A DNA stretch of 64,000 nucleotides from a virus, in the IMG/VR virus record IMGVR_UViG_3300030329_001736, positions 1 through 64,000 of that record; one strand, given 5' to 3'. The notes under the pieces are model-generated. The model had not been told where the DNA came from, searched no databases, and saw only the letters and a program-made list of their open reading frames with translations. Of this stretch, positions 1-64,000 are shown one piece after another. How positions within the stretch are numbered: the stretch's first letter is position 1; every line of letters starts with the position of its first letter. The translations under genes were made by a program, and so were the position numbers.

Positions 1-942
1 GGTAAAGTTCTTACGCTCGGCAGCGATGCTGGTAGCACACAGACGGCGATAAAATCTACGGGTCAGGAACGCATCAGGATTGACGACTCGGGCCGGGTTG
101 GGATTGGGACAAGTTCGCCAGATGCTAACTCAAAACTCGACGTTAATGGTCAAGTCATTGTACGCAACACTGGTGCTGGTGTGGATACGACTCCCGGCGG
201 TCAATACGGATTTTATATCCAGCCAGATAGCGGCGGTAACGTCAATTTGATGTCGTACAGCGGGGGCGGAGGCACTCAACTCAGGTTCTACACTAACGCC
301 GGTGCCGGTTCTGCTGCGGCAGAGCGCATGTCGATCAACTCCGCTGGCGCAGTTACGGTCCAAGGGGCGTTGTCCGCTGCCAATTTTAAAATCAACGGCG
401 CGCAAGGCAGCGATGGGCAGGTGCTAACGTCCACGGGTTCTGGAGTTGCATGGGAAGACGCAAGCGGTGGTGGTGGAGGTGGAGCCACATACGACGTAAT
501 CTATGCAGGAACGACGCCTTCTACGTCTACTTATATTGATTGTAACGGATATAAGTATATCAAGTGTATTGGGTTTATAACCAGTAACGCTTCAAACTCG
601 GGAGTAGGTGTATATACAAACACCTCTGGTGGCACAGTATCTTCGTCTCAAGGATATTGGTATCGAATTCAAGGGGGCAATACTAATGGTGTTACATATG
701 GTTCGTACAGTCCCTCTTCTGGGCAGGGTTATTTCGGGCACAACTCGACTGCCGATTATGTACTTACCACCGCTGAAGTGTTCGGTTTAGGCACTTCAAC
801 CCAGACGTTTCACAATACGGCCTGGGTTAAATCAGCCGGTACTATGATAGGACACTGGACCGGGAAAACTGCCTCCAGCTCATTAAGATATATTAAACCC
901 CATATGAGTTTCACTACATTCTACGTTATAGGAGTCAAGTAA
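1..942 (+). CDS. Tail fibre, C-terminal part (5'-truncated; frame open from base 1)
   Basis: Frame 1 is open from base 1. It has RIDxSGRVGIGTSSP fibre repeats and a GQVLTSTGSGVAW motif. Confidence 0.8.
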   Translation, partial: GKVLTLGSDAGSTQTAIKSTGQERIRIDDSGRVGIGTSSPDANSKLDVNGQVIVRNTGAGVDTTPGGQYGFYIQPDSGGNVNLMSYSGGGGTQLRFYTNAGAGSAAAERMSINSAGAVTVQGALSAANFKINGAQGSDGQVLTSTGSGVAWEDASGGGGGGATYDVIYAGTTPSTSTYIDCNGYKYIKCIGFITSNASNSGVGVYTNTSGGTVSSSQGYWYRIQGGNTNGVTYGSYSPSSGQGYFGHNSTADYVLTTAEVFGLGTSTQTFHNTAWVKSAGTMIGHWTGKTASSSLRYIKPHMSFTTFYVIGVK

Positions 943-1313
943 TGAGTACAGAAACGCTCGGCGTCTATAAGGTCGGAGATGAATGGAGTTTTGTAAAAGG
1001 TCCGGGTATAGAAGAGGTGTTAGCTAATGAAAATAGCGATGAATCCTTTATCTCTACCCTTACCTATACCGGAGAAGTTGATAATATCCAGTTCGACTTA
1101 ATCACGGTTAATGCAGACGAAACATTAACTTACAACCAAGATGAACACGATAAGAGGCTTGATTCTTTTAGGGAAACATATGCGGATAAACGGCGTGAAG
1201 ATTATCCTCCAATTGGCGACCAGCTAGACATGATCTACCACGCTGGTCAAGGCGGTGATGAGTTCCAAGCAGCAATCAAAGCTGTTAAGGATGCACACCC
1301 AAAGCCTTCGTAA
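942..1313 (+). CDS. Tail-fibre assembly/chaperone-like protein
   Basis: C-terminal YADKRREDYPPIGDQLDMIYH...VKDAHPKP motif, typical of genes that follow marine phage fibres. Confidence 0.6.
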   Translation: MSTETLGVYKVGDEWSFVKGPGIEEVLANENSDESFISTLTYTGEVDNIQFDLITVNADETLTYNQDEHDKRLDSFRETYADKRREDYPPIGDQLDMIYHAGQGGDEFQAAIKAVKDAHPKPS

Positions 1314-1354
1314 TAACTTAAACTTTGTAACCCAAGATAAGGATTAAAAAACAA

Positions 1355-1684
1355 ATGAGTACGACCTACGCATGGACATTCGACCTGCAAACCGCGACCT
1401 CTCCGGTCGATGGTAAAGATGACGTAATCAAGGAAATCCATTGGCGGTTTGTCGCCACCACTGACGATGACCCGCCACTTGCACCTAACGTGTATAGCAG
1501 CGTTGCACTTGGCGATCCTGACGACAGTTTTGTCGCATTTAACGATGTAACCAAAGAGATGTGCAGGGATTGGGTTCTTGCAGCTTGCGGCAAAACGGAA
1601 GACGAACTCATAGCTATGCTTGACCGACAAATTGCAGCAATTAAAACTCCTGCCCTGGCATCTAAAGTTCCTAGTAGTTGGTAA
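1355..1684 (+). CDS. Conserved fibre-associated protein (homolog of 44403-44732)
   Basis: DVIKEIHWR...F..F..VTKE...WV...P..W pattern shared with 44403-44732. Confidence 0.6.
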   Translation: MSTTYAWTFDLQTATSPVDGKDDVIKEIHWRFVATTDDDPPLAPNVYSSVALGDPDDSFVAFNDVTKEMCRDWVLAACGKTEDELIAMLDRQIAAIKTPALASKVPSSW

Positions 1685-1699
1685 TAGGAGAAAAAGGTA

Positions 1700-2572
1700 A
1701 TGGCGTTAACTAAAGTTACCAAAGATGTCTTAGGAGACAATGAAGTCGGCGCGGCGCATATTTCAGACAACTCCGTGAACTCTAGCGAGCTTGCAGACAA
1801 CGCTGTTACCTCTAGTAAAATTTCTGCAAACGCTGTTACCTCTAGTAAAATTTCTGCAAACGCTGTTACCGAGAGCAAAATTGCCAACAACTCTGTGAGC
1901 GGACAGAAAATCGCGATGGGCAGTGACGCCCAAGGCGATATCCTGTTCCGTGGGGCGAGCGGCTACGAGAGGTTGGCGAAGGGTGCCGCTGGACAAAAAC
2001 TCCAAATGAACAGCGGTGCAACCGCTCCAGAGTGGGCCGATGACAGCACATATCGGGCCGGGGAGGTCATCGAAGAAATTGCGCTCATTCAAAACGGTTC
2101 TAGCCAGACAGTTTTGAGCGGGACATATACCGCCGGAAACGTCACTGTGAAACAAGAACCCGGCGACACCTACGTCGATATGACTGGGAGTTCCATCAGC
2201 TATACACCGCCGTCATCTGCGTCACGGGTAGTCTACTCGTTGATTTTTTATGCGTCATACGCGAGCGGCGCGACCTCAATTGCTCATTTCAGACTTTATC
2301 TTGATAGCAATGAGGTGACGCGGGCACGCACATCATTCGGCGGTACTTACTTTGAAGGCGTGTATAACATCAGTTGGCCCTTTGAAATTGGAGGCTCTGC
2401 TAACACAACGACCGGGAAAGTTGCAAGCTGGTCGTCCGCAAAACAAATCAAGGTGCAGACGCGCAGGTCTTCGTCCAGTTATCCAATGAGGTTGCACGAA
2501 ACGTACAACTGGGATTCTTCTCCCAGCACGAACCTCCATCCACCAATCATTAACATTCGGGCAATCAAATGA
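1700..2572 (+). CDS. Secondary tail fibre / receptor-binding protein
   Basis: MALTKV start, NAVTSSKI shaft repeats, MGSDAQGDIL..G...RL.KG.AGQ.L motif, GEVIE-type head domain. Confidence 0.7.
   Translation: MALTKVTKDVLGDNEVGAAHISDNSVNSSELADNAVTSSKISANAVTSSKISANAVTESKIANNSVSGQKIAMGSDAQGDILFRGASGYERLAKGAAGQKLQMNSGATAPEWADDSTYRAGEVIEEIALIQNGSSQTVLSGTYTAGNVTVKQEPGDTYVDMTGSSISYTPPSSASRVVYSLIFYASYASGATSIAHFRLYLDSNEVTRARTSFGGTYFEGVYNISWPFEIGGSANTTTGKVASWSSAKQIKVQTRRSSSSYPMRLHETYNWDSSPSTNLHPPIINIRAIK
1799..1870 (+). repeat. 30-bp tandem repeat encoding NAVTSSKISA
   Basis: cgctgttacctctagtaaaatttctgcaaa occurs twice exactly (1801-1860), with partial flanking copies. Confidence 0.9.
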
Positions 2573-2724
2573 CCGATCCCAAAGCAATCACTGATTTAGC
2601 CGCCGCTGGAACAGGGTTGGCTACTGTATTCAGTTGGCTACCAGAGGTCGCAGCTTTATTCACAATTGTTTGGTATTTGTGGCGTTTCTTTGAGAAGATT
2701 AAAGATAAATGGTTAAAAAACTAG
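2569..2724 (+). CDS. Small holin-like membrane protein (51 aa, absent from ORF track)
   Basis: MTDPKAITDLAAAGTGLATVFSWLPEVAALFTIVWYLWRFFEKIKDKWLKN. ATGA overlap with the upstream gene, hydrophobic core, basic tail, T7 gp17.5 position. Confidence 0.65.
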   Translation: MTDPKAITDLAAAGTGLATVFSWLPEVAALFTIVWYLWRFFEKIKDKWLKN

Positions 2725-3017
2725 CAGCGTTCTCAGCAGCATTTCTACTGTTGATGTTCTCATGTAGCTGCACAAGTTACGCACAAGTAGCATGTGGCCC
2801 TCGCACAGACGTTGTTAAAAGGCTTGCCGAAAAATATCAAGAACTCCAAGTAGCAATGGGACTTAGTGTCACTGGTAAACTTGTAGAAGTCTTTGTTTCA
2901 AAGGAGGGTGCTTTTACAGTCCTTTTGTCAGAACCTAACGGCAAGTCTTGCATAGCAACAACAGGTCACAATTGGGTTACTGAAGGCTTTCCAGAGGTGC
3001 CGAAAGTTGGAACTTGA
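2709..3017 (+). CDS. Secreted/periplasmic small protein
   Basis: Signal peptide; C..R..V...L...Y.E.....G....VEVF.S..G.FT.....P.G..C pattern, recalled from alphaproteobacterial proteins. Confidence 0.55.
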   Translation: MVKKLAAFSAAFLLLMFSCSCTSYAQVACGPRTDVVKRLAEKYQELQVAMGLSVTGKLVEVFVSKEGAFTVLLSEPNGKSCIATTGHNWVTEGFPEVPKVGT

Positions 3018-3354
3018 TGTAAGGTTGTTGGTCACTCTAGGCGGCATGGCAGTCAGCGTGATCAGTAGTTTTGTTGTGGTTAAAACTAAACTTCAGCAAG
3101 TAGAAAAAGACATTAATGAGACATTCAACCGTATTTCTGGTCTAGATACTCGTCTAGATATTAACGATAAAAATACAGAAGTTACTAAACAAAGACTTGG
3201 TGTATTGGTCAGTATGATGTCTCCAGAGACTATGGAGAAACGTCATAGAGAAACTGAAAGAATGCAAGTGACTATTGATACTTTAGTCTCTGATGTTTCC
3301 TCATTAAAGAAGATGCATAATGGGGCGCACCCTGTAATCAAAGGTGGAAAATGA
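3007..3354 (+). CDS. N-terminal TM plus coiled-coil protein (lysis region; homolog of 60127-60498)
   Basis: TM helix, coiled coil, terminal MHNGAHP. Confidence 0.6.
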   Translation: MELDVRLLVTLGGMAVSVISSFVVVKTKLQQVEKDINETFNRISGLDTRLDINDKNTEVTKQRLGVLVSMMSPETMEKRHRETERMQVTIDTLVSDVSSLKKMHNGAHPVIKGGK

Positions 3355-3452
3355 AGTATGTAGAAGAGTTCTTTGATTATCTGTATTTCAAAATGTTTAA
3401 GAAGAAGCCTGGGGATGACATACCTAAATATCTATCGGGTAAGGGAAAATGA
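3351..3452 (+). CDS. 33-aa hypothetical protein
   Basis: ATGA overlaps at both ends; fills the gap in the operon. Confidence 0.45.
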   Translation: MKYVEEFFDYLYFKMFKKKPGDDIPKYLSGKGK

Positions 3453-3847
3453 TTGGACTTGTAACTAGCCTTCTACCTGTTGTCGGAAATGTACTAGATA
3501 GAGTACTTCCTGACACAGTTGAGAAGGACCGTGTAAAAGCAGAGCTACACTCTCAGATGCTTCAACACAGCGCGTCTATTGAGAAGGCTGCTGCTGATGT
3601 TGTGATTGCAGAAGCCAAAGGAGAAAGTTGGATTCAGCGGTCATGGCGTCCAATTACCATGATGTCTTTTGTCACAATAATCATAAACAATTACATTGCA
3701 GTTCCTTGGTTACAGACGCTTGGATATCCTGCTGTATCCCTAGAAGTCCCACCGGATATGTGGACTCTCCTTCAAATTGGTCTTGGAGGGTACATCGTGA
3801 GTCGCGGGGCAGAAAAGGGTATTAAGAACTGGAAGGATAAACCTTGA
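3449..3847 (+). CDS. 3TM holin-like protein (GTA holin family)
   Basis: AEAKGESWIQRSWRP...LGGYIVSRG.EK motif. Confidence 0.7.
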   Translation: MIGLVTSLLPVVGNVLDRVLPDTVEKDRVKAELHSQMLQHSASIEKAAADVVIAEAKGESWIQRSWRPITMMSFVTIIINNYIAVPWLQTLGYPAVSLEVPPDMWTLLQIGLGGYIVSRGAEKGIKNWKDKP

Positions 3848-4059
3848 AGACGCCAGAAGAGCTATTAGCAGATTTACACTCAGAGGTCGCTAAAGACCTC
3901 CTCAACAGAGTTAAGAGTGGGGAAGCCTCAAGTCAGGAACTTTCTGTTGCTGTGCGATTCCTAAAGGACAACAACATTGAGGCTCAGATGACTGAAAATA
4001 GCCCATTAGCACACCTGGTGGACTCATTACCCATATTTGATGACGAAAAACTGCACTAA
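3844..4059 (+). CDS. Terminase small subunit (T7 gp18-like)
   Basis: L..LH......LL.RVKSGEA...EL.VA..FLKDNNI motif; directly upstream of TerL. Confidence 0.85.
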   Translation: MKTPEELLADLHSEVAKDLLNRVKSGEASSQELSVAVRFLKDNNIEAQMTENSPLAHLVDSLPIFDDEKLH

Positions 4060-5845
4060 AAACCCCGAAATGCCCGCTAAGGCCCCTAGGAAGCCCACGC
4101 AGAAGAATAAGGGTGTTTCTGGGGGCAGGGTAGCCAAGGCATCGAAGAAGGCTACTCAGGAACGCTCTGAGGAGTCTGTTTCAGAAGATTTCAGGATGTT
4201 TCTCTTCTTGATCTGGAAACATCTCAGTTTACCACCCCCAACTCCGGTACAGTACAACATTGCAACCTATCTACAACATGGTCCAAAGCGATCTTGCGTA
4301 CAAGCATTTCGAGGAGTCGGTAAATCGTGGATTACCTCCGCATTTACGTTATGGACTCTCTACAGAAACCCCGAGACGAAAATACTCGTTGTCAGTGCGT
4401 CTAAGGAAAGAGCGGATGCATTTTCGACGTTTACTCTCAGACTTATTTCAGAGGTGCCATTTCTCAAGCACCTAAAACCCAAAGAAGAACAGAGAAGCTC
4501 CAAGATTGCCTTTGATGTAGGACCGGCAAAAGCCGCTCATGCCCCCAGTGTCAAATCTGTGGGAATCACAGGACAGCTAACAGGCTCCCGTGGCGACCTG
4601 ATCATCGCTGATGACGTTGAAGTTCCCAATAACAGTGCAACACAGCAGATGCGAGACAAGCTCAGTGAGCAAGTCAAGGAGTTTGACGCTGTGTTAAGCC
4701 CTGGGGGACGTATAATCTACTTAGGAACCCCTCAGACTGAAGACAGCCTGTATCAGGCACTGTCTGACCGTGGGTATGACCTGAGGGTTTGGCCCGCATT
4801 AAAACCTAGTGCCAAGGAAGAGGCGCAGTATGGGAATATGCTGGCTGATTTCATAAGTGATCTGCCAATGGAACCGGGTGATCCCACCGATCCTCTCAGG
4901 TTTGACACTGAAGACCTACTGGAACGCAAGGCATCCTACGGTAAAGCTGGGTTTGCCCTACAGTTCATGTTGAATACCCAGTTATCTGATGTTGAAAGGT
5001 ATCCGCTGAAGGTCAGGGATATCCTGTTCATGGCGTGTGACAAGACACTGGCACCCATGAAGATTGGCTGGGGGCCTGATGAGGACAGGCGGCTGAATAG
5101 TCTGCCTAACACAGCCATGAATGGGGATTACATGTATGCCCCCATGCATATCGACAGGGAACATGTGTCTGAATACACAGGGTCAGTCATGGCTATTGAC
5201 CCCTCAGGCAGAGGTCAAGATGAGACAGGGTACGCTGTGGTCAAGATGCTCAATGGGTATCTGTTTGTTGTAGCCTGTGGGGGACTCAAGGGGGGCTATG
5301 ATGACCAGACGTTACAGACACTGGCTGGACTTGCTAAGAGTCACTCAGTGAATTCTGTGATTGTCGAGAGCAACTTCGGTGATGGGATGTACACCAAACT
5401 GCTGATCCCTGTGATGAACAAGATACACAGGGTGATGATTGAAGAGGTGAGGCACAGTCAGCAGAAAGAGAAGCGCATCATAGACACCATAGAGCCTGTG
5501 GTAGCCAGACATAAGCTGGTGATCGATCCCAGTGTGGTCGAAGAGGACTACAGGAGTGCCCAGAAGTACGACCAGTCTGTCAGACTCAGTAAACAACTGA
5601 TCTACCAGATGACCAGGGTTACCTATGAACGTGGAGCCCTGAGACATGACGATAGGCTTGATGCATTGTCCATGGCTGTTGGCTACTGGGTAGAACAGAT
5701 GGCTAGAGATGAATCACTGGGTATATCAGAAGAGAGAGATAAGGCTTTGCAAGCTGAACTGGATGACTTTGCTGATATGGTGAGAAACCCAATGGTGAAC
5801 AGGAAACAAAACCAGCATACAAGACCACTGGTCTGGATGAATTAA
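4037..5845 (+). CDS. terL: Terminase large subunit (T7 gp19-like); start may be 4070
   Basis: QAFRGVGKSWIT Walker A, IIADDVE Walker B, IDPSGRG and HDDRLDAL nuclease motifs. Confidence 0.97.
   Translation: MMTKNCTKNPEMPAKAPRKPTQKNKGVSGGRVAKASKKATQERSEESVSEDFRMFLFLIWKHLSLPPPTPVQYNIATYLQHGPKRSCVQAFRGVGKSWITSAFTLWTLYRNPETKILVVSASKERADAFSTFTLRLISEVPFLKHLKPKEEQRSSKIAFDVGPAKAAHAPSVKSVGITGQLTGSRGDLIIADDVEVPNNSATQQMRDKLSEQVKEFDAVLSPGGRIIYLGTPQTEDSLYQALSDRGYDLRVWPALKPSAKEEAQYGNMLADFISDLPMEPGDPTDPLRFDTEDLLERKASYGKAGFALQFMLNTQLSDVERYPLKVRDILFMACDKTLAPMKIGWGPDEDRRLNSLPNTAMNGDYMYAPMHIDREHVSEYTGSVMAIDPSGRGQDETGYAVVKMLNGYLFVVACGGLKGGYDDQTLQTLAGLAKSHSVNSVIVESNFGDGMYTKLLIPVMNKIHRVMIEEVRHSQQKEKRIIDTIEPVVARHKLVIDPSVVEEDYRSAQKYDQSVRLSKQLIYQMTRVTYERGALRHDDRLDALSMAVGYWVEQMARDESLGISEERDKALQAELDDFADMVRNPMVNRKQNQHTRPLVWMN
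4096..4160. other. Conserved DNA element shared with 60511-60574 (strong-gyrase-site-like)
   Basis: 20/27 identity in the 5' block and an exact 15-mer agaaggctactcagg at near-identical spacing. Confidence 0.45.
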
Positions 5846-5851
5846 TATGGT

Positions 5852-5864
5852 GCCATACTAGAAG
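5852..5864 (+). promoter_or_regulatory. Putative phage RNAP promoter (phiOR-like)
   Basis: GCCATACTAGAAG, intergenic just after terL; one of seven copies. Confidence 0.7.
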
Positions 5865-5869
5865 GAATG

Positions 5870-6020
5870 GGGGGTTACCTACCTGTATCCCCCCTAGGGT
5901 AACCTTAGGGTAATACAACTGTCCCCCTCCGGTTGGAACCTAAGGTTACCCCCTTCAATAGGAGTACCCTAGGGTAACCTTAGGGTAGTCAAAGGGTAGC
6001 CAAAGGGTAATCCTAGGGAA
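5870..6020. repeat. Genome-end short repeat array (SRR/SRL-like)
   Basis: ccctagggtaaccttagggta at 5892-5912 and 5967-5987; AGGGTA at 5971, 5982, 5993, 6004 and AGGGA at 6015 (11-bp period). Confidence 0.75.
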
Positions 6021-6451
6021 TGAATATCATTATTCATAACAATGAAGATAAAGACCCCTGGGTAACAGTGACCCGGTGCAGAATCCATAAGACTTGGTTG
6101 TCTGATTAACCTGTAGGGTTACATATGTACCGCTTGTATTTTCACTGAAAAATCTCAGGGGGTTGAATTAGCGCGAGCCTTCCCCGCTCCCCCCTTGGCC
6201 CCTCGCGCCGGGGTGTCTGACATTCATTCGTTAGGGGCCCCTCGGGTGCCCTCAGGGCGTCTAGACACAGCGCCCGACACAGCCCCGCCCAGCGGCCCCA
6301 CAATCCCCCCAGATTTACACATTTATTTAACATGTAGGCGAGCCTCAGGGCTCATCCTGTGGTTGATCCAAGGGGGAACCGTTGGGGTGCCCGCTGGTTG
6401 TCTATGTCTGTCCGTTTGTTTTTGTCCCCGTCATTTTTTTTATTTTCCCTA

Positions 6452-6479
6452 TTGCAACCCCTGTATAATTGTGAATAAT
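6452..6479 (+). promoter_or_regulatory. Putative host sigma70 early promoter
   Basis: TTGCAA-16 nt-AATAAT with an upstream T-tract, before the first early ORF. Confidence 0.45.
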
Positions 6480-6510
6480 GAGCATAGATACAACAAACCG
6501 GGGGCACCTA

Positions 6511-6654
6511 ATGGACGAACTAACCCTGACCGTCTGTCGCTTGACGTTTCTTTTCATCGTGGTTTCGCCGCTGGTGATCATGTTGGGCTTTACGATCCAC
6601 GATATATACCGCCGCGCCAAGGGAAAGCCGCCGTATCACAAGGGGGAATTCTAG
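6511..6654 (+). CDS. 47-aa early membrane protein (absent from ORF track)
   Basis: GGGG RBS; MDELTLTVCRLTFLFIVVSPLVIMLGFTIHDIYRRAKGKPPYHKGEF with one TM segment. Confidence 0.5.
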   Translation: MDELTLTVCRLTFLFIVVSPLVIMLGFTIHDIYRRAKGKPPYHKGEF

Positions 6655-6682
6655 GTGGAGACCGCCGCAAGCCAATAAATCC

Positions 6683-6744
6683 CCCTACTGATGAGCGGGG
6701 GTGGTCCCCCCGCGAAACAGTCCTGAAATACGGGCTGTCTAGGG
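6683..6744 (+). ncRNA. Hammerhead ribozyme, type I
   Basis: Stem I cccta/taggg, core CUGAUGA (6688-6694), 7-bp stem II gcggggg/cccccgc, GAAA (6714-6717), stem III acagucc/gggcugu, GUC cleavage triplet 6737-6739. Confidence 0.9.
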
Positions 6745-6768
6745 AAACTGAACAGAGGGAACTTAGAA

Positions 6769-6945
6769 ATGTTCGACATTGAAACCACGATGCCCGTGCC
6801 CACCAATACCAAGCCCATCGAAACCATTGACCGCGTGACTATCGACGCGCCACCGCCGCGCCACGGGGAAGGGCCTGCCGTTTTCGATTATTGTCTGGCC
6901 GCCGGTCGCGACCGCGTAGGCTTGAGGGGGGATAACTATGCGTAA
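6769..6945 (+). CDS. 58-aa early hypothetical protein
   Basis: GAGGGA RBS immediately 3' of the ribozyme; overlaps the start of the next gene. Confidence 0.5.
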   Translation: MFDIETTMPVPTNTKPIETIDRVTIDAPPPRHGEGPAVFDYCLAAGRDRVGLRGDNYA

Positions 6946-7699
6946 ATCCCTGCACGTTGTAAGCCTGTTTGATTTTACAGGGGCTGCGCTGGCCCCGTTT
7001 GCAAGCGCCGGTTTCAAGTGTTTTGCCTATGATATTCAGCATGAAGCCCGCGAGTATCCGTGGAAGCTTCCCGCCACGCGGGTAGACAATCTGGGCATTC
7101 GGTACATCCATGCTGATCTAGCCAGCCCCGATTATCTCCAAGCCATCGTGGACAGGCACAAGGGACGCACGCTCTTGTTATCTGCGTTCCCGCCTTGTAC
7201 GGACCTCGCCGCTTCGGGTGCCCGCTGGTGGAAGGCTAAGGCGGCGCGGAACCCGCACTTCCAAGAGGAAGCGGCGGCGATGGCTCGCAATGCAAGCGCG
7301 ATAGGCCGCATGCTCAATTGCCATTGGTATCTGGAAAATCCCATCGGTGCCCTGTCGCGCTTGTGGCGCAAACCTGATTACAAATTCCAGCCTTATGAGT
7401 ATTCCGGCTACATCCCTAAGGCTGATAGTATCCACCCGCTATATCCTGAGTACATCCCAGCGCGCGACCTCTACCGCAAACGCACTTGCATCTGGCATGG
7501 CGGGGGCTTTGTCGTACCGCCTAAGGAACAAGCAGGCGAACCGGTCAGCCTTGTTTATCAGCGCCGCGACCCGCGCAAGGGTGCCAACTTCTCGCCTCAG
7601 GCGGGAAAGCTTGGTGGCACCAGCCAGAAAACCAAAAACATACGCAGCGCCACGCCTAGGGGCTGGTCTAATGCCGTCTATTTGTTTAATTCCATGTAA
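6938..7699 (+). CDS. C5-cytosine DNA methyltransferase-like protein
   Basis: SLFDFTG (motif I variant), FPPCT (catalytic motif IV), ENP (motif VI). Confidence 0.8.
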   Translation: MRKSLHVVSLFDFTGAALAPFASAGFKCFAYDIQHEAREYPWKLPATRVDNLGIRYIHADLASPDYLQAIVDRHKGRTLLLSAFPPCTDLAASGARWWKAKAARNPHFQEEAAAMARNASAIGRMLNCHWYLENPIGALSRLWRKPDYKFQPYEYSGYIPKADSIHPLYPEYIPARDLYRKRTCIWHGGGFVVPPKEQAGEPVSLVYQRRDPRKGANFSPQAGKLGGTSQKTKNIRSATPRGWSNAVYLFNSM

Positions 7700-7718
7700 C
7701 TTGTAAGGGGACTACCAA

Positions 7719-8018
7719 ATGACAGATACAACACACCAGCTAGACCTTGATCTCACCCAGCGCGAAAACCAGCGCCTCACATATCCGCAACTAGAGGCGA
7801 AACTTGGGATTTTACACGGCACCATGCACAGCGCCAAGGCCCTAGGGCTTCTATACAGGTGCCAAGACTTCCAGCGGCGTTGCAAGAGCTTGGATATCAA
7901 CCAGCGCGAGCTAGGGCTGTACATGATTTCGCAATGGGTCTTGATGCGCGTGGAACTGGCGAAAACGCCGAAAGCTCTTGCGTCTACCGTAGACCGTTTG
8001 CGCCGTTTTACCTGTTAA
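7719..8018 (+). CDS. Early hypothetical protein
   Basis: Strong AAGGGGA RBS; operon position. Confidence 0.6.
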   Translation: MTDTTHQLDLDLTQRENQRLTYPQLEAKLGILHGTMHSAKALGLLYRCQDFQRRCKSLDINQRELGLYMISQWVLMRVELAKTPKALASTVDRLRRFTC

Positions 8019-8035
8019 ATTCGAGGGGATTACAA

Positions 8036-8812
8036 ATGACAACGATTAAATCTCTAAAGGCTGAACTGAAAGCCCGTGGCGTCAATTCGTTCTTTACCGC
8101 GCCGGATGCTAACCCGAAGATTGCCAAGAACATGAAAGATGGCGTGATAACGTGGGGGCTACACTTAGCGCCCGCCGATCTATCGGGTTTCAACGTGTGC
8201 GCGGCGTCCACGGCGGGGTGCCGTGAAGCTTGTCTCCATACCGCTGGCAATCCGCTGTATATGGCAGCAAAAGAAAAGGCCCGCATCGCCCGCACTAAGC
8301 TTTACTTTCAAGATCGTGAATTATTTTTACAGGGCTTGCAGCGCGAAATAGATGCGGCATTCAGGAAAGCCAAGCGGGTAAACATGGCACCTGCATTTCG
8401 GCTTAATGCAACGTCTGACATACCATGGGAACGGGTGGCGCTTGGCGGCGAAACTGTGATTGACTACATCAACGCCAACGGCGGCGAGACCTACGATTAC
8501 ACCAAGCGGGCGAACCGTAAACCGCCTGCCGGTTATCACCTTACATTCAGTCTCGCAGAGAGTAACCTAGGGGACGCCGTAGACGCCTACAGGCGCGGCC
8601 TTAATGTTGCTGTGGTATTTGACACCCCAAAGGGCAAGCCATTGCCGTCTACATGGTCCCTAGGGCCGATCAAGGGCGTCCCTGTACATGACGGAGACCT
8701 GAGCGATTATCGCCCCGCTGATCCTAGCCCTTGCGTTGTTGGGCTGCGTGCCAAGGGCGACGCCATAGGCGATCAATCTGGATTTGTGCAAGCGGCAGGG
8801 GAGGCGGTCTAA
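8036..8812 (+). CDS. GP88-family Cys-motif protein (radical-SAM-like fold suspected)
   Basis: CAASTAGCREAC, RLNATSDI, YDYTK and GD.SD.R..D....VGL.AKG motifs; start moved to the ATG with a GAGGGGA RBS. Confidence 0.75.
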   Translation: MTTIKSLKAELKARGVNSFFTAPDANPKIAKNMKDGVITWGLHLAPADLSGFNVCAASTAGCREACLHTAGNPLYMAAKEKARIARTKLYFQDRELFLQGLQREIDAAFRKAKRVNMAPAFRLNATSDIPWERVALGGETVIDYINANGGETYDYTKRANRKPPAGYHLTFSLAESNLGDAVDAYRRGLNVAVVFDTPKGKPLPSTWSLGPIKGVPVHDGDLSDYRPADPSPCVVGLRAKGDAIGDQSGFVQAAGEAV

Positions 8813-8913
8813 TGTTTAACGTAATACGGCATTCAGCCCTAGCCCTTGCCTATGCTGTGATTATTGTCGAAATCGTGGCGGCGTTCACCGTTCTAGGGTG
8901 GTTACTCGAATAA
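8812..8913 (+). CDS. 33-aa membrane peptide
   Basis: GGAGG RBS, TAATG overlap, single hydrophobic helix. Confidence 0.45.
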   Translation: MFNVIRHSALALAYAVIIVEIVAAFTVLGWLLE

Positions 8914-8914
8914 C

Positions 8915-8927
8915 GCCATACTAGAAA
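8915..8927 (+). promoter_or_regulatory. Putative phage RNAP promoter
   Basis: GCCATACTAGAAA, intergenic. Confidence 0.65.
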
Positions 8928-8940
8928 TAAACCCCAGTGT

Positions 8941-8972
8941 AACCCCTAGGTTTATCCTAGGGGTTTCTTTTT
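8941..8972 (+). terminator. Rho-independent terminator ending the early operon
   Basis: aacccctagg-tttat-cctaggggtt 10-bp stem followed by a T-tract. Confidence 0.85.
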
Positions 8973-9140
8973 GCCTGCCCTCCGCTGCCTCTTAGGGGAG
9001 GCCCAGGCAAGTCTGATAGTAGACCTTCGCGCACACCTTCCCCCTGTGTGATCATGGGCTCGGAATGAGGTGATTCGTTGCCGTTATCGGCAGTGTCCCT
9101 CCACCTTCCCTCATAACTCTCTGTTTTATATGGGATTAAT

Positions 9141-9177
9141 GTTGTAGGTTTACAACCAATAAAATATTTGATACAAT
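9141..9177 (+). promoter_or_regulatory. Sigma70 promoter of the HTH/integrase operon with overlapping palindromic operator
   Basis: TTTACA (9149)-17 nt-TACAAT (9172) with extended TG; palindrome GTTGTA-ggtt-TACAAC 9141-9156. Confidence 0.65.
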
Positions 9178-9222
9178 CAGGTTAGAGTCAGGGGTTGTAA
9201 AAATTTACTGAGAGATGCCACA

Positions 9223-9582
9223 ATGTGTGGTCACACAATTTCAGGCGCTAAACTAGCGTACCTACAGAAGATGCGGGCTGTCACGCGATACATGCGTGAG
9301 CTTGATGGGTCTATAAGCGCGTATCAATTAGAGGCGTTCCTGATCGTCGCTGCTGCCGGACCTGACGGCATGTCGATGCGAGACATTGAGAGTCGTATGC
9401 GGATTGGCAATGCCACATTGTCGCGGGTCATGGCAAATTGGTCGAAGTGGAAGAAGCCAGATGTCCCCGGAATGGACATGATCGAAATCAATATTGATCC
9501 AAGGGACCGCCGCTTCCGCATCGCCACCTTGACGCCCAAGGGGCTCGCAGTGGCTGAGAAAATCGCTGCAATGATGGAGTAG
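9223..9582 (+). CDS. MarR-like winged-helix transcriptional regulator (candidate repressor)
   Basis: HTH region plus DPRDRRFRIATLTPKG wing; upstream of the integrase. Confidence 0.85.
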   Translation: MCGHTISGAKLAYLQKMRAVTRYMRELDGSISAYQLEAFLIVAAAGPDGMSMRDIESRMRIGNATLSRVMANWSKWKKPDVPGMDMIEINIDPRDRRFRIATLTPKGLAVAEKIAAMME

Positions 9583-9585
9583 TGC

Positions 9586-10716
9586 ATGGCACGACAGAGA
9601 GGGAAAGCGTGGTACGGAGTTGTCCGCGTACCAGGCGCGAAAGTTCCGCTACGGAAAAGCTTTGGGTCATCTAAAGATTCCGCTGAAGCGTGGGAAAACG
9701 CCTGTAAACGGGCAATCGCTGACGGCTTGCCAATCCCTGATCCAAACGTGATGAAGGGCGACGGCAGCGTTGGCGAGTTTTTCACCGCTGCTTATGATTA
9801 TCTTTGGGCAAACAAGAAAGGCGCACAAAAAAAGTGGTACGCCGTCCGGCAACAGATCAGGTTTTGGGGTCCAAACCTTCCGGTCTCAGCTATCGACTAC
9901 AACGCGGTGGTCAGGTTCACCACTCACTGGCTAGAGACTGATCAGCCGTCTACGGTCAATCAGAAACTCAGTGATTTGAAGATGATTTTGACACATGCCG
10001 TTGATTGCGGGCACCTCCAGAAGGTTCCTAAAATTAAAAAGCTTCGGCAGAGCCAAGGTCGCCTACGTTTTCTCACCGATCTTGAACGCGCCCAGTTGCT
10101 GCAAGGGTTCCGGCATCTTGGGTTTGAAAACGAATACTGGTTGACGCTCTTTTTGCTTGAGCAAGGAAACCGCATAACTGAGGCTGTTGTGAGGAAGCAC
10201 GGGGATAGCCGCCGGATCGACATGAATACCCCTCCGATTGAGTGGGCCGATGTCTCTACGCCTATAGGCACCGCGCCGAGGGTACAGATTACCCATGAAG
10301 ATGGGAGCGTGACGGATGAGCCAGCGGTCACGTTTTGGAAAACCAAGAATGGAAGCTTCCGGACAATACCGCTGACACCCTTGGCTTGTCAGGCGTTGGA
10401 ATACACCCGCCAGCAAGGCTGGGAGCGACCATTCTCCGAGATCACTTATGAGGGGTATTGGAAATCATTCAAACGAGTGCAGGAGTTTTTGGGGCACGCA
10501 GATGACAAGGAGTATGTGCCGCATATTCTTCGACACACCTGTGCTTCTCAATTTGCCATCAAGGGCATGGACATGCGCCGGATAATGGCTTGGATGGGGC
10601 ACGCATCCATGCAGACAACCCTGCGCTACGCCAAGTTGGCTCCAACTGATTTGTTTAGCATGGTGCCGTCAGCGACACCTGTACAACAACAGCAACAACT
10701 GAGGGTGATTGAATAG
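9586..10716 (+). CDS. int: Tyrosine integrase
   Basis: Complete R-K-HxxR-H-Y set: GNRITE, KTKN, HILRH, MGH, LRY. Confidence 0.93.
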   Translation: MARQRGKAWYGVVRVPGAKVPLRKSFGSSKDSAEAWENACKRAIADGLPIPDPNVMKGDGSVGEFFTAAYDYLWANKKGAQKKWYAVRQQIRFWGPNLPVSAIDYNAVVRFTTHWLETDQPSTVNQKLSDLKMILTHAVDCGHLQKVPKIKKLRQSQGRLRFLTDLERAQLLQGFRHLGFENEYWLTLFLLEQGNRITEAVVRKHGDSRRIDMNTPPIEWADVSTPIGTAPRVQITHEDGSVTDEPAVTFWKTKNGSFRTIPLTPLACQALEYTRQQGWERPFSEITYEGYWKSFKRVQEFLGHADDKEYVPHILRHTCASQFAIKGMDMRRIMAWMGHASMQTTLRYAKLAPTDLFSMVPSATPVQQQQQLRVIE

Positions 10717-10717
10717 C

Positions 10718-11107
10718 ATGAGTTTTAAATCCTACTTGGTGGAACTGAAAAACAAAGAAGACGTTGAGTATCTAGACAGCTATCTGGGCGCACCGGCATT
10801 GGACGGCGTTGTTTTCCTTAATCATGTCTATCGGGCTGACGAGAAGGTGCCGGGTTACTCTACACACACTCTGGTAGCAGCACTGACAGCAGACAGGGCG
10901 GACCTTCCCGCGTCGATGGTGGATGAGGCGGGACTTGGACCAAGACCCCTGAACATTGAGAGGCTGGATAATCTGCCAGATCACCTCAAGATAAAAGAGG
11001 AACACGGTTTTAGCGTTAAGGGGTGGTCAGTGCCTGAGTGGTCAGACGCTACTTGGGCAACCGAAGCCACACGGTATCTTATGACTGTGGTTTATGGCGC
11101 ACGGTAG
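10718..11107 (+). CDS. Hypothetical protein
   Basis: GAGGG RBS; follows the integrase stop. Confidence 0.6.
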   Translation: MSFKSYLVELKNKEDVEYLDSYLGAPALDGVVFLNHVYRADEKVPGYSTHTLVAALTADRADLPASMVDEAGLGPRPLNIERLDNLPDHLKIKEEHGFSVKGWSVPEWSDATWATEATRYLMTVVYGAR

Positions 11108-11240
11108 TGTGTTTACGCTGTGTCTAATACATACACTTGTGCTTATCAGGTGTAGCTAAGTGGCTGGTTTGAAACACAAATTCCGAAATTACACACTGGC
11201 GAATTCTGTACCCGATCCATGTAGGTGAGCAATACTTGTT

Positions 11241-11282
11241 AAGAAAGGGACGTAGGGCATTGTTTCTACGCCCTTTTCCTTT
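11241..11282 (+). terminator. Terminator-like hairpin upstream of RNAP
   Basis: aaaggg-a-cgtag...ctacg-cccttt followed by pyrimidines. Confidence 0.5.
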
Positions 11283-11346
11283 GGTCTAATCCCTGTAATT
11301 CAACAACTATTATGTGTTTACAGGGCACAGCAAAATAGGGGTGAAA

Positions 11347-13836
11347 ATGGCTGAGAACAACGCGGTTAATATTTACCATGAGCAACGAGCCCTCGAAGAA
11401 TCCATGCGGTCTGAGACGATCCGGCGTTACCACAGGCTTCACCATAAAGCGCGGCAGCGCGGCGATTATGCCGCAACCCACACAGGTCGCGCTGTGCTGC
11501 ATCACGCTATCGATGCTTTTGAAATTGCGATTGATAACTTTAAGTCTGATAGCAATTCGGGAAAACCCGGCAAGCGGCACACCGCCGCTAAAATGCTAGA
11601 CACAGTTGATACTCCCACCGTTGCTTATCTGTTCACGCGGGCAATTCTCAATTTTGTACCGATCTCGACAAAAGAGGGGGCTACTGCCGCACTATCTGCT
11701 GTGGCAATCCGAGGCTGTACCTTGATCCACGACGAGATGCGGATACGCTTTTTCGCTGAGAACCACTTCAAGCTTGCCCGCAAGATGTTGCAGGATTTTG
11801 ACGCCCGTGATCTGCCTCGCCGCCGCCGGAAGGAGATGCTCCAGCGCAAATTCTCGCAGATGCGGATGGAATGGGCGGTGTGGTCGAAGCGCGAGATGGT
11901 CAGCCTAGGTCGCGTGCTTGTTGAGCTTTTCGGAAACGCAACCGGCATGACACACATTAGCCAGGTTTTCGAGAACGGGAAGAAGCGGACAATAGTACAG
12001 CCTACTGCTGAGATGCTGACAAAAATCGAGGAGCGGATCAAAGCTAACGAAGACATATTCACTGTCTTCTTGCCCATGATCACCAAGCCCAAGCCGTGGC
12101 AGAACGGTAAGCTATTTGGGGGCGGATATTTCACAGACAATGTGACAGCTTACCCACTGGTCAAAGGGATCAAGCGGCAATTCCTTGAAGAGATGAATAA
12201 CATGGACTTGTCCGAAGTTCTCCGCGCCGTCAACGCCATCCAAGAGGTGCCGTTTCGCATCAGTGCCGTCATGCCGGACCTGTTGGAGCATGTCTTCTCT
12301 CTAAACAGAGAGCTTGCGGGTCTCCCCCTCGCTGACCAAGAACCTATCCCTGACGCACCAGCGGGTGCTGATGTTGACGGGGAGATAAAAAATTCCTACC
12401 GGCGGGAATGCTACCAAGTTCACGATAAAAACCGCCGCCGGATTTCCAAGCGTTTGATGGTGGCGCGCGTTATCCATCTCGCCAAGCGTTTTGAAAAAAA
12501 TCCTGAGCTTTATTTCCCCGTCCAGATGTGCAGTCGCGGGCGGCTCTATGATGTATCTACGTTCTTAAATCGGCAGGGGCCAGATTTCGTAAAAGCACAG
12601 CTTGAATTCGCGCAGGGAAAGCCCGTTACCACACCTGAGCAAGCAGCATGGCTTGCCGTTATCGGCGCAAATCACTATGGCAAGGACAAGCTGCCGTTAC
12701 AGGAGCGTGCTGATTGGGTGACCGAAAATGAACATTGGATTTTTGAGATTGCCGCCGATCCTTTCAACGACCTTAGATGGACTGACGCGGACGAGCCATT
12801 CCAGTTCGTGCGCTGGTGCATGGAATGGTCGAACTTCAGGCGTGAGGGCTACGGGTACGTGTCTCATCTCCCGTGCAACGTCGATGCTACGTGTAGCGGA
12901 TTACAGGTCTTCAGCGCCGCACTAAGAGACCCTGAGGGTGCCCGCTGGACTAACCTTACCGCACGCCCTGACCGACAAGACATCTACGTGCGTGTCGCGG
13001 AACTCGCTACTGCCAAATTTGAAGCAGAGACAGACCCTGAAAAACTAGACCTTGCCCGTGCCGCTCTGAAATTCGGAATCGGCCGCACTGAGTGCAAGCG
13101 CCCGTGCCTTGTTATACCGTATTCTGGGACGTTCCACGCGGTTATGAAGTACGTGCGTGAGGCAATTCATAAGCGGACCCAGAAAGGGGAAACGCACGCA
13201 TTCATGGAGAACGATTCCAAGTTTATCGCCTATATCTCATCGAAAATATGGGATTCGATACATGAATCAATCCCCGCTGCGCGTGAGTGCATGAAATGGA
13301 TGCAGGCAGCATCACGCCTTGTCTCCAAGAGTGATACACCTATACCTTTAGTTTGGTTTACGCCAGATGGTTTCCCTGTCCAGCAAGCTAGATACGAGCA
13401 GAAGCACGTTCGCGTCTCGACGTTCCTAGACGGAGTGATCTATCGGCTGTCGCTGTTCGAGGACACGCCGAAGCTAGACGCGAAGAAAATGGCATCATCC
13501 ATCGCCCCAAATTGGGTGCATTCCTTAGACGGCTCAATACTGCGCGGCGCAATAAACCTGGCGCTGGATCAAGAAGAAGACTTCGGGCGAGGGCCGGTTT
13601 ACTTCAACACCATACATGACTCATTCGGCACGCACTGTGCTGATCTGCCTGATTTTCTGGAGTACTGTATCAAACCCTCGTTCATACAGATTTTTGATGA
13701 GGGTGACCCGCTTGCTGATTTTGAAAATGAGGTGGCGAAAATAATTAACCAAGATGGGGTCGTGCTGCCACCGCCGCCGGATCGCGGAGACTTCGATGTT
13801 CGCGAGGTCAGGCAGAATGATTTCTTTTTCAGTTAA
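11347..13836 (+). CDS. Single-subunit DNA-dependent RNA polymerase (T7 gp1-like)
   Basis: DATCSGLQ, RxxxKxxxxxxxY, IHDSF catalytic motifs; C-terminal FFFS. Confidence 0.97.
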   Translation: MAENNAVNIYHEQRALEESMRSETIRRYHRLHHKARQRGDYAATHTGRAVLHHAIDAFEIAIDNFKSDSNSGKPGKRHTAAKMLDTVDTPTVAYLFTRAILNFVPISTKEGATAALSAVAIRGCTLIHDEMRIRFFAENHFKLARKMLQDFDARDLPRRRRKEMLQRKFSQMRMEWAVWSKREMVSLGRVLVELFGNATGMTHISQVFENGKKRTIVQPTAEMLTKIEERIKANEDIFTVFLPMITKPKPWQNGKLFGGGYFTDNVTAYPLVKGIKRQFLEEMNNMDLSEVLRAVNAIQEVPFRISAVMPDLLEHVFSLNRELAGLPLADQEPIPDAPAGADVDGEIKNSYRRECYQVHDKNRRRISKRLMVARVIHLAKRFEKNPELYFPVQMCSRGRLYDVSTFLNRQGPDFVKAQLEFAQGKPVTTPEQAAWLAVIGANHYGKDKLPLQERADWVTENEHWIFEIAADPFNDLRWTDADEPFQFVRWCMEWSNFRREGYGYVSHLPCNVDATCSGLQVFSAALRDPEGARWTNLTARPDRQDIYVRVAELATAKFEAETDPEKLDLARAALKFGIGRTECKRPCLVIPYSGTFHAVMKYVREAIHKRTQKGETHAFMENDSKFIAYISSKIWDSIHESIPAARECMKWMQAASRLVSKSDTPIPLVWFTPDGFPVQQARYEQKHVRVSTFLDGVIYRLSLFEDTPKLDAKKMASSIAPNWVHSLDGSILRGAINLALDQEEDFGRGPVYFNTIHDSFGTHCADLPDFLEYCIKPSFIQIFDEGDPLADFENEVAKIINQDGVVLPPPPDRGDFDVREVRQNDFFFS

Positions 13837-13864
13837 ACCCTGTAAATTGTAAGGGGATACGGGA

Positions 13865-14011
13865 ATGAAAATGAATATAGCCATACTAGAAATAAAAGAA
13901 TTTTTAAACCAATCAGAGGAGGGCCAGACCCCCATGGATCAAGACTTGGACGACTACGAGTTCCAGCAGAGGCTGGCGGAATTTGGGGAGGATTTCGTTA
14001 TCGATGACTGA
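13865..14011 (+). CDS. Small acidic protein (48 aa, or 25 aa from ATG 13934)
   Basis: Two RBS-supported ATGs in one frame; absent from ORF track. Confidence 0.45.
   Translation: MKMNIAILEIKEFLNQSEEGQTPMDQDLDDYEFQQRLAEFGEDFVIDD
13880..13892 (+). promoter_or_regulatory. Putative phage RNAP promoter (phi1.1-like)
   Basis: GCCATACTAGAAA just after the RNAP gene. Confidence 0.7.
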
Positions 14012-14282
14012 TGATGACAACGACGAAATCGACTATCCGGGAAACGTGGTGCCGTTGTTTAGGGATTTAGATAACGATCCTGATGACGAAACAAGTCCAC
14101 TTAACACCGCGCTTTATGCAGGTCCAACTGGCGTATTCATCCAGCAGGAGTCTAGCAGTCTTACCGAAAATGACAACGACTGCGTTGCCTTGACTTGGCA
14201 ACAGACTCAAATGCTGGTGACCAGCCTGATTGGACTTTTGGCCCACAGAATAAATGGAGAATTCAATGGCACACTCCACTAA
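14004..14282 (+). CDS. Acidic hypothetical protein
   Basis: GGAGG RBS, ATG at 14004; D/E-rich. Confidence 0.55.
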   Translation: MTDDDNDEIDYPGNVVPLFRDLDNDPDDETSPLNTALYAGPTGVFIQQESSSLTENDNDCVALTWQQTQMLVTSLIGLLAHRINGEFNGTLH

Positions 14283-14877
14283 ATCCCCGCGCTTTTCCAC
14301 TCCAGTGGGAGAGGCGGTCTATCCATATCTGCACGGAGATGGAGATACCAAATACCACGATCTAGGCACGTATAAGGCTGATCTCCGGGTGTCCAAAGAA
14401 GAAGCCGCGCCTCTCCAAAAGAAAATTTCAAAGCTTTATCAGACCCACGTTGGCGATCCTGTGCCCACAGAGAATTTCCTGTGGTCCGAAGAGACTGACG
14501 AGGCCGGTGATCCCACCGGAAATGTGGTCTTCAAGCTCCGCGTTAAAAACGTGCAGCTACGTGACGGCTCGGTCTGGTCTCGCCGCCCAAAGCTTTTTGA
14601 CACTAGCGCACCTCCTAAGCCTATCGACGTACAGCCGTGGGGCGGCACGAAGATGATCGTCGCATTCGACGCCTACGCCTACAGCAAGCCGCGAAAAGGT
14701 CTGAAGCTACAGCCTGTCGCTATTCAGATTGTCGATCTAGTGGAGGGTGAAGAAGTTAGTGACGCTGAGAAATTTGGATTTGGAGAAATGGAGTCAGGTT
14801 TCAAACAAGATGCCACAGAGGAAGAGTTCCCGTTCGACACCCAAGAAGAAGAAGACGAAGAAAACGCAGACTTCTAA
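14266..14877 (+). CDS. ssDNA-binding protein (gp2.5-like)
   Basis: TP.G.A.YP.L...DTK motif; acidic tail ending in Phe. Confidence 0.9.
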   Translation: MAHSTKSPRFSTPVGEAVYPYLHGDGDTKYHDLGTYKADLRVSKEEAAPLQKKISKLYQTHVGDPVPTENFLWSEETDEAGDPTGNVVFKLRVKNVQLRDGSVWSRRPKLFDTSAPPKPIDVQPWGGTKMIVAFDAYAYSKPRKGLKLQPVAIQIVDLVEGEEVSDAEKFGFGEMESGFKQDATEEEFPFDTQEEEDEENADF

Positions 14878-15277
14878 GCATGTAGGTTACCGCTTGGGCT
14901 TCCGCTCAGGCTTGGAAGAAAAAGTGGCGCACCAGTTGAAACATGCTGGTGTGCCTTTTCGTTACGAACATCGTGATGATCGAATTGAATATCTTAAACC
15001 AGCAAAAGTTTCGCGGTATCATCCAGACTTCTGCCTACCAAATGGCATTATAGTCGAAACTAAAGGGCGGTTCCTTACCGCTGATAGACAGAAACACTTG
15101 CTGATCCGAGACCAGCACCCAGACAAAGACATACGTTTTGTTTTCAGCAACCCGCGTCAGAGAATCTCTAAAACGTCTAAAACCACATACGCAATGTGGT
15201 GTGAGACGCATGGGTTTGAATACGCACATGCAACTATACCGGAGGGATGGCTACGAGAAGCGAGACGAACAAATTGA
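14810..15277 (+). CDS. Endonuclease I / Holliday junction resolvase (gp3-like)
   Basis: FRSGLEE, YHPDF, ETKGRF, DIRFVF. Confidence 0.95.
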   Translation: MPQRKSSRSTPKKKKTKKTQTSKHVGYRLGFRSGLEEKVAHQLKHAGVPFRYEHRDDRIEYLKPAKVSRYHPDFCLPNGIIVETKGRFLTADRQKHLLIRDQHPDKDIRFVFSNPRQRISKTSKTTYAMWCETHGFEYAHATIPEGWLREARRTN

Positions 15278-15690
15278 CTACAAAAACTAGAGAACACACA
15301 GACTACATTGTTGTGCATTGCACAGCCACACCAAGCGATATGGACATTGGCGCTGATGATATTGACCGCTGGCATAAAGAGCGAGGCTGGCTAGGTATTG
15401 GCTACCATCGTGTCATACGCAGAGATGGCACCGTGGAACACGGAAGACCTATCGACACTATTGGCGCACATGTACGCGGTGCCAATGGAAACAGTGTCGC
15501 CATCGCGATGGTCGGTACAGATGAGTTTGAGGTGGAACAGTTCGATGCGCTTAAACTTTTAATCAGTGACGTATTGGTCAAGTACCCCGGCGCGAAGGTT
15601 TTAGGACATCGCGATTTTCCCAGTGTCAAAAAAACGTGTCCGGGTTTTGACGTACAAGACTGGTGGAGCAAACAGAAACAGGAGGGTTAA
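15247..15690 (+). CDS. N-acetylmuramoyl-L-alanine amidase (gp3.5-like endolysin)
   Basis: VHCTAT, IGYH, GAHV, GHRD...K.CP.F. Confidence 0.95.
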   Translation: MATRSETNKLTTKTREHTDYIVVHCTATPSDMDIGADDIDRWHKERGWLGIGYHRVIRRDGTVEHGRPIDTIGAHVRGANGNSVAIAMVGTDEFEVEQFDALKLLISDVLVKYPGAKVLGHRDFPSVKKTCPGFDVQDWWSKQKQEG

Positions 15691-15693
15691 CGC

Positions 15694-17310
15694 ATGTCTG
15701 AGGAGCCGCAGAGTTTCGTAACCAAGCAACCGTGCAAGCTGTGCGGTTCTAAAGACAATGTTGGAGTCTGGAGTGATGGGCACACGTACTGCTTCGGGTG
15801 TAAAGCGTACACCCCGCCGCCGAAATCTGATGGCGACGAAGCTGACATCCTCCCTTTTCCACCAGAGGAAAATCCCATCGAAAAAGAGCTATTCGCGCAA
15901 GGGCAAGCGGAAGCAATCCCTTCCCGAAGACTGACTGAGGCTACCTGTAAACACTGGAAATACCAGCTAGGCATACACAACGGGGAGCCCTGTCAGATTG
16001 CTAACTACATTGTAGATGGCAAAGTGGTGGCTCAAAAAATTAGGAAAAAAAATAAGAAGATATTCACTAAAGGAAATATCCGAAAAGCTGGCTTGTATGG
16101 TCAGCACCTTTGGTCAAAAGGAAAGATGATAGTTGTGACCGAAGGGGAACTGGATGCGTTGTCGGTGTCCCAAGCACAGAATAATAAATGGCCGGTTGTG
16201 AGCGTCAGCACAGGCAGTTCCGGTGCCGCTGGTGTCATTACTCGTAACCTTGATTACCTGTTAAAATTTCAAACCATTGTGCTGATGTTTGACACTGATG
16301 ATGCCGGTGAAGCAGCGGTTGCTGAGTGTGCCCCGTTGTTTCCGCCGGGACGCTGTAAGGTAGCCAGGCTTCCTCTCAATGATGCATCTGAGATGCTTCA
16401 GGCAAGCAGAGGCAAGGAGATCATAGACGCTATATGGCAAGCTAAAGAGTATCGACCAGATGGTATTGTTTCTGGACCTGAGCTTTGGGACGAGTTCATC
16501 CGAAACGACGATGCAGAAAGTGTGCCTTATCCTTGGGAAGGTCTCAATGAAAAGACACGGGGCCTGAGAAAACGAGAGCTTACTGTTTTCACAGCCGGAT
16601 CAGGAATTGGCAAGAGTGCAATCGTTAAAGAAATCGCACACCATCTTCTGACCCAAGGAGAAACTGTTGGGCTTATCTGTCTTGAAGAAAGTGTTAGACA
16701 CACCCTCAGGTCGCTGGTTGGTATTGAAATCAACGAGAGGCTTAACCTTAACTTTGAAGATATTCCAGAGAGTGTCTTACGAGATGGGTTTGATCGTGTT
16801 GTGTCTACCAATCGGTTATACCTGTATGATCATTTTGGTTCCCTTGGCAGCGACAATCTTCTCGAAAGAGTACAGTATTTCGCAGCAATGGGCTGTTCCT
16901 TTTGTGTGCTTGATCATCTCAGTATTGTTGTATCTGACAACATGGATAGTGAGGCTGGGTCGGAGAGAATCTTGATTGATTCAATTATGACGCGGCTACG
17001 CTCCTTGGTTGAACAGACAGGCATGGGGCTGATTCTTGTGTCTCACTTGAAGCGCCCTGATGGTAAGCCCCATGAGGAAGGCGGACAGACCTCTCTGGCG
17101 CAGCTTAGGGGCTCAGGTGCTATTGGACACCTAGCTGATATTGTCTGTGGCTGTGAGCGCAACCAGCAGGACTCTGATACCGCACACCAGACTGTTATCA
17201 GAGTGCTGAAGAACCGCTTCAGCGGTGAAACAGGCGTTGCCACAAAACTTCAATTTGACCGAGATACTGGAAGGCTAAATGAGGTTATGGCAGATGCAGA
17301 AGACTTCTGA
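15694..17310 (+). CDS. Primase-helicase (gp4-like)
   Basis: Cys4 zinc finger, TEGELD TOPRIM motif, GSGIGKS, LDHLSI, LRGSG. Confidence 0.97.
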   Translation: MSEEPQSFVTKQPCKLCGSKDNVGVWSDGHTYCFGCKAYTPPPKSDGDEADILPFPPEENPIEKELFAQGQAEAIPSRRLTEATCKHWKYQLGIHNGEPCQIANYIVDGKVVAQKIRKKNKKIFTKGNIRKAGLYGQHLWSKGKMIVVTEGELDALSVSQAQNNKWPVVSVSTGSSGAAGVITRNLDYLLKFQTIVLMFDTDDAGEAAVAECAPLFPPGRCKVARLPLNDASEMLQASRGKEIIDAIWQAKEYRPDGIVSGPELWDEFIRNDDAESVPYPWEGLNEKTRGLRKRELTVFTAGSGIGKSAIVKEIAHHLLTQGETVGLICLEESVRHTLRSLVGIEINERLNLNFEDIPESVLRDGFDRVVSTNRLYLYDHFGSLGSDNLLERVQYFAAMGCSFCVLDHLSIVVSDNMDSEAGSERILIDSIMTRLRSLVEQTGMGLILVSHLKRPDGKPHEEGGQTSLAQLRGSGAIGHLADIVCGCERNQQDSDTAHQTVIRVLKNRFSGETGVATKLQFDRDTGRLNEVMADAEDF

Positions 17311-17635
17311 CGACTGCCTTTTTGAGCGGGCAGAGAAACTAGCCATACTAGCAGTAGACGATCCGAAGCTCATCCCAGAATATGAATCTGTGATGGCAGA
17401 AATTTCAAAACTAGAAGGAGGGTGGAAAGTGAAAACCGGGCAATCTCAAAATGTGAAAATTCTTAAACACCTACAGGCTGGCAAGACGATCAGCCCTCTT
17501 GAAGCCATGGGCGTCTACGGTGTCTACAGGCTTGCTGCACGTATCTATGAGCTACGTGTATGTGGGTGGAATATTACAAAGCAAATTAAATATGATGGGC
17601 AAGGACGCACTTACGCTGAATATTCCTTAGCCTAA
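17279..17635 (+). CDS. Winged-helix domain protein
   Basis: ILKHL..G.TISPLEA...YG..RLAARI.ELR motif; start uncertain. Confidence 0.7.
   Translation: MRLWQMQKTSDDCLFERAEKLAILAVDDPKLIPEYESVMAEISKLEGGWKVKTGQSQNVKILKHLQAGKTISPLEAMGVYGVYRLAARIYELRVCGWNITKQIKYDGQGRTYAEYSLA
17342..17354 (+). promoter_or_regulatory. Putative phage RNAP promoter (variant)
   Basis: GCCATACTAGCAG within a CDS, upstream of DNA polymerase. Confidence 0.45.
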
Positions 17636-17663
17636 TACCTGTAATCTGTAGGGGGATGACACA

Positions 17664-19430
17664 ATGCATATACTTGACATTGAGACAAAGGGCTTAGATG
17701 GCGATGCCATTCATTGTGTTGTCCTCCGAGATTGCGAAACAGATGAGGTTGAAGCCTACGGTCCAGCAGAGATCGAAGAGGGGCTGCGATCTGCCATGTC
17801 CAAAGATGGTCTGGTAGGTCACAACCTTATTAAGTTTGATATACCGTTTATGGTCAGACTGTATCCATGGTTTGATTATCCTGAAGACAAGGTTGTAGAC
17901 ACCCTAGTTTGCTCCCGTCTTATCTGGACTGATATTTCGGAGACTGAGCATTCCAGAAAAGTAGAGATTCCCAGCAAGCTCAAAGGGTCACATAGCTTGG
18001 CCGCGTGGGGGCACAGACTGGGGTGTCATAAAGGCGACTACCAAGGGGGCTGGGACGATTTCAGCAATGAGATGTTGGAATACTGCATTCAGGACACAGC
18101 AGTCACCGCAAAGCTTTGGAAGCTGATCCAATCAAAGAACTACTCTAACAGGGCCATTAACCTTGAGCATGAGGTACAGTGGTTGATTGCGCGGCAAGAG
18201 CGGCATGGTTTCATGTTTAATGAAACTTCGGCACTTGATTTGTGTCGGAAGCTACAGCGCAGAAGGGTAGAGATTGAGGAAGAGCTTCAATCTGTGTTCT
18301 CCCCTTGGTGGTCGCCCTGTGGAGAGGCGACACCAAGTCGCACGCTCAATTACAAAGACCCCACAACGGCGTCTAAGGTGGAGGGTTGTGCGTATACCAA
18401 AGTTAAGCTGAATGTGTTTAACCCTGGTTCAAGGTTCCATGTCGCAGACAAATTAATCGAATTAGGGTGGGAACCAAAGGCGTTTACTCCTGATGGACAC
18501 CCTAAGGTAGATGAGACAACTCTCAATTCCGTGAGCTTCCCACAGGCAAAGATAATGGTCGAATATTTCACCATACAAAAGCGTCTTGGGATGTTGTCAG
18601 AGGGGAAGAATAGTTGGCTTGGTTCGTTGCGCGGCGACCGTATTCATGGAAGTGTTTTGACTAATGGTACGGTAACCGGCAGGGCGTCTATGAAAAGCCC
18701 TAATCTGCAACAAGTTCCAGCGGTCTATGCACCCTTCGGTAAGGAGTGCCGAAAATTATTTACTGTGCCCGAAGGTAATTCTCTTGTTGGTGTCGATATG
18801 AGCGGCATCGAATTGAGAATGTTAGGACACTTCACCGCTCCCCTAGATGATGGAGCATACGCAAAGGTAGTAATTGATGGCGACATTCACACGCACAACC
18901 AACATGCTGCTGGTTTGGACAGTAGGGATATTAGTAAACGGTTTATTTATGCTTTCATTTATGGTGCGGGCATCAATAAGCTGGCTGAAGTTACCTCTCT
19001 TGGAAAAAAGGAAGTTGCTAAAGTCAAGGAGCGATTCCTTAAAGAAAACCACGGTCTCCATAAGCTTATCGGCTTGGTCAAAGACACGGCGGAAGATCGC
19101 GGATACCTTTTAGGACTAGACAAGCGCAAGCTTTCAATCCGCTCACCTCACCGCGCATTAAACGTGCTGTTGCAAAGCAGTGGTGCCATTTGTTCTAAAC
19201 AATGGCTTGTTGAGTTCGACAAACAAATAAAAGCTAAGGGTCTTCGGGATCGTGTACAGCAAGTGGCGTGGATTCACGATGAAATACAAATTGAAACCGA
19301 CAAGGAACTAGCTGAAGAAGTGGGTCAACTGGCTGTGTCTGCTATTGAAGATGCGGGTAAGGCTTTCAATCTTAGAGTTCCGATTACTGGGGAGTATAGA
19401 ATTGGACGAACGTGGGCGGACACACACTGA
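17664..19430 (+). CDS. Family A DNA polymerase (gp5-like)
   Basis: DIET exonuclease motif, DMSGIELR, KRFIYAFIYG (Tyr at the 762-equivalent position), IHDE. Confidence 0.97.
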   Translation: MHILDIETKGLDGDAIHCVVLRDCETDEVEAYGPAEIEEGLRSAMSKDGLVGHNLIKFDIPFMVRLYPWFDYPEDKVVDTLVCSRLIWTDISETEHSRKVEIPSKLKGSHSLAAWGHRLGCHKGDYQGGWDDFSNEMLEYCIQDTAVTAKLWKLIQSKNYSNRAINLEHEVQWLIARQERHGFMFNETSALDLCRKLQRRRVEIEEELQSVFSPWWSPCGEATPSRTLNYKDPTTASKVEGCAYTKVKLNVFNPGSRFHVADKLIELGWEPKAFTPDGHPKVDETTLNSVSFPQAKIMVEYFTIQKRLGMLSEGKNSWLGSLRGDRIHGSVLTNGTVTGRASMKSPNLQQVPAVYAPFGKECRKLFTVPEGNSLVGVDMSGIELRMLGHFTAPLDDGAYAKVVIDGDIHTHNQHAAGLDSRDISKRFIYAFIYGAGINKLAEVTSLGKKEVAKVKERFLKENHGLHKLIGLVKDTAEDRGYLLGLDKRKLSIRSPHRALNVLLQSSGAICSKQWLVEFDKQIKAKGLRDRVQQVAWIHDEIQIETDKELAEEVGQLAVSAIEDAGKAFNLRVPITGEYRIGRTWADTH

Positions 19431-20073
19431 TGTTAAGCTTGTTGACTATATGGGCAGTGATAAGCGCGTGGTTGACGCCGCTAGGGTAAGCTTTAATTTT
19501 GAGAAGAAAACGTGGGATGACGCGAGGGACACCAAGCTGATTAAATACTTGGCGCAGCATAAACACTGGTCACCATTTTCCCATTGTTTCGCCACGTTCA
19601 AGATAAAAGCTCCTATCTTTGTGGCTAGGCAACTTATGAAACATCAGGTTGGTCTATCTTGGAACGAAGTGAGTAGGAGGTACGTGGACTCTGAAGTGGA
19701 GTTTGATACCCCCAATGTATGGCGCGGTCGTCCTGTGGATAAGAAGCAAGGGTCAGGAAACGCATTAAAAGAGAACCCTGTGCTTGATTGGATATACGAA
19801 GACACCATCCGCCACGCTCATAACTCGTATAAAATTTTAATAGAAAAAGGTGTCGCACCTGAGCAAGCCCGTGGTGTCTTACCTTTATCCATGATGACTG
19901 AGTGGTTTTGGTCTGGAAGTTTGTATGCATTTTCCCGTGTGTGCAATCTGCGTTTGGCGGCAGATGCACAACAGGAAACTAGGTATGTGGCAGGACACAT
20001 GAACCAGATTTTGTCTGTCACTTTCCCTGTAAGTTGGAAGGAGTTGAGGAATGCAGAAAACAGTTTTGATTGA
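19402..20073 (+). CDS. thyX: Flavin-dependent thymidylate synthase
   Basis: AARVS, HWSPF, RQLMKHQ..SWNEVSRRY, PEQARGVLP, AQQE. Probable TTG start at 19402 behind GGAG. Confidence 0.93.
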   Translation: MDERGRTHTDVKLVDYMGSDKRVVDAARVSFNFEKKTWDDARDTKLIKYLAQHKHWSPFSHCFATFKIKAPIFVARQLMKHQVGLSWNEVSRRYVDSEVEFDTPNVWRGRPVDKKQGSGNALKENPVLDWIYEDTIRHAHNSYKILIEKGVAPEQARGVLPLSMMTEWFWSGSLYAFSRVCNLRLAADAQQETRYVAGHMNQILSVTFPVSWKELRNAENSFD

Positions 20074-20785
20074 TGGAGATATCCTTTTGTACAGGGTATC
20101 CGCTGCCGCCGAAGAATCTGTAGAATTTTCTAATGATGTTGTTGCTGCGTGGGTTGACATGAAGGAAGCACAGCAGACGGTACGGAGTGCTGTTGCTGAA
20201 ATCGTTGATTGTACAGCTACTAACACACCTGTTGTGTGTCTAACCAGCCGCACAAATTTCCGAAAAGAAATCCTTCCCAGCTACAAGGCTAACAGAAAGG
20301 GTGTTCGTAAGCCGATTGCCTTCGGCCCCCTCAGAGAGTGGATTAAGAAAGAGTATAAGACCTATGAAAAAGAGGGGTTAGAAGCGGACGATGTTCTTGG
20401 AATCTTGGCGACACACCCAGACCTTGTTAAAGGGCACAAGGTTATCTACAGCCAAGATAAAGACCTTCTGCAAATCCCAGGGTTCCACTTCGATTTTTCT
20501 CTTAATTCAGTGGTGAATATAACTGAAGAGGAGGGGGATTATCAGCACTACTTTCAAACGCTAACCGGAGACCGTGTAGATAATTATGTCGGCTGTCCTA
20601 CGTGCGGTCCAAAAAAAGCGGAAAAAATTTTAAAGGATGATGCTAGTTGGAAATCTGTTCTGTCTGCTTTTGAGAAACAAGGACTTTCAGAAAAGGAAGC
20701 AATGGTACAGGCGCAAGTATCACGGATTTTGAGACATACAGATTATGACTTAGCGAAAGAGGAGGTTCTGTTGTGGACACCGTAA
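20051..20785 (+). CDS. 5'-3' exonuclease (gp6-like)
   Basis: IDGD, YKANR, EADD, DKD, GDRVDNY.G. Confidence 0.93.
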   Translation: MQKTVLIDGDILLYRVSAAAEESVEFSNDVVAAWVDMKEAQQTVRSAVAEIVDCTATNTPVVCLTSRTNFRKEILPSYKANRKGVRKPIAFGPLREWIKKEYKTYEKEGLEADDVLGILATHPDLVKGHKVIYSQDKDLLQIPGFHFDFSLNSVVNITEEEGDYQHYFQTLTGDRVDNYVGCPTCGPKKAEKILKDDASWKSVLSAFEKQGLSEKEAMVQAQVSRILRHTDYDLAKEEVLLWTP

Positions 20786-21114
20786 AACATGAGAACGATG
20801 GGTCGTACCGTAGTCGCATGGAGAGGGCAGGGGCATTCTATAGCCGCACAGCACAAGGAATGAAGCAGAAGGAAGAAGAAAGTCTGGTGTCCCGTCCGCC
20901 TCATTATTCTAGGTGGAAGATAGAACCAATAACATACATCATGCGGAACGGTATGGAATTTTGGCGTGGGAATATAGTCAAGTATGCAACGCGCGCCGGT
21001 TTCAAAAAATACCCAGACATGTCGGAACAAGACTCAGAGATAACCGATCTTAAAAAGGTAATCCGTTATGCGGAGATGCGTATTAACCAATTAAAGGGAG
21101 AGGTTGAACTATAA
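20773..21114 (+). CDS. DUF3310 / gp1.7-like protein
   Basis: PPHY....EP....GNIVKY..R...K....DL.K...Y. Confidence 0.75.
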   Translation: MDTVKHENDGSYRSRMERAGAFYSRTAQGMKQKEEESLVSRPPHYSRWKIEPITYIMRNGMEFWRGNIVKYATRAGFKKYPDMSEQDSEITDLKKVIRYAEMRINQLKGEVEL

Positions 21115-22811
21115 TGCTGGCGACTAACCAACACTACGGGATGACACTACCAATAAGTGAAGAAATCGACACGATTAAATACAGGCAGACAGGAGAAGAT
21201 TTCTATTCAAAGGTGGTGCGGATTGCAGATAGCCTCAAAGACAGCCCTGATCATTTTGAATCGTTCAAAGATTCTTTGAGGTATCTACGATTTCTTCCTG
21301 CTGGTCGCGTACAAAACGCCATGGGTAGTATAAGGCAGACAACGGCATATAACTGTTTCGTATCAGGTATAATTACAGATGATATGCCTTCGATTATGCA
21401 CCGTGCTACTGAAGCCGCTGAAACTATGCGGCGTGGCGGTGGGATAGGGTATGACTTCTCTCGACTGCGGCCCCGTGGAGAGATGATTAAATCCTTAGAG
21501 TCCAGAGCCAGCGGACCTGTCAGTTTTATGCAAATCTACGATGCTGTCTGCCAAACGATAGCATCTAGCGGGCATCGTCGCGGGGCACAGATGGGCGTTC
21601 TTCGCATTGACCACCCAGACATACAGACATTCCTGACAGCTAAACATAACGAACATTTCCTTACCGGATTCAATATATCGGTGGGGGTTACCGATAAGTT
21701 TATGAAATGCCTTGAGCAAAAGAAGCCGTTTCCTCTGGAGTTTGAAGGAAGGGTGTATGAGGAGATCGATCCTGTAGCGTTGTGGGATCAAATCATGCGT
21801 AGCACATGGGATTGGGCTGAACCTGGGGTGCTATTCATCGATACCATCAACAAGATGAATAATCTTTGGTATGCAGAAACCATCGAAGCAACAAACCCAT
21901 GTGGAGAACAGCCCCTCCCGCCATATGGTGCGTGTTTGTTGGGAAGTTTTAATCTAACAAAATATGTAGACGGGGGCCGATTTGATTTTGAGTTGTATAA
22001 AAACGATATTCCTGTTGTTGTTCGCAGCATGGATAATGTTATTGACCGTACAACCTATCCTCTAGATGAACAGGAAACTGAAGCGAAAAATAAACGCAGG
22101 ATGGGCCTAGGCATTACAGGGCTTGCTAACGCTGCTGAAATGTGTGGCTACCCTTATGGTTCTCCTAAGTTTATGAAGTTTACTGCAAAGGTTATGCGAG
22201 AGTTACGGGACACTTGCTACTCAGCCAGTGCAGACCTTGCATTGGAAAAGGGGAGCTTCCCGTTGTTCGATAGTGAAAAGTATCTGCAATCGGGTTTTGT
22301 AAAGACTCTTCCCCAGTATCTAAGAGATAAGATTGCACAGCAGGGCATACGGAATAGTCATCTAACATCTATTGCTCCTACAGGTACAATCTCTTTAACC
22401 GCTGACAACGTGAGTAGCGGCATTGAACCTCCATATTCCCTTTTCTATGACCGCACTATTCAAAATTTTGATGGGCATCAGATAGAACGGGTAGAGGATT
22501 ATGCGTACCGACAGGGTGTTCACGGGAAGACAGCTAATGAAACATCAGCGGAAGAGCATGTAGCGGTGCTGGCACTAGTCTCTAAGTATGTAGATTCTGC
22601 TGTTAGTAAGACATGTAATGTAGGGGATACCGTCACTTACGATCAGTTTAAAGACCTATATCTCACTGCTTGGAAGAAAGGGTGTCGTGGAATTACCACC
22701 TTTAGGGCAGCGGGAAAACGATATGGGATACTGAATGAAGTTAAAGAAGAAGAACCTAAAGCAGAAGCGTGTTACATCGATCCTACCACTGGGCAGAAGC
22801 AGTGTGAGTAA
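21114..22811 (+). CDS. nrdJ: Class II (adenosylcobalamin-dependent) ribonucleotide reductase
   Basis: NCFV, RRGAQMG, NPCGEQ, IAPTGTIS, C-terminal Cys pair; no beta subunit gene present. Confidence 0.9.
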   Translation: MLATNQHYGMTLPISEEIDTIKYRQTGEDFYSKVVRIADSLKDSPDHFESFKDSLRYLRFLPAGRVQNAMGSIRQTTAYNCFVSGIITDDMPSIMHRATEAAETMRRGGGIGYDFSRLRPRGEMIKSLESRASGPVSFMQIYDAVCQTIASSGHRRGAQMGVLRIDHPDIQTFLTAKHNEHFLTGFNISVGVTDKFMKCLEQKKPFPLEFEGRVYEEIDPVALWDQIMRSTWDWAEPGVLFIDTINKMNNLWYAETIEATNPCGEQPLPPYGACLLGSFNLTKYVDGGRFDFELYKNDIPVVVRSMDNVIDRTTYPLDEQETEAKNKRRMGLGITGLANAAEMCGYPYGSPKFMKFTAKVMRELRDTCYSASADLALEKGSFPLFDSEKYLQSGFVKTLPQYLRDKIAQQGIRNSHLTSIAPTGTISLTADNVSSGIEPPYSLFYDRTIQNFDGHQIERVEDYAYRQGVHGKTANETSAEEHVAVLALVSKYVDSAVSKTCNVGDTVTYDQFKDLYLTAWKKGCRGITTFRAAGKRYGILNEVKEEEPKAEACYIDPTTGQKQCE

Positions 22812-22826
22812 CGGTACTCAATAGAA

Positions 22827-22839
22827 GACATACTAGAAG
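22827..22839 (+). promoter_or_regulatory. Putative phage RNAP late promoter (phi6.5-like)
   Basis: GACATACTAGAAG, intergenic at the start of the structural operon. Confidence 0.65.
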
Positions 22840-22849
22840 GGAACTAAGC

Positions 22850-23032
22850 GTGAGAGCGCCTCTTATAACACAAGACCTTATTGACTATTTAGACCACCAG
22901 TTTCCCAACCAGTGCCCAAGAGTTAGTTTCACAGACAGACAGATTTGGGTATCTGTAGGAAGTGCTGATGTTGTCAAACATTTAAAACGGGTCAAAGAAG
23001 ATCAGGAAGAAAACATTTTAACTAACAGATGA
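22850..23032 (+). CDS. gp6.5-like small protein
   Basis: LIDYL...FP..CP......R.IW...G...VV..L motif; position. Confidence 0.65.
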   Translation: MRAPLITQDLIDYLDHQFPNQCPRVSFTDRQIWVSVGSADVVKHLKRVKEDQEENILTNR

Positions 23033-23044
23033 GGAAAACTAAGT

Positions 23045-23269
23045 ATGTGTGGTTCTAGCCCTAGCCCGCCCCCACCGCCACCCCCTCCAGCACCTCCTGT
23101 GGCACCACCGCCGCAGTTAGAACAGATTGTGCCAGAGCGGGCAGATGATGACACCACAGCAGATAAGCAGAAAAAGAAGGCCAAAGGGACGAAAAAGTAC
23201 CAGACCCCGCTGAACATTGCGAAGAACACCTCTGCTAAAGATGGCAGCGGCGTGAACACCCCGTCTTAG
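23045..23269 (+). CDS. Proline-rich Met-Cys virion protein (gp6.7/7.3-like)
   Basis: MC start, poly-Pro, basic C-terminal half; upstream of the portal gene. Confidence 0.65.
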   Translation: MCGSSPSPPPPPPPPAPPVAPPPQLEQIVPERADDDTTADKQKKKAKGTKKYQTPLNIAKNTSAKDGSGVNTPS

Positions 23270-23271
23270 AT

Positions 23272-23463
23272 ATGTGCTTTATGGGTTCACGTAGCTCCCC
23301 AGTGGTTCAACCGGAACCGCGCAGGGATATGACCTACGCATATAAGGACGCTGGTCTGGAAGAAATTAAAGTCCCTACCGACAAAAAGAAAGGTGTTAAA
23401 ACCGAACCATCTGAAACTAAGGCTGTTTCAAAAGCGACTAAATCTCCCCTCAATATTGGATAA
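23272..23463 (+). CDS. Met-Cys virion protein (gp6.7/7.3-like)
   Basis: MCF start; PLNI motif shared with the previous gene. Confidence 0.6.
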   Translation: MCFMGSRSSPVVQPEPRRDMTYAYKDAGLEEIKVPTDKKKGVKTEPSETKAVSKATKSPLNIG

Positions 23464-23466
23464 GCT

Positions 23467-25104
23467 ATGTATGGTAATGTCTCTTGTGCTGCCCGATATG
23501 AGAAGTTAGCGACTGAAAGAGAAACCTTCCTTAGTAGGGGGCGAGAGTGTGCAAAGCTTACAATACCGGCATTGCTTCCTGATGCTGGGCATTCCTCATC
23601 TTCAATACTACACACTCCCTACCAAGGTATCGGGGCACGGGGAGTCAATAACCTAGCGTCCAAACTACTGTTGAGCCTTCTCCCGCCAAACACTCCATTC
23701 TTTCGGTTTGTGCTGGATGATTTTACAGCTACGGAGTTGGCTCAACAGCCTGGGGCTAGGGCGCAGATAGAAGAAGCACTGAATAAAATAGAGCGGTCTA
23801 TTCAGGCCGAAATTGAAAGTCAAAACCTAAGATCAATTATATTTGAAGCTCTGAAGCAATTGATCGTTGTTGGTAATGTTCTTGTCTATCTACCAAAAGA
23901 TGAAGGCGCGCGGGTATTCGATCTTCGCCGGTATGTTGTACAGCGTGACCCCATGGGTACTCCCTTAAATATCATCATTAAGGAAAGCGTATCTCCTGAG
24001 GTTCTGGACGATAAAGTCAGGGAAGCTGTACTCCAGAATATGCAAGACACAGACAACAGTAAGACCAGCACAGACAAGTCTATAGATGTTTACACCGCAA
24101 TGTACAGAGACGGAAAGCGGTGGAGATTACACCAAGAGATAAATGCCACGGTAGTTCCCGGCTCTGAAGGTACTTGGCCTATCGATAAGTCCCCCATGCT
24201 CCCCCTTCGGTGGGAGAGGATTGACTCTGAAGACTACGGTCGATCCTATGTAGAGCAATACAAAGGGGATATGATTTCTCTAGAAGGAATCTCTAAAGCC
24301 ATACTAGAAGCCACAGCGGCAAGCGCCAAAGTGGTGTTCATGGTTAACCCCAATGGTACTACCCGTGCCCGTGATATCGCTGATGCACCAAACGGTGCGA
24401 TAGTTAGCGGGAATGCTAGTGAGGTCACTGTCCTCCAAGCAGAAAAATACAATGACATGAGGGTAGCCCGTGAAACCGCTCAGGGGATTGAGCAACGCAT
24501 GGCGTTTGCTTTCCTGATGAACACAGCGGTTCAGCGCGACGGGGAAAGAGTCACTGCTGAAGAAATAAGGCGCATGTCCCAAGAATTGGATGACGCACTT
24601 GGCGGCACTTTCAGCTTAATGTCAGAAGAATTCCAGTTACCACTGGTGACTAGGATAATGGACAGGATGACAAAACAAAGGCGACTGCCAGCGTTGCCTA
24701 AGGGCGTTGTGAAGCCTGCGATTGTCACTGGCCTTGAAGCCTTAGGCAGAGGTCACGATCTCAATAAGCTAGACATGTTCTTCCAAGGTCTAGCCCAGTT
24801 ACCCCCTGAGGTTCTGGCTAACTACCTCAATGTTGGTGACTACATTAAGCGAAGGGGAACATCACTAGGCATTGATATGGACGGCTTGGTGAAATCTGAG
24901 GAACAAATTCAACAAGAACAGATGGCAGCGCAACAGGCGCAGCAACAACAAATGCAACAACAGGGCGCGATGGACTTGGCTAATAAAGCTGTAGGAAGTG
25001 GGACCGGCCCTGCAATCAAAGCCGCTGCTGACATAGGGCAGAGCATGGACCCTGAAATGGCCCAGCAGATGGCTCAACAGATTCAAGAGGCGACAGGACA
25101 ATAA
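23467..25104 (+). CDS. Head-to-tail connector (portal, gp8-like)
   Basis: PYQGIGARGVNNLASKL, EDYGRS, ERVTAEEIR, TGLEALGRG. Confidence 0.97.
   Translation: MYGNVSCAARYEKLATERETFLSRGRECAKLTIPALLPDAGHSSSSILHTPYQGIGARGVNNLASKLLLSLLPPNTPFFRFVLDDFTATELAQQPGARAQIEEALNKIERSIQAEIESQNLRSIIFEALKQLIVVGNVLVYLPKDEGARVFDLRRYVVQRDPMGTPLNIIIKESVSPEVLDDKVREAVLQNMQDTDNSKTSTDKSIDVYTAMYRDGKRWRLHQEINATVVPGSEGTWPIDKSPMLPLRWERIDSEDYGRSYVEQYKGDMISLEGISKAILEATAASAKVVFMVNPNGTTRARDIADAPNGAIVSGNASEVTVLQAEKYNDMRVARETAQGIEQRMAFAFLMNTAVQRDGERVTAEEIRRMSQELDDALGGTFSLMSEEFQLPLVTRIMDRMTKQRRLPALPKGVVKPAIVTGLEALGRGHDLNKLDMFFQGLAQLPPEVLANYLNVGDYIKRRGTSLGIDMDGLVKSEEQIQQEQMAAQQAQQQQMQQQGAMDLANKAVGSGTGPAIKAAADIGQSMDPEMAQQMAQQIQEATGQ
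24298..24310 (+). promoter_or_regulatory. Putative phage RNAP promoter inside the portal gene
   Basis: Exact GCCATACTAGAAG (encodes AILE, so chance occurrence is possible). Confidence 0.5.
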
Positions 25105-25872
25105 ATGGCTGAACAGGTCACAGCGGTTACAGAAGAACCGACAGGAAAATCATTAGAACAAGAAGCACGGGAGATGGGTATTGATGTCGATGGTGTACCT
25201 GAGGGCAATGGAGATGATCAATCCCGCCCAGAATGGTTACCAGACAAGTTTCAATCCCCAGAAGATTTGGCAAAGGCTTATTCAGAGCTTGAACGTCGCC
25301 AGAGTCAGCCGCGAGAAAATCGAGAAACCGGCGCGGAAGAAGCTAAAGAAGCTGTCGAATCAGCCGGTGTAGATTTCCAAGCTCTTTCAGACGAATGGGC
25401 AGAAACTGGCGAACTATCGCCACAGAGTTACGAAGCCTTGGAAAAGGCTGGCATCCCCAATGATGTTGTTAATAGTTATATTGAAGCACAGACAGCACGA
25501 ATGGAGGTTGCTCAGTCCAAGGTGTATGAATCCGTTGGTGGACAAGAAGCTTATCAAAATATGATTTCTTGGGCATCTAATTCTTTATCGGAAGCGGAAA
25601 TCGACGCCTATAATACAGCAGTTAACTCAAACAATATGGCACAGATTGAGCTTGCAGTTAACGGGCTTAAATCTAGGTATTCATTGAGCGAAGGACAAGA
25701 ACCTTCCACATCGATATCAGGCAATGTTTCCGCCCCAGGAGGAGCGTACCGTTCTTTAGGAGAACTTATGGAGGACATGCAGTCTCCTAAGTATAGAGAT
25801 GACTCAGCGTTCAGGGCGGATGTAGAAGCTAAGTTAGCTAGGAGTAATATCCTAGAATCTAGAAATGCCTAA
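25105..25872 (+). CDS. Capsid scaffolding protein (gp9-like)
   Basis: RPEWLPDKF...EDLAKAY.ELE, VGG...Y..M..WA, P.Y..D..FR..VE.KL. Confidence 0.92.
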   Translation: MAEQVTAVTEEPTGKSLEQEAREMGIDVDGVPEGNGDDQSRPEWLPDKFQSPEDLAKAYSELERRQSQPRENRETGAEEAKEAVESAGVDFQALSDEWAETGELSPQSYEALEKAGIPNDVVNSYIEAQTARMEVAQSKVYESVGGQEAYQNMISWASNSLSEAEIDAYNTAVNSNNMAQIELAVNGLKSRYSLSEGQEPSTSISGNVSAPGGAYRSLGELMEDMQSPKYRDDSAFRADVEAKLARSNILESRNA

Positions 25873-26416
25873 CCACCCGATACAGGTTTTTAAAACCAAG
25901 GTATTTACAGAAAAACAATGTGACTCTATTATAAAAGATTTGGCAGATGTCCCTATTGTTTCCGGCGAAACCATGGACGCTGGACGTAGTTGGTTACATA
26001 GGCGATGTAACATCCAATGGATATCAACACAGACAAATCTAGATTACATATTCAATCCTGTTTTAAACGTGATGACTGAAGCGGCTGAATTCTTTGGATT
26101 TCAGTTCGATAGACTACCGCCACTTCAATACACAACATATAAACCGTTTGGATTTTATCTGTCTCATGTAGACAATGGGCACAATGAAGACGCAGTGTTA
26201 AAGAGAAAACTAACGCTGAGTATTAACTTGAGCCCCCCTAGATCATACGTTGGAGGGGGGCTGAGTGTACGCACAAACGACAGTCATAAAATAGATAAAA
26301 CACAAGGCATGGCAACTGTGTTTCCCAGTTTCTTGTGGCACAGAGCAAACCCAGTGTTTTGGGGAACACGCAGGGCGTTGGTGGCGTGGGGGATTGGTGA
26401 GGAATCATTTAAATGA
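25865..26416 (+). CDS. 2OG-Fe(II) oxygenase (PKHD/prolyl-hydroxylase-like)
   Basis: HVD, RKL, Y.GG.L, FPSF..H...PV..G.R..LV.W. Confidence 0.9.
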   Translation: MPNHPIQVFKTKVFTEKQCDSIIKDLADVPIVSGETMDAGRSWLHRRCNIQWISTQTNLDYIFNPVLNVMTEAAEFFGFQFDRLPPLQYTTYKPFGFYLSHVDNGHNEDAVLKRKLTLSINLSPPRSYVGGGLSVRTNDSHKIDKTQGMATVFPSFLWHRANPVFWGTRRALVAWGIGEESFK

Positions 26417-26634
26417 GCCGGAACTACCGTAAAGAATACGATAATTACCATAAACGCCCTGAACAGAAAAAGAATCGTGCAAAGCGTAATGCAGCACGTA
26501 GTTTGATGATTAAAAAGAATGGTGCATCTTCTGTGGCTGGTAAAGATGTACATCATAAAGATGGAAACCCACAGAACAACTCAGTGTCCAACCTAAGCAT
26601 TCGGAGTAAATCTAAAAATCGATCCCGAAAATAA
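26413..26634 (+). CDS. Small HNH endonuclease
   Basis: DVHHKDGNPQNN...NL.....KNR. Confidence 0.85.
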   Translation: MSRNYRKEYDNYHKRPEQKKNRAKRNAARSLMIKKNGASSVAGKDVHHKDGNPQNNSVSNLSIRSKSKNRSRK

Positions 26635-26635
26635 C

Positions 26636-26781
26636 GTCGCTCCTCTTTAGGAGGGCGTTCAGACGACGGTCTGAATCTTCATTACTTCAACTAACTTGAC
26701 CCATTACGATGGATAATCCTGTTTCCCGTTGAGTATCTGAAGAACCACACCTTTGTTTAACTTTAGAAAGGATCGAAGCGA
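26636..26781 (+). promoter_or_regulatory. Structured capsid-gene leader with T7-like epsilon enhancer
   Basis: Three hairpins, one capped by UACG; TTTGTTTAACTTTA before the AAGGA RBS. Confidence 0.6.
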
Positions 26782-27750
26782 ATGGCTAATGCCACTCCAT
26801 CACGCCTAGGTCTCGTAGAAGCAACGGGAACAGGTTATGATGCCCTTTTCCTGAAAATCTTTTCGGGCGAGGTCATGGCTACCTTCAACGCTGCAACCGT
26901 AATGAAAGAGCGGGTGCGGCAACGTAACATCTCCTCAGGTAAGTCGGCCCAATTTCCGGCAGTTGGTAAGTCAAGTAGTTCTTATCATTCGCCTGGGGCA
27001 GAAATCGTAGGTACTGCGATTAAACACAATGAAAAAGTCATCACAATTGATGATCTTCTCATTGCTCATGCCTTCATCGCGAACATTGATGAAGCTAAAA
27101 ATCACTATGATGTTCGTAGTGAATATAGCACCCAACTGGGTGAAGCTCTTGCACAGACATATGACCGTAACTTGCTGTCTATGGCTGTCAAGGATTGCGC
27201 CACCCCGCCCACGGCAATTGCCGATCAAGGCACCTCAGAACAGATCGTTCAGTCTTCTGTCTTGAACATGGGCACTGCCGCTGATGTTACCACATTGGTC
27301 GGTCAGATTTACGACGCGGCTCAGAAGCTGGACGAAAAGAATGTCCCGCGTAACGACCGATATGTGTTCGTAACCCCTGCCGCATATTATGGTATCGTCC
27401 AGAATGACAAGATTGTGAACCGCGACTTTGGTGGTTCTAATGGCGTCTACTCTGACGGCACTGTGATTAATGTTGCGGGTATGCAAGTTGTTATGACCAA
27501 CAACCTTGCCCTTAATCACCCGTCCGTAACTACGGATACCGCTGCTAATAAGTACGGCGTTAATGCTAGTTCTTATCTTGCAGTTGTGATGCAGAAACAA
27601 GCCTTGGGAACCGTCGAGCTTCTATCGATTGCATCTGAGGCTGAATACGACATTCGTCGTCAAGGCACGTTGATGGTAAGCAAGATGGCGGTCGGCCATG
27701 GAACCTTGCGACCGGAGTGTATGGTAGCGATTAAGAACGCCACCTCGTAA
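26782..27750 (+). CDS. Major capsid protein (gp10-like)
   Basis: ALFLKIFSGEV, ISSGKSAQFP, ITIDDLL, YDVRSEYS, GHGTLRPEC. Confidence 0.97.
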   Translation: MANATPSRLGLVEATGTGYDALFLKIFSGEVMATFNAATVMKERVRQRNISSGKSAQFPAVGKSSSSYHSPGAEIVGTAIKHNEKVITIDDLLIAHAFIANIDEAKNHYDVRSEYSTQLGEALAQTYDRNLLSMAVKDCATPPTAIADQGTSEQIVQSSVLNMGTAADVTTLVGQIYDAAQKLDEKNVPRNDRYVFVTPAAYYGIVQNDKIVNRDFGGSNGVYSDGTVINVAGMQVVMTNNLALNHPSVTTDTAANKYGVNASSYLAVVMQKQALGTVELLSIASEAEYDIRRQGTLMVSKMAVGHGTLRPECMVAIKNATS

Positions 27751-27765
27751 TACCTCCTCTACACA

Positions 27766-27804
27766 GAGGCACCTCAGATTAACTTCTGGGGTGCCTCATT
27801 TTTT
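27766..27804 (+). terminator. T-phi-like terminator
   Basis: gaggcacctcaga...tctggggtgcctc stem plus T6, after the capsid gene. Confidence 0.9.
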
Positions 27805-27820
27805 ATTTGAGAGATAATAA

Positions 27821-28441
27821 ATGGCAATTGTCACCCCAACCACAGAGCTAGAAGCCGTAAACATTATGCTCAGTATGATTGGAGAAAGCCCTGTAAATAC
27901 GTTGGAAGATGACAATGTTGTAGATGCAGCAATCGCAAGAAATATTTTAAGCAACACTAATAGAGAACTTCAAAGCATCGGGTGGAATTTTAACACTGAA
28001 ATAGGATACCCGATTCTTAAAGATAACGAAGGCAAGTTCCCTGTGCCTAGTAATACAGCAAGGATTGACACTGTTAATACCGTAGACTCAAGTTCCGCTA
28101 CGGATTACGACCTAGTTCTCAGGGGTAAATATTTATACGATAGAAAAAACCACACATATTCTCCAGATACAACAAAAGTCACTGTAGATATTGTAGTGAT
28201 GCTTGCTTTTGAAGACCTCCCTGAGACAGCCCGAAGATATATTACGTTAAAAAGCGGCAGGATGTTTGGTGAACGGCATCTGGGGGCTGTGGTTACAGAC
28301 ACTTCACAACGAGATGAAGCCCTTGCTTATGCGGCCTTGAAAAATGATGAAGTGTGGACGGGCGATTACAACATGATTAAAGACGATATAACCCCTCTAA
28401 ACATTGTACGTCGCTTTGGGTTCGACAGGGGCGTTTATTAA
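27821..28441 (+). CDS. Tail tubular protein A (gp11-like)
   Basis: TELEAVN.ML..IGESPV, GWNFNTE, FEDLPE..R.YI. Confidence 0.93.
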   Translation: MAIVTPTTELEAVNIMLSMIGESPVNTLEDDNVVDAAIARNILSNTNRELQSIGWNFNTEIGYPILKDNEGKFPVPSNTARIDTVNTVDSSSATDYDLVLRGKYLYDRKNHTYSPDTTKVTVDIVVMLAFEDLPETARRYITLKSGRMFGERHLGAVVTDTSQRDEALAYAALKNDEVWTGDYNMIKDDITPLNIVRRFGFDRGVY

Positions 28442-30762
28442 TGCCTCTGATATCATCCGCACTTCCCAACATGATCAATGGGGTGTCACAACAACCTCCA
28501 CCAATCAGGCTGGAGACAAGTTGTCAGGAGATGATAAACGCATTCCCGTCTGTGGTTACTGGGCTACAAAAACGCCCACATACTAACTACATTTCTGAGC
28601 TAAATACGAGTGTTACTATTCCAGACGACGCAGCGATACATCTTGTACAACGAGATGCAACGGAACAATACATAATTGTGTGTGTCAACGGTGATCTAGA
28701 AGTATATGATCTGTCTGGTAACAAAAAGACCGTAAGCTTTCCCAATGGAAAATCCTATTTATCTACAAACAAACCAAATGAACAGCTAAGGTTTTTATCA
28801 GTAGCAGATCAAACATGGATTGTTAACACTTCAGTATCTACTGCGGCTGCGGCTACTACTGAAACTAGAACAGACCCAAAGACTCAGGCTACCATATACA
28901 TATTCCAAGCGGTCGCTAATAAAACCTATGCCATATACATAAATGGAACGCTTAGGGCGACCACCACGACAAATACAAATACTTCAGAAGCCACCGCACT
29001 AGAGGGCACTGATGAAATTGCCACTGCGCTGAAGAATGCGTTGGTGACCGCTGGATATACAGCGACTACAGAAAACAGTGCGGTTTGCATCAGTGGACTT
29101 AGCACCACTGATAAGGTGGAGGTGACCGAAGGGTACGGTGGTCGCTCAATGCGGGTATTTAAAGATGAAATACAGGAGTTTTCTAAGCTTCCCCCACAAG
29201 ACGTTGATAATCGTCTAGTTAAAATTAAAGGAGACATTGAAGAATCTGGTGACGATTACTGGGTATTTTACCTAGACAATGTGTGGACGGAGACTGTTGG
29301 TTATAATTCCGGCAGAGAACTGACAGCTTCTACTATGCCTCATATCTTAACCCGGAATTCTGACGGCACGTTTACCTTTGATAGAGACACTTGGGCTACT
29401 AGAATTTCAGGAGACGATAATACTAATAGTGATCCCTCGTTTGTTGGTAACAAGATAAACGACATTTTCTTACACAAAGGCAGAATGGGATTTCTGTCCG
29501 GAGAAAATGTAATATTTAGTGAAAACCAAGAATTTGAAAACTTTTGGCGCACCACGACTGTGCAGCTTCTCGACACTGAGCGTATTGATGTAGCCAGCAC
29601 AACAAACAGAGTGTCTACACTATACCACGCTATTCCGTACAATAGAACACTTATGTTATTTTCGGATAAAGCACAGTTTGAGGTGACTGAAGGGGACTCG
29701 TTGTCTCCTAAAACAGTGGGATTGGATATCGCCACTAGTTTTGATGCTAGTATTAAAGCAAAGCCGACATCTGTAGGACCGAATGTATATTTTGCCGTGG
29801 ATGGAATTTCTCATGCTAATTTAAGAGAACTGTTTGTTACAGATCAGGCAGACAATAAAGATAGCTCTGAAATTACAGTACAGATTCCAAGGTACATCCC
29901 AGCGAACATAGTCAAAATGGCGTCTTCTACCACGGACGATATCATGGCTGTGTTAAGCTCTGGAGACCGTACAACATTGTACATATACAAATGGTATATG
30001 TCTGGAGATGAGAAACTTCAATCATCGTGGGGGAAGTGGACATTTCCTGCCGGGTACACAATCCTCACCATGGAATTTTTAGAACAGAACTTATTTGTCG
30101 TATATAAGTCCAATTCCGGTGTACACCTAGATAAGATAATGCTCACCGAGGGAGAGGGGGTGGATGCTGTCCCTGATGACGTACTTATAGATAGGCGCGT
30201 ATCTAACGCAGAATGTACTGAAAGTTACAATAGCACCACCGATCAAACCACTATTACTGTTCCATACACTGAGTCGGCTGATTGGACGTTGGTTGAAAGC
30301 GACGGAACCGTTCCAATAATTGTGTCTCAGAGTACAACGCAGATTGTTGTTTCTGGTGATGTAACATCTAAAAATTACCATGTTGGAATTCCTTACACGT
30401 TTGAATATCACTACAGCCAGCAGTTTTTACGTGATGGGGAACGGGGGGCACAGGTTCCCGTACAGGATGGGCGTCTACAATTACGCTATATGTCACTGTT
30501 GTACTTAAACACCGCGCAGTTTGAAGTCACTGTAGAACCAACAAATAAACCAATTAAAACCTATAAATTCACCGGTAGGGTATTAGGTTCAAGCGGGAAT
30601 ATCATAGGACAAACCAGCTATGACACTGGTGAGTTTAGGTTTCCAGTGTTCAGTAAAAATGATGAAGTAGAAATAAAGATTAAAAATGATACGCCATTTA
30701 ACTCCTCATTCTCATCGACAGAATGGGAGGCAATGTACACCCCAAAAGCTAAACGAATATGA
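28441..30762 (+). CDS. Tail tubular protein B (gp12-like)
   Basis: GVSQQP, GL.KRP, MPH.L.R, PSFVG, Q.SW.KW, GRLQLR. Confidence 0.95.
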   Translation: MPLISSALPNMINGVSQQPPPIRLETSCQEMINAFPSVVTGLQKRPHTNYISELNTSVTIPDDAAIHLVQRDATEQYIIVCVNGDLEVYDLSGNKKTVSFPNGKSYLSTNKPNEQLRFLSVADQTWIVNTSVSTAAAATTETRTDPKTQATIYIFQAVANKTYAIYINGTLRATTTTNTNTSEATALEGTDEIATALKNALVTAGYTATTENSAVCISGLSTTDKVEVTEGYGGRSMRVFKDEIQEFSKLPPQDVDNRLVKIKGDIEESGDDYWVFYLDNVWTETVGYNSGRELTASTMPHILTRNSDGTFTFDRDTWATRISGDDNTNSDPSFVGNKINDIFLHKGRMGFLSGENVIFSENQEFENFWRTTTVQLLDTERIDVASTTNRVSTLYHAIPYNRTLMLFSDKAQFEVTEGDSLSPKTVGLDIATSFDASIKAKPTSVGPNVYFAVDGISHANLRELFVTDQADNKDSSEITVQIPRYIPANIVKMASSTTDDIMAVLSSGDRTTLYIYKWYMSGDEKLQSSWGKWTFPAGYTILTMEFLEQNLFVVYKSNSGVHLDKIMLTEGEGVDAVPDDVLIDRRVSNAECTESYNSTTDQTTITVPYTESADWTLVESDGTVPIIVSQSTTQIVVSGDVTSKNYHVGIPYTFEYHYSQQFLRDGERGAQVPVQDGRLQLRYMSLLYLNTAQFEVTVEPTNKPIKTYKFTGRVLGSSGNIIGQTSYDTGEFRFPVFSKNDEVEIKIKNDTPFNSSFSSTEWEAMYTPKAKRI

Positions 30763-31195
30763 GGTAAGGGACTGCGTTCCTTCCGATATCCCATATTTAG
30801 CAGAGAACCTTAGGCAGTCAGACAAAGACGAGTTATACGCTGCATCTGGGAGAGACACGTTTAGTAGTTTGTTTTCCAGCGCCATGGTTTCAGATTATCT
30901 AAAAGTAGCTACCAACGATAGTAACCCGTTTATGATTTTTGGTACAACACCAACTGGTTCTGTGTGGATGGTGGGAACTCCGGTACTGGAACAATTTACA
31001 ATCCCTTTCTTACGATTGAATAGACAGTACATAAGTGAATTACACACCCGTCACAAACTGTTGTGGAACTACACAGATTGTAGAAACCATGTACACCATA
31101 GATGGTTAAAATGGTTAGGTTTTGTGTTTATCAGAAAGTGTCCATATGGACCATTCCAAAGGGACTTCTACGAATTTGCTAGAATAGGACAGTAA
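30686..31195 (+). CDS. GNAT-fold protein (gp13-like)
   Basis: NLR..D..E, VW.VGT, N....RN..H.RWL.WLGF. Confidence 0.8.
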   Translation: MIRHLTPHSHRQNGRQCTPQKLNEYEVRDCVPSDIPYLAENLRQSDKDELYAASGRDTFSSLFSSAMVSDYLKVATNDSNPFMIFGTTPTGSVWMVGTPVLEQFTIPFLRLNRQYISELHTRHKLLWNYTDCRNHVHHRWLKWLGFVFIRKCPYGPFQRDFYEFARIGQ

Positions 31196-31198
31196 TGA

Positions 31199-31768
31199 AT
31201 GTGTGAACCCGCTACTATTGGTCTTGCACTCAGCATAGCGTCTGCTGCTGTAGGATACGTTCAGTCTGTCCAAGCAACCAACGAGAAAAACGCCCAGATC
31301 GAAGCGGAGAATCTTGCTAAGTCAGAATCTGATCGTCAGGCAAGAATAGCAGCAAACCAAGAGCGTGAAGATTTAGAAAATCAAGCCCGTGTGGAATCTG
31401 AACGTATCTTAAAGGATGAATACGAAAACCAACTTGCTGCAAGGGCAACAGCAGCAGAATTAAAAACACAAGCCTCTAGTTATGGGTTGAACATGGCAGG
31501 GTCAGTTGTAGAAGCGTGGGATGAACTTAATGCCGCTGGGTACAGAAGTGAAGCTTCAGCAGTCGAAGAAATGGCCCAGGTTCAAGATCAGCTTGTAGCT
31601 AACAAACGCGGTGTGAAAACTAAAGAACGCCGTCGAATAGAAGAGAACAGGTTGCTCCCTTACAGGTCTGCGCCCAGCCCTCTAGGAGCGGTATTAGAGA
31701 TAGGGGCAAGTACTAATAAATACGCCGATAAAAAGGGTGGATATGCTAAGGCATTCGGAGTTTCGTAA
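31199..31768 (+). CDS. Internal virion protein (gp14-like)
   Basis: MCEP start, hydrophobic N-terminus, coiled coil; position. Confidence 0.75.
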   Translation: MCEPATIGLALSIASAAVGYVQSVQATNEKNAQIEAENLAKSESDRQARIAANQEREDLENQARVESERILKDEYENQLAARATAAELKTQASSYGLNMAGSVVEAWDELNAAGYRSEASAVEEMAQVQDQLVANKRGVKTKERRRIEENRLLPYRSAPSPLGAVLEIGASTNKYADKKGGYAKAFGVS

Positions 31769-34152
31769 TGGCACCTAGATCAAAGATTGCAGTTCCTGAT
31801 GTCAGGAGAATGCGGAATCTCTTATCCCCTGTAGATACTTATGTTCAGACCAAGCCGCAATACACATCTGATGCGTATGATGATAAATCCAAAGCTTTAG
31901 CGGAGTTGAAGAAAGCTCTCGGTGTCGCTCAGGCAGAAAATAAAGAACAAGAGAAAATCTGGCAGAAGAAGAAAGACAAGGAAGACAAAGCCGCAGCAAC
32001 AAGAGCGGCAATGTTGCAAAAATTAGGCGACGGAAACCTTGATGCTGTATCTGGTGAAAGACTGCACCCAGAACAAAGCGAGTTGTTTCATGATGTTTAC
32101 AACGAGAAACTGGGAAACATACACGCAACAAAATGGCAAAGGTCGCTTTTAGAAAAATATGAAAAAGAAAAAGGTGCGATTTTCGACATTCCGTCTTGGC
32201 TATCGGGTGAAACACAGACCTATCTTAATTCTCTAGGAGAAAACCCTAGTTATATTGCTGGGGCATATCCAATTATTCAACAGGTTTCTGCAAATCTAGT
32301 TTCTAGTCACGTTAAGTATAAACGTGAAGTTAATCATAATAATATGAAAGTGGCTTTGGCTCAGGTTTGGTCAAACGCCTATGGTGACCATACCCGCGAC
32401 CCAGCGAAGGCAATTGAACAAAACTGGAAGGACTTACAAATTGCAATTGTTTATGGCACCACCGGGCAAGATCGCGTAACTCTAAGGAGTGATTTCTTTA
32501 CCCATGCAATTTCCAGTGCAGAATCCATGGACCCTAGCAGAGGAATTCTATTACTTAACGCTTTAAAACAACTTGGCGTCAACAAACAGTATGTTCTTAA
32601 AGAACAGACCCCTGATGGAATTCGTAGCACCCCTACCGGATTGAGTTCAAAAGAGTTGTTAGCCGTAGAAAATGCCATAGATAATCTAGAACAAGAAGAT
32701 CGCAAACAGAGAGACCTTGATAGGGATATTAGAACAAACTTAATAGCCGACAATACAGCTAAAGCAATTGCTGCATTTACGGAGTATAGGTTTCAACTGG
32801 GATCAAAAATCCCAACCCTTGCAGATAAAAGAGCTTGGATTACGAAATACAAGAAAGCCAACAAGCTTGATGTAAACAACTTTGACATTGGTAAATGGGA
32901 ATCGACAGTAGACGCACGGATCAGTAATGATCAAACCGCAATTGAACATCAAGCCAGAGGTCCTCTTATTAGCGATGCTGAAAAAGCTATACGAACTAGC
33001 AAAGCAACGGGAGAAGCGCTGGCGGCGTTCCATGTAACAGGAAGTAATCGTCAAGAAGATGTTGAGAAAGAAGTTACGAAAGTATTAGCTAAGTATCCAC
33101 ACGCAAACCCTGCCGTAATACGCGCCGCGCTTCTAAGGTCTATGTCCGGTACTGGCGTACACGCACAGATTAACAAATTTCAGAAATCTACAGACAAGCT
33201 GTTTAAAGTATTTGGTTATGATTCTATGGGATATTCAACGGCATTGGGAGTATCTATTGCTGCCAATTTTCATTCCGAGTTAGTTGAGATAGAAAAAACA
33301 TTGGAAAATACTCCCGGCATAACGCAGATTAGTTACGGCGGGGAAGTTTATCATACAGATAAAAAAATCGGAATTTTGAACCTTCGGGATGCAATATTAG
33401 AAAGTGTTTTTAAAGAAGCTGTAGAGGACAGTACACACCTACAGACAATATTGAAAGGTCCGAACGATCCAGAAAACAAAGACGACTGGAATTCAGTAGA
33501 TTCAATTAATAAGGTTTCAAAAAAGACAATCTATGAGGTATTGACAAGATACGGAGTCGGTACACCAGTAGTAGAAGAAGAAAAAGCAGCCGACCCAGCC
33601 GCTGAATTATCTGACGCTGCAAAGGTTATATATGAGAGTAAATTAAAAGATCAAATTGCTAAAAACGCCGGAAAACCGGTATTGGATAAGACTAAACGGA
33701 TGCTTGCGTTCGCCGCAGCGAAAGAAGCGGAAAAAGCGTCTTCTAACATACCGTCGAAGCCCAGTGAAAGCCCCTTAAATATTGATTCAGGAATTAACGA
33801 TCTGTTAAAACAATATGGATCAGATAGTGAACGGGAATTCAAATCCACAGCAGGGAGGGGAACTCAAGGTCAACGTCTTACTGCTGAACAAATAGATAAC
33901 TTCCTTGATTTCCTTGTCAAAGTTGGCGCGGCAGGGTTGTACAAATCAGAAGATGTGTTTGACGGAGCGCAAAATAGGCGTGAGAAAGTAGACACTAAGA
34001 AAACAGAGGTTCCTTTAAACACAGAAACACAAAAAGAACTATTCAATAGGTTCTTTGATTTAACCAGAATGGGAATGCGGGCCGCATACTTTGATGCTCT
34101 GTGGAATCAAGTAGAACAAAGATTATTAAATACAGGAATGGGCAATGAGTGA
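31768..34152 (+). CDS. Internal virion protein (gp15-like)
   Basis: Size, position and helical composition. Confidence 0.65.
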   Translation: MAPRSKIAVPDVRRMRNLLSPVDTYVQTKPQYTSDAYDDKSKALAELKKALGVAQAENKEQEKIWQKKKDKEDKAAATRAAMLQKLGDGNLDAVSGERLHPEQSELFHDVYNEKLGNIHATKWQRSLLEKYEKEKGAIFDIPSWLSGETQTYLNSLGENPSYIAGAYPIIQQVSANLVSSHVKYKREVNHNNMKVALAQVWSNAYGDHTRDPAKAIEQNWKDLQIAIVYGTTGQDRVTLRSDFFTHAISSAESMDPSRGILLLNALKQLGVNKQYVLKEQTPDGIRSTPTGLSSKELLAVENAIDNLEQEDRKQRDLDRDIRTNLIADNTAKAIAAFTEYRFQLGSKIPTLADKRAWITKYKKANKLDVNNFDIGKWESTVDARISNDQTAIEHQARGPLISDAEKAIRTSKATGEALAAFHVTGSNRQEDVEKEVTKVLAKYPHANPAVIRAALLRSMSGTGVHAQINKFQKSTDKLFKVFGYDSMGYSTALGVSIAANFHSELVEIEKTLENTPGITQISYGGEVYHTDKKIGILNLRDAILESVFKEAVEDSTHLQTILKGPNDPENKDDWNSVDSINKVSKKTIYEVLTRYGVGTPVVEEEKAADPAAELSDAAKVIYESKLKDQIAKNAGKPVLDKTKRMLAFAAAKEAEKASSNIPSKPSESPLNIDSGINDLLKQYGSDSEREFKSTAGRGTQGQRLTAEQIDNFLDFLVKVGAAGLYKSEDVFDGAQNRREKVDTKKTEVPLNTETQKELFNRFFDLTRMGMRAAYFDALWNQVEQRLLNTGMGNE

Positions 34153-37100
34153 CGCCTTTAACCTTGACGAAGAAACCAAACAAACAATTGAGTTACTAAA
34201 ATCGGACCCAGAACAGTACACTGAGATTTTTGATTCTTTGTACGGAAAGGGGATGTCTGCACAAGTTTTAGGCCAGCAGGATGCATTTTCAGTGTCCGAA
34301 GTAACAGCCCCACCGGAGACAGAGGATGATGGGGGAGCGTGGTTTGAAGTGGGAGACACGATACAGGGTGTTGCCCACGGTGTTGCTAAGGCAGGAGAGG
34401 CTATTATGAGCCTTGCTGACACACCGGCTCAGTGGCTCAGTGAGAATGTCGGTACGGTCACAATGTTTGATCCAGTAACCGGGGAATTTGACCCCCAAAT
34501 ATTATCTGGAGAAGAAGTAACAGAGTACATCAAACAGGGCGGGTCCACTGATTTTGGAAATGCTGCTAGTGACCTCATTGGAGCCCCAGATACTGTAGTA
34601 GGAAGCGGGGTGTCTGGCATTACACAGTTTGTTGTTGGCTGGGTCGGGCCTGGTAAGTTTGCCAAAGCTGCAACTTTTATAAAAGCAGGAACAGCACACG
34701 CAGCTAAGAAAAAAGGATTATCCAAAGCTGCCACAACACGGGCTGTACAGAGGGCTGAACGGCAGTTTAATCCGACTAAGAAATTCCAAGTAGCGGAAGG
34801 TATGGTGCGGGGAGCTATCGCTGACTTCACCGCGTTTGAAGGGTCTGACGGAAACCTTTCAAATTGGCTCCATGAAATGGGAGTGGATAACGCGATAACA
34901 GAAGGGTTAATGACTAACCCTGAAGATGGCGAGCTTATCAACAGAATGAAGACAGCACTAGAAGGCGTGGTGCTAGGGGGAATGATTGAAGGCGTCATCC
35001 TTGCATTCAGGGCACGAAGCCACTTGATGAAAGGCAATGCTGAAGAAGCCAACACACTTGCAACTGAAGCAGAAACGTCACTTAAAGACGGAGCGGCCAA
35101 GGAACAAGAAGCTTTGGGTGCCAGAGAGCAAGAGGCAATGGACGGCACCCCAGCCCCAAAGGAAATCAACGACAATCCTGATTTAGAGGAAGTGACCTTT
35201 AGACACTATGACGCTGAAGGAGAGACACCGCTATTTCCAGAGACTGCCTCAGAACGTGCAGCTAGGAAGCTAAACGAACAAGAGGACATTCGCAGCTATA
35301 ACGAAAGCCTGAGAAACCCTAACAGTCCCCACTTCAAGGGCACACAGGAATTAGCGGATACTATATTGCACGGCTCTGGTATTCGTATGCAACAAACGGG
35401 AGAATCGTTTGATCCTCAAACATTTGGAGGAGATCGTGCGAAGCAAGCCGCTAACTTCTCTAGGCGCCTTCGCATTGTAACAGACGATGATGATATTCAG
35501 GACGTTTTAATAACTGTAGGGCAGCGGCTTGAAGATGAATTCAAAATTCTCAAAGGTGGGGATGTACAAAGCCACGTTGAAGTCAGACAACGATTAAACG
35601 GATACGCGACCACACTCGCGAAGCTGTACAAAGAATCTCCTAAAAAGTTATTAGATAGGTTCAGTGAGTTATCTCCCGGTGACTATACCAAACTCGCTGC
35701 TGATCTTGCTGCTAAGTCCCAATTTGCGGACACACTTGCGAAACATATAGCCCAGACGGCAAGGACTTGGACCAGTTTCAAAGAAGGTGTAATCGATGAA
35801 GATAGATTGAAGGAGCTTGGCTTTGAGTCAAAAGAAGATTTTAAGCTGCAATCGATGGCTATGGTTGAACTATACGGCAATCTTGAAGGGATTGTAAGGG
35901 GACAAGTCACAGCAGTAGCCCGTGCATTGAACGCACAAAAGATGAGTTACAAAGAAGGGACCATGCTTAACAAGGCTCTGATTGCAAAAATGGGCCGATC
36001 TGAGTCTGCGATGACTGCATACTTTAGGGATGTTGTTGAAGCGTCGAATGCGGGGGGTCACAGGAATATCCCAAGTCCAAAAGACATTGCATCTCGTTGG
36101 GACCGTCTTAACAGTTTGCGAATTAACTTTATGCTGTCTGGCCCAAACACCCAGATAATAAACACCGTATCAAACTTTATGAACATGAACCTGTTGCCTA
36201 TGGAACAAGCAATGGGTGGAGCGGTGGCTGGCGACCGACAGGAAATCATGCGCGGCATAAGGCAACTAGGAGCCACCTATGGTTCTATGTGGAACGCCAT
36301 GAAAATGGCCGCAAGGGCACTCAAAGAAGACCAGACCATTCTTGATCAGTTAAACAAGGTGGAACAAGACGAGCTTCAGCAGGGAATATTTGGGGGAGAG
36401 AAAGTCTCGTTTTCTAACATTGCTGAGTTCAAACGGACAGGAAAAAGTGTAAGAAACTGGGCGAACCTTACGACCACCCTGCCTTCACGGTTGCTGTTGT
36501 TTTCCGATGAATTCTTTAAACAGGCGACCTACAGCGGAAAGCTACATGCTGATCTATGGGTAGCAGGGCAAAAGGAAATAGCAGATGGGAAGCTTACAAA
36601 AGACAAGTTAACGGATTGGATAAACACCAAGGCAAAAGAAGCTTACGACCCAGAAACAGGTGCGGCAGTTGCAACAACAAAGGCAGGGGCGAAACTAAGC
36701 CCGCACTCAAAAGCGGCATTGGATATAGCAAGGGAATCCACCTTTACCACAGAATTAGATGGATTTTTTGCAACGATACAAGCACTGGCTATCAAATATC
36801 CAGCCGCAAGGTTTGTCCTTCCGTTTGTCAGAACCCCAACTAACTTGCTTTTAGCCACTTGGCGACGCGCCCCTGGCGTTAACTTGGCGAGAAAACAGGG
36901 GAAGATTCGACGCGATCTAAGAAGCAGCGACCCCTCAATTAGAGCGCAAGCCCGTGGAAAAATATTCACTGGCTGGGCAATAACAGGAGTTGCTGGATTT
37001 CTTGCACACAGTGGAATCATTACAGGTTCTGGACCGAGCAACCCAAAAGACAAGAAAGAACTGATGGCTACTGGGTGGCGTCCTTATAGCATCCGAAGGG

Positions 37101-38053
37101 AGAATCCTGATGGGACGTTCTCATACATTCCATACCAGAGATATGAGCCCTTATCTAATTTCCTAGGTATTGCCGCTGATTTATATGAATTACAAAAAGA
37201 AGCCTTACTAGAAGGTAGGAAAGGGGAGGAAGACCGCGTTGAAGATATTGTATTAGGTCTTATTACTGCGATTAGTGAAAACACAATTAACAAAACGTAC
37301 ATGCGCGGCCTCAGTGATTTTATGGAAGCGTTGATTAGCCCTGAAAGGTCTTTTGAACGAGTTGCTGCTGGTGTTGTAAAAAGCTTCAGTCCAAACATTA
37401 TCAACCAATTAAATAACGATCCGTATCTAAGAGAAACCAGAAGTATTCTTGATGGGCTTCGGTCTGCTTGGAATACAGAATTAGGCGGTATGGCAGCACC
37501 GCGAAAACGAAACGCTTTGGGAGAGCCCATCCTTAGACAGACTTCTAAAGCACACCCTTTTACAGCATCTGAGCGCGATCCTGATGATATTGTACTGAAT
37601 GAACTTGCAGCTATCGCTCAGTACACAGGTAAAACCTTTGGTCTTCCGTCTGACAGAAGGATGGGGACAAACAAAGATTTCTCTCTGGTGCCGCTAGAAG
37701 ATGGAATGTCTGTCTTTGAAACTTATCTGGATGATATACACACTTTAAAAATAGGGGGTAAGACGCTAAGGCAGCGTTTAGAGAGGTTAATCTCTAGTCC
37801 TTCTTATCAAAAACTCTCCCCAGGAAGTCGTGATTTTAAAGACGGCCCAAGAGTTGAGCGTCTACAGAGTTTGATCAATACTTACAAGAAAACTGCCAGA
37901 AAGAAACTGTTTGCTAAAGGGCGATCTTCAACTGCGCCTGAAGGTTTACGGATGTTCTACCAAGAATCTAGAAAATTTCTAAAAGATGAAGCAGCGACAA
38001 AACGCGGGGGTCCACCGAAAGAGTTCAAAGATTTAATACTGAGGCGAAACTGA
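34145..38053 (+). CDS. Internal virion protein (gp16-like)
   Basis: 1302 aa; DEFFKQ, PFVRTPTN, GW.PYS, Y.RYEP motifs typical of this position. Confidence 0.8.
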   Translation: MSDAFNLDEETKQTIELLKSDPEQYTEIFDSLYGKGMSAQVLGQQDAFSVSEVTAPPETEDDGGAWFEVGDTIQGVAHGVAKAGEAIMSLADTPAQWLSENVGTVTMFDPVTGEFDPQILSGEEVTEYIKQGGSTDFGNAASDLIGAPDTVVGSGVSGITQFVVGWVGPGKFAKAATFIKAGTAHAAKKKGLSKAATTRAVQRAERQFNPTKKFQVAEGMVRGAIADFTAFEGSDGNLSNWLHEMGVDNAITEGLMTNPEDGELINRMKTALEGVVLGGMIEGVILAFRARSHLMKGNAEEANTLATEAETSLKDGAAKEQEALGAREQEAMDGTPAPKEINDNPDLEEVTFRHYDAEGETPLFPETASERAARKLNEQEDIRSYNESLRNPNSPHFKGTQELADTILHGSGIRMQQTGESFDPQTFGGDRAKQAANFSRRLRIVTDDDDIQDVLITVGQRLEDEFKILKGGDVQSHVEVRQRLNGYATTLAKLYKESPKKLLDRFSELSPGDYTKLAADLAAKSQFADTLAKHIAQTARTWTSFKEGVIDEDRLKELGFESKEDFKLQSMAMVELYGNLEGIVRGQVTAVARALNAQKMSYKEGTMLNKALIAKMGRSESAMTAYFRDVVEASNAGGHRNIPSPKDIASRWDRLNSLRINFMLSGPNTQIINTVSNFMNMNLLPMEQAMGGAVAGDRQEIMRGIRQLGATYGSMWNAMKMAARALKEDQTILDQLNKVEQDELQQGIFGGEKVSFSNIAEFKRTGKSVRNWANLTTTLPSRLLLFSDEFFKQATYSGKLHADLWVAGQKEIADGKLTKDKLTDWINTKAKEAYDPETGAAVATTKAGAKLSPHSKAALDIARESTFTTELDGFFATIQALAIKYPAARFVLPFVRTPTNLLLATWRRAPGVNLARKQGKIRRDLRSSDPSIRAQARGKIFTGWAITGVAGFLAHSGIITGSGPSNPKDKKELMATGWRPYSIRRENPDGTFSYIPYQRYEPLSNFLGIAADLYELQKEALLEGRKGEEDRVEDIVLGLITAISENTINKTYMRGLSDFMEALISPERSFERVAAGVVKSFSPNIINQLNNDPYLRETRSILDGLRSAWNTELGGMAAPRKRNALGEPILRQTSKAHPFTASERDPDDIVLNELAAIAQYTGKTFGLPSDRRMGTNKDFSLVPLEDGMSVFETYLDDIHTLKIGGKTLRQRLERLISSPSYQKLSPGSRDFKDGPRVERLQSLINTYKKTARKKLFAKGRSSTAPEGLRMFYQESRKFLKDEAATKRGGPPKEFKDLILRRN
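37202..37214 (+). promoter_or_regulatory. Possible phage RNAP promoter upstream of the fibre gene (phi17-like)
   Basis: GCCTTACTAGAAG, one mismatch, within a CDS. Confidence 0.35.
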
Positions 38054-38054
38054 C

Positions 38055-41000
38055 ATGGCTAATGCATCCCACATTATACAGGCAAGCAGTGTGGATGGGA
38101 CAACGAATACATTCAATATTCCGTTCTCATACATCAGTGAAGATCATCTTGCATTTTATGTAGATAATGTTTTAACAACGGATTCTTCATCTCTCTACAC
38201 CGCCACTGTACTTACAGGTGGGACCACGGTTCAGATTGTTAAGACTTCAGATTCTTCTAATCCTAACAATGTCACAATTAAACTTGAACGTAACACTCCT
38301 ATAAGCACAGCCAGTGTTGTCTTCTCAAATTCCTCTACACTTAAAGCGTCTGATCTAAACACCAGTAATAACCAGTGGCTTTACGCAGCCCAAGAAGCCG
38401 CTGACGATGCTGCTGAAGCCATCCGCCTAGACGCTGCCGGGGTATACGATGCCAATAGTACAAAAATAACAAATGTAACTGACCCCACAGCCGCCCAAGA
38501 CGCTGCGACGAAAAACTATGTGGACACTGCTGGCGACTCTAAGGTCGCGCAGGCCGCCGCCAGTGCAACAAGTGCAGCTAATAGTGCTACAGCAGCGGGG
38601 CAGTACGCCGGAACCCAGAATGTTGATACCTTCAACGGAACTGGGTCACAAACTGCCTTTACTTTGTCTGCTTCCCCTGCAACAGAGAACAACACTCTCG
38701 TTACGATTTCGGGAGTAGTGCAGCACAAAAGCTCGTACTCCCTTAGTGGAAACACGCTAACCTTTTCGTCACCACCAGCGGCAGGAACCGGGAATATTGA
38801 GGTCGTTCACTTATCGCTTTTGTCGATAGCGAATCTTGATGAAGACCTATCCTCTACATCGTCGGCACACGATTCGATCCCTTCGGCTAAAGCTGTAAAG
38901 AGCTATGTGGATACGCAGGTCGATACGGTCGATACGTTGGCTGAGGTGTTAGCGAACGGCAACGGAACCGGCGGCAACGACATTGCTGTTGGTGCGAACG
39001 ACGACATAACTCTGGTTGATGGAGCAAACATTAAGTGGGGAACGGGTGGAGACGGTCTAGGAATCTACCACAATGGCTCGAACAGCTACATCACCGAGAT
39101 TGGTAATGGTACGGGCAACCTGTTTGTACTCGCCACGGACCTGACGCTCGGTGACAAGGGAAATCAACATCATTACGCGCATTTTGTCAGCGGCGGCGAA
39201 GCAAAGCTGTTTTACGACAATGGGTTGTCATTTGAGACGACCAGCGGCGGCGGTAAAGTTTATGGCGACTTACAGATCACTGGGGGCGACATTGAGCTTG
39301 GCAGCAGCAACGATACGACCATCTCGCGGGCGTCCGCTGGCGTCGTAACCATCGAAGGGCAGACTGTTCGCACTGGCACTGTTGGAATCTCGGACGGCGG
39401 AACCGGCGCGACGACTGCGGCTGCGGCAGCGACCGCGCTGGGTGTTGGCGCTGGGTCCAATGTTACATTTCATGGGCTGACAACGACCGGTAACGCAAGC
39501 ATTGATGGCGCGGTCACGGTAAACAACTCCGGTGCAGATGCCGATTTCCGGGTCGAAACATCTGGCAATGCAAACATGCTGTTTGTCGATGGCGGCACCA
39601 ATCGCGTCGGCATAGGCACAGGCTCGCCAAACCAGTTACTCGCTGTCAACGGATCGGATGGCGCGACGAACATGATGTTGCAATCCGGTGGCACTTATCG
39701 GCTCGGATTCTACAACGACTCATCGCAACAGCGTCTCTCAACCTATGGCTCGCCTACTACGGCCCTGACCTTCGCGATCCAAGAAAGCGAAAAGATGCGG
39801 GTTTCGGCTAATGGGAAAATCGCAATCGGCGGCCAGACCGCTGACGGCCCGCTGCACGTTTTTAACGGGTCTGCGGGCAGTGTGACAGCCGCCACGGGCG
39901 CGGAAACAATTGTTGCTGAAGCTGGCGGACATGGGGGGGTGTCTATCCTGACTCCCCAGACCCACACCGGCTACCTCACGTTCGGGTCGCCCACCGCATC
40001 TACTCGCGGTTTTGTCAGTTATGAACACAACAACGACGCTATGGCGATCCAAGTCGCTGGCGGCGAAGCCATGCGGATCAACTCGTCTCGCAACGCGACG
40101 TTTGCCGGGAACGAAATCAAAGTTGGCGACAACAACGCTGCTGGCGGCAACTACGATTCCGTGTTGCACTTGCTCGGAGATTCGTCCAGCGGCTTTAAGT
40201 TAAGCACCAACAGCGGCAACAGCGCCTTCAATATTGAGCGCGAATATTACGGCTGGCAAGGCGGGCTGACGATGAAACGCGACACGGGAAATATCGGAAT
40301 TGGCTGTTCCGACCCCGGTGCGGAGCTTGAAATTGCTGGGGATTATCAACCGCTTATCGTCAATAGCACGAACAGTAGCATCCCCAAGATTGTCCTTGAA
40401 GACAATGGCTCGGCGCGAGGATATTTAGGAGCCGGTTCGGGGCACCCGCTCGTCGTCAGTGCCAGTAACGGATCAAACAAATATTTCTTCAGCGATTTGA
40501 ACGGACACAGCTACTTCCAGATTGCCGCCAGCAGCACAGCGGGTAGCGGCGCTGGGGGTGCCTACATCAAAGCGACAGGCAGTGCCGCTTCTGGACCGCC
40601 ACAGATAGCTGGCATTGACTTGTCGATGACGGACGGAACCGATGGCAGTGAGAGCGGAATCATTGCTTTCCACACGACGAATAGTGGTACTTCCTCCGAG
40701 AAAGTTAGGATAACGTCATCGGGGCTAGTCGGTTTGGGAGTAGCGGCACCAACCGAGGAGCTACACATTAAAGCGTCGGCTCCCACGATCAGGCTGGAAG
40801 ATTCCGACAACAATCTATCTGGCTACATCAATGGGGATAATGGAAATGTCCTCATCCAAAGTTACAACGCAAACCGAGATATTATTTTCGGCGAAAACGC
40901 TGCCGGTGGTGAGATCATGCGCGTCACTGGGCTGGGGTCCGTCGGGATTGGCACTTCGGCACCCGGCGCAGAACTTGAAATTGCTGGGGATTATCAACCA

Positions 41001-42182
41001 CTTATCGTTAATTCGACGAACAGCAGTGGTGCCAAAATTGTCTTTGAAGACAACGGTGTGACGAGAGGTTATATCGGCGGCGCGTCTAGCATGCCAGTAA
41101 CATTTTACAACTCTAGTGCCACATTGCTTGGCGGCTTCGACACTAACGGCAGATTTGGAATTGGTACTTCGACGCCAACATCTCCTCTAACTGCCCACGG
41201 ATATACTAGTGGTGTTGGTGTTATCTACGGTAACGCTGGTGCAGCATCACAGCACTTAATAACACTAACAGACGGTGTTGCGACCAACTTTTCTATCGTC
41301 ACTAGTGGTACAGTTCTTACTCTTGGGTCAGATGCTGGAAGCAATCAAACGGCCATAAAATCTTCGGGGGTCGAGGCAATACGGATCGATTCCTCGCAGC
41401 GGGTCGGGATTGGTACTTCGACGCCAGATAGCAATCATAAATTAGAAGTGTACAGCACAGGTACTACCGAAGTAGCAATCCGAAGCGGAAACAGTTCTGA
41501 GGCAATCATTAATTTTGGAGATGTCGCTAGTCGTTTACGAGGTCGAATAGCGTATAACAACAGCAGTGAATACCTAGCTTTTTGGGCTAATGCTGGTGAA
41601 AAGATGCGAATTGATTCATCTGGTAACTTAATCGTAAAACCAGCTAGTTCAAGTCAGACTATCAGCGTTGAAGCGTCGGGCGGCGGCGCAAAAATTGAAA
41701 TGCAAGCTGATGGTGGTACACTCACAACAGTAGGCAGCACGAACAATGTGCCGACTGCTATTCAAGCTAATAGCAGTGAAGCTGTGAGGGTTTTAACGGA
41801 TGGAAAAGTTGGAATTGGCACAACCTCACCTTCAGCAAAACTTGAGGTAAACGGAACAGTATTGGCGTCTACTGACACTGATACAAGTAACACTGGAAGT
41901 GTGACGCTAGACTTTTCTGCTAATCAAAACTTTGTCCTGACTCTCACAGGTAATGTTACACTAGCCAACCCATCCACAGAACAAGTTGGTCAGGCTGGCG
42001 TGATGGTCTTTATTCAAGACGGAACGGGGTCCAGAACCCTGAGTCTCGGATCGGACTACGAGACGGCTGAAGGGGCTGGCATTACGCTTAGCACCGCTGC
42101 TAATGCGGTTGATATTGTTCCGTATTTTGTTAAGGCTTCTGGCTCGATTCAACTCGGCGCACCACAACTGGCGTTTAGTTAA
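38055..42182 (+). CDS. Long tail fibre with T7 gp17-type N-terminal anchor
   Basis: F.IPFSYI...R.TP....V.F.....L...DLN..Q..Y.AQE anchor; many RI.S.G.VGIGT repeats; C-terminal QDGTGSRTL domain. Confidence 0.9.
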   Translation: MANASHIIQASSVDGTTNTFNIPFSYISEDHLAFYVDNVLTTDSSSLYTATVLTGGTTVQIVKTSDSSNPNNVTIKLERNTPISTASVVFSNSSTLKASDLNTSNNQWLYAAQEAADDAAEAIRLDAAGVYDANSTKITNVTDPTAAQDAATKNYVDTAGDSKVAQAAASATSAANSATAAGQYAGTQNVDTFNGTGSQTAFTLSASPATENNTLVTISGVVQHKSSYSLSGNTLTFSSPPAAGTGNIEVVHLSLLSIANLDEDLSSTSSAHDSIPSAKAVKSYVDTQVDTVDTLAEVLANGNGTGGNDIAVGANDDITLVDGANIKWGTGGDGLGIYHNGSNSYITEIGNGTGNLFVLATDLTLGDKGNQHHYAHFVSGGEAKLFYDNGLSFETTSGGGKVYGDLQITGGDIELGSSNDTTISRASAGVVTIEGQTVRTGTVGISDGGTGATTAAAAATALGVGAGSNVTFHGLTTTGNASIDGAVTVNNSGADADFRVETSGNANMLFVDGGTNRVGIGTGSPNQLLAVNGSDGATNMMLQSGGTYRLGFYNDSSQQRLSTYGSPTTALTFAIQESEKMRVSANGKIAIGGQTADGPLHVFNGSAGSVTAATGAETIVAEAGGHGGVSILTPQTHTGYLTFGSPTASTRGFVSYEHNNDAMAIQVAGGEAMRINSSRNATFAGNEIKVGDNNAAGGNYDSVLHLLGDSSSGFKLSTNSGNSAFNIEREYYGWQGGLTMKRDTGNIGIGCSDPGAELEIAGDYQPLIVNSTNSSIPKIVLEDNGSARGYLGAGSGHPLVVSASNGSNKYFFSDLNGHSYFQIAASSTAGSGAGGAYIKATGSAASGPPQIAGIDLSMTDGTDGSESGIIAFHTTNSGTSSEKVRITSSGLVGLGVAAPTEELHIKASAPTIRLEDSDNNLSGYINGDNGNVLIQSYNANRDIIFGENAAGGEIMRVTGLGSVGIGTSAPGAELEIAGDYQPLIVNSTNSSGAKIVFEDNGVTRGYIGGASSMPVTFYNSSATLLGGFDTNGRFGIGTSTPTSPLTAHGYTSGVGVIYGNAGAASQHLITLTDGVATNFSIVTSGTVLTLGSDAGSNQTAIKSSGVEAIRIDSSQRVGIGTSTPDSNHKLEVYSTGTTEVAIRSGNSSEAIINFGDVASRLRGRIAYNNSSEYLAFWANAGEKMRIDSSGNLIVKPASSSQTISVEASGGGAKIEMQADGGTLTTVGSTNNVPTAIQANSSEAVRVLTDGKVGIGTTSPSAKLEVNGTVLASTDTDTSNTGSVTLDFSANQNFVLTLTGNVTLANPSTEQVGQAGVMVFIQDGTGSRTLSLGSDYETAEGAGITLSTAANAVDIVPYFVKASGSIQLGAPQLAFS
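40326..40999 (+). repeat. Internal duplication in the fibre gene
   Basis: Exact 26-mer cttgaaattgctggggattatcaacc at 40326 and 40974, within a roughly 45-aa duplicated module. Confidence 0.85.
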
Positions 42183-43834
42183 TGACGATGTTTGGTTCAC
42201 AATGGTTTGCTAATTCAGGCGGGTTTGATACAGGCTTGATTAGCAACTCGGTATGGTTAGATGAATCCGACTATCTGAGTCGCTCGACCAGTAGTTTTAG
42301 TAGCAATGAATTTATAATGGCATGCTGGTTTAGAATTATGGAACCGCTAGGTACTGGCGGCTACGCTATAGAGCCGCTAATGAGCATTGGAAATAACTCT
42401 GCTTCGGGCGTTGGAAACGTGGCAATGAATTTTGAAGGCGGTATGGCTTATTTCTCATGTGATGGCTATGCCGTAAAATCTTCTGCGAACATGATTAGAG
42501 ACATTGGTTGGTATCATATACTTGCAAGTTATAAAATTAACGAATCAACGGCAAGCAACAAAGGTAAGTTTTTTCTTAATGGTGTAGAAATTACTAGTTT
42601 TTCGGCAGACCAGCGTAGTTATTGGGGTACGTCTTTTAACAATACAAGTAAACAACTCGTTGGTGCTTCATTTGCGTGGACCGGAAAAACCTATATTGCA
42701 CAGCCGGTAATGCTTGATGGGCAATCAATTCAAGGCGGCGATGTTTCTATATCTGATTTTGTAGATACAGAAACTTTTGCGCCAAACGATGCTCAGACTA
42801 TTCCTAAATCAGACGCAGATATAGCTGCGCTTGCGTCATCTGCTGGAGGAAATAGTTTTTGCTTAGACTTTTCTGATAGCTCTAATCTTGGAAACGATCT
42901 AAGCAGCAATAACAGTGATTTAACTACGACAAGTATGACAGCAGCGAATCAGTCTGCTAACACGCCCAGTAAAGTTTATCCAATTTGGAATCCGTTAGAA
43001 CCGACGAACTCGACCATTACCTTGACTGAAGGTAATTTGCGAGCAGCGGGTTCGGGTGGTTCCGATGGCGGTGCAATTGGAACAATGCCGTTGCCGACGA
43101 CCGGCACATCAGAATTTCAGATAAAAACAAATAATGGTCAAGGAAGAGTTGGCATCATTGCTCATGCTGGCGCTGTCGCTGTTGATGAAGTGTCGAACAA
43201 TTGCGCTGCAGGCGCTGGATATAATTTTAATGCGGCATACCATTATGCTGAAAATGGAAGCATAAGACAAATACTCTCTTCTGGTAGTAGTGATGCACAA
43301 ACAGGTATTGGCTCATGGTCAACAAATGATGTGATTACAGTGCGATATAATGCCGATGACAACGAATTGAGTTTTCTAAAAAATAACAGTGCTGTGGGAA
43401 GTGCAGTTTCCACTGTTTCGGGACTAGTCTACTATCCAGTTGTCTGTCGTTGGAACAACTATGACATAACTGCATATTTTGATTCTTCTGATTTTCCGCA
43501 CACAATAGGTACGGGAAATAAAGAAGTTAATAGTGCTAATCTAACAACAGAAACATTTTCAAATCCAGCAACAGGTTCGTTTAAAGGTAACGCAAGTACG
43601 GCTGGTCCGCTTATCTTTTTGGGATTCAAACCGTCGCCAGACGATGCGCTTACTATTAACGGCAATAGCGTTACTTACGGCACAGACGTTAGACTTACCT
43701 CCGATGGATTCAAAGTTATAAGCAGCAGTTCAAATTTTAACACAACCAGTGGAACAAACAGTTATTCAATTGTGACAGCAAACGCATTGCAAATTAACGG
43801 AAAATTTCCACCAGCAATTGCTGAGACAAGCTAG
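42182..43834 (+). CDS. Lectin-like (LamG/SPRY-type) receptor-binding protein
   Basis: RD.GWYHI, F.LDFSD...LG.D.S.N and LTEGNL motifs. Confidence 0.7.
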   Translation: MTMFGSQWFANSGGFDTGLISNSVWLDESDYLSRSTSSFSSNEFIMACWFRIMEPLGTGGYAIEPLMSIGNNSASGVGNVAMNFEGGMAYFSCDGYAVKSSANMIRDIGWYHILASYKINESTASNKGKFFLNGVEITSFSADQRSYWGTSFNNTSKQLVGASFAWTGKTYIAQPVMLDGQSIQGGDVSISDFVDTETFAPNDAQTIPKSDADIAALASSAGGNSFCLDFSDSSNLGNDLSSNNSDLTTTSMTAANQSANTPSKVYPIWNPLEPTNSTITLTEGNLRAAGSGGSDGGAIGTMPLPTTGTSEFQIKTNNGQGRVGIIAHAGAVAVDEVSNNCAAGAGYNFNAAYHYAENGSIRQILSSGSSDAQTGIGSWSTNDVITVRYNADDNELSFLKNNSAVGSAVSTVSGLVYYPVVCRWNNYDITAYFDSSDFPHTIGTGNKEVNSANLTTETFSNPATGSFKGNASTAGPLIFLGFKPSPDDALTINGNSVTYGTDVRLTSDGFKVISSSSNFNTTSGTNSYSIVTANALQINGKFPPAIAETS

Positions 43835-43846
43835 GAGAATAAAATA

Positions 43847-44350
43847 ATGTGGAAATATAACGGGAAAACAATTAATGAGCGGAAGTCTTGGGTTGATGAT
43901 AATGGTATTCAGCATCCTTCTAATTGGCATATCTGGTCGCCATCAGATAAAGCTGCCGCCGGTCTGGTAGAGGTTGTCGAAGACACACCACCAGATAGCC
44001 GCTTGTACAATTGGACTATGGATACAAATGGAAAGATAGATAAGACTCCTAGAAATTTAGAGGATGTTAAAGTAAATCTAAAACGAGAAGTTAAGGACCA
44101 TCAAGGTGCTTTACTTACTCAAACGGATTGGGCAGTCGTTCGCAAAGCTGACAACGGTACAGCTATTCCTTCCGATATCCAAACTTGGAGAGATGCTATT
44201 CGCACTAAAGCAACCGAGATGGAAAATGCGATTGATGGTGCAGAGAATACAGATGCTGTAGCTGCGCTGTTTGTGTCTTACACAACTAACGAAGACGGCA
44301 GTGTAACGCAGTCGGGCATCCTTTACGATTGGCCTGAATTAGAAAGTTAA
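43847..44350 (+). CDS. Tail-fibre assembly chaperone-like protein
   Basis: G.QHP.NW..WS and LL.QTDW.V.RKA..GTAIP..I..WR..IR. Confidence 0.7.
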   Translation: MWKYNGKTINERKSWVDDNGIQHPSNWHIWSPSDKAAAGLVEVVEDTPPDSRLYNWTMDTNGKIDKTPRNLEDVKVNLKREVKDHQGALLTQTDWAVVRKADNGTAIPSDIQTWRDAIRTKATEMENAIDGAENTDAVAALFVSYTTNEDGSVTQSGILYDWPELES

Positions 44351-44402
44351 ATGTTTACAAACTGGTACAAAGATTTAAATAATACAAGAAAGGAATTAAA
44401 TT

Positions 44403-44732
44403 ATGGCTGCTACAATTGAATGGCTAGTAGAAGCATTAGATTGTTATCCTACAAAAGATAGCAAGACTGATGTTGTTATGATGGTTCATTGGCGTTGCAA
44501 TGGGTCTGAAGAGAATGATAGTAAAACCTATCACTCAACTTCTTATAGTACGGTTGGCGTAACCTATGAAGATGGTGATGCTTTTACTCCCTTCGCAGAT
44601 TTAACTAAGGATCAAGTTCTTGGTTGGGTCTGGGAAAGTGTAGATAAGAATGAAACTGAAGCTAGTATACAAAAAAGTATTGACAATCAAATTAATCCTC
44701 CTATAATTCAACCTGACCTACCGTGGTCTTAA
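44403..44732 (+). CDS. Conserved fibre-associated protein (homolog of 1355-1684)
   Basis: DVV..VHWR...FTPFADLTKDQVLGWV...LPW. Confidence 0.7.
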   Translation: MAATIEWLVEALDCYPTKDSKTDVVMMVHWRCNGSEENDSKTYHSTSYSTVGVTYEDGDAFTPFADLTKDQVLGWVWESVDKNETEASIQKSIDNQINPPIIQPDLPWS

Positions 44733-44755
44733 TAAAATAAAAGGAGAAATAAATA

Positions 44756-45016
44756 ATGACTCAAGAAGAAAACAATAATAATATCATTAATATTAATGGG
44801 ACTGATTATTCTCAAGATGATCTTAGTAAAGAGCAGCAATACATGATTGCTCAAGTCAAGGACTTGCAAATAAAAGCAGCCCAGACCAAGTTTCAGCTTG
44901 ATCAAATCCAAGTATCACTAGATCATTTTACTAATAAGGTAATTGAAAGTATTGAAGATAAGGGACAAGATTCTGACCCTTCTGAGATTATTCAACGGAA
45001 ACAATTGGTGAATTAA
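44756..45016 (+). CDS. Small coiled-coil phage protein
   Basis: I.ING..Y...DLS.EQ......DLQ motif; AGGAG RBS. Confidence 0.6.
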   Translation: MTQEENNNNIININGTDYSQDDLSKEQQYMIAQVKDLQIKAAQTKFQLDQIQVSLDHFTNKVIESIEDKGQDSDPSEIIQRKQLVN

Positions 45017-45025
45017 TAGTTAGCT

Positions 45026-45709
45026 ATGGCTTTTGGCAGTATTATATTATTAGGAGCAGGTTCTGCAGGATCAACAGGGTTAGACCTTGTAATCTCTTCT
45101 AATACAACAGATTATAATGTTTTGACTGCAGCAACCGCTGCTGGTTACGATAATTCATTAGGAGATAATGTTACTATTACAGTAACTATCAACTCTGGTG
45201 TTAATGTAACTGCAACTGGAGGAGGCGGAACTGCATTTACTACTGGTGCTTTGAATGCCAATACTACACTTAGTATTATTAATAACGGTAATATTACTGG
45301 GAGTAATGGTGGCACAGGCAGTAACGGAGGTAATGGTGGTTCTGGTGGTAAAGGTGTTTTCTTTAATACTGTTACTGGTGGATCAGCTACACACAGTTTA
45401 GAAAATAACGGCGTTATCGCTGGAGGTGGAGGTGGCGGTGGTAGTGGTGGACATAAGCGAACATGCTATTCAGACGGCGACGGAGGCCACGAATGTAATG
45501 ATCCAGTTGCAATAGGTGCTGCTGGCACTGTTGGAGCTTTAGGACAAAGTGGCACAGCCGGTGCTAATCCTCCTGCTCAAGGTCTTTGTGATTGTAGTCT
45601 AAGTCCTGCCCGTGGTCTTGGCGGTGCTGGTGGTTATTCTATAGATAAGAATGGTCGTACAGTTACTCAAACTGGTTCAGGAACCTATGTTGGAACACAA
45701 AAACCATGA
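45026..45709 (+). CDS. Glycine-rich fibre/spike tip protein with Cys-containing loop
   Basis: I.N.G.I.G..G.GG repeats, GGGGGGG tract, four Cys in the C-terminal loop. Confidence 0.65.
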   Translation: MAFGSIILLGAGSAGSTGLDLVISSNTTDYNVLTAATAAGYDNSLGDNVTITVTINSGVNVTATGGGGTAFTTGALNANTTLSIINNGNITGSNGGTGSNGGNGGSGGKGVFFNTVTGGSATHSLENNGVIAGGGGGGGSGGHKRTCYSDGDGGHECNDPVAIGAAGTVGALGQSGTAGANPPAQGLCDCSLSPARGLGGAGGYSIDKNGRTVTQTGSGTYVGTQKP

Positions 45710-46545
45710 GAGTATTAGTACCGTATAGTGGTCTAGGAACCAATAGTACTTATGGACTGTATCGCTGGTTAACAGAAACAGACTATGAAGTAGTAGCTAT
45801 GTTTTTAGATATATATTATTCTTCAGATGAATATACTGCTTTTGAAAGAGAACATTTTCACAGAGGAGTTAAATGGTTTAAAGATAATATAAGAGATTTT
45901 GAAACTATAGAAAGAAAATGTGAACAAGTATATTCTGATACTTATGAGCCAGTCAGAGAAAATTTTACTTTGAATGTGAAAACCGGTTCTTATAAAAATA
46001 TGAGAAAGGTTTATATAGATACTGCTAAAGAATATAAAGTTGATTTTTTAAGTAGTGGTAAGTCAGGAGAAGACACAAATGTTTCTTTGAACAAATCTGT
46101 TAGTATTTCAAAAGGATCAGATTATGATTATATTCATCCTTCTTGGTCTTTAACAGAACCAGTTACTTTAGAGAATAGAGATCAAGCAATAAAAGAAATG
46201 TCTGCTAAATGGAGTCAACGAGAAAAGTTACCACAAGAACTAAGAAATATTATTACTGATTGCACTTGTAAAGGTGATGGAGGAATATGTTATTTTTGCA
46301 CAGACTTACTTTTAAATGAAGTTCGTCCAGAAACAGGACAAGAGCTTGATGATGTTATACTAGAAAAATTATGTGCAGGAAAATTTAGACACTTAGCTGA
46401 TCCAAAAACTTTTAGACTAGACCAGCGAACAGTTACATATTTTAAGTTATTAGGTTATAACGAAGAACAATGGCTTGATCCAGTTACAAGAAAAGAATAC
46501 AAGGAAAAAGTTAAAGATATGTATGCAAAAGCAGGAAACATATGA
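45706..46545 (+). CDS. QueC-like PP-loop (adenine nucleotide alpha hydrolase) enzyme
   Basis: VLVPYSGLGTNST (degenerate SGGxDS) at the N-terminus; CTCKGDGGICYFC Zn motif. Confidence 0.6.
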   Translation: MRVLVPYSGLGTNSTYGLYRWLTETDYEVVAMFLDIYYSSDEYTAFEREHFHRGVKWFKDNIRDFETIERKCEQVYSDTYEPVRENFTLNVKTGSYKNMRKVYIDTAKEYKVDFLSSGKSGEDTNVSLNKSVSISKGSDYDYIHPSWSLTEPVTLENRDQAIKEMSAKWSQREKLPQELRNIITDCTCKGDGGICYFCTDLLLNEVRPETGQELDDVILEKLCAGKFRHLADPKTFRLDQRTVTYFKLLGYNEEQWLDPVTRKEYKEKVKDMYAKAGNI

Positions 46546-46940
46546 TAAAGAAAATATTATTCTTAGTAACTTTTTTAAGTTCTATTTTATTTTTTTCTAC
46601 GAATGTTAATGCTGAAGATAAAAAAGATAAGGAAATATATTGGCAGATTGGAGATGCAGTACTAACCATTATGGTTTGTAGAACTGAGGAAGATATTTTA
46701 GAAATAGGTTATGCTGATAGTCAATCTGCATTAAAACTAAATCAGTTAATTCAAATTAAAATTATGCAAAATAGTTGTCTAGTCTTTAATCCTCCTTTAC
46801 AATTAGAAGTATCTAAGATTGTAGGAGACTACAAAGATTATAACGGAAATAATACAACAATGGTTGGTGTTTCTCCTATACAGGAACCAGATAATATCTT
46901 AGGTTATTTAATAATATTAGGTAAACCTTTAACAATTTAG
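46542..46940 (+). CDS. Secreted hypothetical protein
   Basis: Signal peptide with VNA cleavage site; two Cys. Confidence 0.6.
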   Translation: MIKKILFLVTFLSSILFFSTNVNAEDKKDKEIYWQIGDAVLTIMVCRTEEDILEIGYADSQSALKLNQLIQIKIMQNSCLVFNPPLQLEVSKIVGDYKDYNGNNTTMVGVSPIQEPDNILGYLIILGKPLTI

Positions 46941-46953
46941 TAAGGGATGAAAA

Positions 46954-47880
46954 ATGGCGAGTACTTATACTTCTAGAATTAGATTAGAAAAGCAGGGAGA
47001 TGGAGAGAATCCTAATACTTGGGGTTTACGTCTTAATCAGAATGTTATTGATTTGCTTGATGAAGCTGTAGCTGCATACGTTACTGTTTCTGTATCTAAT
47101 GCTAATGTAACTCTATCTGCTAATAATGGAACTACTGATCAGTCTAGGTCACCTTTTATTGAACTACAAGGAGAGGTAACTTCTAATCTTAATGTTATTG
47201 TTCCTAGTGTAGATAAGGGTTATACAATTAATGATAAAACAACTAGAAATCCAGCAGGAAGCACAGTTACACTAAAGACTGCTACAGGAACAGGAACTGA
47301 AGTTAAGGTAGGAAGAATTGCTCAGTTTGTATGTGATAGTGTTTCTGTTCATCCAGTAGAAGGATACACAAGTGTAAGTGATGTATATGCAGGAACTAAT
47401 AATACCTTTACTGGTACAAATACTTTTAGTGGTTTAGCTAGTTTTACTAGTGCTACATCGTTTAACACTAGTGTTTCAGTAAAAGATTTAAGAATTACTG
47501 AAGGGCGCATAGAAGATGTTAGTGTTTCTGTTGCTTCTATAGTACACGCAAGTGTTACCAGAGGTATTATGCCTTTTACTTCTCTTACTGATGGTGCAAC
47601 TATTACAATAGACTTTAATACAGGAAATAACTTTTGTGTGACATTAGGAGGTAACAGAACTTTAGCTAACCAAACTAATGGTACAGTAGGACAAACAGGG
47701 TATATTTACGTTAAACAAGATGGAACAGGAGGTAGAACTTTAACCTTTGGTAACTGGTGGAAATTTAGCGGAGGAGAGACGCCTGAACTAACAAGTGTTG
47801 CAAATTCTGTTGATATGCTTGTTTATAATATACGAGAGACAGAAAAAGTAGATACTGTTTTTATAGCTGATTTTAAATAG
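46954..47880 (+). CDS. Tail fibre/adaptor protein
   Basis: MASTY...LE....GEN..TWG...N N-terminus; C-terminal QDGTGGRTL domain. Confidence 0.75.
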   Translation: MASTYTSRIRLEKQGDGENPNTWGLRLNQNVIDLLDEAVAAYVTVSVSNANVTLSANNGTTDQSRSPFIELQGEVTSNLNVIVPSVDKGYTINDKTTRNPAGSTVTLKTATGTGTEVKVGRIAQFVCDSVSVHPVEGYTSVSDVYAGTNNTFTGTNTFSGLASFTSATSFNTSVSVKDLRITEGRIEDVSVSVASIVHASVTRGIMPFTSLTDGATITIDFNTGNNFCVTLGGNRTLANQTNGTVGQTGYIYVKQDGTGGRTLTFGNWWKFSGGETPELTSVANSVDMLVYNIRETEKVDTVFIADFK

Positions 47881-47901
47881 GAATACTAGTAAGGATAACA
47901 C

Positions 47902-49785
47902 ATGTCTTCTACTACTTCCAGATTATCTAAGTTAAATCTTAAACCGGGATTTCACAGAGAATCAACTCAATACTCTGAAGAGGGGCGTTGGTTTGATGGA
48001 GATCGTGTGCGTTTCAGAGAAGGAAAGCCAGAAAATTTAAGAGGCTATAATAAATTTACATTAGATGATAACAGAACACTTGAAGGTATTGGCAGAGATT
48101 TAATAACTTGGTCACGAAATAATTCACAAAAACTTCTTTCTGTAGGAACAGAGAAGAAACTTTATATTGTAGATGGTTCTTTCCCTTATGATGTAACACC
48201 TATTGTTACTGTAGTTTCTATAGGTAATAGTGGAACACAAGGTAATCTTAGTACTGTATCTGGTCAAAATAGAATTTATGTAAGTATTACAAATAATAAT
48301 GTAAGTGTAGGAGATTTTGTAGAATTTACTTCTGCTTCTACTAATGGATTTAGCCAAGGAACAGACTTTGCTGTTACTGCGTTTGGTGGTCCTGTTTATG
48401 AAGTTGTTAATGTTTCAGGTGTAAATAATTTTAGTGTATCTGTTAACTATTCTTCTAATGCAACACAGACAGGACCGGGACAAGCTACTGCACATTTTCT
48501 TTTACCTACTGGATCAAATGATAGTATCCAAGGAACTGGATATGGTGCAGGAAACTATCTTGCAGGAACAAATGATCCTTCTGCAAGAGCATGGAATGAA
48601 CCTGCAGCTACGTCTAATATTGTTTTTGCTGCTTCTCAGTGGTCACTAGATACATTTGGTGAAGATTTGTTAGGTGTTAGAAGAGGAAATAAATTATGTC
48701 ATTGGGATGCAGATGCCAGTGTAACGCCAGTAAGAGCTAATATTATTTCTGGAAGTCCTGATCAAATAAATAGTATTGTTGTATCTCCTAATGATAGGCA
48801 TGTTATTGCATTAGGTGCAAATGAATTTGCTACTGGTACTTTTAATCCTATGCTTATTAGATGGGCAGATCAATTAAATTTTAATAACTGGACTCCTGCT
48901 ATTACTAATACAGCAGGAGAACTGGTTGTAGTAGACGGTACAGAAATCATTGCTGGTATTAGAACCAGAAGCTCTATTCTTATTTGGACAGATAATGCTT
49001 TGTATGGTTTACAATTTGTTGGTCCTCCGTTTACATTTAGTATTCAACAGTTAGGGTCTAATTGTGGACTTATAGGACAACATGGAGCAATAGCTGTAGA
49101 CTCTGCCTCTTTCTGGATGAGCAACGATAACTTCTATGTTTTTGATGGAACTGTAAGAAAATTAGATTGTACTGTTAGAAGACATCTATATGATAATTTT
49201 AATATGACGCAGAAAGATAAAGTTTTTTGTGCTACTAATTCAGAGTTCCACGAAATTATTTGGTTGTATCCTTCAGAAAGTTCTTCTGAACCTGACTCAT
49301 ATATTATCTATAACTATGAGGAAAATACTTGGGTATATGGGTCTAGTTTCTATACTACTTTTTCTGATGATCATGTATTTGATAATACCATTACAACAGG
49401 AAGAGTTAGTGCTTCTGATGATACTCGTATATGGAACAATGAACCTGAGAATATTTTTACTGGAGATGGTAAAGCACTAACTTCTTTCTTAGAATCTGCT
49501 GATTTTGATTTGCAAGATGGTGCAGATATAATGTTTGTTAATAGAGTTATCCCTGATCTTACTTTTGGATCAGGTACTAATTTAACTTTTACTATTAATT
49601 TAAAAGATTATCCTGCTGATTCAACTACGCAAAAAGGACCGTATACTTTAAATTCAGGAATAAAAAAAGTAGATTTAAGAGCTAGAGGAAGACAAGCTAA
49701 TGTTCGTGTCTCTACTTCTGATTTAGGTGCAGAGTGGAGATGGGGTAATGTTAGGGTAGCCTTACAGCCAGATGGTAAACGATAA
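47902..49785 (+). CDS. Tail tubular/stabilisation (nozzle) protein
   Basis: PG..RE.T.Y..EG.W.D.D.VRFR.G.PE, IRW.DQ, R.RGRQ, PDGKR end. Confidence 0.8.
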   Translation: MSSTTSRLSKLNLKPGFHRESTQYSEEGRWFDGDRVRFREGKPENLRGYNKFTLDDNRTLEGIGRDLITWSRNNSQKLLSVGTEKKLYIVDGSFPYDVTPIVTVVSIGNSGTQGNLSTVSGQNRIYVSITNNNVSVGDFVEFTSASTNGFSQGTDFAVTAFGGPVYEVVNVSGVNNFSVSVNYSSNATQTGPGQATAHFLLPTGSNDSIQGTGYGAGNYLAGTNDPSARAWNEPAATSNIVFAASQWSLDTFGEDLLGVRRGNKLCHWDADASVTPVRANIISGSPDQINSIVVSPNDRHVIALGANEFATGTFNPMLIRWADQLNFNNWTPAITNTAGELVVVDGTEIIAGIRTRSSILIWTDNALYGLQFVGPPFTFSIQQLGSNCGLIGQHGAIAVDSASFWMSNDNFYVFDGTVRKLDCTVRRHLYDNFNMTQKDKVFCATNSEFHEIIWLYPSESSSEPDSYIIYNYEENTWVYGSSFYTTFSDDHVFDNTITTGRVSASDDTRIWNNEPENIFTGDGKALTSFLESADFDLQDGADIMFVNRVIPDLTFGSGTNLTFTINLKDYPADSTTQKGPYTLNSGIKKVDLRARGRQANVRVSTSDLGAEWRWGNVRVALQPDGKR

Positions 49786-50057
49786 TGATTTATCCTGAAC
49801 TACCTACATATGGACGAAAAATAGAAGATGAAGAATTAAAGAAAATGTACAGGGATATTACTTCTTGGGCTTCTCAATTAAAAAATCTATTAGAGATCAG
49901 AGATATTCAAGTTGATAGTACTCCTTCTACTACAATTTTTTCTGTAGTTACTGTAACATCTATAGGTAGACCTGCAAGTGGAGATGTAGCTTTCTCTATA
50001 GGCGAAGGAAAATTTAAAGGATATGTTAGCGGAACAGGATGGGTAGACTTTAACTGA
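49785..50057 (+). CDS. Small structural hypothetical protein
   Basis: Translationally coupled; G.FKGY....GWVDF motif. Confidence 0.55.
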   Translation: MIYPELPTYGRKIEDEELKKMYRDITSWASQLKNLLEIRDIQVDSTPSTTIFSVVTVTSIGRPASGDVAFSIGEGKFKGYVSGTGWVDFN

Positions 50058-50266
50058 TGGCAATGACACAAAGACAAAAGATTTTGGATATATTATACAA
50101 CAGTACTTATATCCAGAATATGAATAAAGGTTATATAGAAAGCACAGAGGATAAGGGTATGGCGTATCCTAACAATTCGGTGTATAATAACCCCAACACT
50201 TTACATGCAGATATGACTAAATCTCAGTCTAACTATATGAATCCCAAACAAGCAAAGGTAATTTAG
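50057..50266 (+). CDS. Hypothetical protein
   Basis: TGATG coupling to the upstream gene. Confidence 0.45.
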   Translation: MAMTQRQKILDILYNSTYIQNMNKGYIESTEDKGMAYPNNSVYNNPNTLHADMTKSQSNYMNPKQAKVI

Positions 50267-50268
50267 TA

Positions 50269-53200
50269 ATGGCGTATATGGTAAACAGGGACGCTCCTTA
50301 TAGTGGTTTAGCTACTCTTATGAACATGAGAGATAATAATCCAAATACTCAGTTGGCTTATGTACCTACTCGCGATGTAGAGATGCGCTATGACACTATC
50401 TATAACCCGTCTACTGGTATACCTCAAGCAGTAGGTGTTTCTTCCTTCAATGAAGGAGGTGCTATTGGTTTTGCTCCTCCAGTACCAGAAGCAGAATATA
50501 TGGATAAGTTAGGAGAACTACAAAAAGAGTTGTTATCTACTTTACCTCGTCCTGCTAGACCTAATTTTAATGCGCCTTCACCACTAGCAAGGACTCCTAT
50601 GCCTATGTTTGATAGCTCTTATACACCTCCTCAAGGAGGTCGTGGAGCAGGTAAAGGAACTTCTATGCCTCCTATGCCTCCTATGCCTCCTATGCCTCCT
50701 CAAGGAGGTCGTGGAGCAGGTAAGGGACCGGCTGGTCAAACAGGTACAGGACCAGTTATAACAGGATTACCTGATGGTTTGGTCGTAGATAGGTTTCCTC
50801 CTAGTATGCCTAATCCTATTCATCCTGATATGGTAACAGCACAGATTGAACCGAAACTACCTACACCTAGTATGCCTACTCCTGCTACACCTAGTATGCC
50901 TACTACACCTAGTATGCCTACTACTCCTTTACCTGATACAGCTCTGACAGAACTAAACGATTTAAAAAATTTAATTGATAGTAGACATCCTGTTACAACT
51001 CAACCGGCTACTCCTACTATGCCTACTCCTAGTATGCCAAGTTATCCTATACCTACTCTCCATACTCCTAGTATGCCAAGTTATCCTATGCCTACTCTCC
51101 CTAATCAACCACAACCGCAACCGAATAAACCTGTATATGATCAGTATGGTTATGTACAGTCAGGTTACGAAGGTGGATACCGTCCACCAACTAATAATAA
51201 TAACACTAATAATCTTACTGGTCTTACTGGTATTGGTGGTGGTTTAGCAGGTATCATGGGGCATCGCGCTGCTGGTGGTAGTGTAGCTAGTAAAGCTGAT
51301 GAAGTAGCTTCCTATGGTAGATACGGAGATACTACTCTTGTTCATATGACACCAAGAGAAGTAAGTGGTCTAGCTTCTTTAGGTCAACTTACTATTAATC
51401 CTGATACGGGATTACCTGAAGCTTTTAGTCTAGGCAGTATTATGCCTATTGTAGCAAATGTAGCATTAGGTGTTGCGACGGGAGGAATGTCTGTTCCTAT
51501 GCAGATGGCTGTAATGGGCGGTGCTAATCTATTTATGGGTCTGGCTCAAGGACAAGACTTTGGAGATGCTTTACTGGGTGCTGCTCTTAGTGCGGGTAGT
51601 ACTGGAATAATGAGAGGTCTTGGTAGTGGTCTGTTTAGTGGTGCTGCAAGTGGTGGTGCAGATGCTGCTGCTGCTGGTTCTTTAGCTGGTGGTGCAGATG
51701 CTGCTTTAGCAAGTAATGCTGTTCCTACATTTGCAGAAGGTGCTTTAGCTCTTCCGACAGCTACTCAGATAGAGGCAGGAATTCTACCACCGGGATTTGG
51801 GGGTGTTACTGCTGATACTTATTTAGCTGATGCTATTAGTACACATGGAGGTGAACTAGGTGGAGTAGGTCAAGCAATGAGTCCTGTTTCTCCTCCTAAA
51901 TCTCCCTCTTTTTTGTCTAACGTGACAGATTTTATTAAAGATAATCCTGTTAAAACAGGTCTTTTAGGTTTAGGTTTAGGTTCTGCTTTTCTTGGAGGAG
52001 AACCAGAACAACTAGATAATGAGCCAACTATAGCCCCGCGAAAACCTCTTGAATTTACAGGACATGAAGCTAAAGGTCCATTTACAGAACAACAACTGCT
52101 AGACTTAGCTCTTAAAGGAGAAACATTTGATGAAGATGGTGAGCGTATTGATTATGATCTCTTTACTCCCGGTAGGGGTGAAGGTGGACAATGGTACGTT
52201 AGTAAAAATGAAGGTGGTTTAGTTGGAATACCTCAAACTAAACAAAGAAGTAATGTAACTAATTATATGTTTGACAAAAAACAGGGGGCAGTTTCTCCAT
52301 TTAATATCTTTGAAGTAGGTAAGGGTTTAGGAAGTATGGGGAAGAAAAATAATTCTACTCTTATGCAACTAGCTACTGGTGGACAACCAAGATCAAATGT
52401 TGCTGATATGATAAATCCTATGTCAAGACCTGTAGAATTTCCTAGAATGATTTCTCCCTCTGTTTTTAGTTATGATAATTTATTAAAGAGAGCGGCAGAG
52501 AAAGAAGAAGTAGAAGGCTTTGAATCTCCTGATGCTTATCAAAAAAGGCATGAGGAGATACTAGAAAAACTTCTAAAAGATATGAAGAATATTTCTACAA
52601 TACTTCCTGAAGAAAAAGAACCTGTAGTTGCTGCCCCTGAACCTTTGATTGAGGAGCCTGATGATTCTACTTTTGCAGACGGTGATCCTGATCAAGGTAT
52701 GGGTCCACCTTCAGGAGTAGGTGTAGATGCAGCAGCGGCAGCGGCAATGGGTATGGCAGATGATGAAGCAGATGTAGGTGCGGCAGCGGCGGCGGCAGCG
52801 GATGCGGCAGATGCAGCAGCAGCGGAAGCAGACGGGGTAGATGAAGCTTCTAGCGGAGATGAGTGGGCAAAGGGTGGTCTTATTGGTTTAGCTAAAGGTG
52901 GTAAACTAAACTATTATGATGAAGCTTTTGACAGTCTTTATAAGTTAGGTGTTAAATTTCCTGAACTTGAAAGTATGTTAGCAGGAGAAACTGAATCTTC
53001 CCTTCCATTAGAACAAAGATTAAGGAGAGTTAACCCTAAAAGTAAAGCAACAGGTTTATTTCAATTTATACCTAAAACAGCTAAAGACTTAGGAACAACT
53101 ACATCTAAAATTAAAAACATGTCAGCAAAAGAACAAGCTGATCTTTATGCTAAATATTTAAAAAAGTATAAATGGAAGCCGGGAATTCCTCTTGGTATGA

Positions 53201-53862
53201 TGCAAGCTGCACCAAGTATGGCTAACAAACCAGATGATCATATTGTTTACAAGAAGGGAAGCAAAGCATACAAACAAAATCCTAATTGGGTTGGACCTGA
53301 CGGAGAAATCAGGGTAGAAAGCATAAAAAAATACTATGATCCTAACTATAATGTGAAACCTGAAGAAGAATCAGATAGTAGTTCAGGTCTATTAGAAATG
53401 TTGCAAAACTTATTTACAAGTCAAGACGACAATACTATTACTATTAGTAAAGGAGATACTTTATTTGATATATCAAAAGAGTATGGTATACCTTTGCCAG
53501 AGATACTACAAAAGAACCCTAGTATTACAGACCCTAATCTTATTAGGGAAGGACAGGTTATTAACAAATATCAAGGTGGCTCCGTCAACCCTTATTTTGA
53601 AGGACAAGTTATAGGTAAAGGAGATGGTCAGTCTGATCAAATTCTCTTTGAGGTAGAAGGAAAGAATCCTGATATGGCTTTGCTAAGTAGAGATGAGTAC
53701 GTTCTTCCTGCAGATGCAGTAGCTATGCTAGGTAATGGTTCTTCTAATGCAGGTGCAAAAGAGCTTGATCAGTTCGTAAAAAATTTAAGACAGCAATCTT
53801 TCGGAACACAACAACAGCAGAAAAGATTAAATCCCCAGAAAGGATTGTCAGCATTAGTATAG
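50269..53862 (+). CDS. Modular ejection protein with lytic transglycosylase-like and LysM domains
   Basis: ESS...NP.S.ATGLFQFIP.TA; KGDTLFDISKEYG...NP.I.DPNLI.EGQ; C-terminal GDGQSD...LS.DEYV.PAD domain; repeated xxGG motifs. Confidence 0.75.
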   Translation: MAYMVNRDAPYSGLATLMNMRDNNPNTQLAYVPTRDVEMRYDTIYNPSTGIPQAVGVSSFNEGGAIGFAPPVPEAEYMDKLGELQKELLSTLPRPARPNFNAPSPLARTPMPMFDSSYTPPQGGRGAGKGTSMPPMPPMPPMPPQGGRGAGKGPAGQTGTGPVITGLPDGLVVDRFPPSMPNPIHPDMVTAQIEPKLPTPSMPTPATPSMPTTPSMPTTPLPDTALTELNDLKNLIDSRHPVTTQPATPTMPTPSMPSYPIPTLHTPSMPSYPMPTLPNQPQPQPNKPVYDQYGYVQSGYEGGYRPPTNNNNTNNLTGLTGIGGGLAGIMGHRAAGGSVASKADEVASYGRYGDTTLVHMTPREVSGLASLGQLTINPDTGLPEAFSLGSIMPIVANVALGVATGGMSVPMQMAVMGGANLFMGLAQGQDFGDALLGAALSAGSTGIMRGLGSGLFSGAASGGADAAAAGSLAGGADAALASNAVPTFAEGALALPTATQIEAGILPPGFGGVTADTYLADAISTHGGELGGVGQAMSPVSPPKSPSFLSNVTDFIKDNPVKTGLLGLGLGSAFLGGEPEQLDNEPTIAPRKPLEFTGHEAKGPFTEQQLLDLALKGETFDEDGERIDYDLFTPGRGEGGQWYVSKNEGGLVGIPQTKQRSNVTNYMFDKKQGAVSPFNIFEVGKGLGSMGKKNNSTLMQLATGGQPRSNVADMINPMSRPVEFPRMISPSVFSYDNLLKRAAEKEEVEGFESPDAYQKRHEEILEKLLKDMKNISTILPEEKEPVVAAPEPLIEEPDDSTFADGDPDQGMGPPSGVGVDAAAAAAMGMADDEADVGAAAAAAADAADAAAAEADGVDEASSGDEWAKGGLIGLAKGGKLNYYDEAFDSLYKLGVKFPELESMLAGETESSLPLEQRLRRVNPKSKATGLFQFIPKTAKDLGTTTSKIKNMSAKEQADLYAKYLKKYKWKPGIPLGMMQAAPSMANKPDDHIVYKKGSKAYKQNPNWVGPDGEIRVESIKKYYDPNYNVKPEEESDSSSGLLEMLQNLFTSQDDNTITISKGDTLFDISKEYGIPLPEILQKNPSITDPNLIREGQVINKYQGGSVNPYFEGQVIGKGDGQSDQILFEVEGKNPDMALLSRDEYVLPADAVAMLGNGSSNAGAKELDQFVKNLRQQSFGTQQQQKRLNPQKGLSALV
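50626..51100 (+). repeat. Pro/Met-rich tandem micro-repeats
   Basis: 29-mer at 50626 and 50695; cctatgcct arrays; cctagtatgcc arrays. Confidence 0.85.
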
Positions 53863-53863
53863 T

Positions 53864-54295
53864 ATGAAATTAATTAAGATTGAGCAGAATTGTACTCAAA
53901 TTACTTTTCCTTATGTGTCTCATTTATTAGAGAAGGCTATAGAACATAGTGACGGAGAATATTTAATAGGCGATATTTACTCTAGTTTACTGGATGGTAG
54001 ATTAAATTTATGGGTAGGTTGTTCAGAAGAAAGAAAGAGAATAGTCTTTGCAGGAGTTACCTCTTTAATTGGCTACCCACAATATAATGCATTGTTAATA
54101 TCACATATAGGATCAGAGACTAATGAATTTATGAGACACATAGAAGATATGTGGAACGAGAACTCTGAATTAATGAAGTACATAAAACTAAATAATGTTA
54201 AGAAGGTAGAGATTTTAGGAAGAAGTGGTTGGCTTAGAGCTTTGAGTAAAGTTGGTTTTAAAAAGTCATATACAGCATTAACAAAGGATATATAA
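53864..54295 (+). CDS. GNAT-like protein
   Basis: LW......GVT....YP....L.....G and E..GR.GW.R.L...GF; sits between two ejection genes. Confidence 0.6.
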   Translation: MKLIKIEQNCTQITFPYVSHLLEKAIEHSDGEYLIGDIYSSLLDGRLNLWVGCSEERKRIVFAGVTSLIGYPQYNALLISHIGSETNEFMRHIEDMWNENSELMKYIKLNNVKKVEILGRSGWLRALSKVGFKKSYTALTKDI

Positions 54296-54297
54296 CT

Positions 54298-56295
54298 ATG
54301 GACCTGATGAAAAATATTAATAGTCTTTCTATCCCAGAAAAGATTTCTCTTTATAATTGCCTTTATGAAGATTTGTCTGGTAAGGGTATTGATGGAGATA
54401 CTGAACTTGCTCATGTGAATAAGGAGGAAATGGAAGTACTTCGTTCTATGGGCGGATCAGGTACTACTAATCCACACACTAATCTTATTCAGTTTGGTGG
54501 TGGTAGTAAAAGCCCCCCAGCGACACAGACTGTTAAACAGGAAGCTTCTATTCCTCCTGAACTTCGTCCCTTTGTTACGGATATTCTTGAACAGGCACAG
54601 GCTCTTAACAAGAAAAGAACGTCGGAAGGCTACGTTCCTTTTCAAGGTCCACGATTAGCTGACTTTACTCAAGATCAGCAAGTTGCCTTCCAAGGTGTAA
54701 GAGATACAGTAGGAGCAAGCGATCCTTACTTTACTAGAGCTTCGCAACTAACTGAATCTAGCAGTGCTGCACCTACATCTGAGTCAGTAGGTGAGCTTAT
54801 GAATCCTTACATTCAGAATGTACTAGATATTCAGAGGAGAGAAGCAAGAAGAGATGCTGATAGAGTAGGTCAACAGATTGCTGCTAGAGCAGCCCAGCAA
54901 GGAGGTTTTGGAGGAACAAGAGATGCTGTCTTAGCTGCAGAGCATGAAAGAGAAACCCAAAGAAATCTTGATGATATTCAATCAAGAGGATTAGCCGCTG
55001 CATTTGAAGATGCTCAAACCAGATTTGCTCAACAAAGAGAAAGAGAGCGTGCATCAGGGCAGCAGTTTGCTGGTTTAGGTACTAGAATACCAGAGCAAAG
55101 ATTGAGAGAACTTAGCGCTCTTGAAAATGTAGGTAGTGTTCATCAAGACAGAGGTCAGCAAGCTCTTGATATTGCCCAGCAAGAATATGAATTTGGCAGA
55201 ACATTTCCTGAGAGAACTTTGCAAGACTACAGTTCTATTATCAGAGGATTTAGTTCACCTGTTCCTGCCTCTCAATTTACAACATCTAGGACTACTCCAG
55301 CTAGAGCGACCTTTGGTCAAAAGGTTTCGGGTGCAGCAGGTTTAATAGGTGCTGCAGATAGAGCAGGATTTTTTGGGAAGGGTACTAGTATAAGCTCAAC
55401 TGGTGGTTTGATTGGTCGTGCCAGTGGTGGTAGGGTAGCAAGGTATAATGACGGTACTGGTGAGTATACTTTAGCAGGACAAACTAAGCAACAGATTGAA
55501 GACAAATTAAAAATGAGTCCTAGAGAACGTGCTGTTTTACACCAAAATAAGGAGGCTGAAAGACTTGCTAAAATTAAACAAGAAGCAGAGGCGGCTAGAA
55601 AACAAAAATTATCCGCAGGAGAAGCTCCAAAACCCGTTCCGCCACAGGTATCAGAACCATCTTTCCCTCAGTTTTCCCTTCCTGTTCAAACAATGGAAGA
55701 TTACCAAAGACTTTTAGTAAAGCAGGGCGATCTTCAGAAAAGCAGGGCTGCTATGTTAGATGCGAAAAGAAAACTATTACAAAAACAAATAGCAGATGCT
55801 GAAGGTGCGGGTAAAGATGAGTTGTATGCTGGTCTTCTAAGGTATGCTGCTGCTGATCCTGACAAGGGAATACAAGGTCTTTTTGAGGCTTTCCAAGATT
55901 CTCCTGAAAATCTAAAAAAATCACAACAAAGATTAGCCGATCTTCGACTAACAGAAGCTGGTGTAGATTTAGAAGGTGAAGAAGCAGCTATAGAGGACAT
56001 AAAGGGACGAATAACTTTAAGCACTGCCATACAGAAAGCTATTGAATCAAGGCAAGTAGGTATGTCTGAAGCTATTCAAATGAAAAAGTTAGTAGAGTTG
56101 GGTATTGATCCTGAAGACCTACAAAAATATAATATTAAAATTTCTCCAGAGAAACTAAAAGTTTACAAACAACTGTGGAATGCAAGGAACAATAATCCTA
56201 TAAAAACTACTGGAGGAAATACCCGTTCTCCTTCAGCAAAAGACGCTGCGAAGGCAATAAATGATCTTGTAGTAACAACGACAACAAAGGGTTAG
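54298..56295 (+). CDS. Ejection / DNA-transfer protein
   Basis: Y.PF.G.RLA.F...Q, MNPY...V, GGFGGTR motifs; N-terminal pro-domain followed by GGG. Confidence 0.7.
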   Translation: MDLMKNINSLSIPEKISLYNCLYEDLSGKGIDGDTELAHVNKEEMEVLRSMGGSGTTNPHTNLIQFGGGSKSPPATQTVKQEASIPPELRPFVTDILEQAQALNKKRTSEGYVPFQGPRLADFTQDQQVAFQGVRDTVGASDPYFTRASQLTESSSAAPTSESVGELMNPYIQNVLDIQRREARRDADRVGQQIAARAAQQGGFGGTRDAVLAAEHERETQRNLDDIQSRGLAAAFEDAQTRFAQQRERERASGQQFAGLGTRIPEQRLRELSALENVGSVHQDRGQQALDIAQQEYEFGRTFPERTLQDYSSIIRGFSSPVPASQFTTSRTTPARATFGQKVSGAAGLIGAADRAGFFGKGTSISSTGGLIGRASGGRVARYNDGTGEYTLAGQTKQQIEDKLKMSPRERAVLHQNKEAERLAKIKQEAEAARKQKLSAGEAPKPVPPQVSEPSFPQFSLPVQTMEDYQRLLVKQGDLQKSRAAMLDAKRKLLQKQIADAEGAGKDELYAGLLRYAAADPDKGIQGLFEAFQDSPENLKKSQQRLADLRLTEAGVDLEGEEAAIEDIKGRITLSTAIQKAIESRQVGMSEAIQMKKLVELGIDPEDLQKYNIKISPEKLKVYKQLWNARNNNPIKTTGGNTRSPSAKDAAKAINDLVVTTTTKG

Positions 56296-56303
56296 TAGTT
56301 GTA

Positions 56304-59300
56304 ATGTCAAGTAAGGCATCCAGAACATATGACGATATGCTACAGGATCAAGCATTAATTGATGCTATGTGGCATACGGATAAAGCTTTGGGAAATGAGG
56401 TAGCTTATGGTGATAACAAAGCTATCCTAGATAATTTCTTGGAAAACTATAGATGGCGTGAGACTAATCTAGGCTCTATTATTAATGCTTCTAATAGAGT
56501 TGAAGATATGGATACTGATCACAGGAAGATGTTTGCCTACACTCTTCAAGAAATAGAGAAACTGCCTAGCGCTTTCTCGGAAGGTGGTGGAAGCATGTGG
56601 GACGCTATTCTAGATTATGGTGGTGCTGCTATTGCTGATCCAACCAACCTTGCATCTCTGGTTGCAGGTGGTTTTACATTTGGTACTGCAGGGGCGGCTA
56701 CATTTGCTGCTAAAGAAGCAGCGAAGCAAGCAGCTAAAGCTAGTGTCAAAGCTAAACTTAAAGCATTGGTAGGTAAAGCTGGAGCAGCTTCTTTAGTTGC
56801 AGATGGGTCTATAGCCGCTACAGGCGGTGCTTATCATAATCTAAAAAAACAAGGGATACAAAAAGACTTAGGTCTTATTGATGAAATTGATGAGTGGGGT
56901 GCAGTAACTCAAGGACTAATAGAAGGTGTAGCTAGTCCTGTTGTAGGCATTGGGGCTGGAGCAATTGGTCAGGGAATAGGGACAGCAGCAGGTAAACTTA
57001 TTGATAAATCTGAGATAGCTACCCAAGGTAAAGATTTTATATCTCGTTGGCTTATGCCTACTGCAGGTGTATCAGAAATTCAAAGAAGGCTTATTGAAAA
57101 ACCTACTGGTGAGATGCTTCTATTAAAAGAAGATGCGGATATCCTATATAAAAAGCTGAATAAAATTATTTCGGCAGATAAGAATCTTAATTCAAAAGAA
57201 GGTAGAGACTTAATAAACAATGCTCTTGAAGGTGATAAGAATGCTATGGATGTCTTGCGTCAAATGCAAGAGCAAGTAACATATGATAGTGCTGGTAATA
57301 AAGTAGCTAATCCAAATGCAGAACTAGCAGATTTGATAGAAGCAAATAGAGCAAAGATTAAAGAGGCACAAGACTTTGCTGATGAATCTGCTTTATCCAG
57401 AGAGATAAAGGGGTTATTTAATACAGAGAAAGATTATGTAAGAAATATTTATGATGTATATACTCAAAGAAAAAGAAATGTTCCATTCGATAAGTTTATA
57501 AAGGAAAATCCAGAAGTTTTAGGACAACTTAAATGGCAGATCAGAAAAAATCCTAACTCACATTTATGGAATGATTTATCTGAAAAATATATAAACCTCA
57601 AGACTAAAAAAATAATACCTGAAGAAGCAGGTAATGAAGATGCTGTTGTGAAGGAGATTGCAAAAACTCTTTATGCTCCTACTACTAGACTAAGAAAAGA
57701 ATCTGCACCTCTCTTAAAGAAAAGAATCAGAGCGTTAGACCAAGAAAAGATATCTCCATTAGTTCGTAAAATTATGGGTCAGAATAATGATCCTGCTTTA
57801 AGAGCTTTGGAAAGCATAAACGGTTTGATTGAGTCTGCTGCACGAACTAATGCTATCAGAAACATAGCTTATGATTCAGTCAGAAATAATTATGGTTATA
57901 TTTCTAAAGCAAGAAATCTTGAAGAGGCGCGTGCTGAAGCGGTAGCAAAATTAGGACCAGATATAATGCGTTTGGTTGGTACAACTACAGACGCTGGAAA
58001 TAAAAAACTTAAAGATAAAAAAACAGTAACAAGTCTAGATGACGATGTAATTGAAGAAGGTCTGAAGTACACCTTTGTTACTAAGAAAGAAGGTGAAAAA
58101 TTAAAGATGCTCCTTGATGAGACAGATATGTATCAAGGAGATAGTTTACTTGCTAGTGCAGGTAGGGCTATTTCTGGTTTACAAGGGTTTATGAAGGCAG
58201 GTAAAACTCTTTACAATCCTATAGGTGCAGGTAGAAATATTTTAGGCGCTGCTGGATATACGTTAGCTGGTGGTAATGTCAAAGGTATTATAAATGCTGC
58301 TACGAATGCATACGGTAAGATGACTAATAAAGAAAGAGGTCTTCTAGAAGAAGAGTTTATTAATTCTGGTTTGAAGGGGTCAAACATTGATCTCAACCAA
58401 GCAATGAAAAGAATAGGCGATATCTCTAACAGAGAAAATAACCAGAGTTTTTGGACAGACACAAGTTTATCTAACCTTGCTAGATCAGGAGGTTTATCTT
58501 TATTTGGTAAAGGGGGTGCTAAAACAGCAGAAAAAATGAGAGCATTCTACGCTGCTGGTGATGATGTATTTAAGTATGGTACGTTTGTCAATGAAAAGGA
58601 TAAAGCCAAGAAAGTTTTTAACAGTTATTCTAAAGAAAGACAAGACGAAATACTAGATAAATTCCAAAAGGATTTCTTCTTCGATCCAAAGGTAGCTGAC
58701 AACTATGGACCTTGGGATGAAAAATATGGGGCAGCAAGAAAAGCTTTAGAGAATGCTTACCTAAAAGAAGAAGCAGCAAGAATTACAGCTAATATTACTC
58801 CTGTCTATGATCGTATTCCTAAACTCTTAGAGTTAATGAGAGGTGTACCTGTTATCGGTTCGTTTACTGCTTATCCTGCAGAGCGTCTACGCAATAGATA
58901 CAACATTATGAAACAAGCTTCTGAAGAAATATCCAGAGGTGCGGCTGAAGGTAACGGTAAGTTAGTTTTAAATGGAGTAAAAAGACTATCAGGATTTGGT
59001 ACGATGGTTGGTGGTCTTCATGTAGGAGCGCATCTTTTAAATGAATATAATAATTTTTCTTCAGAAGAGGATGTTTTAAGAAAGAACGCTCCTGAATATG
59101 ATAGGAATGGCGCTCTTCTTGTTACGGGTAAAGATAAGAAGGGTAATATAACTTACCATAATTTAAATTACATCCATCCTGACAGTGATATGCTGGATGC
59201 TATAACTCCAATTATGTTGAAAGCATTTAGAGGAGAAGATGTAAGTGAAAATTTAGGTGAAGCTGTAAAGGATTCCTTCTTTGGTTTAATCAAACCTTAT

Positions 59301-60110
59301 GTACAACCTAGTTTAGCTTTACAGTTTGCTAGTGACATGTTAGGTTATGTAGAGACAGGTGAAGATTACTTTTTTAAAGAAGCTCTTAAAACAATAGAGC
59401 CGGGATATGCCAATATTATTAGAGATTTTTCTCACCATGCAGGTGTTATGCCTACAGGAGTAGAAGAAACACTATATCCTAGTAGGTTTGGAGTTCCCTC
59501 TGAGAAGGCTGAAGGTGTAGGAGACTACTTAAATAAAGCTGGATTTGGTACTGTTCCTTTTGTCAAGGAGAAAAAATTTAATCCTAAACTAGGTTTAGCT
59601 TTTGCTCTGAAAAAAATAGCTAGGAATGTATCGGAAGAAAACAGAGACTTTACTAAGGAGATTAAAACTAAATTATTAAATACAAGCAGAAGTTCTTCTC
59701 TTCAAGATATATACGATACAGACTTATCTATACTAAAAAAATATAGCGATCTCCTTCAAGTTAAGCATGAGGAACAGAGAGCTTTGGCTAAAATTATAGA
59801 CAATTTAAAAGGGGTTATGTCCCATAGAGAAATAAAGAATTTTTTGAAGTACCAAGGAAGTTCTGCTAGAACTGGACTATCAGATAAAGTTATTAATTCT
59901 GTTATGAGAGGTAGAGCTTACGCTTTCGATAAAGGAAGAAACGATTCTTTTTGGAGAGGTATAAATAAATCTTTAGAAGGACAGACAGGTTTACTTCAAG
60001 GTAGAAGACTCAATCCTTTAAGAAAGAAGATGAAAGAAATAGAATCTTATTACCATAATCTTGATCTTCTCGAAGATGCACCTGAGTTAGAGTTTAGTCA
60101 ACCAAAGTAA
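56304..60110 (+). CDS. Large internal virion protein
   Basis: 1268 aa; ADPTNL hydrophobic block; P.Y..IP......P.IG.F..YP.E..R motif. Confidence 0.7.
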   Translation: MSSKASRTYDDMLQDQALIDAMWHTDKALGNEVAYGDNKAILDNFLENYRWRETNLGSIINASNRVEDMDTDHRKMFAYTLQEIEKLPSAFSEGGGSMWDAILDYGGAAIADPTNLASLVAGGFTFGTAGAATFAAKEAAKQAAKASVKAKLKALVGKAGAASLVADGSIAATGGAYHNLKKQGIQKDLGLIDEIDEWGAVTQGLIEGVASPVVGIGAGAIGQGIGTAAGKLIDKSEIATQGKDFISRWLMPTAGVSEIQRRLIEKPTGEMLLLKEDADILYKKLNKIISADKNLNSKEGRDLINNALEGDKNAMDVLRQMQEQVTYDSAGNKVANPNAELADLIEANRAKIKEAQDFADESALSREIKGLFNTEKDYVRNIYDVYTQRKRNVPFDKFIKENPEVLGQLKWQIRKNPNSHLWNDLSEKYINLKTKKIIPEEAGNEDAVVKEIAKTLYAPTTRLRKESAPLLKKRIRALDQEKISPLVRKIMGQNNDPALRALESINGLIESAARTNAIRNIAYDSVRNNYGYISKARNLEEARAEAVAKLGPDIMRLVGTTTDAGNKKLKDKKTVTSLDDDVIEEGLKYTFVTKKEGEKLKMLLDETDMYQGDSLLASAGRAISGLQGFMKAGKTLYNPIGAGRNILGAAGYTLAGGNVKGIINAATNAYGKMTNKERGLLEEEFINSGLKGSNIDLNQAMKRIGDISNRENNQSFWTDTSLSNLARSGGLSLFGKGGAKTAEKMRAFYAAGDDVFKYGTFVNEKDKAKKVFNSYSKERQDEILDKFQKDFFFDPKVADNYGPWDEKYGAARKALENAYLKEEAARITANITPVYDRIPKLLELMRGVPVIGSFTAYPAERLRNRYNIMKQASEEISRGAAEGNGKLVLNGVKRLSGFGTMVGGLHVGAHLLNEYNNFSSEEDVLRKNAPEYDRNGALLVTGKDKKGNITYHNLNYIHPDSDMLDAITPIMLKAFRGEDVSENLGEAVKDSFFGLIKPYVQPSLALQFASDMLGYVETGEDYFFKEALKTIEPGYANIIRDFSHHAGVMPTGVEETLYPSRFGVPSEKAEGVGDYLNKAGFGTVPFVKEKKFNPKLGLAFALKKIARNVSEENRDFTKEIKTKLLNTSRSSSLQDIYDTDLSILKKYSDLLQVKHEEQRALAKIIDNLKGVMSHREIKNFLKYQGSSARTGLSDKVINSVMRGRAYAFDKGRNDSFWRGINKSLEGQTGLLQGRRLNPLRKKMKEIESYYHNLDLLEDAPELEFSQPK

Positions 60111-60126
60111 AGAGTACCAAAACAAA

Positions 60127-60498
60127 ATGGAAATGAACGCTGAATTTTTATTTCAGGTAGGAGCAGTAGTAGCTTCTCTTGCTGGAGCATGGGGTCTGGT
60201 CAGGGCGCAAGTCAATACCTTGAAGTCTACCCAAGAAGAAATGAAGAACTACATAGATGAACTGAATCGAGAGTTAGATAAGGCTGAGAATAATGTATCT
60301 GTTATGAAGAGTCAGATTAAAATCTTAGCTGATATACTTAGCCCTGCTAATCTAGCTTCAGAGAACAGAAGAAAAGGAGAAACTGCTAGAAGATTACAAT
60401 CATTAGAAGAAGCTGTTGTAGTACTCCAGCACATGCACAACGGAAAGCATCCCCCTGTGGATTATAATGAGCCTAAAAAGACAAAATCCTCTGAGTGA
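60127..60498 (+). CDS. TM plus coiled-coil protein (homolog of 3007-3354)
   Basis: Shared SP..L/M and MHNG.HP motifs. Confidence 0.65.
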   Translation: MEMNAEFLFQVGAVVASLAGAWGLVRAQVNTLKSTQEEMKNYIDELNRELDKAENNVSVMKSQIKILADILSPANLASENRRKGETARRLQSLEEAVVVLQHMHNGKHPPVDYNEPKKTKSSE

Positions 60499-60510
60499 AG
60501 CTGTAAGAGA

Positions 60511-60574
60511 CACACAGAGGATTGATGTTCTTTCTGGTAGGTTGCCCTATAAAACTAAGAGAAGGCTACTCAGG
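60511..60574. other. Conserved DNA element shared with 4096-4160 (strong-gyrase-site-like)
   Basis: Intergenic between convergent genes, next to terS. Confidence 0.45.
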
Positions 60575-60597
60575 GGCTTTCCTAGCGAGACAATTTT

Positions 60598-61074
60598 CTA
60601 CTGAACCGTAGTAATTTCCTGTTCTTCCTCCTCTTCCTCCTCAATATCCTCTTCTTCCTCATCTTGAAACCATTTACATCCTAAAAATATTTTGGATGAT
60701 CTTTCCTCTCCTAAGATTTCAAAATTGTTTATTATGTCTTGCTCTAGTTCAGCGATAGATTTAATAACTTCTTCATCTTTGACTGATCTTACTTTGGATA
60801 GAACTTCAAGAGCTTTGATTGCGCTGTTGGTGTGACCATTATTCTTGGCGTAGGTATACTGGTTTTCTATTTCAGAGATAACATCAATCTTTGTCTCTAA
60901 TTCTTTTTCTAGTTCTTCTATTCTTTCCTTGATGTCTTCTCGTTGTACTAGCCTGTGTCCTTGAGTGTGAGCAGACACGGCAGAATATCCTGCTGACTTA
61001 GCAGACTCCGTGGCATTACGAAGAACAACGTATGCCTGACAAAACTTCTCTTGTTTTAAATTTAATTCTGCCAT
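60598..61074 (-). CDS. terS: Terminase small subunit (Terminase_2 type)
   Basis: L..KQEKFCQAY....NATESA..AGYS..SA...G.RL; AIKALE.L. Confidence 0.9.
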   Translation of the reverse strand: MAELNLKQEKFCQAYVVLRNATESAKSAGYSAVSAHTQGHRLVQREDIKERIEELEKELETKIDVISEIENQYTYAKNNGHTNSAIKALEVLSKVRSVKDEEVIKSIAELEQDIINNFEILGEERSSKIFLGCKWFQDEEEEDIEEEEEEEQEITTVQ

Positions 61075-61078
61075 TACT

Positions 61079-61279
61079 CTACCCGCAAAATTTTTCCCAT
61101 GTTACATTATGTGATAGTATTTGTTTTGCTGTTATTTCAGTAAGCTTATCCTTGTCTGATATAGATATAGGTTTCGTCCATCCGCATTTAAGGCTCCCGC
61201 CTCCAACGCTTACGCAACCGCTTAGTAACAGTATCAGAAGAAAGCACCCAAATTTCGTTTTCAATTTTATTCCTTTCAT
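61079..61279 (-). CDS. o-spanin-like lipoprotein
   Basis: LLLSGC lipobox; overlaps the i-spanin gene; C.W.KPI...D.LT......IL.HN..W..FC. Confidence 0.75.
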   Translation of the reverse strand: MKGIKLKTKFGCFLLILLLSGCVSVGGGSLKCGWTKPISISDKDKLTEITAKQILSHNVTWEKFCG

Positions 61280-61403
61280 TAGCTTTTTCTACTGCATCTT
61301 TTAATCCAGCTTTCTGAGCCGCATCACTACCAGCTTTATAGGCAAAGATCAACGGAAGAAACTTAGTAACGAAACCAAACACAGATGAAATAATAGATAA
61401 CAT
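61188..61403 (-). CDS. i-spanin-like protein
   Basis: N-terminal TM plus helical domain overlapping the lipoprotein gene. Confidence 0.7.
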   Translation of the reverse strand: MLSIISSVFGFVTKFLPLIFAYKAGSDAAQKAGLKDAVEKANERNKIENEIWVLSSDTVTKRLRKRWRREP

Positions 61404-61467
61404 TTTATACTCCTTTAAGAAGGAAGGACAGGGACACTAATATGAATGCCCCTGTCTTGTTGGTAAT

Positions 61468-61653
61468 CTACTTGCCTGTCTCTTTAGCCTTTCCGATAGT
61501 AAGGCTCAAGAACTCAAGCACTTTGTAAATCTTTCCCATAACAGAATCAGGAGCAGGTGTTTTCGTACCTGCTACCAGTAGACTAGCGATAGTAACAATA
61601 CCTGTTACAGTTGATAGAATAACATCACTATTAGACATAACCATTTCTAGCAT
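61468..61653 (-). CDS. Holin-like protein
   Basis: TM segment, AS...A.T.TP..D....K.YK..E.L...IGKAK motif. Confidence 0.65.
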   Translation of the reverse strand: MLEMVMSNSDVILSTVTGIVTIASLLVAGTKTPAPDSVMGKIYKVLEFLSLTIGKAKETGK

Positions 61654-61666
61654 TTAGAATACTCCT

Positions 61667-63970
61667 TTATGCTGCTTCTCTTTCTGGAATCAAATCCAAG
61701 TAATGTACTTTATTGTTTTGCTTGGATGCCTTATATACTTCTGAGATTAATGTGTTCTCTCCGTATATGTTAATATTCATTTCTATTTCAGTATTATCAA
61801 ATAGTCTTTCGCAATCTTGTGCCATAGCTAGTAGTTCTCCGGTAGTCCAGAACTCTACACCATTGGTTTCTACTTTCATATACTTAGGTTTGTTATCCCT
61901 GACTGTTTCCTTTTTCTCTTCCTCTGTAATTTCTCTTGGCATACTACAATCGAAGCCAAACAAATGGAAGTTACGGAAACCATATATGTGCATCATACCA
62001 ATAGATCGCATGGCAGCGCAAGTACCTCCATTAACAAACACTGCATCACTTTGGATATCTAGTTTCTTATCTACCTCTATACTCTCTGTTGATTGACCCT
62101 TAACTTGTTTAGCTACAGCTTGTGAAAAGGCGTGCCATCCGTAGATGTTATCTGTTTTAGATTTAAGTAATTCAGTAACACTAGGATCAGTCATAGAGGC
62201 TATAAAGAATTTTGTTGTATCATCTACAGTATCAAACAAAGATGAACGTACTACACCATGAGTGCTTGTGCCTGTTACTGGTCGAGGATCAAGTATAACA
62301 CATGCCCACGGCTGTACACAAGCCTCTAGAAGTTTAGGATAACTGTGCTTCACACAGATAATCTTACCATTGGTTTCTTTCTGTACCCTCTTCACTTCTT
62401 CAAAGTCAACTGAAGGGCCAGCAGATACGATGATGGCATGTTCTTCGTGAATGTTACATGTCTTAATGGTATCCCACTTAGAGATTAGTTTTGCATTCTT
62501 ATTAATGTTATCCCAGATATATTCTTTTGGTACAGAATCTTTAGGTTGAACAATGATAGGCATCTTAGTTAAATCTGTAGGAATATCAGGAAGACTATCA
62601 TCATTAAGAAGAACAGCTAGATGGGTTCTTCCTCCACCCTTCACTCTATCTTGAGAGGGCAGAACAGTTACTCTCTTATTCTTCAGAGATTCTACAAGAC
62701 GGTTAGTTCCTAAGTACTCGTCGTCCAAGATGTTTCCATTCTCATCCTTAGAAAAGAAATCATCAAAGACAATACAAGGAATATGCTTTAGATTTTCGTA
62801 GTCTGACCTTACAGTTTCCTCACTGTGACCACCATCAATGAATGCAAAGGAAGCTTTCTTTAGTTTCTTCTGGGCTTTCTTCAGTGTAACTTTTGAATCA
62901 CCTCTGAATAGATTAAAGGTGAACGTCTTACCTTGCTCCTTCATCTTCTTCTTGAAGTCAGACAGTCTCTTTCGTACTGCCTTGGCTTTGTTGTGTGCCT
63001 TAGAGTTTAGTTCTACTACATCTAACTCATCCGTAGCTTCTTCAAATAGATCGAAGCCTACATACCTAACCTTATCGCTCTTCTCAAAAGCAGCTAGTGA
63101 CATTTCAATAGCACGACCGCCATTCCATGTACCTACCTCTACAATACTATCAGTAGCATACGCTCTAACAAGGTCTGCTAGTTGCCTGTAGCGTGGCAGA
63201 TTAACATCTGGTGCAACAGTATCATCAGATAGCTCACTCTTCAGATTACCTTTGAAGTGTTTCATATACTGGGATACAGGAGAATTAGCAAAGGCAGACA
63301 AGCCCTTGACGTTTGGAGTAAGGTTGTGAACCTTCATGCCATGAGCAATGTAAATCTTTAGAAGACGTTCAAAGATAAAGCCATCATGCCACTCTCTGTA
63401 AGACACCACCTCACCAATATCATAACACCCTCTCAAGTCTGCAAGAAGATAGTGAGGTGATTGATAATCAAGGTTAAAGCCCACGAAAGAAGTCTCACTG
63501 TAGTCTACATCCTTACGTCCGAGATGTACTAGCTCTGCTTTCTCTGGAAGAAAAGAAAGAACCTTCTCTTCGCTTAGAGGTTTGATAGTTTGAGTATCTG
63601 CATCAAGCCAGATCAACCATCCACCTTTGACTTCTTTCTCGCTTATCTCTAGGGATAGGTCAGTCATAGCATAGACTTTATGACACCACTTAATAGCATC
63701 CATACGCCAGTTGTAGTCTACCACCCCTCCTTCAGTACCGTCATGTACCTTCATGCTCTCTCTGTAAGATAGCATGTCTTCTACATCATTAAGATTCCTG
63801 TACTCAATTACTTTTGAATAAGGAAACTCAGCTACCAATTCATCAGGACAGTCATGGTAGTAAGCAATAAGTTTAAGGTCGTCTTTCCAATACTTAGCCA
63901 CTGAGTTAAGCATGTTCTCGGCATAGCTTACATAGCCAGCCGCACTAAACGAAGTTACAAATCTGATCAT
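61667..63970 (-). CDS. Glycosyltransferase / SAM methyltransferase / Maf(DUF115)-like fusion
   Basis: WLDAD and HFKG; EVGTWNGG, FIDGGHS and FDD; IVSAGPS and GFRNFHLFGFD. Start moved to the ATG at 63970. Confidence 0.75.
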   Translation of the reverse strand: MIRFVTSFSAAGYVSYAENMLNSVAKYWKDDLKLIAYYHDCPDELVAEFPYSKVIEYRNLNDVEDMLSYRESMKVHDGTEGGVVDYNWRMDAIKWCHKVYAMTDLSLEISEKEVKGGWLIWLDADTQTIKPLSEEKVLSFLPEKAELVHLGRKDVDYSETSFVGFNLDYQSPHYLLADLRGCYDIGEVVSYREWHDGFIFERLLKIYIAHGMKVHNLTPNVKGLSAFANSPVSQYMKHFKGNLKSELSDDTVAPDVNLPRYRQLADLVRAYATDSIVEVGTWNGGRAIEMSLAAFEKSDKVRYVGFDLFEEATDELDVVELNSKAHNKAKAVRKRLSDFKKKMKEQGKTFTFNLFRGDSKVTLKKAQKKLKKASFAFIDGGHSEETVRSDYENLKHIPCIVFDDFFSKDENGNILDDEYLGTNRLVESLKNKRVTVLPSQDRVKGGGRTHLAVLLNDDSLPDIPTDLTKMPIIVQPKDSVPKEYIWDNINKNAKLISKWDTIKTCNIHEEHAIIVSAGPSVDFEEVKRVQKETNGKIICVKHSYPKLLEACVQPWACVILDPRPVTGTSTHGVVRSSLFDTVDDTTKFFIASMTDPSVTELLKSKTDNIYGWHAFSQAVAKQVKGQSTESIEVDKKLDIQSDAVFVNGGTCAAMRSIGMMHIYGFRNFHLFGFDCSMPREITEEEKKETVRDNKPKYMKVETNGVEFWTTGELLAMAQDCERLFDNTEIEMNINIYGENTLISEVYKASKQNNKVHYLDLIPEREAA

Positions 63971-64000
63971 TTTATTGTGCCATCTCCTCATATAATTCTG

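Follow-up and report, generated by a model that had tools for sequence, protein, structure and literature searches.

Tail-fibre modules are exchanged horizontally between unrelated phages, for example among the fibre genes of P2, Mu, lambdoid and T-even phages. Viral metagenome assemblies can contain chimeric or concatenated contigs, and assembly tools have been studied on simulated viral communities (PMC3901335). Among cultured phages, the Roseobacter phages CRP-118, CRP-804 and CRP-403 have genomes of 40.6-41.6 kb, and the ten isolates that include them range from 38.9 to 42.6 kb with 44.6-50% G+C (PMC11092137). The HTVC023P-type pelagiphages (bioRxiv 10.1101/2019.12.14.876532) and DSL-LC04 are podovirus-like, and the genomes of HTVC023P, HTVC027P and DSL-LC04 measure 57.6-61.5 kb. 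I analysed an IMG/VR contig of 100,092 nt that carries two phages, each of which has distant relatives among marine phage isolates. The window covers the first 64 kb (64,000 nt) of this contig. Base 1 of the window is the true contig start and lies inside a 5′-open fibre ORF, and the 3′ end of the contig sits within a 3′-open fibre ORF (97521-100092). In summary, this record is very probably a composite contig of two separate marine podovirus genomes and not one replicon.

Judging from gene content, bases 1-40914 are a T7-like (Autographiviridae) phage of ~41.1 kb with a G+C of 0.48. This part has a single-subunit RNA polymerase, the T7 gene order and a Phage_T7_tail fibre, and it matches phrog_414 at 5e-205. 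All of the genes described here for it lie on the plus strand. The contig opens with the 3′ part of the T7-like fibre gene (1-942), a 5′-open stretch of 313 aa which is 100% identical to residues 326-638 of the protein P0001 and to 976-1917 of the Tara contig L112 (CEUZ01075685.1). Upstream of the matching residues, both P0001 and L112 carry a T7-type fibre. The fibre accessory genes (942-2572), which have PHROG and Pfam matches and directly adjoin the fibre gene on both L112 and L113, comprise a 123-aa ORF, a 109-aa DUF7936 protein (1355-1684) and a 290-aa fibre-like protein (1700-2572). The late genes at 2709-5845 (phrog_3427, 6e-32; phrog_38, 4e-121) are small ORFs, a holin (3449-3847) and the large terminase (4037-5845). 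The genome body, including the early genes, extends from 6195 to 38053 by PHROG matches and encodes the RNA polymerase (11314-13836), a primase/helicase (15694-17310), a DNA polymerase (17664-19430), a portal/adaptor (23467-25104), a major head protein (26782-27750), a tail protein (28441-30762) and an internal virion protein (34145-38053). The 5′ part of the fibre gene (38055-40895) encodes the Phage_T7_tail N-terminal domain (PF03906, 1e-25, residues 1-160) and shaft modules.

The T7-like part resembles CRP-118, CRP-804 and CRP-403 in its gene order, its single-subunit RNA polymerase, its closed size of 41.1 kb and its G+C of 0.48, and its terminase is 64-66% identical to those of the three roseophages. 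In CRP-118 and in the relative L026, gp16, fibre, lysis genes and terminase follow one another as they do here, and in L026 gp16, fibre and terminase are contiguous. The kinship is distant, however, and neither junction region had a megablast match among the GenBank phages. The internal virion protein yielded no relatives when searched. The fibre of the T7-like phage (1326 aa, as inferred) is longer than those of the CRP phages and differs in its distal part.

Bases 40896-99995 of the contig are a podovirus of ~59.1 kb with a G+C of 0.39 (phage 2), which may be a distant relative of the HTVC023P type. The 3′ part of its own fibre gene lies at 40915-42182 on the plus strand. Residues 980-1375 of the fibre ORF of the contig (fibre A) are identical to residues 858-1253 of P0133 (396/396), which is complete at 1253 aa and comes from a contig of 5,971 nt. 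The phage-2 fibre accessory genes (42182-44732, plus strand) encode a 550-aa virion protein, a 167-aa fibre-assembly-like protein and a 109-aa DUF7936 protein (44403-44732), the last of which is 94% identical in a stand-alone relative, G001. In the rest of phage 2 in the window (44756-64000), tail and ejection proteins are encoded on the plus strand up to 60498 and a replication block on the minus strand starts thereafter. Phage 2 runs on to 99995 and encodes a terminase, a portal and a head protein of its own. G001 matches phage 2 to either side of the fibre (83292-98723 and 44386-51054) at 93-99% nucleotide identity and is without the T7-like insert. The CheckV estimates for relatives of phage 2 are ~58-59 kb, and the size of phage 2 is similar to those of the HTVC023P-type phages and DSL-LC04. 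Its 627-aa virion protein, the one protein compared, is 32-35% identical to their counterparts. In contrast to the HTVC023P type, the close relatives of phage 2 are known just as metagenomic contigs, such as G001.

Is this a single phage genome of 100 kb with two fibre genes? CheckV rates the record 100% complete, which would fit such a genome. However, every hallmark gene is present twice, in two divergent sets: the contig holds two each of the large terminase, portal, head protein, primase/helicase and DNA polymerase, and identity within the pairs of replication proteins is 23-44%. The G+C steps by nine points, from 0.477 in the T7-like part to 0.390 in phage 2. The two halves were told apart by G+C and gene content in place of tetranucleotide profiles; the late T7-like region has a tetranucleotide correlation of 0.77-0.84 with phage 2, and the halves are not cleanly separated by this measure. 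Moreover, each half corresponds to a known group of phages whose genomes are of that half's size, and each closes on itself, as described below. A single genuine genome is thus next to impossible.

The two phages share sequences in their fibre genes. The translations of 1-144 and 41307-41450 (plus strand) form the same 48-aa module, with 37/48 residues identical, no gaps and E = 8e-25. At the nucleotide level these copies are ~75% identical and have zero exact 12-mers in common. A second common patch of 139 nt lies at 41172-41310 (plus strand), where the contig aligns with L112 841-979; it has two mismatches relative to the T7-like parent and an 89-nt exact run inside. Contig base 1 aligns to 41307, at the end of this patch. 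The Tara fragment P0126 stops 45 nt into the same patch, and L113 begins 45 nt short of the end of the exact run. The accessory genes at 1355-1684 and 44403-44732 are paralogues as well (both DUF7936 / phrog_7802, 30% identical, E = 3e-8). The sequence-only reading had described the 48-aa module, a whole T7-like genome between its copies with lysis and terminase genes after the first, different fibre genes and an AT-richer phage after the second, and the paralogous accessory genes. All of these hold. The stretch between the copies, taken with 1-5845, carries a full T7-like gene set, the holin and terminase lie within 3449-5845, and the G+C beyond 42182 is 0.39 against 0.48.

Each of the two genomes closes on itself in independent assemblies. 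Positions 1-796 of L112 are identical to window 40119-40914 (796/796). After the equivalent of 40914, L112 carries 179 nt that are missing from the contig, then joins base 1 and matches window 1-2870 with six mismatches. The link in L112 from the T7-like fibre via these 179 nt to base 1 gives the T7-like genome a closed length of 41,093 nt. In L113, window 1-3370 is present at 100% identity and is preceded by a further 91 nt, and the proteins P0001 and P0126 have the same T7-like fibre junction as L112. As for phage 2, the first 857 residues of P0133 are identical to the contig-end fibre ORF at 856 positions. Since P0133 is the contig-end fibre ORF plus residues 980-1375 of fibre A, phage 2 closes at 59,100 nt, and a terminal overlap of 97 nt, described below, closes it as well.

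These closures bear on the proposal of the sequence-only reading that one reciprocal crossover between the fibre genes of two co-infecting phages gave a circular cointegrate of ~100 kb. The genomes are indeed joined in a common fibre module, and the contig starts and stops in fibre sequence. A cointegrate, however, predicts a second hybrid junction, in which the 5′ part of the phage-2 fibre passes through a 19-nt stretch common to both phages (40896-40914) into a T7-type continuation. The contig has one hybrid junction where two are required. Its final 97 nt (99996-100092) are an exact repeat of 40896-40992, the stretch on the plus strand that starts the phage-2 circle, and beyond the 19 nt the contig 3′ end stays parental phage 2 for 78 nt. 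Both parental junctions are attested in other assemblies, and the sign named in advance as speaking against a cointegrate, a link from the fibre starting at 38055 back to base 1, was found in L112, P0001 and P0126. A genome of 100 kb is too large for podovirus capsids sized for ~41 kb or 59 kb. The two different phages and the homologous fibre modules stand, while a true cointegrate is highly improbable.

Where does the contig pass from one phage to the other? By alignment, the contig equals L112 through 40914 and equals its own 3′ end from 40896 onward. Thus, the switch is placed within 40896-40914 and not at 41307, and this is the sole non-parental adjacency in the whole contig. In a three-way alignment, the contig and both parents, T7-like and phage 2, agree at all of these 19 nt (plus strand). 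Two other geometries were rejected. A figure-of-eight via an exact repeat of 314-411 nt (40896-41306) is out, since the T7-like parent L112 diverges from the contig at 40915. Site-specific integration is also out; the junction interrupts the fibre gene, keeps the homologous register and is not at a genome end.

In the composite contig favoured here, the path starts on a circularly assembled T7-like genome just past the common fibre patch (base 1), follows this genome to the fibre gene and crosses into phage 2 within 40896-40914. It then circles phage 2 once and ends 97 nt past the point of re-entry, giving the shape of a tail with a loop. The join was probably made in assembly and not in a cell. 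Common de Bruijn assemblers use word sizes above 19 nt. Because perfect identity at the junction is just 19 nt, below the assembler word size, simple repeat collapse fails as an explanation, and the longer 89-nt common run was not used as the switch site. The sequence-only reading had named mis-assembly through a shared repeat as an alternative, which is the correct one. Candidates for the join are scaffold gap-closing across the tangled common fibre patches or a thin link from chimeric reads. As in known chimeric viral contigs, two genomes from the same sample are joined at similar sequence, and the joined sequence exceeds each genome in length and has hallmark genes in duplicate. Unlike in the usual cases, the switch falls on 19 identical nt and not on the 89-nt run, so that simple repeat collapse is not the full explanation.

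It is possible, though unlikely, that the hybrid junction at 40896-40914 exists as real DNA and formed in vivo. In co-infected cells, homology-guided strand invasion within the fibre modules might have recombined the T7-like genome with a phage-2 concatemer that was being replicated, or a viable T7-like variant might have gained the distal fibre cassette of phage 2. In either case the assembler would have followed a real link, and the 100-kb unit itself need not exist. The switch keeps the reading frame and the homologous register. It falls on one of the longest exact matches that the two genomes share, flanked by ~85% identity over 54 nt. As 19 nt is below the usual word sizes for graph collapse, hybrid reads would be a natural source. 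The MetaClust fragment P0125 starts exactly at 40896, which may reflect that a second assembly branches there, and an earlier exchange of fibre patches between both phages is clear from the 89-nt exact run. On the other hand, the hybrid 1375-aa fibre is recorded on this single contig and on no other, while both parental fibres occur in several assemblies. No shorter database protein crosses the hybrid junction at 100%, and exact-pattern scans for the common fibre stretch gave zero matches in viral contigs and zero in metagenome contigs. The absence of the hybrid adjacency from independent assemblies is weak evidence for a composite contig. L112 and L113, essentially identical to this T7-like strain, show the parental junction or its 3′ part, and no second junction back to the T7-like backbone is seen in the contig. 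Template switching in library amplification, or gap-closing, yields the same sequence. A T7-like variant with the 257-nt segment of phage 2 between both common patches was also considered and rejected; no database protein supports it, and L113 differs from the phage-2 copy at 5/91 positions before base 1. If the junction did form in vivo, the contig would capture a T7-like, roseophage-type genome that is joined to an unrelated HTVC023P-like podovirus or bears its receptor-binding end, in the ocean data sets where both parents occur. Fibre-module exchange from one phage family to another would then have been caught directly, and both phages would be shown to infect the same cells.

For the composite contig, the consequence is that a public viral record with a completeness score of 100% in fact combines two genomes. 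Such a record would distort the analyses of genome size, gene content, clustering and host prediction that use it. The near-identical fibre patches that the two unrelated phages have in common are real, ordinary tail-fibre mosaicism. As in the classical cases, they lie within otherwise unrelated fibre genes, similarity decays at their flanks and paralogous accessory genes are found downstream. The differences are that the partners here are two marine podovirus groups and that both parental alleles occur in the same ocean data sets. The patches, together with the DUF7936 genes common to the T7-like phage and phage 2, suggest a recent horizontal exchange of fibre modules between them, and the patches hint at the same host or receptor for both phages. 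A common host, if so, could guide the host assignment of the uncultured phage 2 lineage.

The IMG/VR record is 100,092 nt in length (class linear, CheckV completeness 100%), of which the window covers 1-64000. Since the window starts at base 1 of the record, base 1 is a real contig end. Three fibre ORFs were found: a 5′-open ORF of 313 aa at the contig start (1-942), a complete ORF of 1375 aa (38055-42182; fibre A), and a 3′-open ORF of 857 aa at the contig end (97521-100092). The features on which the sequence-only reading was built were all confirmed. The same 48-aa fibre module occurs twice without gaps (37/48 identical, E = 8e-25); the nucleotide identity of the two coding stretches is only about 75%, with no exact 12-mer in common. 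A full T7-like gene set lies within 1-40914, and different fibre-associated genes follow 3′ of 42182 (a 550-aa virion protein, a 167-aa assembly-like protein, and a 109-aa DUF7936 protein). The two accessory genes regarded as paralogous both encode 109-aa DUF7936 proteins (30% identical). The second phage (phage 2) is AT-richer, with a G+C content of 0.39 vs 0.48 in the T7-like part, and the part beyond the window encodes a large terminase, portal, head protein, primase/helicase, and DNA polymerase of its own.

When the 313-aa ORF at base 1 was used as the query, P0001 was retrieved, a 5′-truncated database protein of 638 aa in three parts. Residues 1-265 are exactly fibre A residues 689-953, the next 60 residues have no counterpart in the contig, and the last 313 residues are exactly the translation of window 1-942. 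Its DNA is the Tara contig L112 (CEUZ01075685.1; 3,846 nt). L112 1-796 matches window 40119-40914 with 0 mismatches, the next 179 nt are missing from the contig studied here, and L112 976-3845 corresponds to window 1-2870, differing at 6 positions. Another Tara contig, L113, extends 91 nt 5′ of base 1 and is 100% identical to window 1-3370 thereafter, and P0126, a named gene from TARA_125 (0.1-0.22 µm), has the same T7-type junction as P0001 and L112. Thus, the T7-like genome is a unit of 41,093 nt, whose fibre would be 1326 aa in length. The sequence-only reading had named reads linking the fibre at 38055 back to base 1 among the signs of an assembly chimera, and P0001 and L112 provide this link. 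The Roseobacter phages CRP-118, CRP-804, and CRP-403, with genomes of 40.6-41.6 kb, have terminases that share 64-66% identity with that of the T7-like part. Ten isolates including these three have genomes of 38.9-42.6 kb with 44.6-50% G+C (PMC11092137). In CRP-118 and a metagenomic relative, gp16, the fibre, small genes, and the terminase form a single run.

Self-comparison revealed that the last 97 nt of the contig (99996-100092) are identical to 40896-40992, while upstream of this identity the similarity falls (about 93% across the last 151 nt, lower beyond). Thus, phage 2 forms a closed circle of 59,100 nt from 40896 to 99995. This closure is confirmed by P0133, a complete 1253-aa protein encoded on a 5,971-nt contig of another assembly. 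Its first 857 residues match the contig-end ORF (856/857) and its remainder matches fibre A residues 980-1375 (396/396), which assigns the 3′ third of fibre A to phage 2. G001, a close stand-alone IMG/VR relative of phage 2 (24.9 kb), shows nucleotide identity of 97-99% to 83292-98723 and 93% to 44386-51054. Between these two blocks it has just a 1.9-kb fibre-distal region and no T7-like insert. A size of 58-59 kb follows from the CheckV estimates for relatives of phage 2, and the distant isolates HTVC023P, HTVC027P, and DSL-LC04 are 57.6-61.5 kb. Within the 97-99% identical flanks, two genes differ wholly between phage 2 and G001: one in the terminase-portal interval (contig 85652-87385 vs G001 2973-4406) and one before the fibre (contig 94934-96307 vs G001 11948-12934). 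Both look like further swap-prone cassettes.

Homology between the two phages extends to their replication modules (T7-like, window 14747-22811; phage 2, contig 65397-76351 on the minus strand). Identity is 38-44% for the primase/helicase, the DNA polymerase, and two further, unannotated proteins, and 23% for a fifth pair. Phage 2 therefore combines a T7-type replication set with virion genes unrelated to those of the T7-like phage. Each phage also has a small paralogous protein (window 3007-3354 and 60127-60498; 24% identical, E = 2e-12), just 3′ of which lies an exact 15-mer common to both genomes (4146-4160 and 60560-60574). The C-terminal, phage-2 tip of fibre A (residues 1282-1365, window 41898-42150) and the C-terminal end of a separate 308-aa phage-2 protein (46954-47880) share 39% identity; phage 2 thus seems to have two proteins sharing a tip-domain type. 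Short tandem or near-tandem direct repeats were found by self-comparison in fibre-like and ejection-protein genes (window 1799-1870 and 50626-51100; contig 72762-72841 and 98460-99098).

The join was dissected by a three-way alignment of the contig, the T7-like parent (L112), and the phage-2 parent (the contig's own 3′ end). The contig is identical to L112 up to 40914 and to the phage-2 parent from 40896 on. Since both identities overlap, the switch lies within a 19-nt stretch common to both parents, in frame and in homologous register. Another, longer patch common to both phages spans 41172-41310 (139 nt, 2 mismatches vs L112, including an 89-nt exact run), and contig base 1 aligns to its end at 41307. 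Tara fragments break near the edges of this patch; P0126 ends 45 nt inside it, and L113 starts 45 nt short of the end of the 89-nt run. The contig can therefore be traced as the T7-like genome, short of just the 179 nt that separate its two patches, then a full circuit of phage 2, then another 97 nt; it has a single non-parental adjacency. Within the contig, the two genomes have no longer exact match than a 26-nt repeat in the fibre region (40326-40351 and 40974-40999), with one copy in a T7-type and the other in a phage-2-type module; the contig's 3′ end falls within the second copy.

The join is best read as an assembly composite. The sequence-only reading was right that two phages meet in their fibre modules, but its simple cointegrate, formed by a reciprocal single crossover, does not hold. 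That model needs a T7-type contig 3′ end after the 19 nt, and it fails because the end runs on in phage-2 form for 78 nt; a true cointegrate is thus extremely improbable. Real recombinant DNA, with the hybrid junction made in vivo, is unlikely, if less so. Among database protein records the hybrid 1375-aa fibre is found in this contig alone, and no shorter database protein spans the hybrid junction at 100%. A possible branch at 40896 in another assembly is suggested by the MetaClust fragment P0125, whose start coincides exactly with this position. As for how the junction may otherwise have arisen, common de Bruijn assemblers use words longer than 19 nt, and the 89-nt run is not the switch site; plain repeat collapse is therefore inadequate. 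Scaffold gap-closing across the tangle of common fibre patches may be one source, and the names under which related Tara contigs are recorded would fit pieces derived from scaffolds. Chimeric library molecules may be another, formed where a template switch occurred in flanks of 85-93% similarity.

Two unrelated podoviruses have fibre patches and downstream DUF7936 genes in common. G001 has a different arrangement of these modules, in which an 81% match to fibre A residues 1107-1192 is followed by an 83% match to residues 23-99 of the ORF at 1-942. Such sharing is classical tail-fibre mosaicism, known since comparisons of P2, Mu, and lambdoid phages. The main value of these results is that the record should be flagged as a probable composite; the module sharing, which may reflect a host or receptor used by both phages, is also worth noting.

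Follow-up and report, generated by a model that had tools for sequence, protein, structure and literature searches.

Does a T7-like phage carry a self-cutting RNA between two of its early genes, and what would such an RNA do there? The early transcript of phage T7 is processed by host RNase III at sites R0.3 to R1.3. For the locus studied here, the preliminary description had proposed that a hammerhead ribozyme takes over this processing. We analysed a window of 64,000 nucleotides, by which we mean the whole stretch of DNA under study (positions 1 to 64,000 of the marine IMG/VR record IMGVR_UViG_3300030329_001736, which has 100,092 nt in all). Judged from its sequence and predicted fold, the segment 6683-6744, which lies between a pair of early genes, very probably represents a true hammerhead RNA that cuts itself.

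The first ~41.3 kb of the record form a T7-like genome, and all genes from 6478 to ~44 kb lie on the + strand. The regions that surround the element are the following.

4037-5845: T7-type terminase
5846-6477: repeat-rich non-coding end region
6478-6654, + strand: upstream ORF of 58 aa with one hydrophobic segment (a small membrane-type protein), stop codon TAG at 6652-6654; no Pfam or PHROG family
6769-6945, + strand: downstream ORF of 58 aa, overlapping the start of the methyltransferase gene; no known family
6938-7699, + strand: DNA methyltransferase (phrog_757, E 2e-61)
7859-8812, + strand: GP88-family protein, the last gene ahead of the first promoter-like repeat
9223-9582: MarR-like regulator
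9586-10716: integrase
11314-13836: single-subunit RNA polymerase

The hammerhead occupies most of the 114-nt gap (6655-6768) between the two small ORFs, on the coding strand. The upstream ORF has an alternative start at ATG 6512, which is preceded by a GGGGG run, and the methyltransferase has 931 homologues. The single-subunit RNA polymerase, the T7-type terminase and the nearest cultured relatives, which are Autographiviridae roseophages, confirm the earlier assignment to a T7-like phage. The polymerase shares 41% identity with its counterparts in Roseobacter phages CRP-804, CRP-118 and CRP-403, and these phages also have the MarR-integrase-polymerase gene order in common with the record.

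A repeated motif with the core GCCATACTAGAAATAAA was found at 8908-8934, 13873-13899 and 17335-17361, with a shorter match at 24294-24309. Copies occupy the intergenic gaps that follow the GP88 gene, the RNA polymerase gene and the ORF at 15694-17310, and none lies upstream of the hammerhead. We regard these repeats as candidate phage-polymerase promoters on the basis of their sequence. The element thus belongs to the gene block furthest to the left and precedes the first promoter-like motif at 8908, in agreement with the early position that had been claimed for it. Since all genes are on the + strand and the first GCCATACTAGAAATAAA repeat appears only at 8908, we infer that the block 6478-8812 is most likely an early unit transcribed by the host polymerase. 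A metatranscriptome run (X10) gave a single 184-nt contig at 6456-6638, which lies upstream of the ribozyme, and none over it; such contigs show neither ends nor strand, and the library may have contained DNA.

Several other features of the record were observed. Four CCCTAGGGTAACCTTAGGGTA-like repeats form an array at 5892-6020, within the 630 nt of non-coding DNA that separate the terminase gene from the first early ORF, and this stretch is probably a genome-end or concatemer-junction region. A 42-nt direct repeat (71% identical) ending in TGTAAGGGGA occurs at 7670-7711 and 13816-13857, where the methyltransferase and RNA polymerase genes end. Positions 1-144 and 41307-41450 encode the same 48-aa tail-fibre module (77% identical) and bracket the complete ~41.3-kb T7-like genome, and the G+C content drops from ~0.46-0.50 to ~0.39 over the remaining ~59 kb of the record. 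The 100-kb record therefore looks like two joined phages, either a chimeric assembly or a cointegrate.

Direct reading of the sequence and our own descriptor scan identified 6683-6744 (+ strand) as a complete type I hammerhead with a flawless core and with stems I, II and III of 5, 7 and 7 bp. Moreover, the MFE fold of the isolated element (6675-6775) was exactly the hammerhead three-way junction. The earlier claim of a perfect core with three stems was borne out by all three approaches, and its coordinates for the predicted cleavage after C6739 and for the 29-nt leader before ATG 6769 agreed with our reading. The parts of the element and the evidence for each are as follows.

6683-6687, + strand: 5′ strand of stem I, CCCUA (sequence, fold, descriptor scan)
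6688-6694, + strand: conserved core C3-A9, CUGAUGA (sequence, descriptor scan, covariance model)
6695-6713, + strand: stem II hairpin of seven G-C pairs (6695-6701 with 6707-6713), loop UGGUC at 6702-6706 (sequence, fold, descriptor scan)
6714-6717, + strand: conserved core G12 A13 A14 A15.1, GAAA (sequence, descriptor scan)
6717-6738, + strand: stem III hairpin of 7 bp (6717-6723 with 6732-6738), with the A15.1-U16.1 closing pair, one U-G pair and an 8-nt loop at 6724-6731 (sequence, fold, descriptor scan)
6739, + strand: C17, with predicted cleavage 3′ of this base (sequence reading)
6740-6744, + strand: 3′ strand of stem I, UAGGG, the start of the predicted 3′ product at U6740 (sequence, fold, descriptor scan)
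6745-6768, + strand: remainder of the 29-nt leader, with a Shine-Dalgarno site GAGGG at 6755-6759, ahead of ATG at 6769 (sequence reading)

For accepting a hammerhead, Perreault et al. 2011 (PMC3088659) demand the core consensus C3 U4 G5 A6 N7 G8 A9, G12 A13 A14, A15.1, U16.1 and H17, no mispair at 10.1-11.1, 1.1-2.1 or 15.1-16.1, and three helices free of multiple mispairs or bulges, with no bulged short stems. We found the core as CUGAUGA at 6688-6694, GAAA at 6714-6717, U6738 and C6739. The core-adjacent positions G6695-C6713, U6740-A6687 and A6717-U6738 were all paired, and the three helices consisted of 5, 7 and 7 contiguous pairs.

Fast natural hammerheads normally require stems I and II to be in contact (PMC3088659). 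A pseudoknot serves in ~40% of the known hammerheads, and many others have no recognised contact (PMC3088659). No stem I-stem II tertiary contact was demonstrable in the 6683-6744 element and its flanks. Loop II (UGGUC) can pair with GACCG at 6660-6664, but the same was possible in 62% of shuffled flanks; a pseudoknot between loop II and the 5′ flank was rejected, as it stood at chance level both in this element and across the set of similar hammerheads described below. It had also been suggested that UCC at 6680-6682 extends stem I onto GGA at 6758-6760. This extension fails: the GGA bases lie 14 nt from the end of stem I, and UCC cannot lengthen the stem onto them because they are not adjacent to the helix.

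An Rfam search, which the preliminary description had named as a check, returned no match at the gathering score over the whole window, and no hammerhead family reached its threshold. The best permissive match of the element was to RF03152 (RAGATH-1 hammerhead), with 23 bits against a cut-off of 56.3. The two have a 5-bp stem I, the core, stem III and an A-rich 5′ linker in common, but in the Rfam consensus stem II is a single pair capped by a 7-nt loop and a 5′ hairpin is conserved, whereas the element here has a 7-bp stem II and no matching 5′ hairpin. Membership in RAGATH-1 was rejected on the score of 23 bits, the non-canonical pairs in the 5′ hairpin columns and the 7-bp stem II. Within clan CL00010 (RF00163, RF00008, RF02275, RF02276 and RF02277), the best result was a permuted misalignment to the type II model RF02276, with 16 bits against 37. 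Permissive Rfam scans of 6600-6850 and 5800-14500 gave only sub-threshold matches and no second ribozyme. We then consider how such scores are to be read: among seven loci with clearly real phage hammerheads, five scored below threshold (24.8-41.4 bits) and two gave no match. The Rfam miss of 6683-6744 carries little weight because clearly real phage hammerheads of the same design are also missed.

These loci come from a wider set. We searched IMG/VR and JGI metagenomes with patterns whose fixed letters were limited to the core and, in stems I and III, the bases next to it, and obtained 14 matches, ten in IMG/VR and four in JGI metagenome stretches (loci L007-L016 and L097-L100), which represent 11 distinct elements in unrelated phage contigs. 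In every match the three stems were complementary beyond the fixed letters, and the element was intergenic and directly 3′ of a stop codon. These elements share with ours the order of stop codon, hammerhead, short leader with a ribosome site and start codon, an open stem I (5-10 bp among them), identical core-flanking bases and scores below the Rfam thresholds. They differ in being A+U-rich, in their stems II of 3-5 bp and in showing no sequence homology outside the core. Ten distinct elements were measured: nine are predicted to cut 15-37 nt ahead of the next AUG and one at 60 nt, compared with 29 nt here. A covariance model built from nine of them, with the 6683-6744 element excluded, gave a single match at 6678-6747 (35.6 bits, E ~1.2e-6), a value that is partly circular because the nine members were retrieved by a pattern derived from the same motif, although this circularity touches the conserved columns and not the stems. 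A T7-type RNA polymerase gene was seen in none of the three records checked (of five), in a search whose control also gave no signal.

Scanning for all three permuted types with the descriptor revealed no strong motif in the 100,092-nt record other than the element at 6683-6744; the next-best candidates had stems of 3-5 bp and lay inside coding sequence. We then asked what chance would provide. In 40 Mb of random sequence with the dinucleotide composition of the record, 29 motifs combined a perfect core with 7 or more stem pairs, and in no case did the pairs exceed 12, versus 19 in the real element. Extrapolating from the observed pairing probability, we arrive at a chance expectation of ~1e-6 to 5e-5 per 100-kb record, and at ~0.2 to 8 chance motifs of equal quality across the ~250,000 windows surveyed, before an intergenic position on the sense strand is demanded. 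A chance origin of the motif is thus unlikely here, though not negligible over the whole survey.

The element was not found in any of 108 related sources, namely 85 viral and 20 bacterial methyltransferase-homologue loci and three cultured roseophages. The viral loci were taken from IMG/VR, five at first and then 80, and the viral and bacterial methyltransferase homologues were 34-56% identical. Neither the descriptor nor the covariance model found a hammerhead in the complete genomes of CRP-804, CRP-118 and CRP-403, and Rfam gave no match on the first five viral and 14 bacterial methyltransferase loci. Searches of IMG/VR with the two small flanking ORFs found no relatives, a pattern with stem II fixed had no match in IMG/VR, and blastn of 6000-9000 against GenBank phages had none. 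The closest known relative of the methyltransferase (P0001) is 90% identical and is encoded on an ENA contig of 5,027 nt. Since no hammerhead occurs in the relatives examined, the element is, as far as these sequences indicate, a lineage-specific acquisition, which agrees with what is known of phage hammerheads, whose distribution is patchy. A further consequence of this absence is that the comparative support comes from a single haplotype.

This haplotype was found in X4, a marine DNA run that belongs to another study than does the probable source sample of the record. The run contained two alleles of 6691-6825, at depths of 52 and 20, and a single shared contig over 6200-6720, where the alleles are identical. 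The minor allele carries 13 base differences and four indels, all within 6721-6795. In its stem III, the deletion of U6721, which forms the wobble pair with G6734, is accompanied by a change of U6724 to C, so that the stem again has 7 bp, now all Watson-Crick. Three remaining bases of loop III are changed and one is inserted, and the loop still has 8 nt. C17 (6739) is changed to A, which the NUH rule allows at hammerhead position 17. None of the 14 stem positions that fall in the variable patch is altered, and GAGGG is likewise kept. By our calculation, zero changes in 14 stem positions have p ~0.03 at the patch's own substitution rate of ~0.22 per base. The second haplotype is modest but real evidence of selection for the hammerhead fold, as read from the sequence of one allele that possibly reflects a single recombination patch. 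Across the X4 population, the alleles differ only in two sharply bounded patches, 6721-6795 (13 substitutions in 75 nt) and 7372-7432 (13 in 61 nt), and are otherwise identical, a pattern that suggests mosaic recombination between co-occurring strains.

The fold of the isolated element changes when upstream sequence is included, and one further feature is needed here.

6641-6647, + strand: AGGGGGA, within the final codons of the upstream ORF; by prediction it pairs with UCCCCCU at 6680-6686 and thus competes with stem I

The helix between 6641-6647 and 6680-6686 has 7 bp and a predicted pair probability of 0.92 in every context that includes 6641. In longer contexts, the hammerhead fold lay 3.5-7.9 kcal/mol above the MFE and the pair probability of stem I fell to ~0.001. 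Cleavage could therefore be slow at cellular Mg2+. The competition predicted here (3.5 kcal/mol) was the largest among 11 hammerheads compared, the ten others having their hammerhead fold 0-2.8 kcal/mol above the MFE. When the upstream flank was shuffled with its dinucleotides preserved, 18% of the shuffled flanks competed at least as strongly as the native one. The competing helix as a designed switch was rejected, being indistinguishable from chance at this rate.

These observations bear on how the element should be read. One alternative is a real hammerhead fold that is slow or largely inactive in the native transcript, a minimal form without tertiary contact that is kinetically trapped by the competing helix and serves as a structured spacer or end-cap between cistrons, or persists as a decaying relic of an acquired element. 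Its stem I is open and only 5 bp long, no significant partner of loop II was found, fast natural hammerheads normally need stem I and stem II to touch (PMC3088659), no relative examined has the element, and the energetic penalty and low stem I probability with upstream sequence point the same way. The core is flawless, however, and in the second haplotype the core and stems are kept, with an allowed H17, amid surrounding bases that diverge by ~20%. The ten measured short-stem phage hammerheads likewise show no obvious tertiary contact and have their hammerhead fold 0-2.8 kcal/mol above the MFE, the competing helix is matched by nearly a fifth of the shuffled flanks, and ribosomes finishing the upstream ORF would melt it. 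We consider this alternative unlikely. The same helix could instead be regulatory: AGGGGGA at 6641-6647 would lock the 5′ strand of stem I, and cleavage of the RNA would take place only if ribosomes translate the upstream ORF as far as its stop at 6652-6654. If true, the methyltransferase message with its 5′-OH would be released only while the first gene is being read by ribosomes. The stability of the 7-bp helix in every context that includes 6641, the position of the G-run inside coding sequence and within the footprint of a terminating ribosome, and the rank of this competition as the strongest of the 11 fit such gating. The shuffled flanks speak against it, as does the richness of the region in promiscuously pairing G-runs and C-runs, and the haplotypes, being identical over 6200-6720, offer no comparative test of it. 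Gating of this kind appears very unlikely to us.

The least probable of the readings weighed is a chance hammerhead consensus in an intergenic spacer rich in G-runs and C-runs, without ribozyme function. The number of equally good motifs that the extrapolation allows over the whole survey, the failure to reach Rfam thresholds and the lack of conservation in the relatives examined would be compatible with it. On the other side stand the very low expectation for a single record, the location of the motif, which lies on the coding strand within a gap of 114 nt and is as far from a start codon as other phage hammerheads are, and the second haplotype, which keeps the motif through structure-preserving changes.

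The explanation that we prefer, with a probability of about 0.75, is a cis-acting type I hammerhead in the leftmost early operon of a temperate marine roseophage-type T7-like phage that would self-process its transcript. It is based on the motif itself and its low chance expectation, on where the motif lies, on its resemblance to other phage hammerheads and on the fact that the second haplotype preserves it. In this model, the leftmost operon is presumably transcribed by the host polymerase, and the rightward transcript would fold into the three-way junction and cut itself after C6739. The message of the upstream small ORF would be left with a 2′,3′-cyclic phosphate behind two stable hairpins (stems II and III), and the downstream message, which encodes the 58-aa ORF, the DNA methyltransferase and the GP88 protein, would begin with a 5′-OH and the 29-nt leader carrying the Shine-Dalgarno site. 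The methyltransferase would be the first recognisable gene on the message released by cleavage. The likely effect is that the stability and expression of the two messages become uncoupled without a host nuclease. Transcription, cleavage and any effect on mRNA stability or translation are the parts of this explanation that we infer.

The preliminary description had further held that self-processing frees the ribosome-binding site. Self-processing of the early transcript is a reading already proposed for phage hammerheads (PMC3088659) and is retained here. The freeing of the site is not: the predicted unpaired probability of the Shine-Dalgarno site (6755-6760) was 0.54-0.57 in uncleaved contexts versus 0.52 in the cleaved 3′ product, and we rejected unmasking because the predicted accessibility is unchanged by cleavage.

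As a functional analogy, the proposed job is that of the host RNase III sites in T7 early mRNA. In both cases the cut would be intercistronic, in an early operon transcribed by the host and just ahead of an anti-restriction-type gene, and a hairpin is left at the 3′ end of the upstream message, as predicted for the element here. The agent differs, being a host enzyme in T7 and predicted self-cleavage of the RNA here, and so do the ends, which are 5′-phosphate and 3′-OH after RNase III, whereas 5′-OH and 2′,3′-cyclic phosphate are expected here. We rejected the element as a T7-type RNase III site, since, apart from the hammerhead junction, the gap 6655-6768 contains just short hairpins and no long irregular hairpin with an internal loop.

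The closest precedents are prophage hammerheads. Hammerheads between phage genes, including beside marR and integrase, were described in 2011 (Perreault et al. 2011, PMC3088659). In that work, arrays from Clostridium scindens, Azorhizobium and Agrobacterium were cleaved in vitro, and the Agrobacterium array, which adjoins ardA, marR and integrase genes, was also cleaved in E. coli; the proposed role was the cutting of long phage transcripts into gene-length messages (PMC3088659). The prophage elements of Agrobacterium tumefaciens and Azorhizobium caulinodans (PMC3088659) resemble ours in the catalytic core, the three-stem junction and the intergenic site in a phage polycistronic unit. The neighbourhood is also alike, with an anti-restriction-type gene followed here by the MarR-like regulator (9223-9582) and the integrase (9586-10716). 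Unlike the clustered prophage elements, the hammerhead here is a single copy, and it belongs to type I: its stem I is short and open, its stem II is long (7 bp), and no pseudoknot or loop-loop contact was demonstrable. Moreover, the neighbour is ardA there and a methyltransferase here, and cleavage, which was shown there, is predicted here.

The element is no new kind of element or mechanism, as phage hammerheads beside marR and integrase have been known since 2011. It carries a practical lesson, in that the short-stem type I design escapes Rfam: such phage hammerheads fall below every Rfam threshold and are therefore overlooked by routine annotation. It also adds one clean example to the long-standing question of what bacterial and phage hammerheads do. 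Its place is well defined, as it separates genes one and two of the operon that a T7-like phage expresses first, a point at which T7 depends on host RNase III, and the analogy with T7 can be tested directly through message stability and translation.
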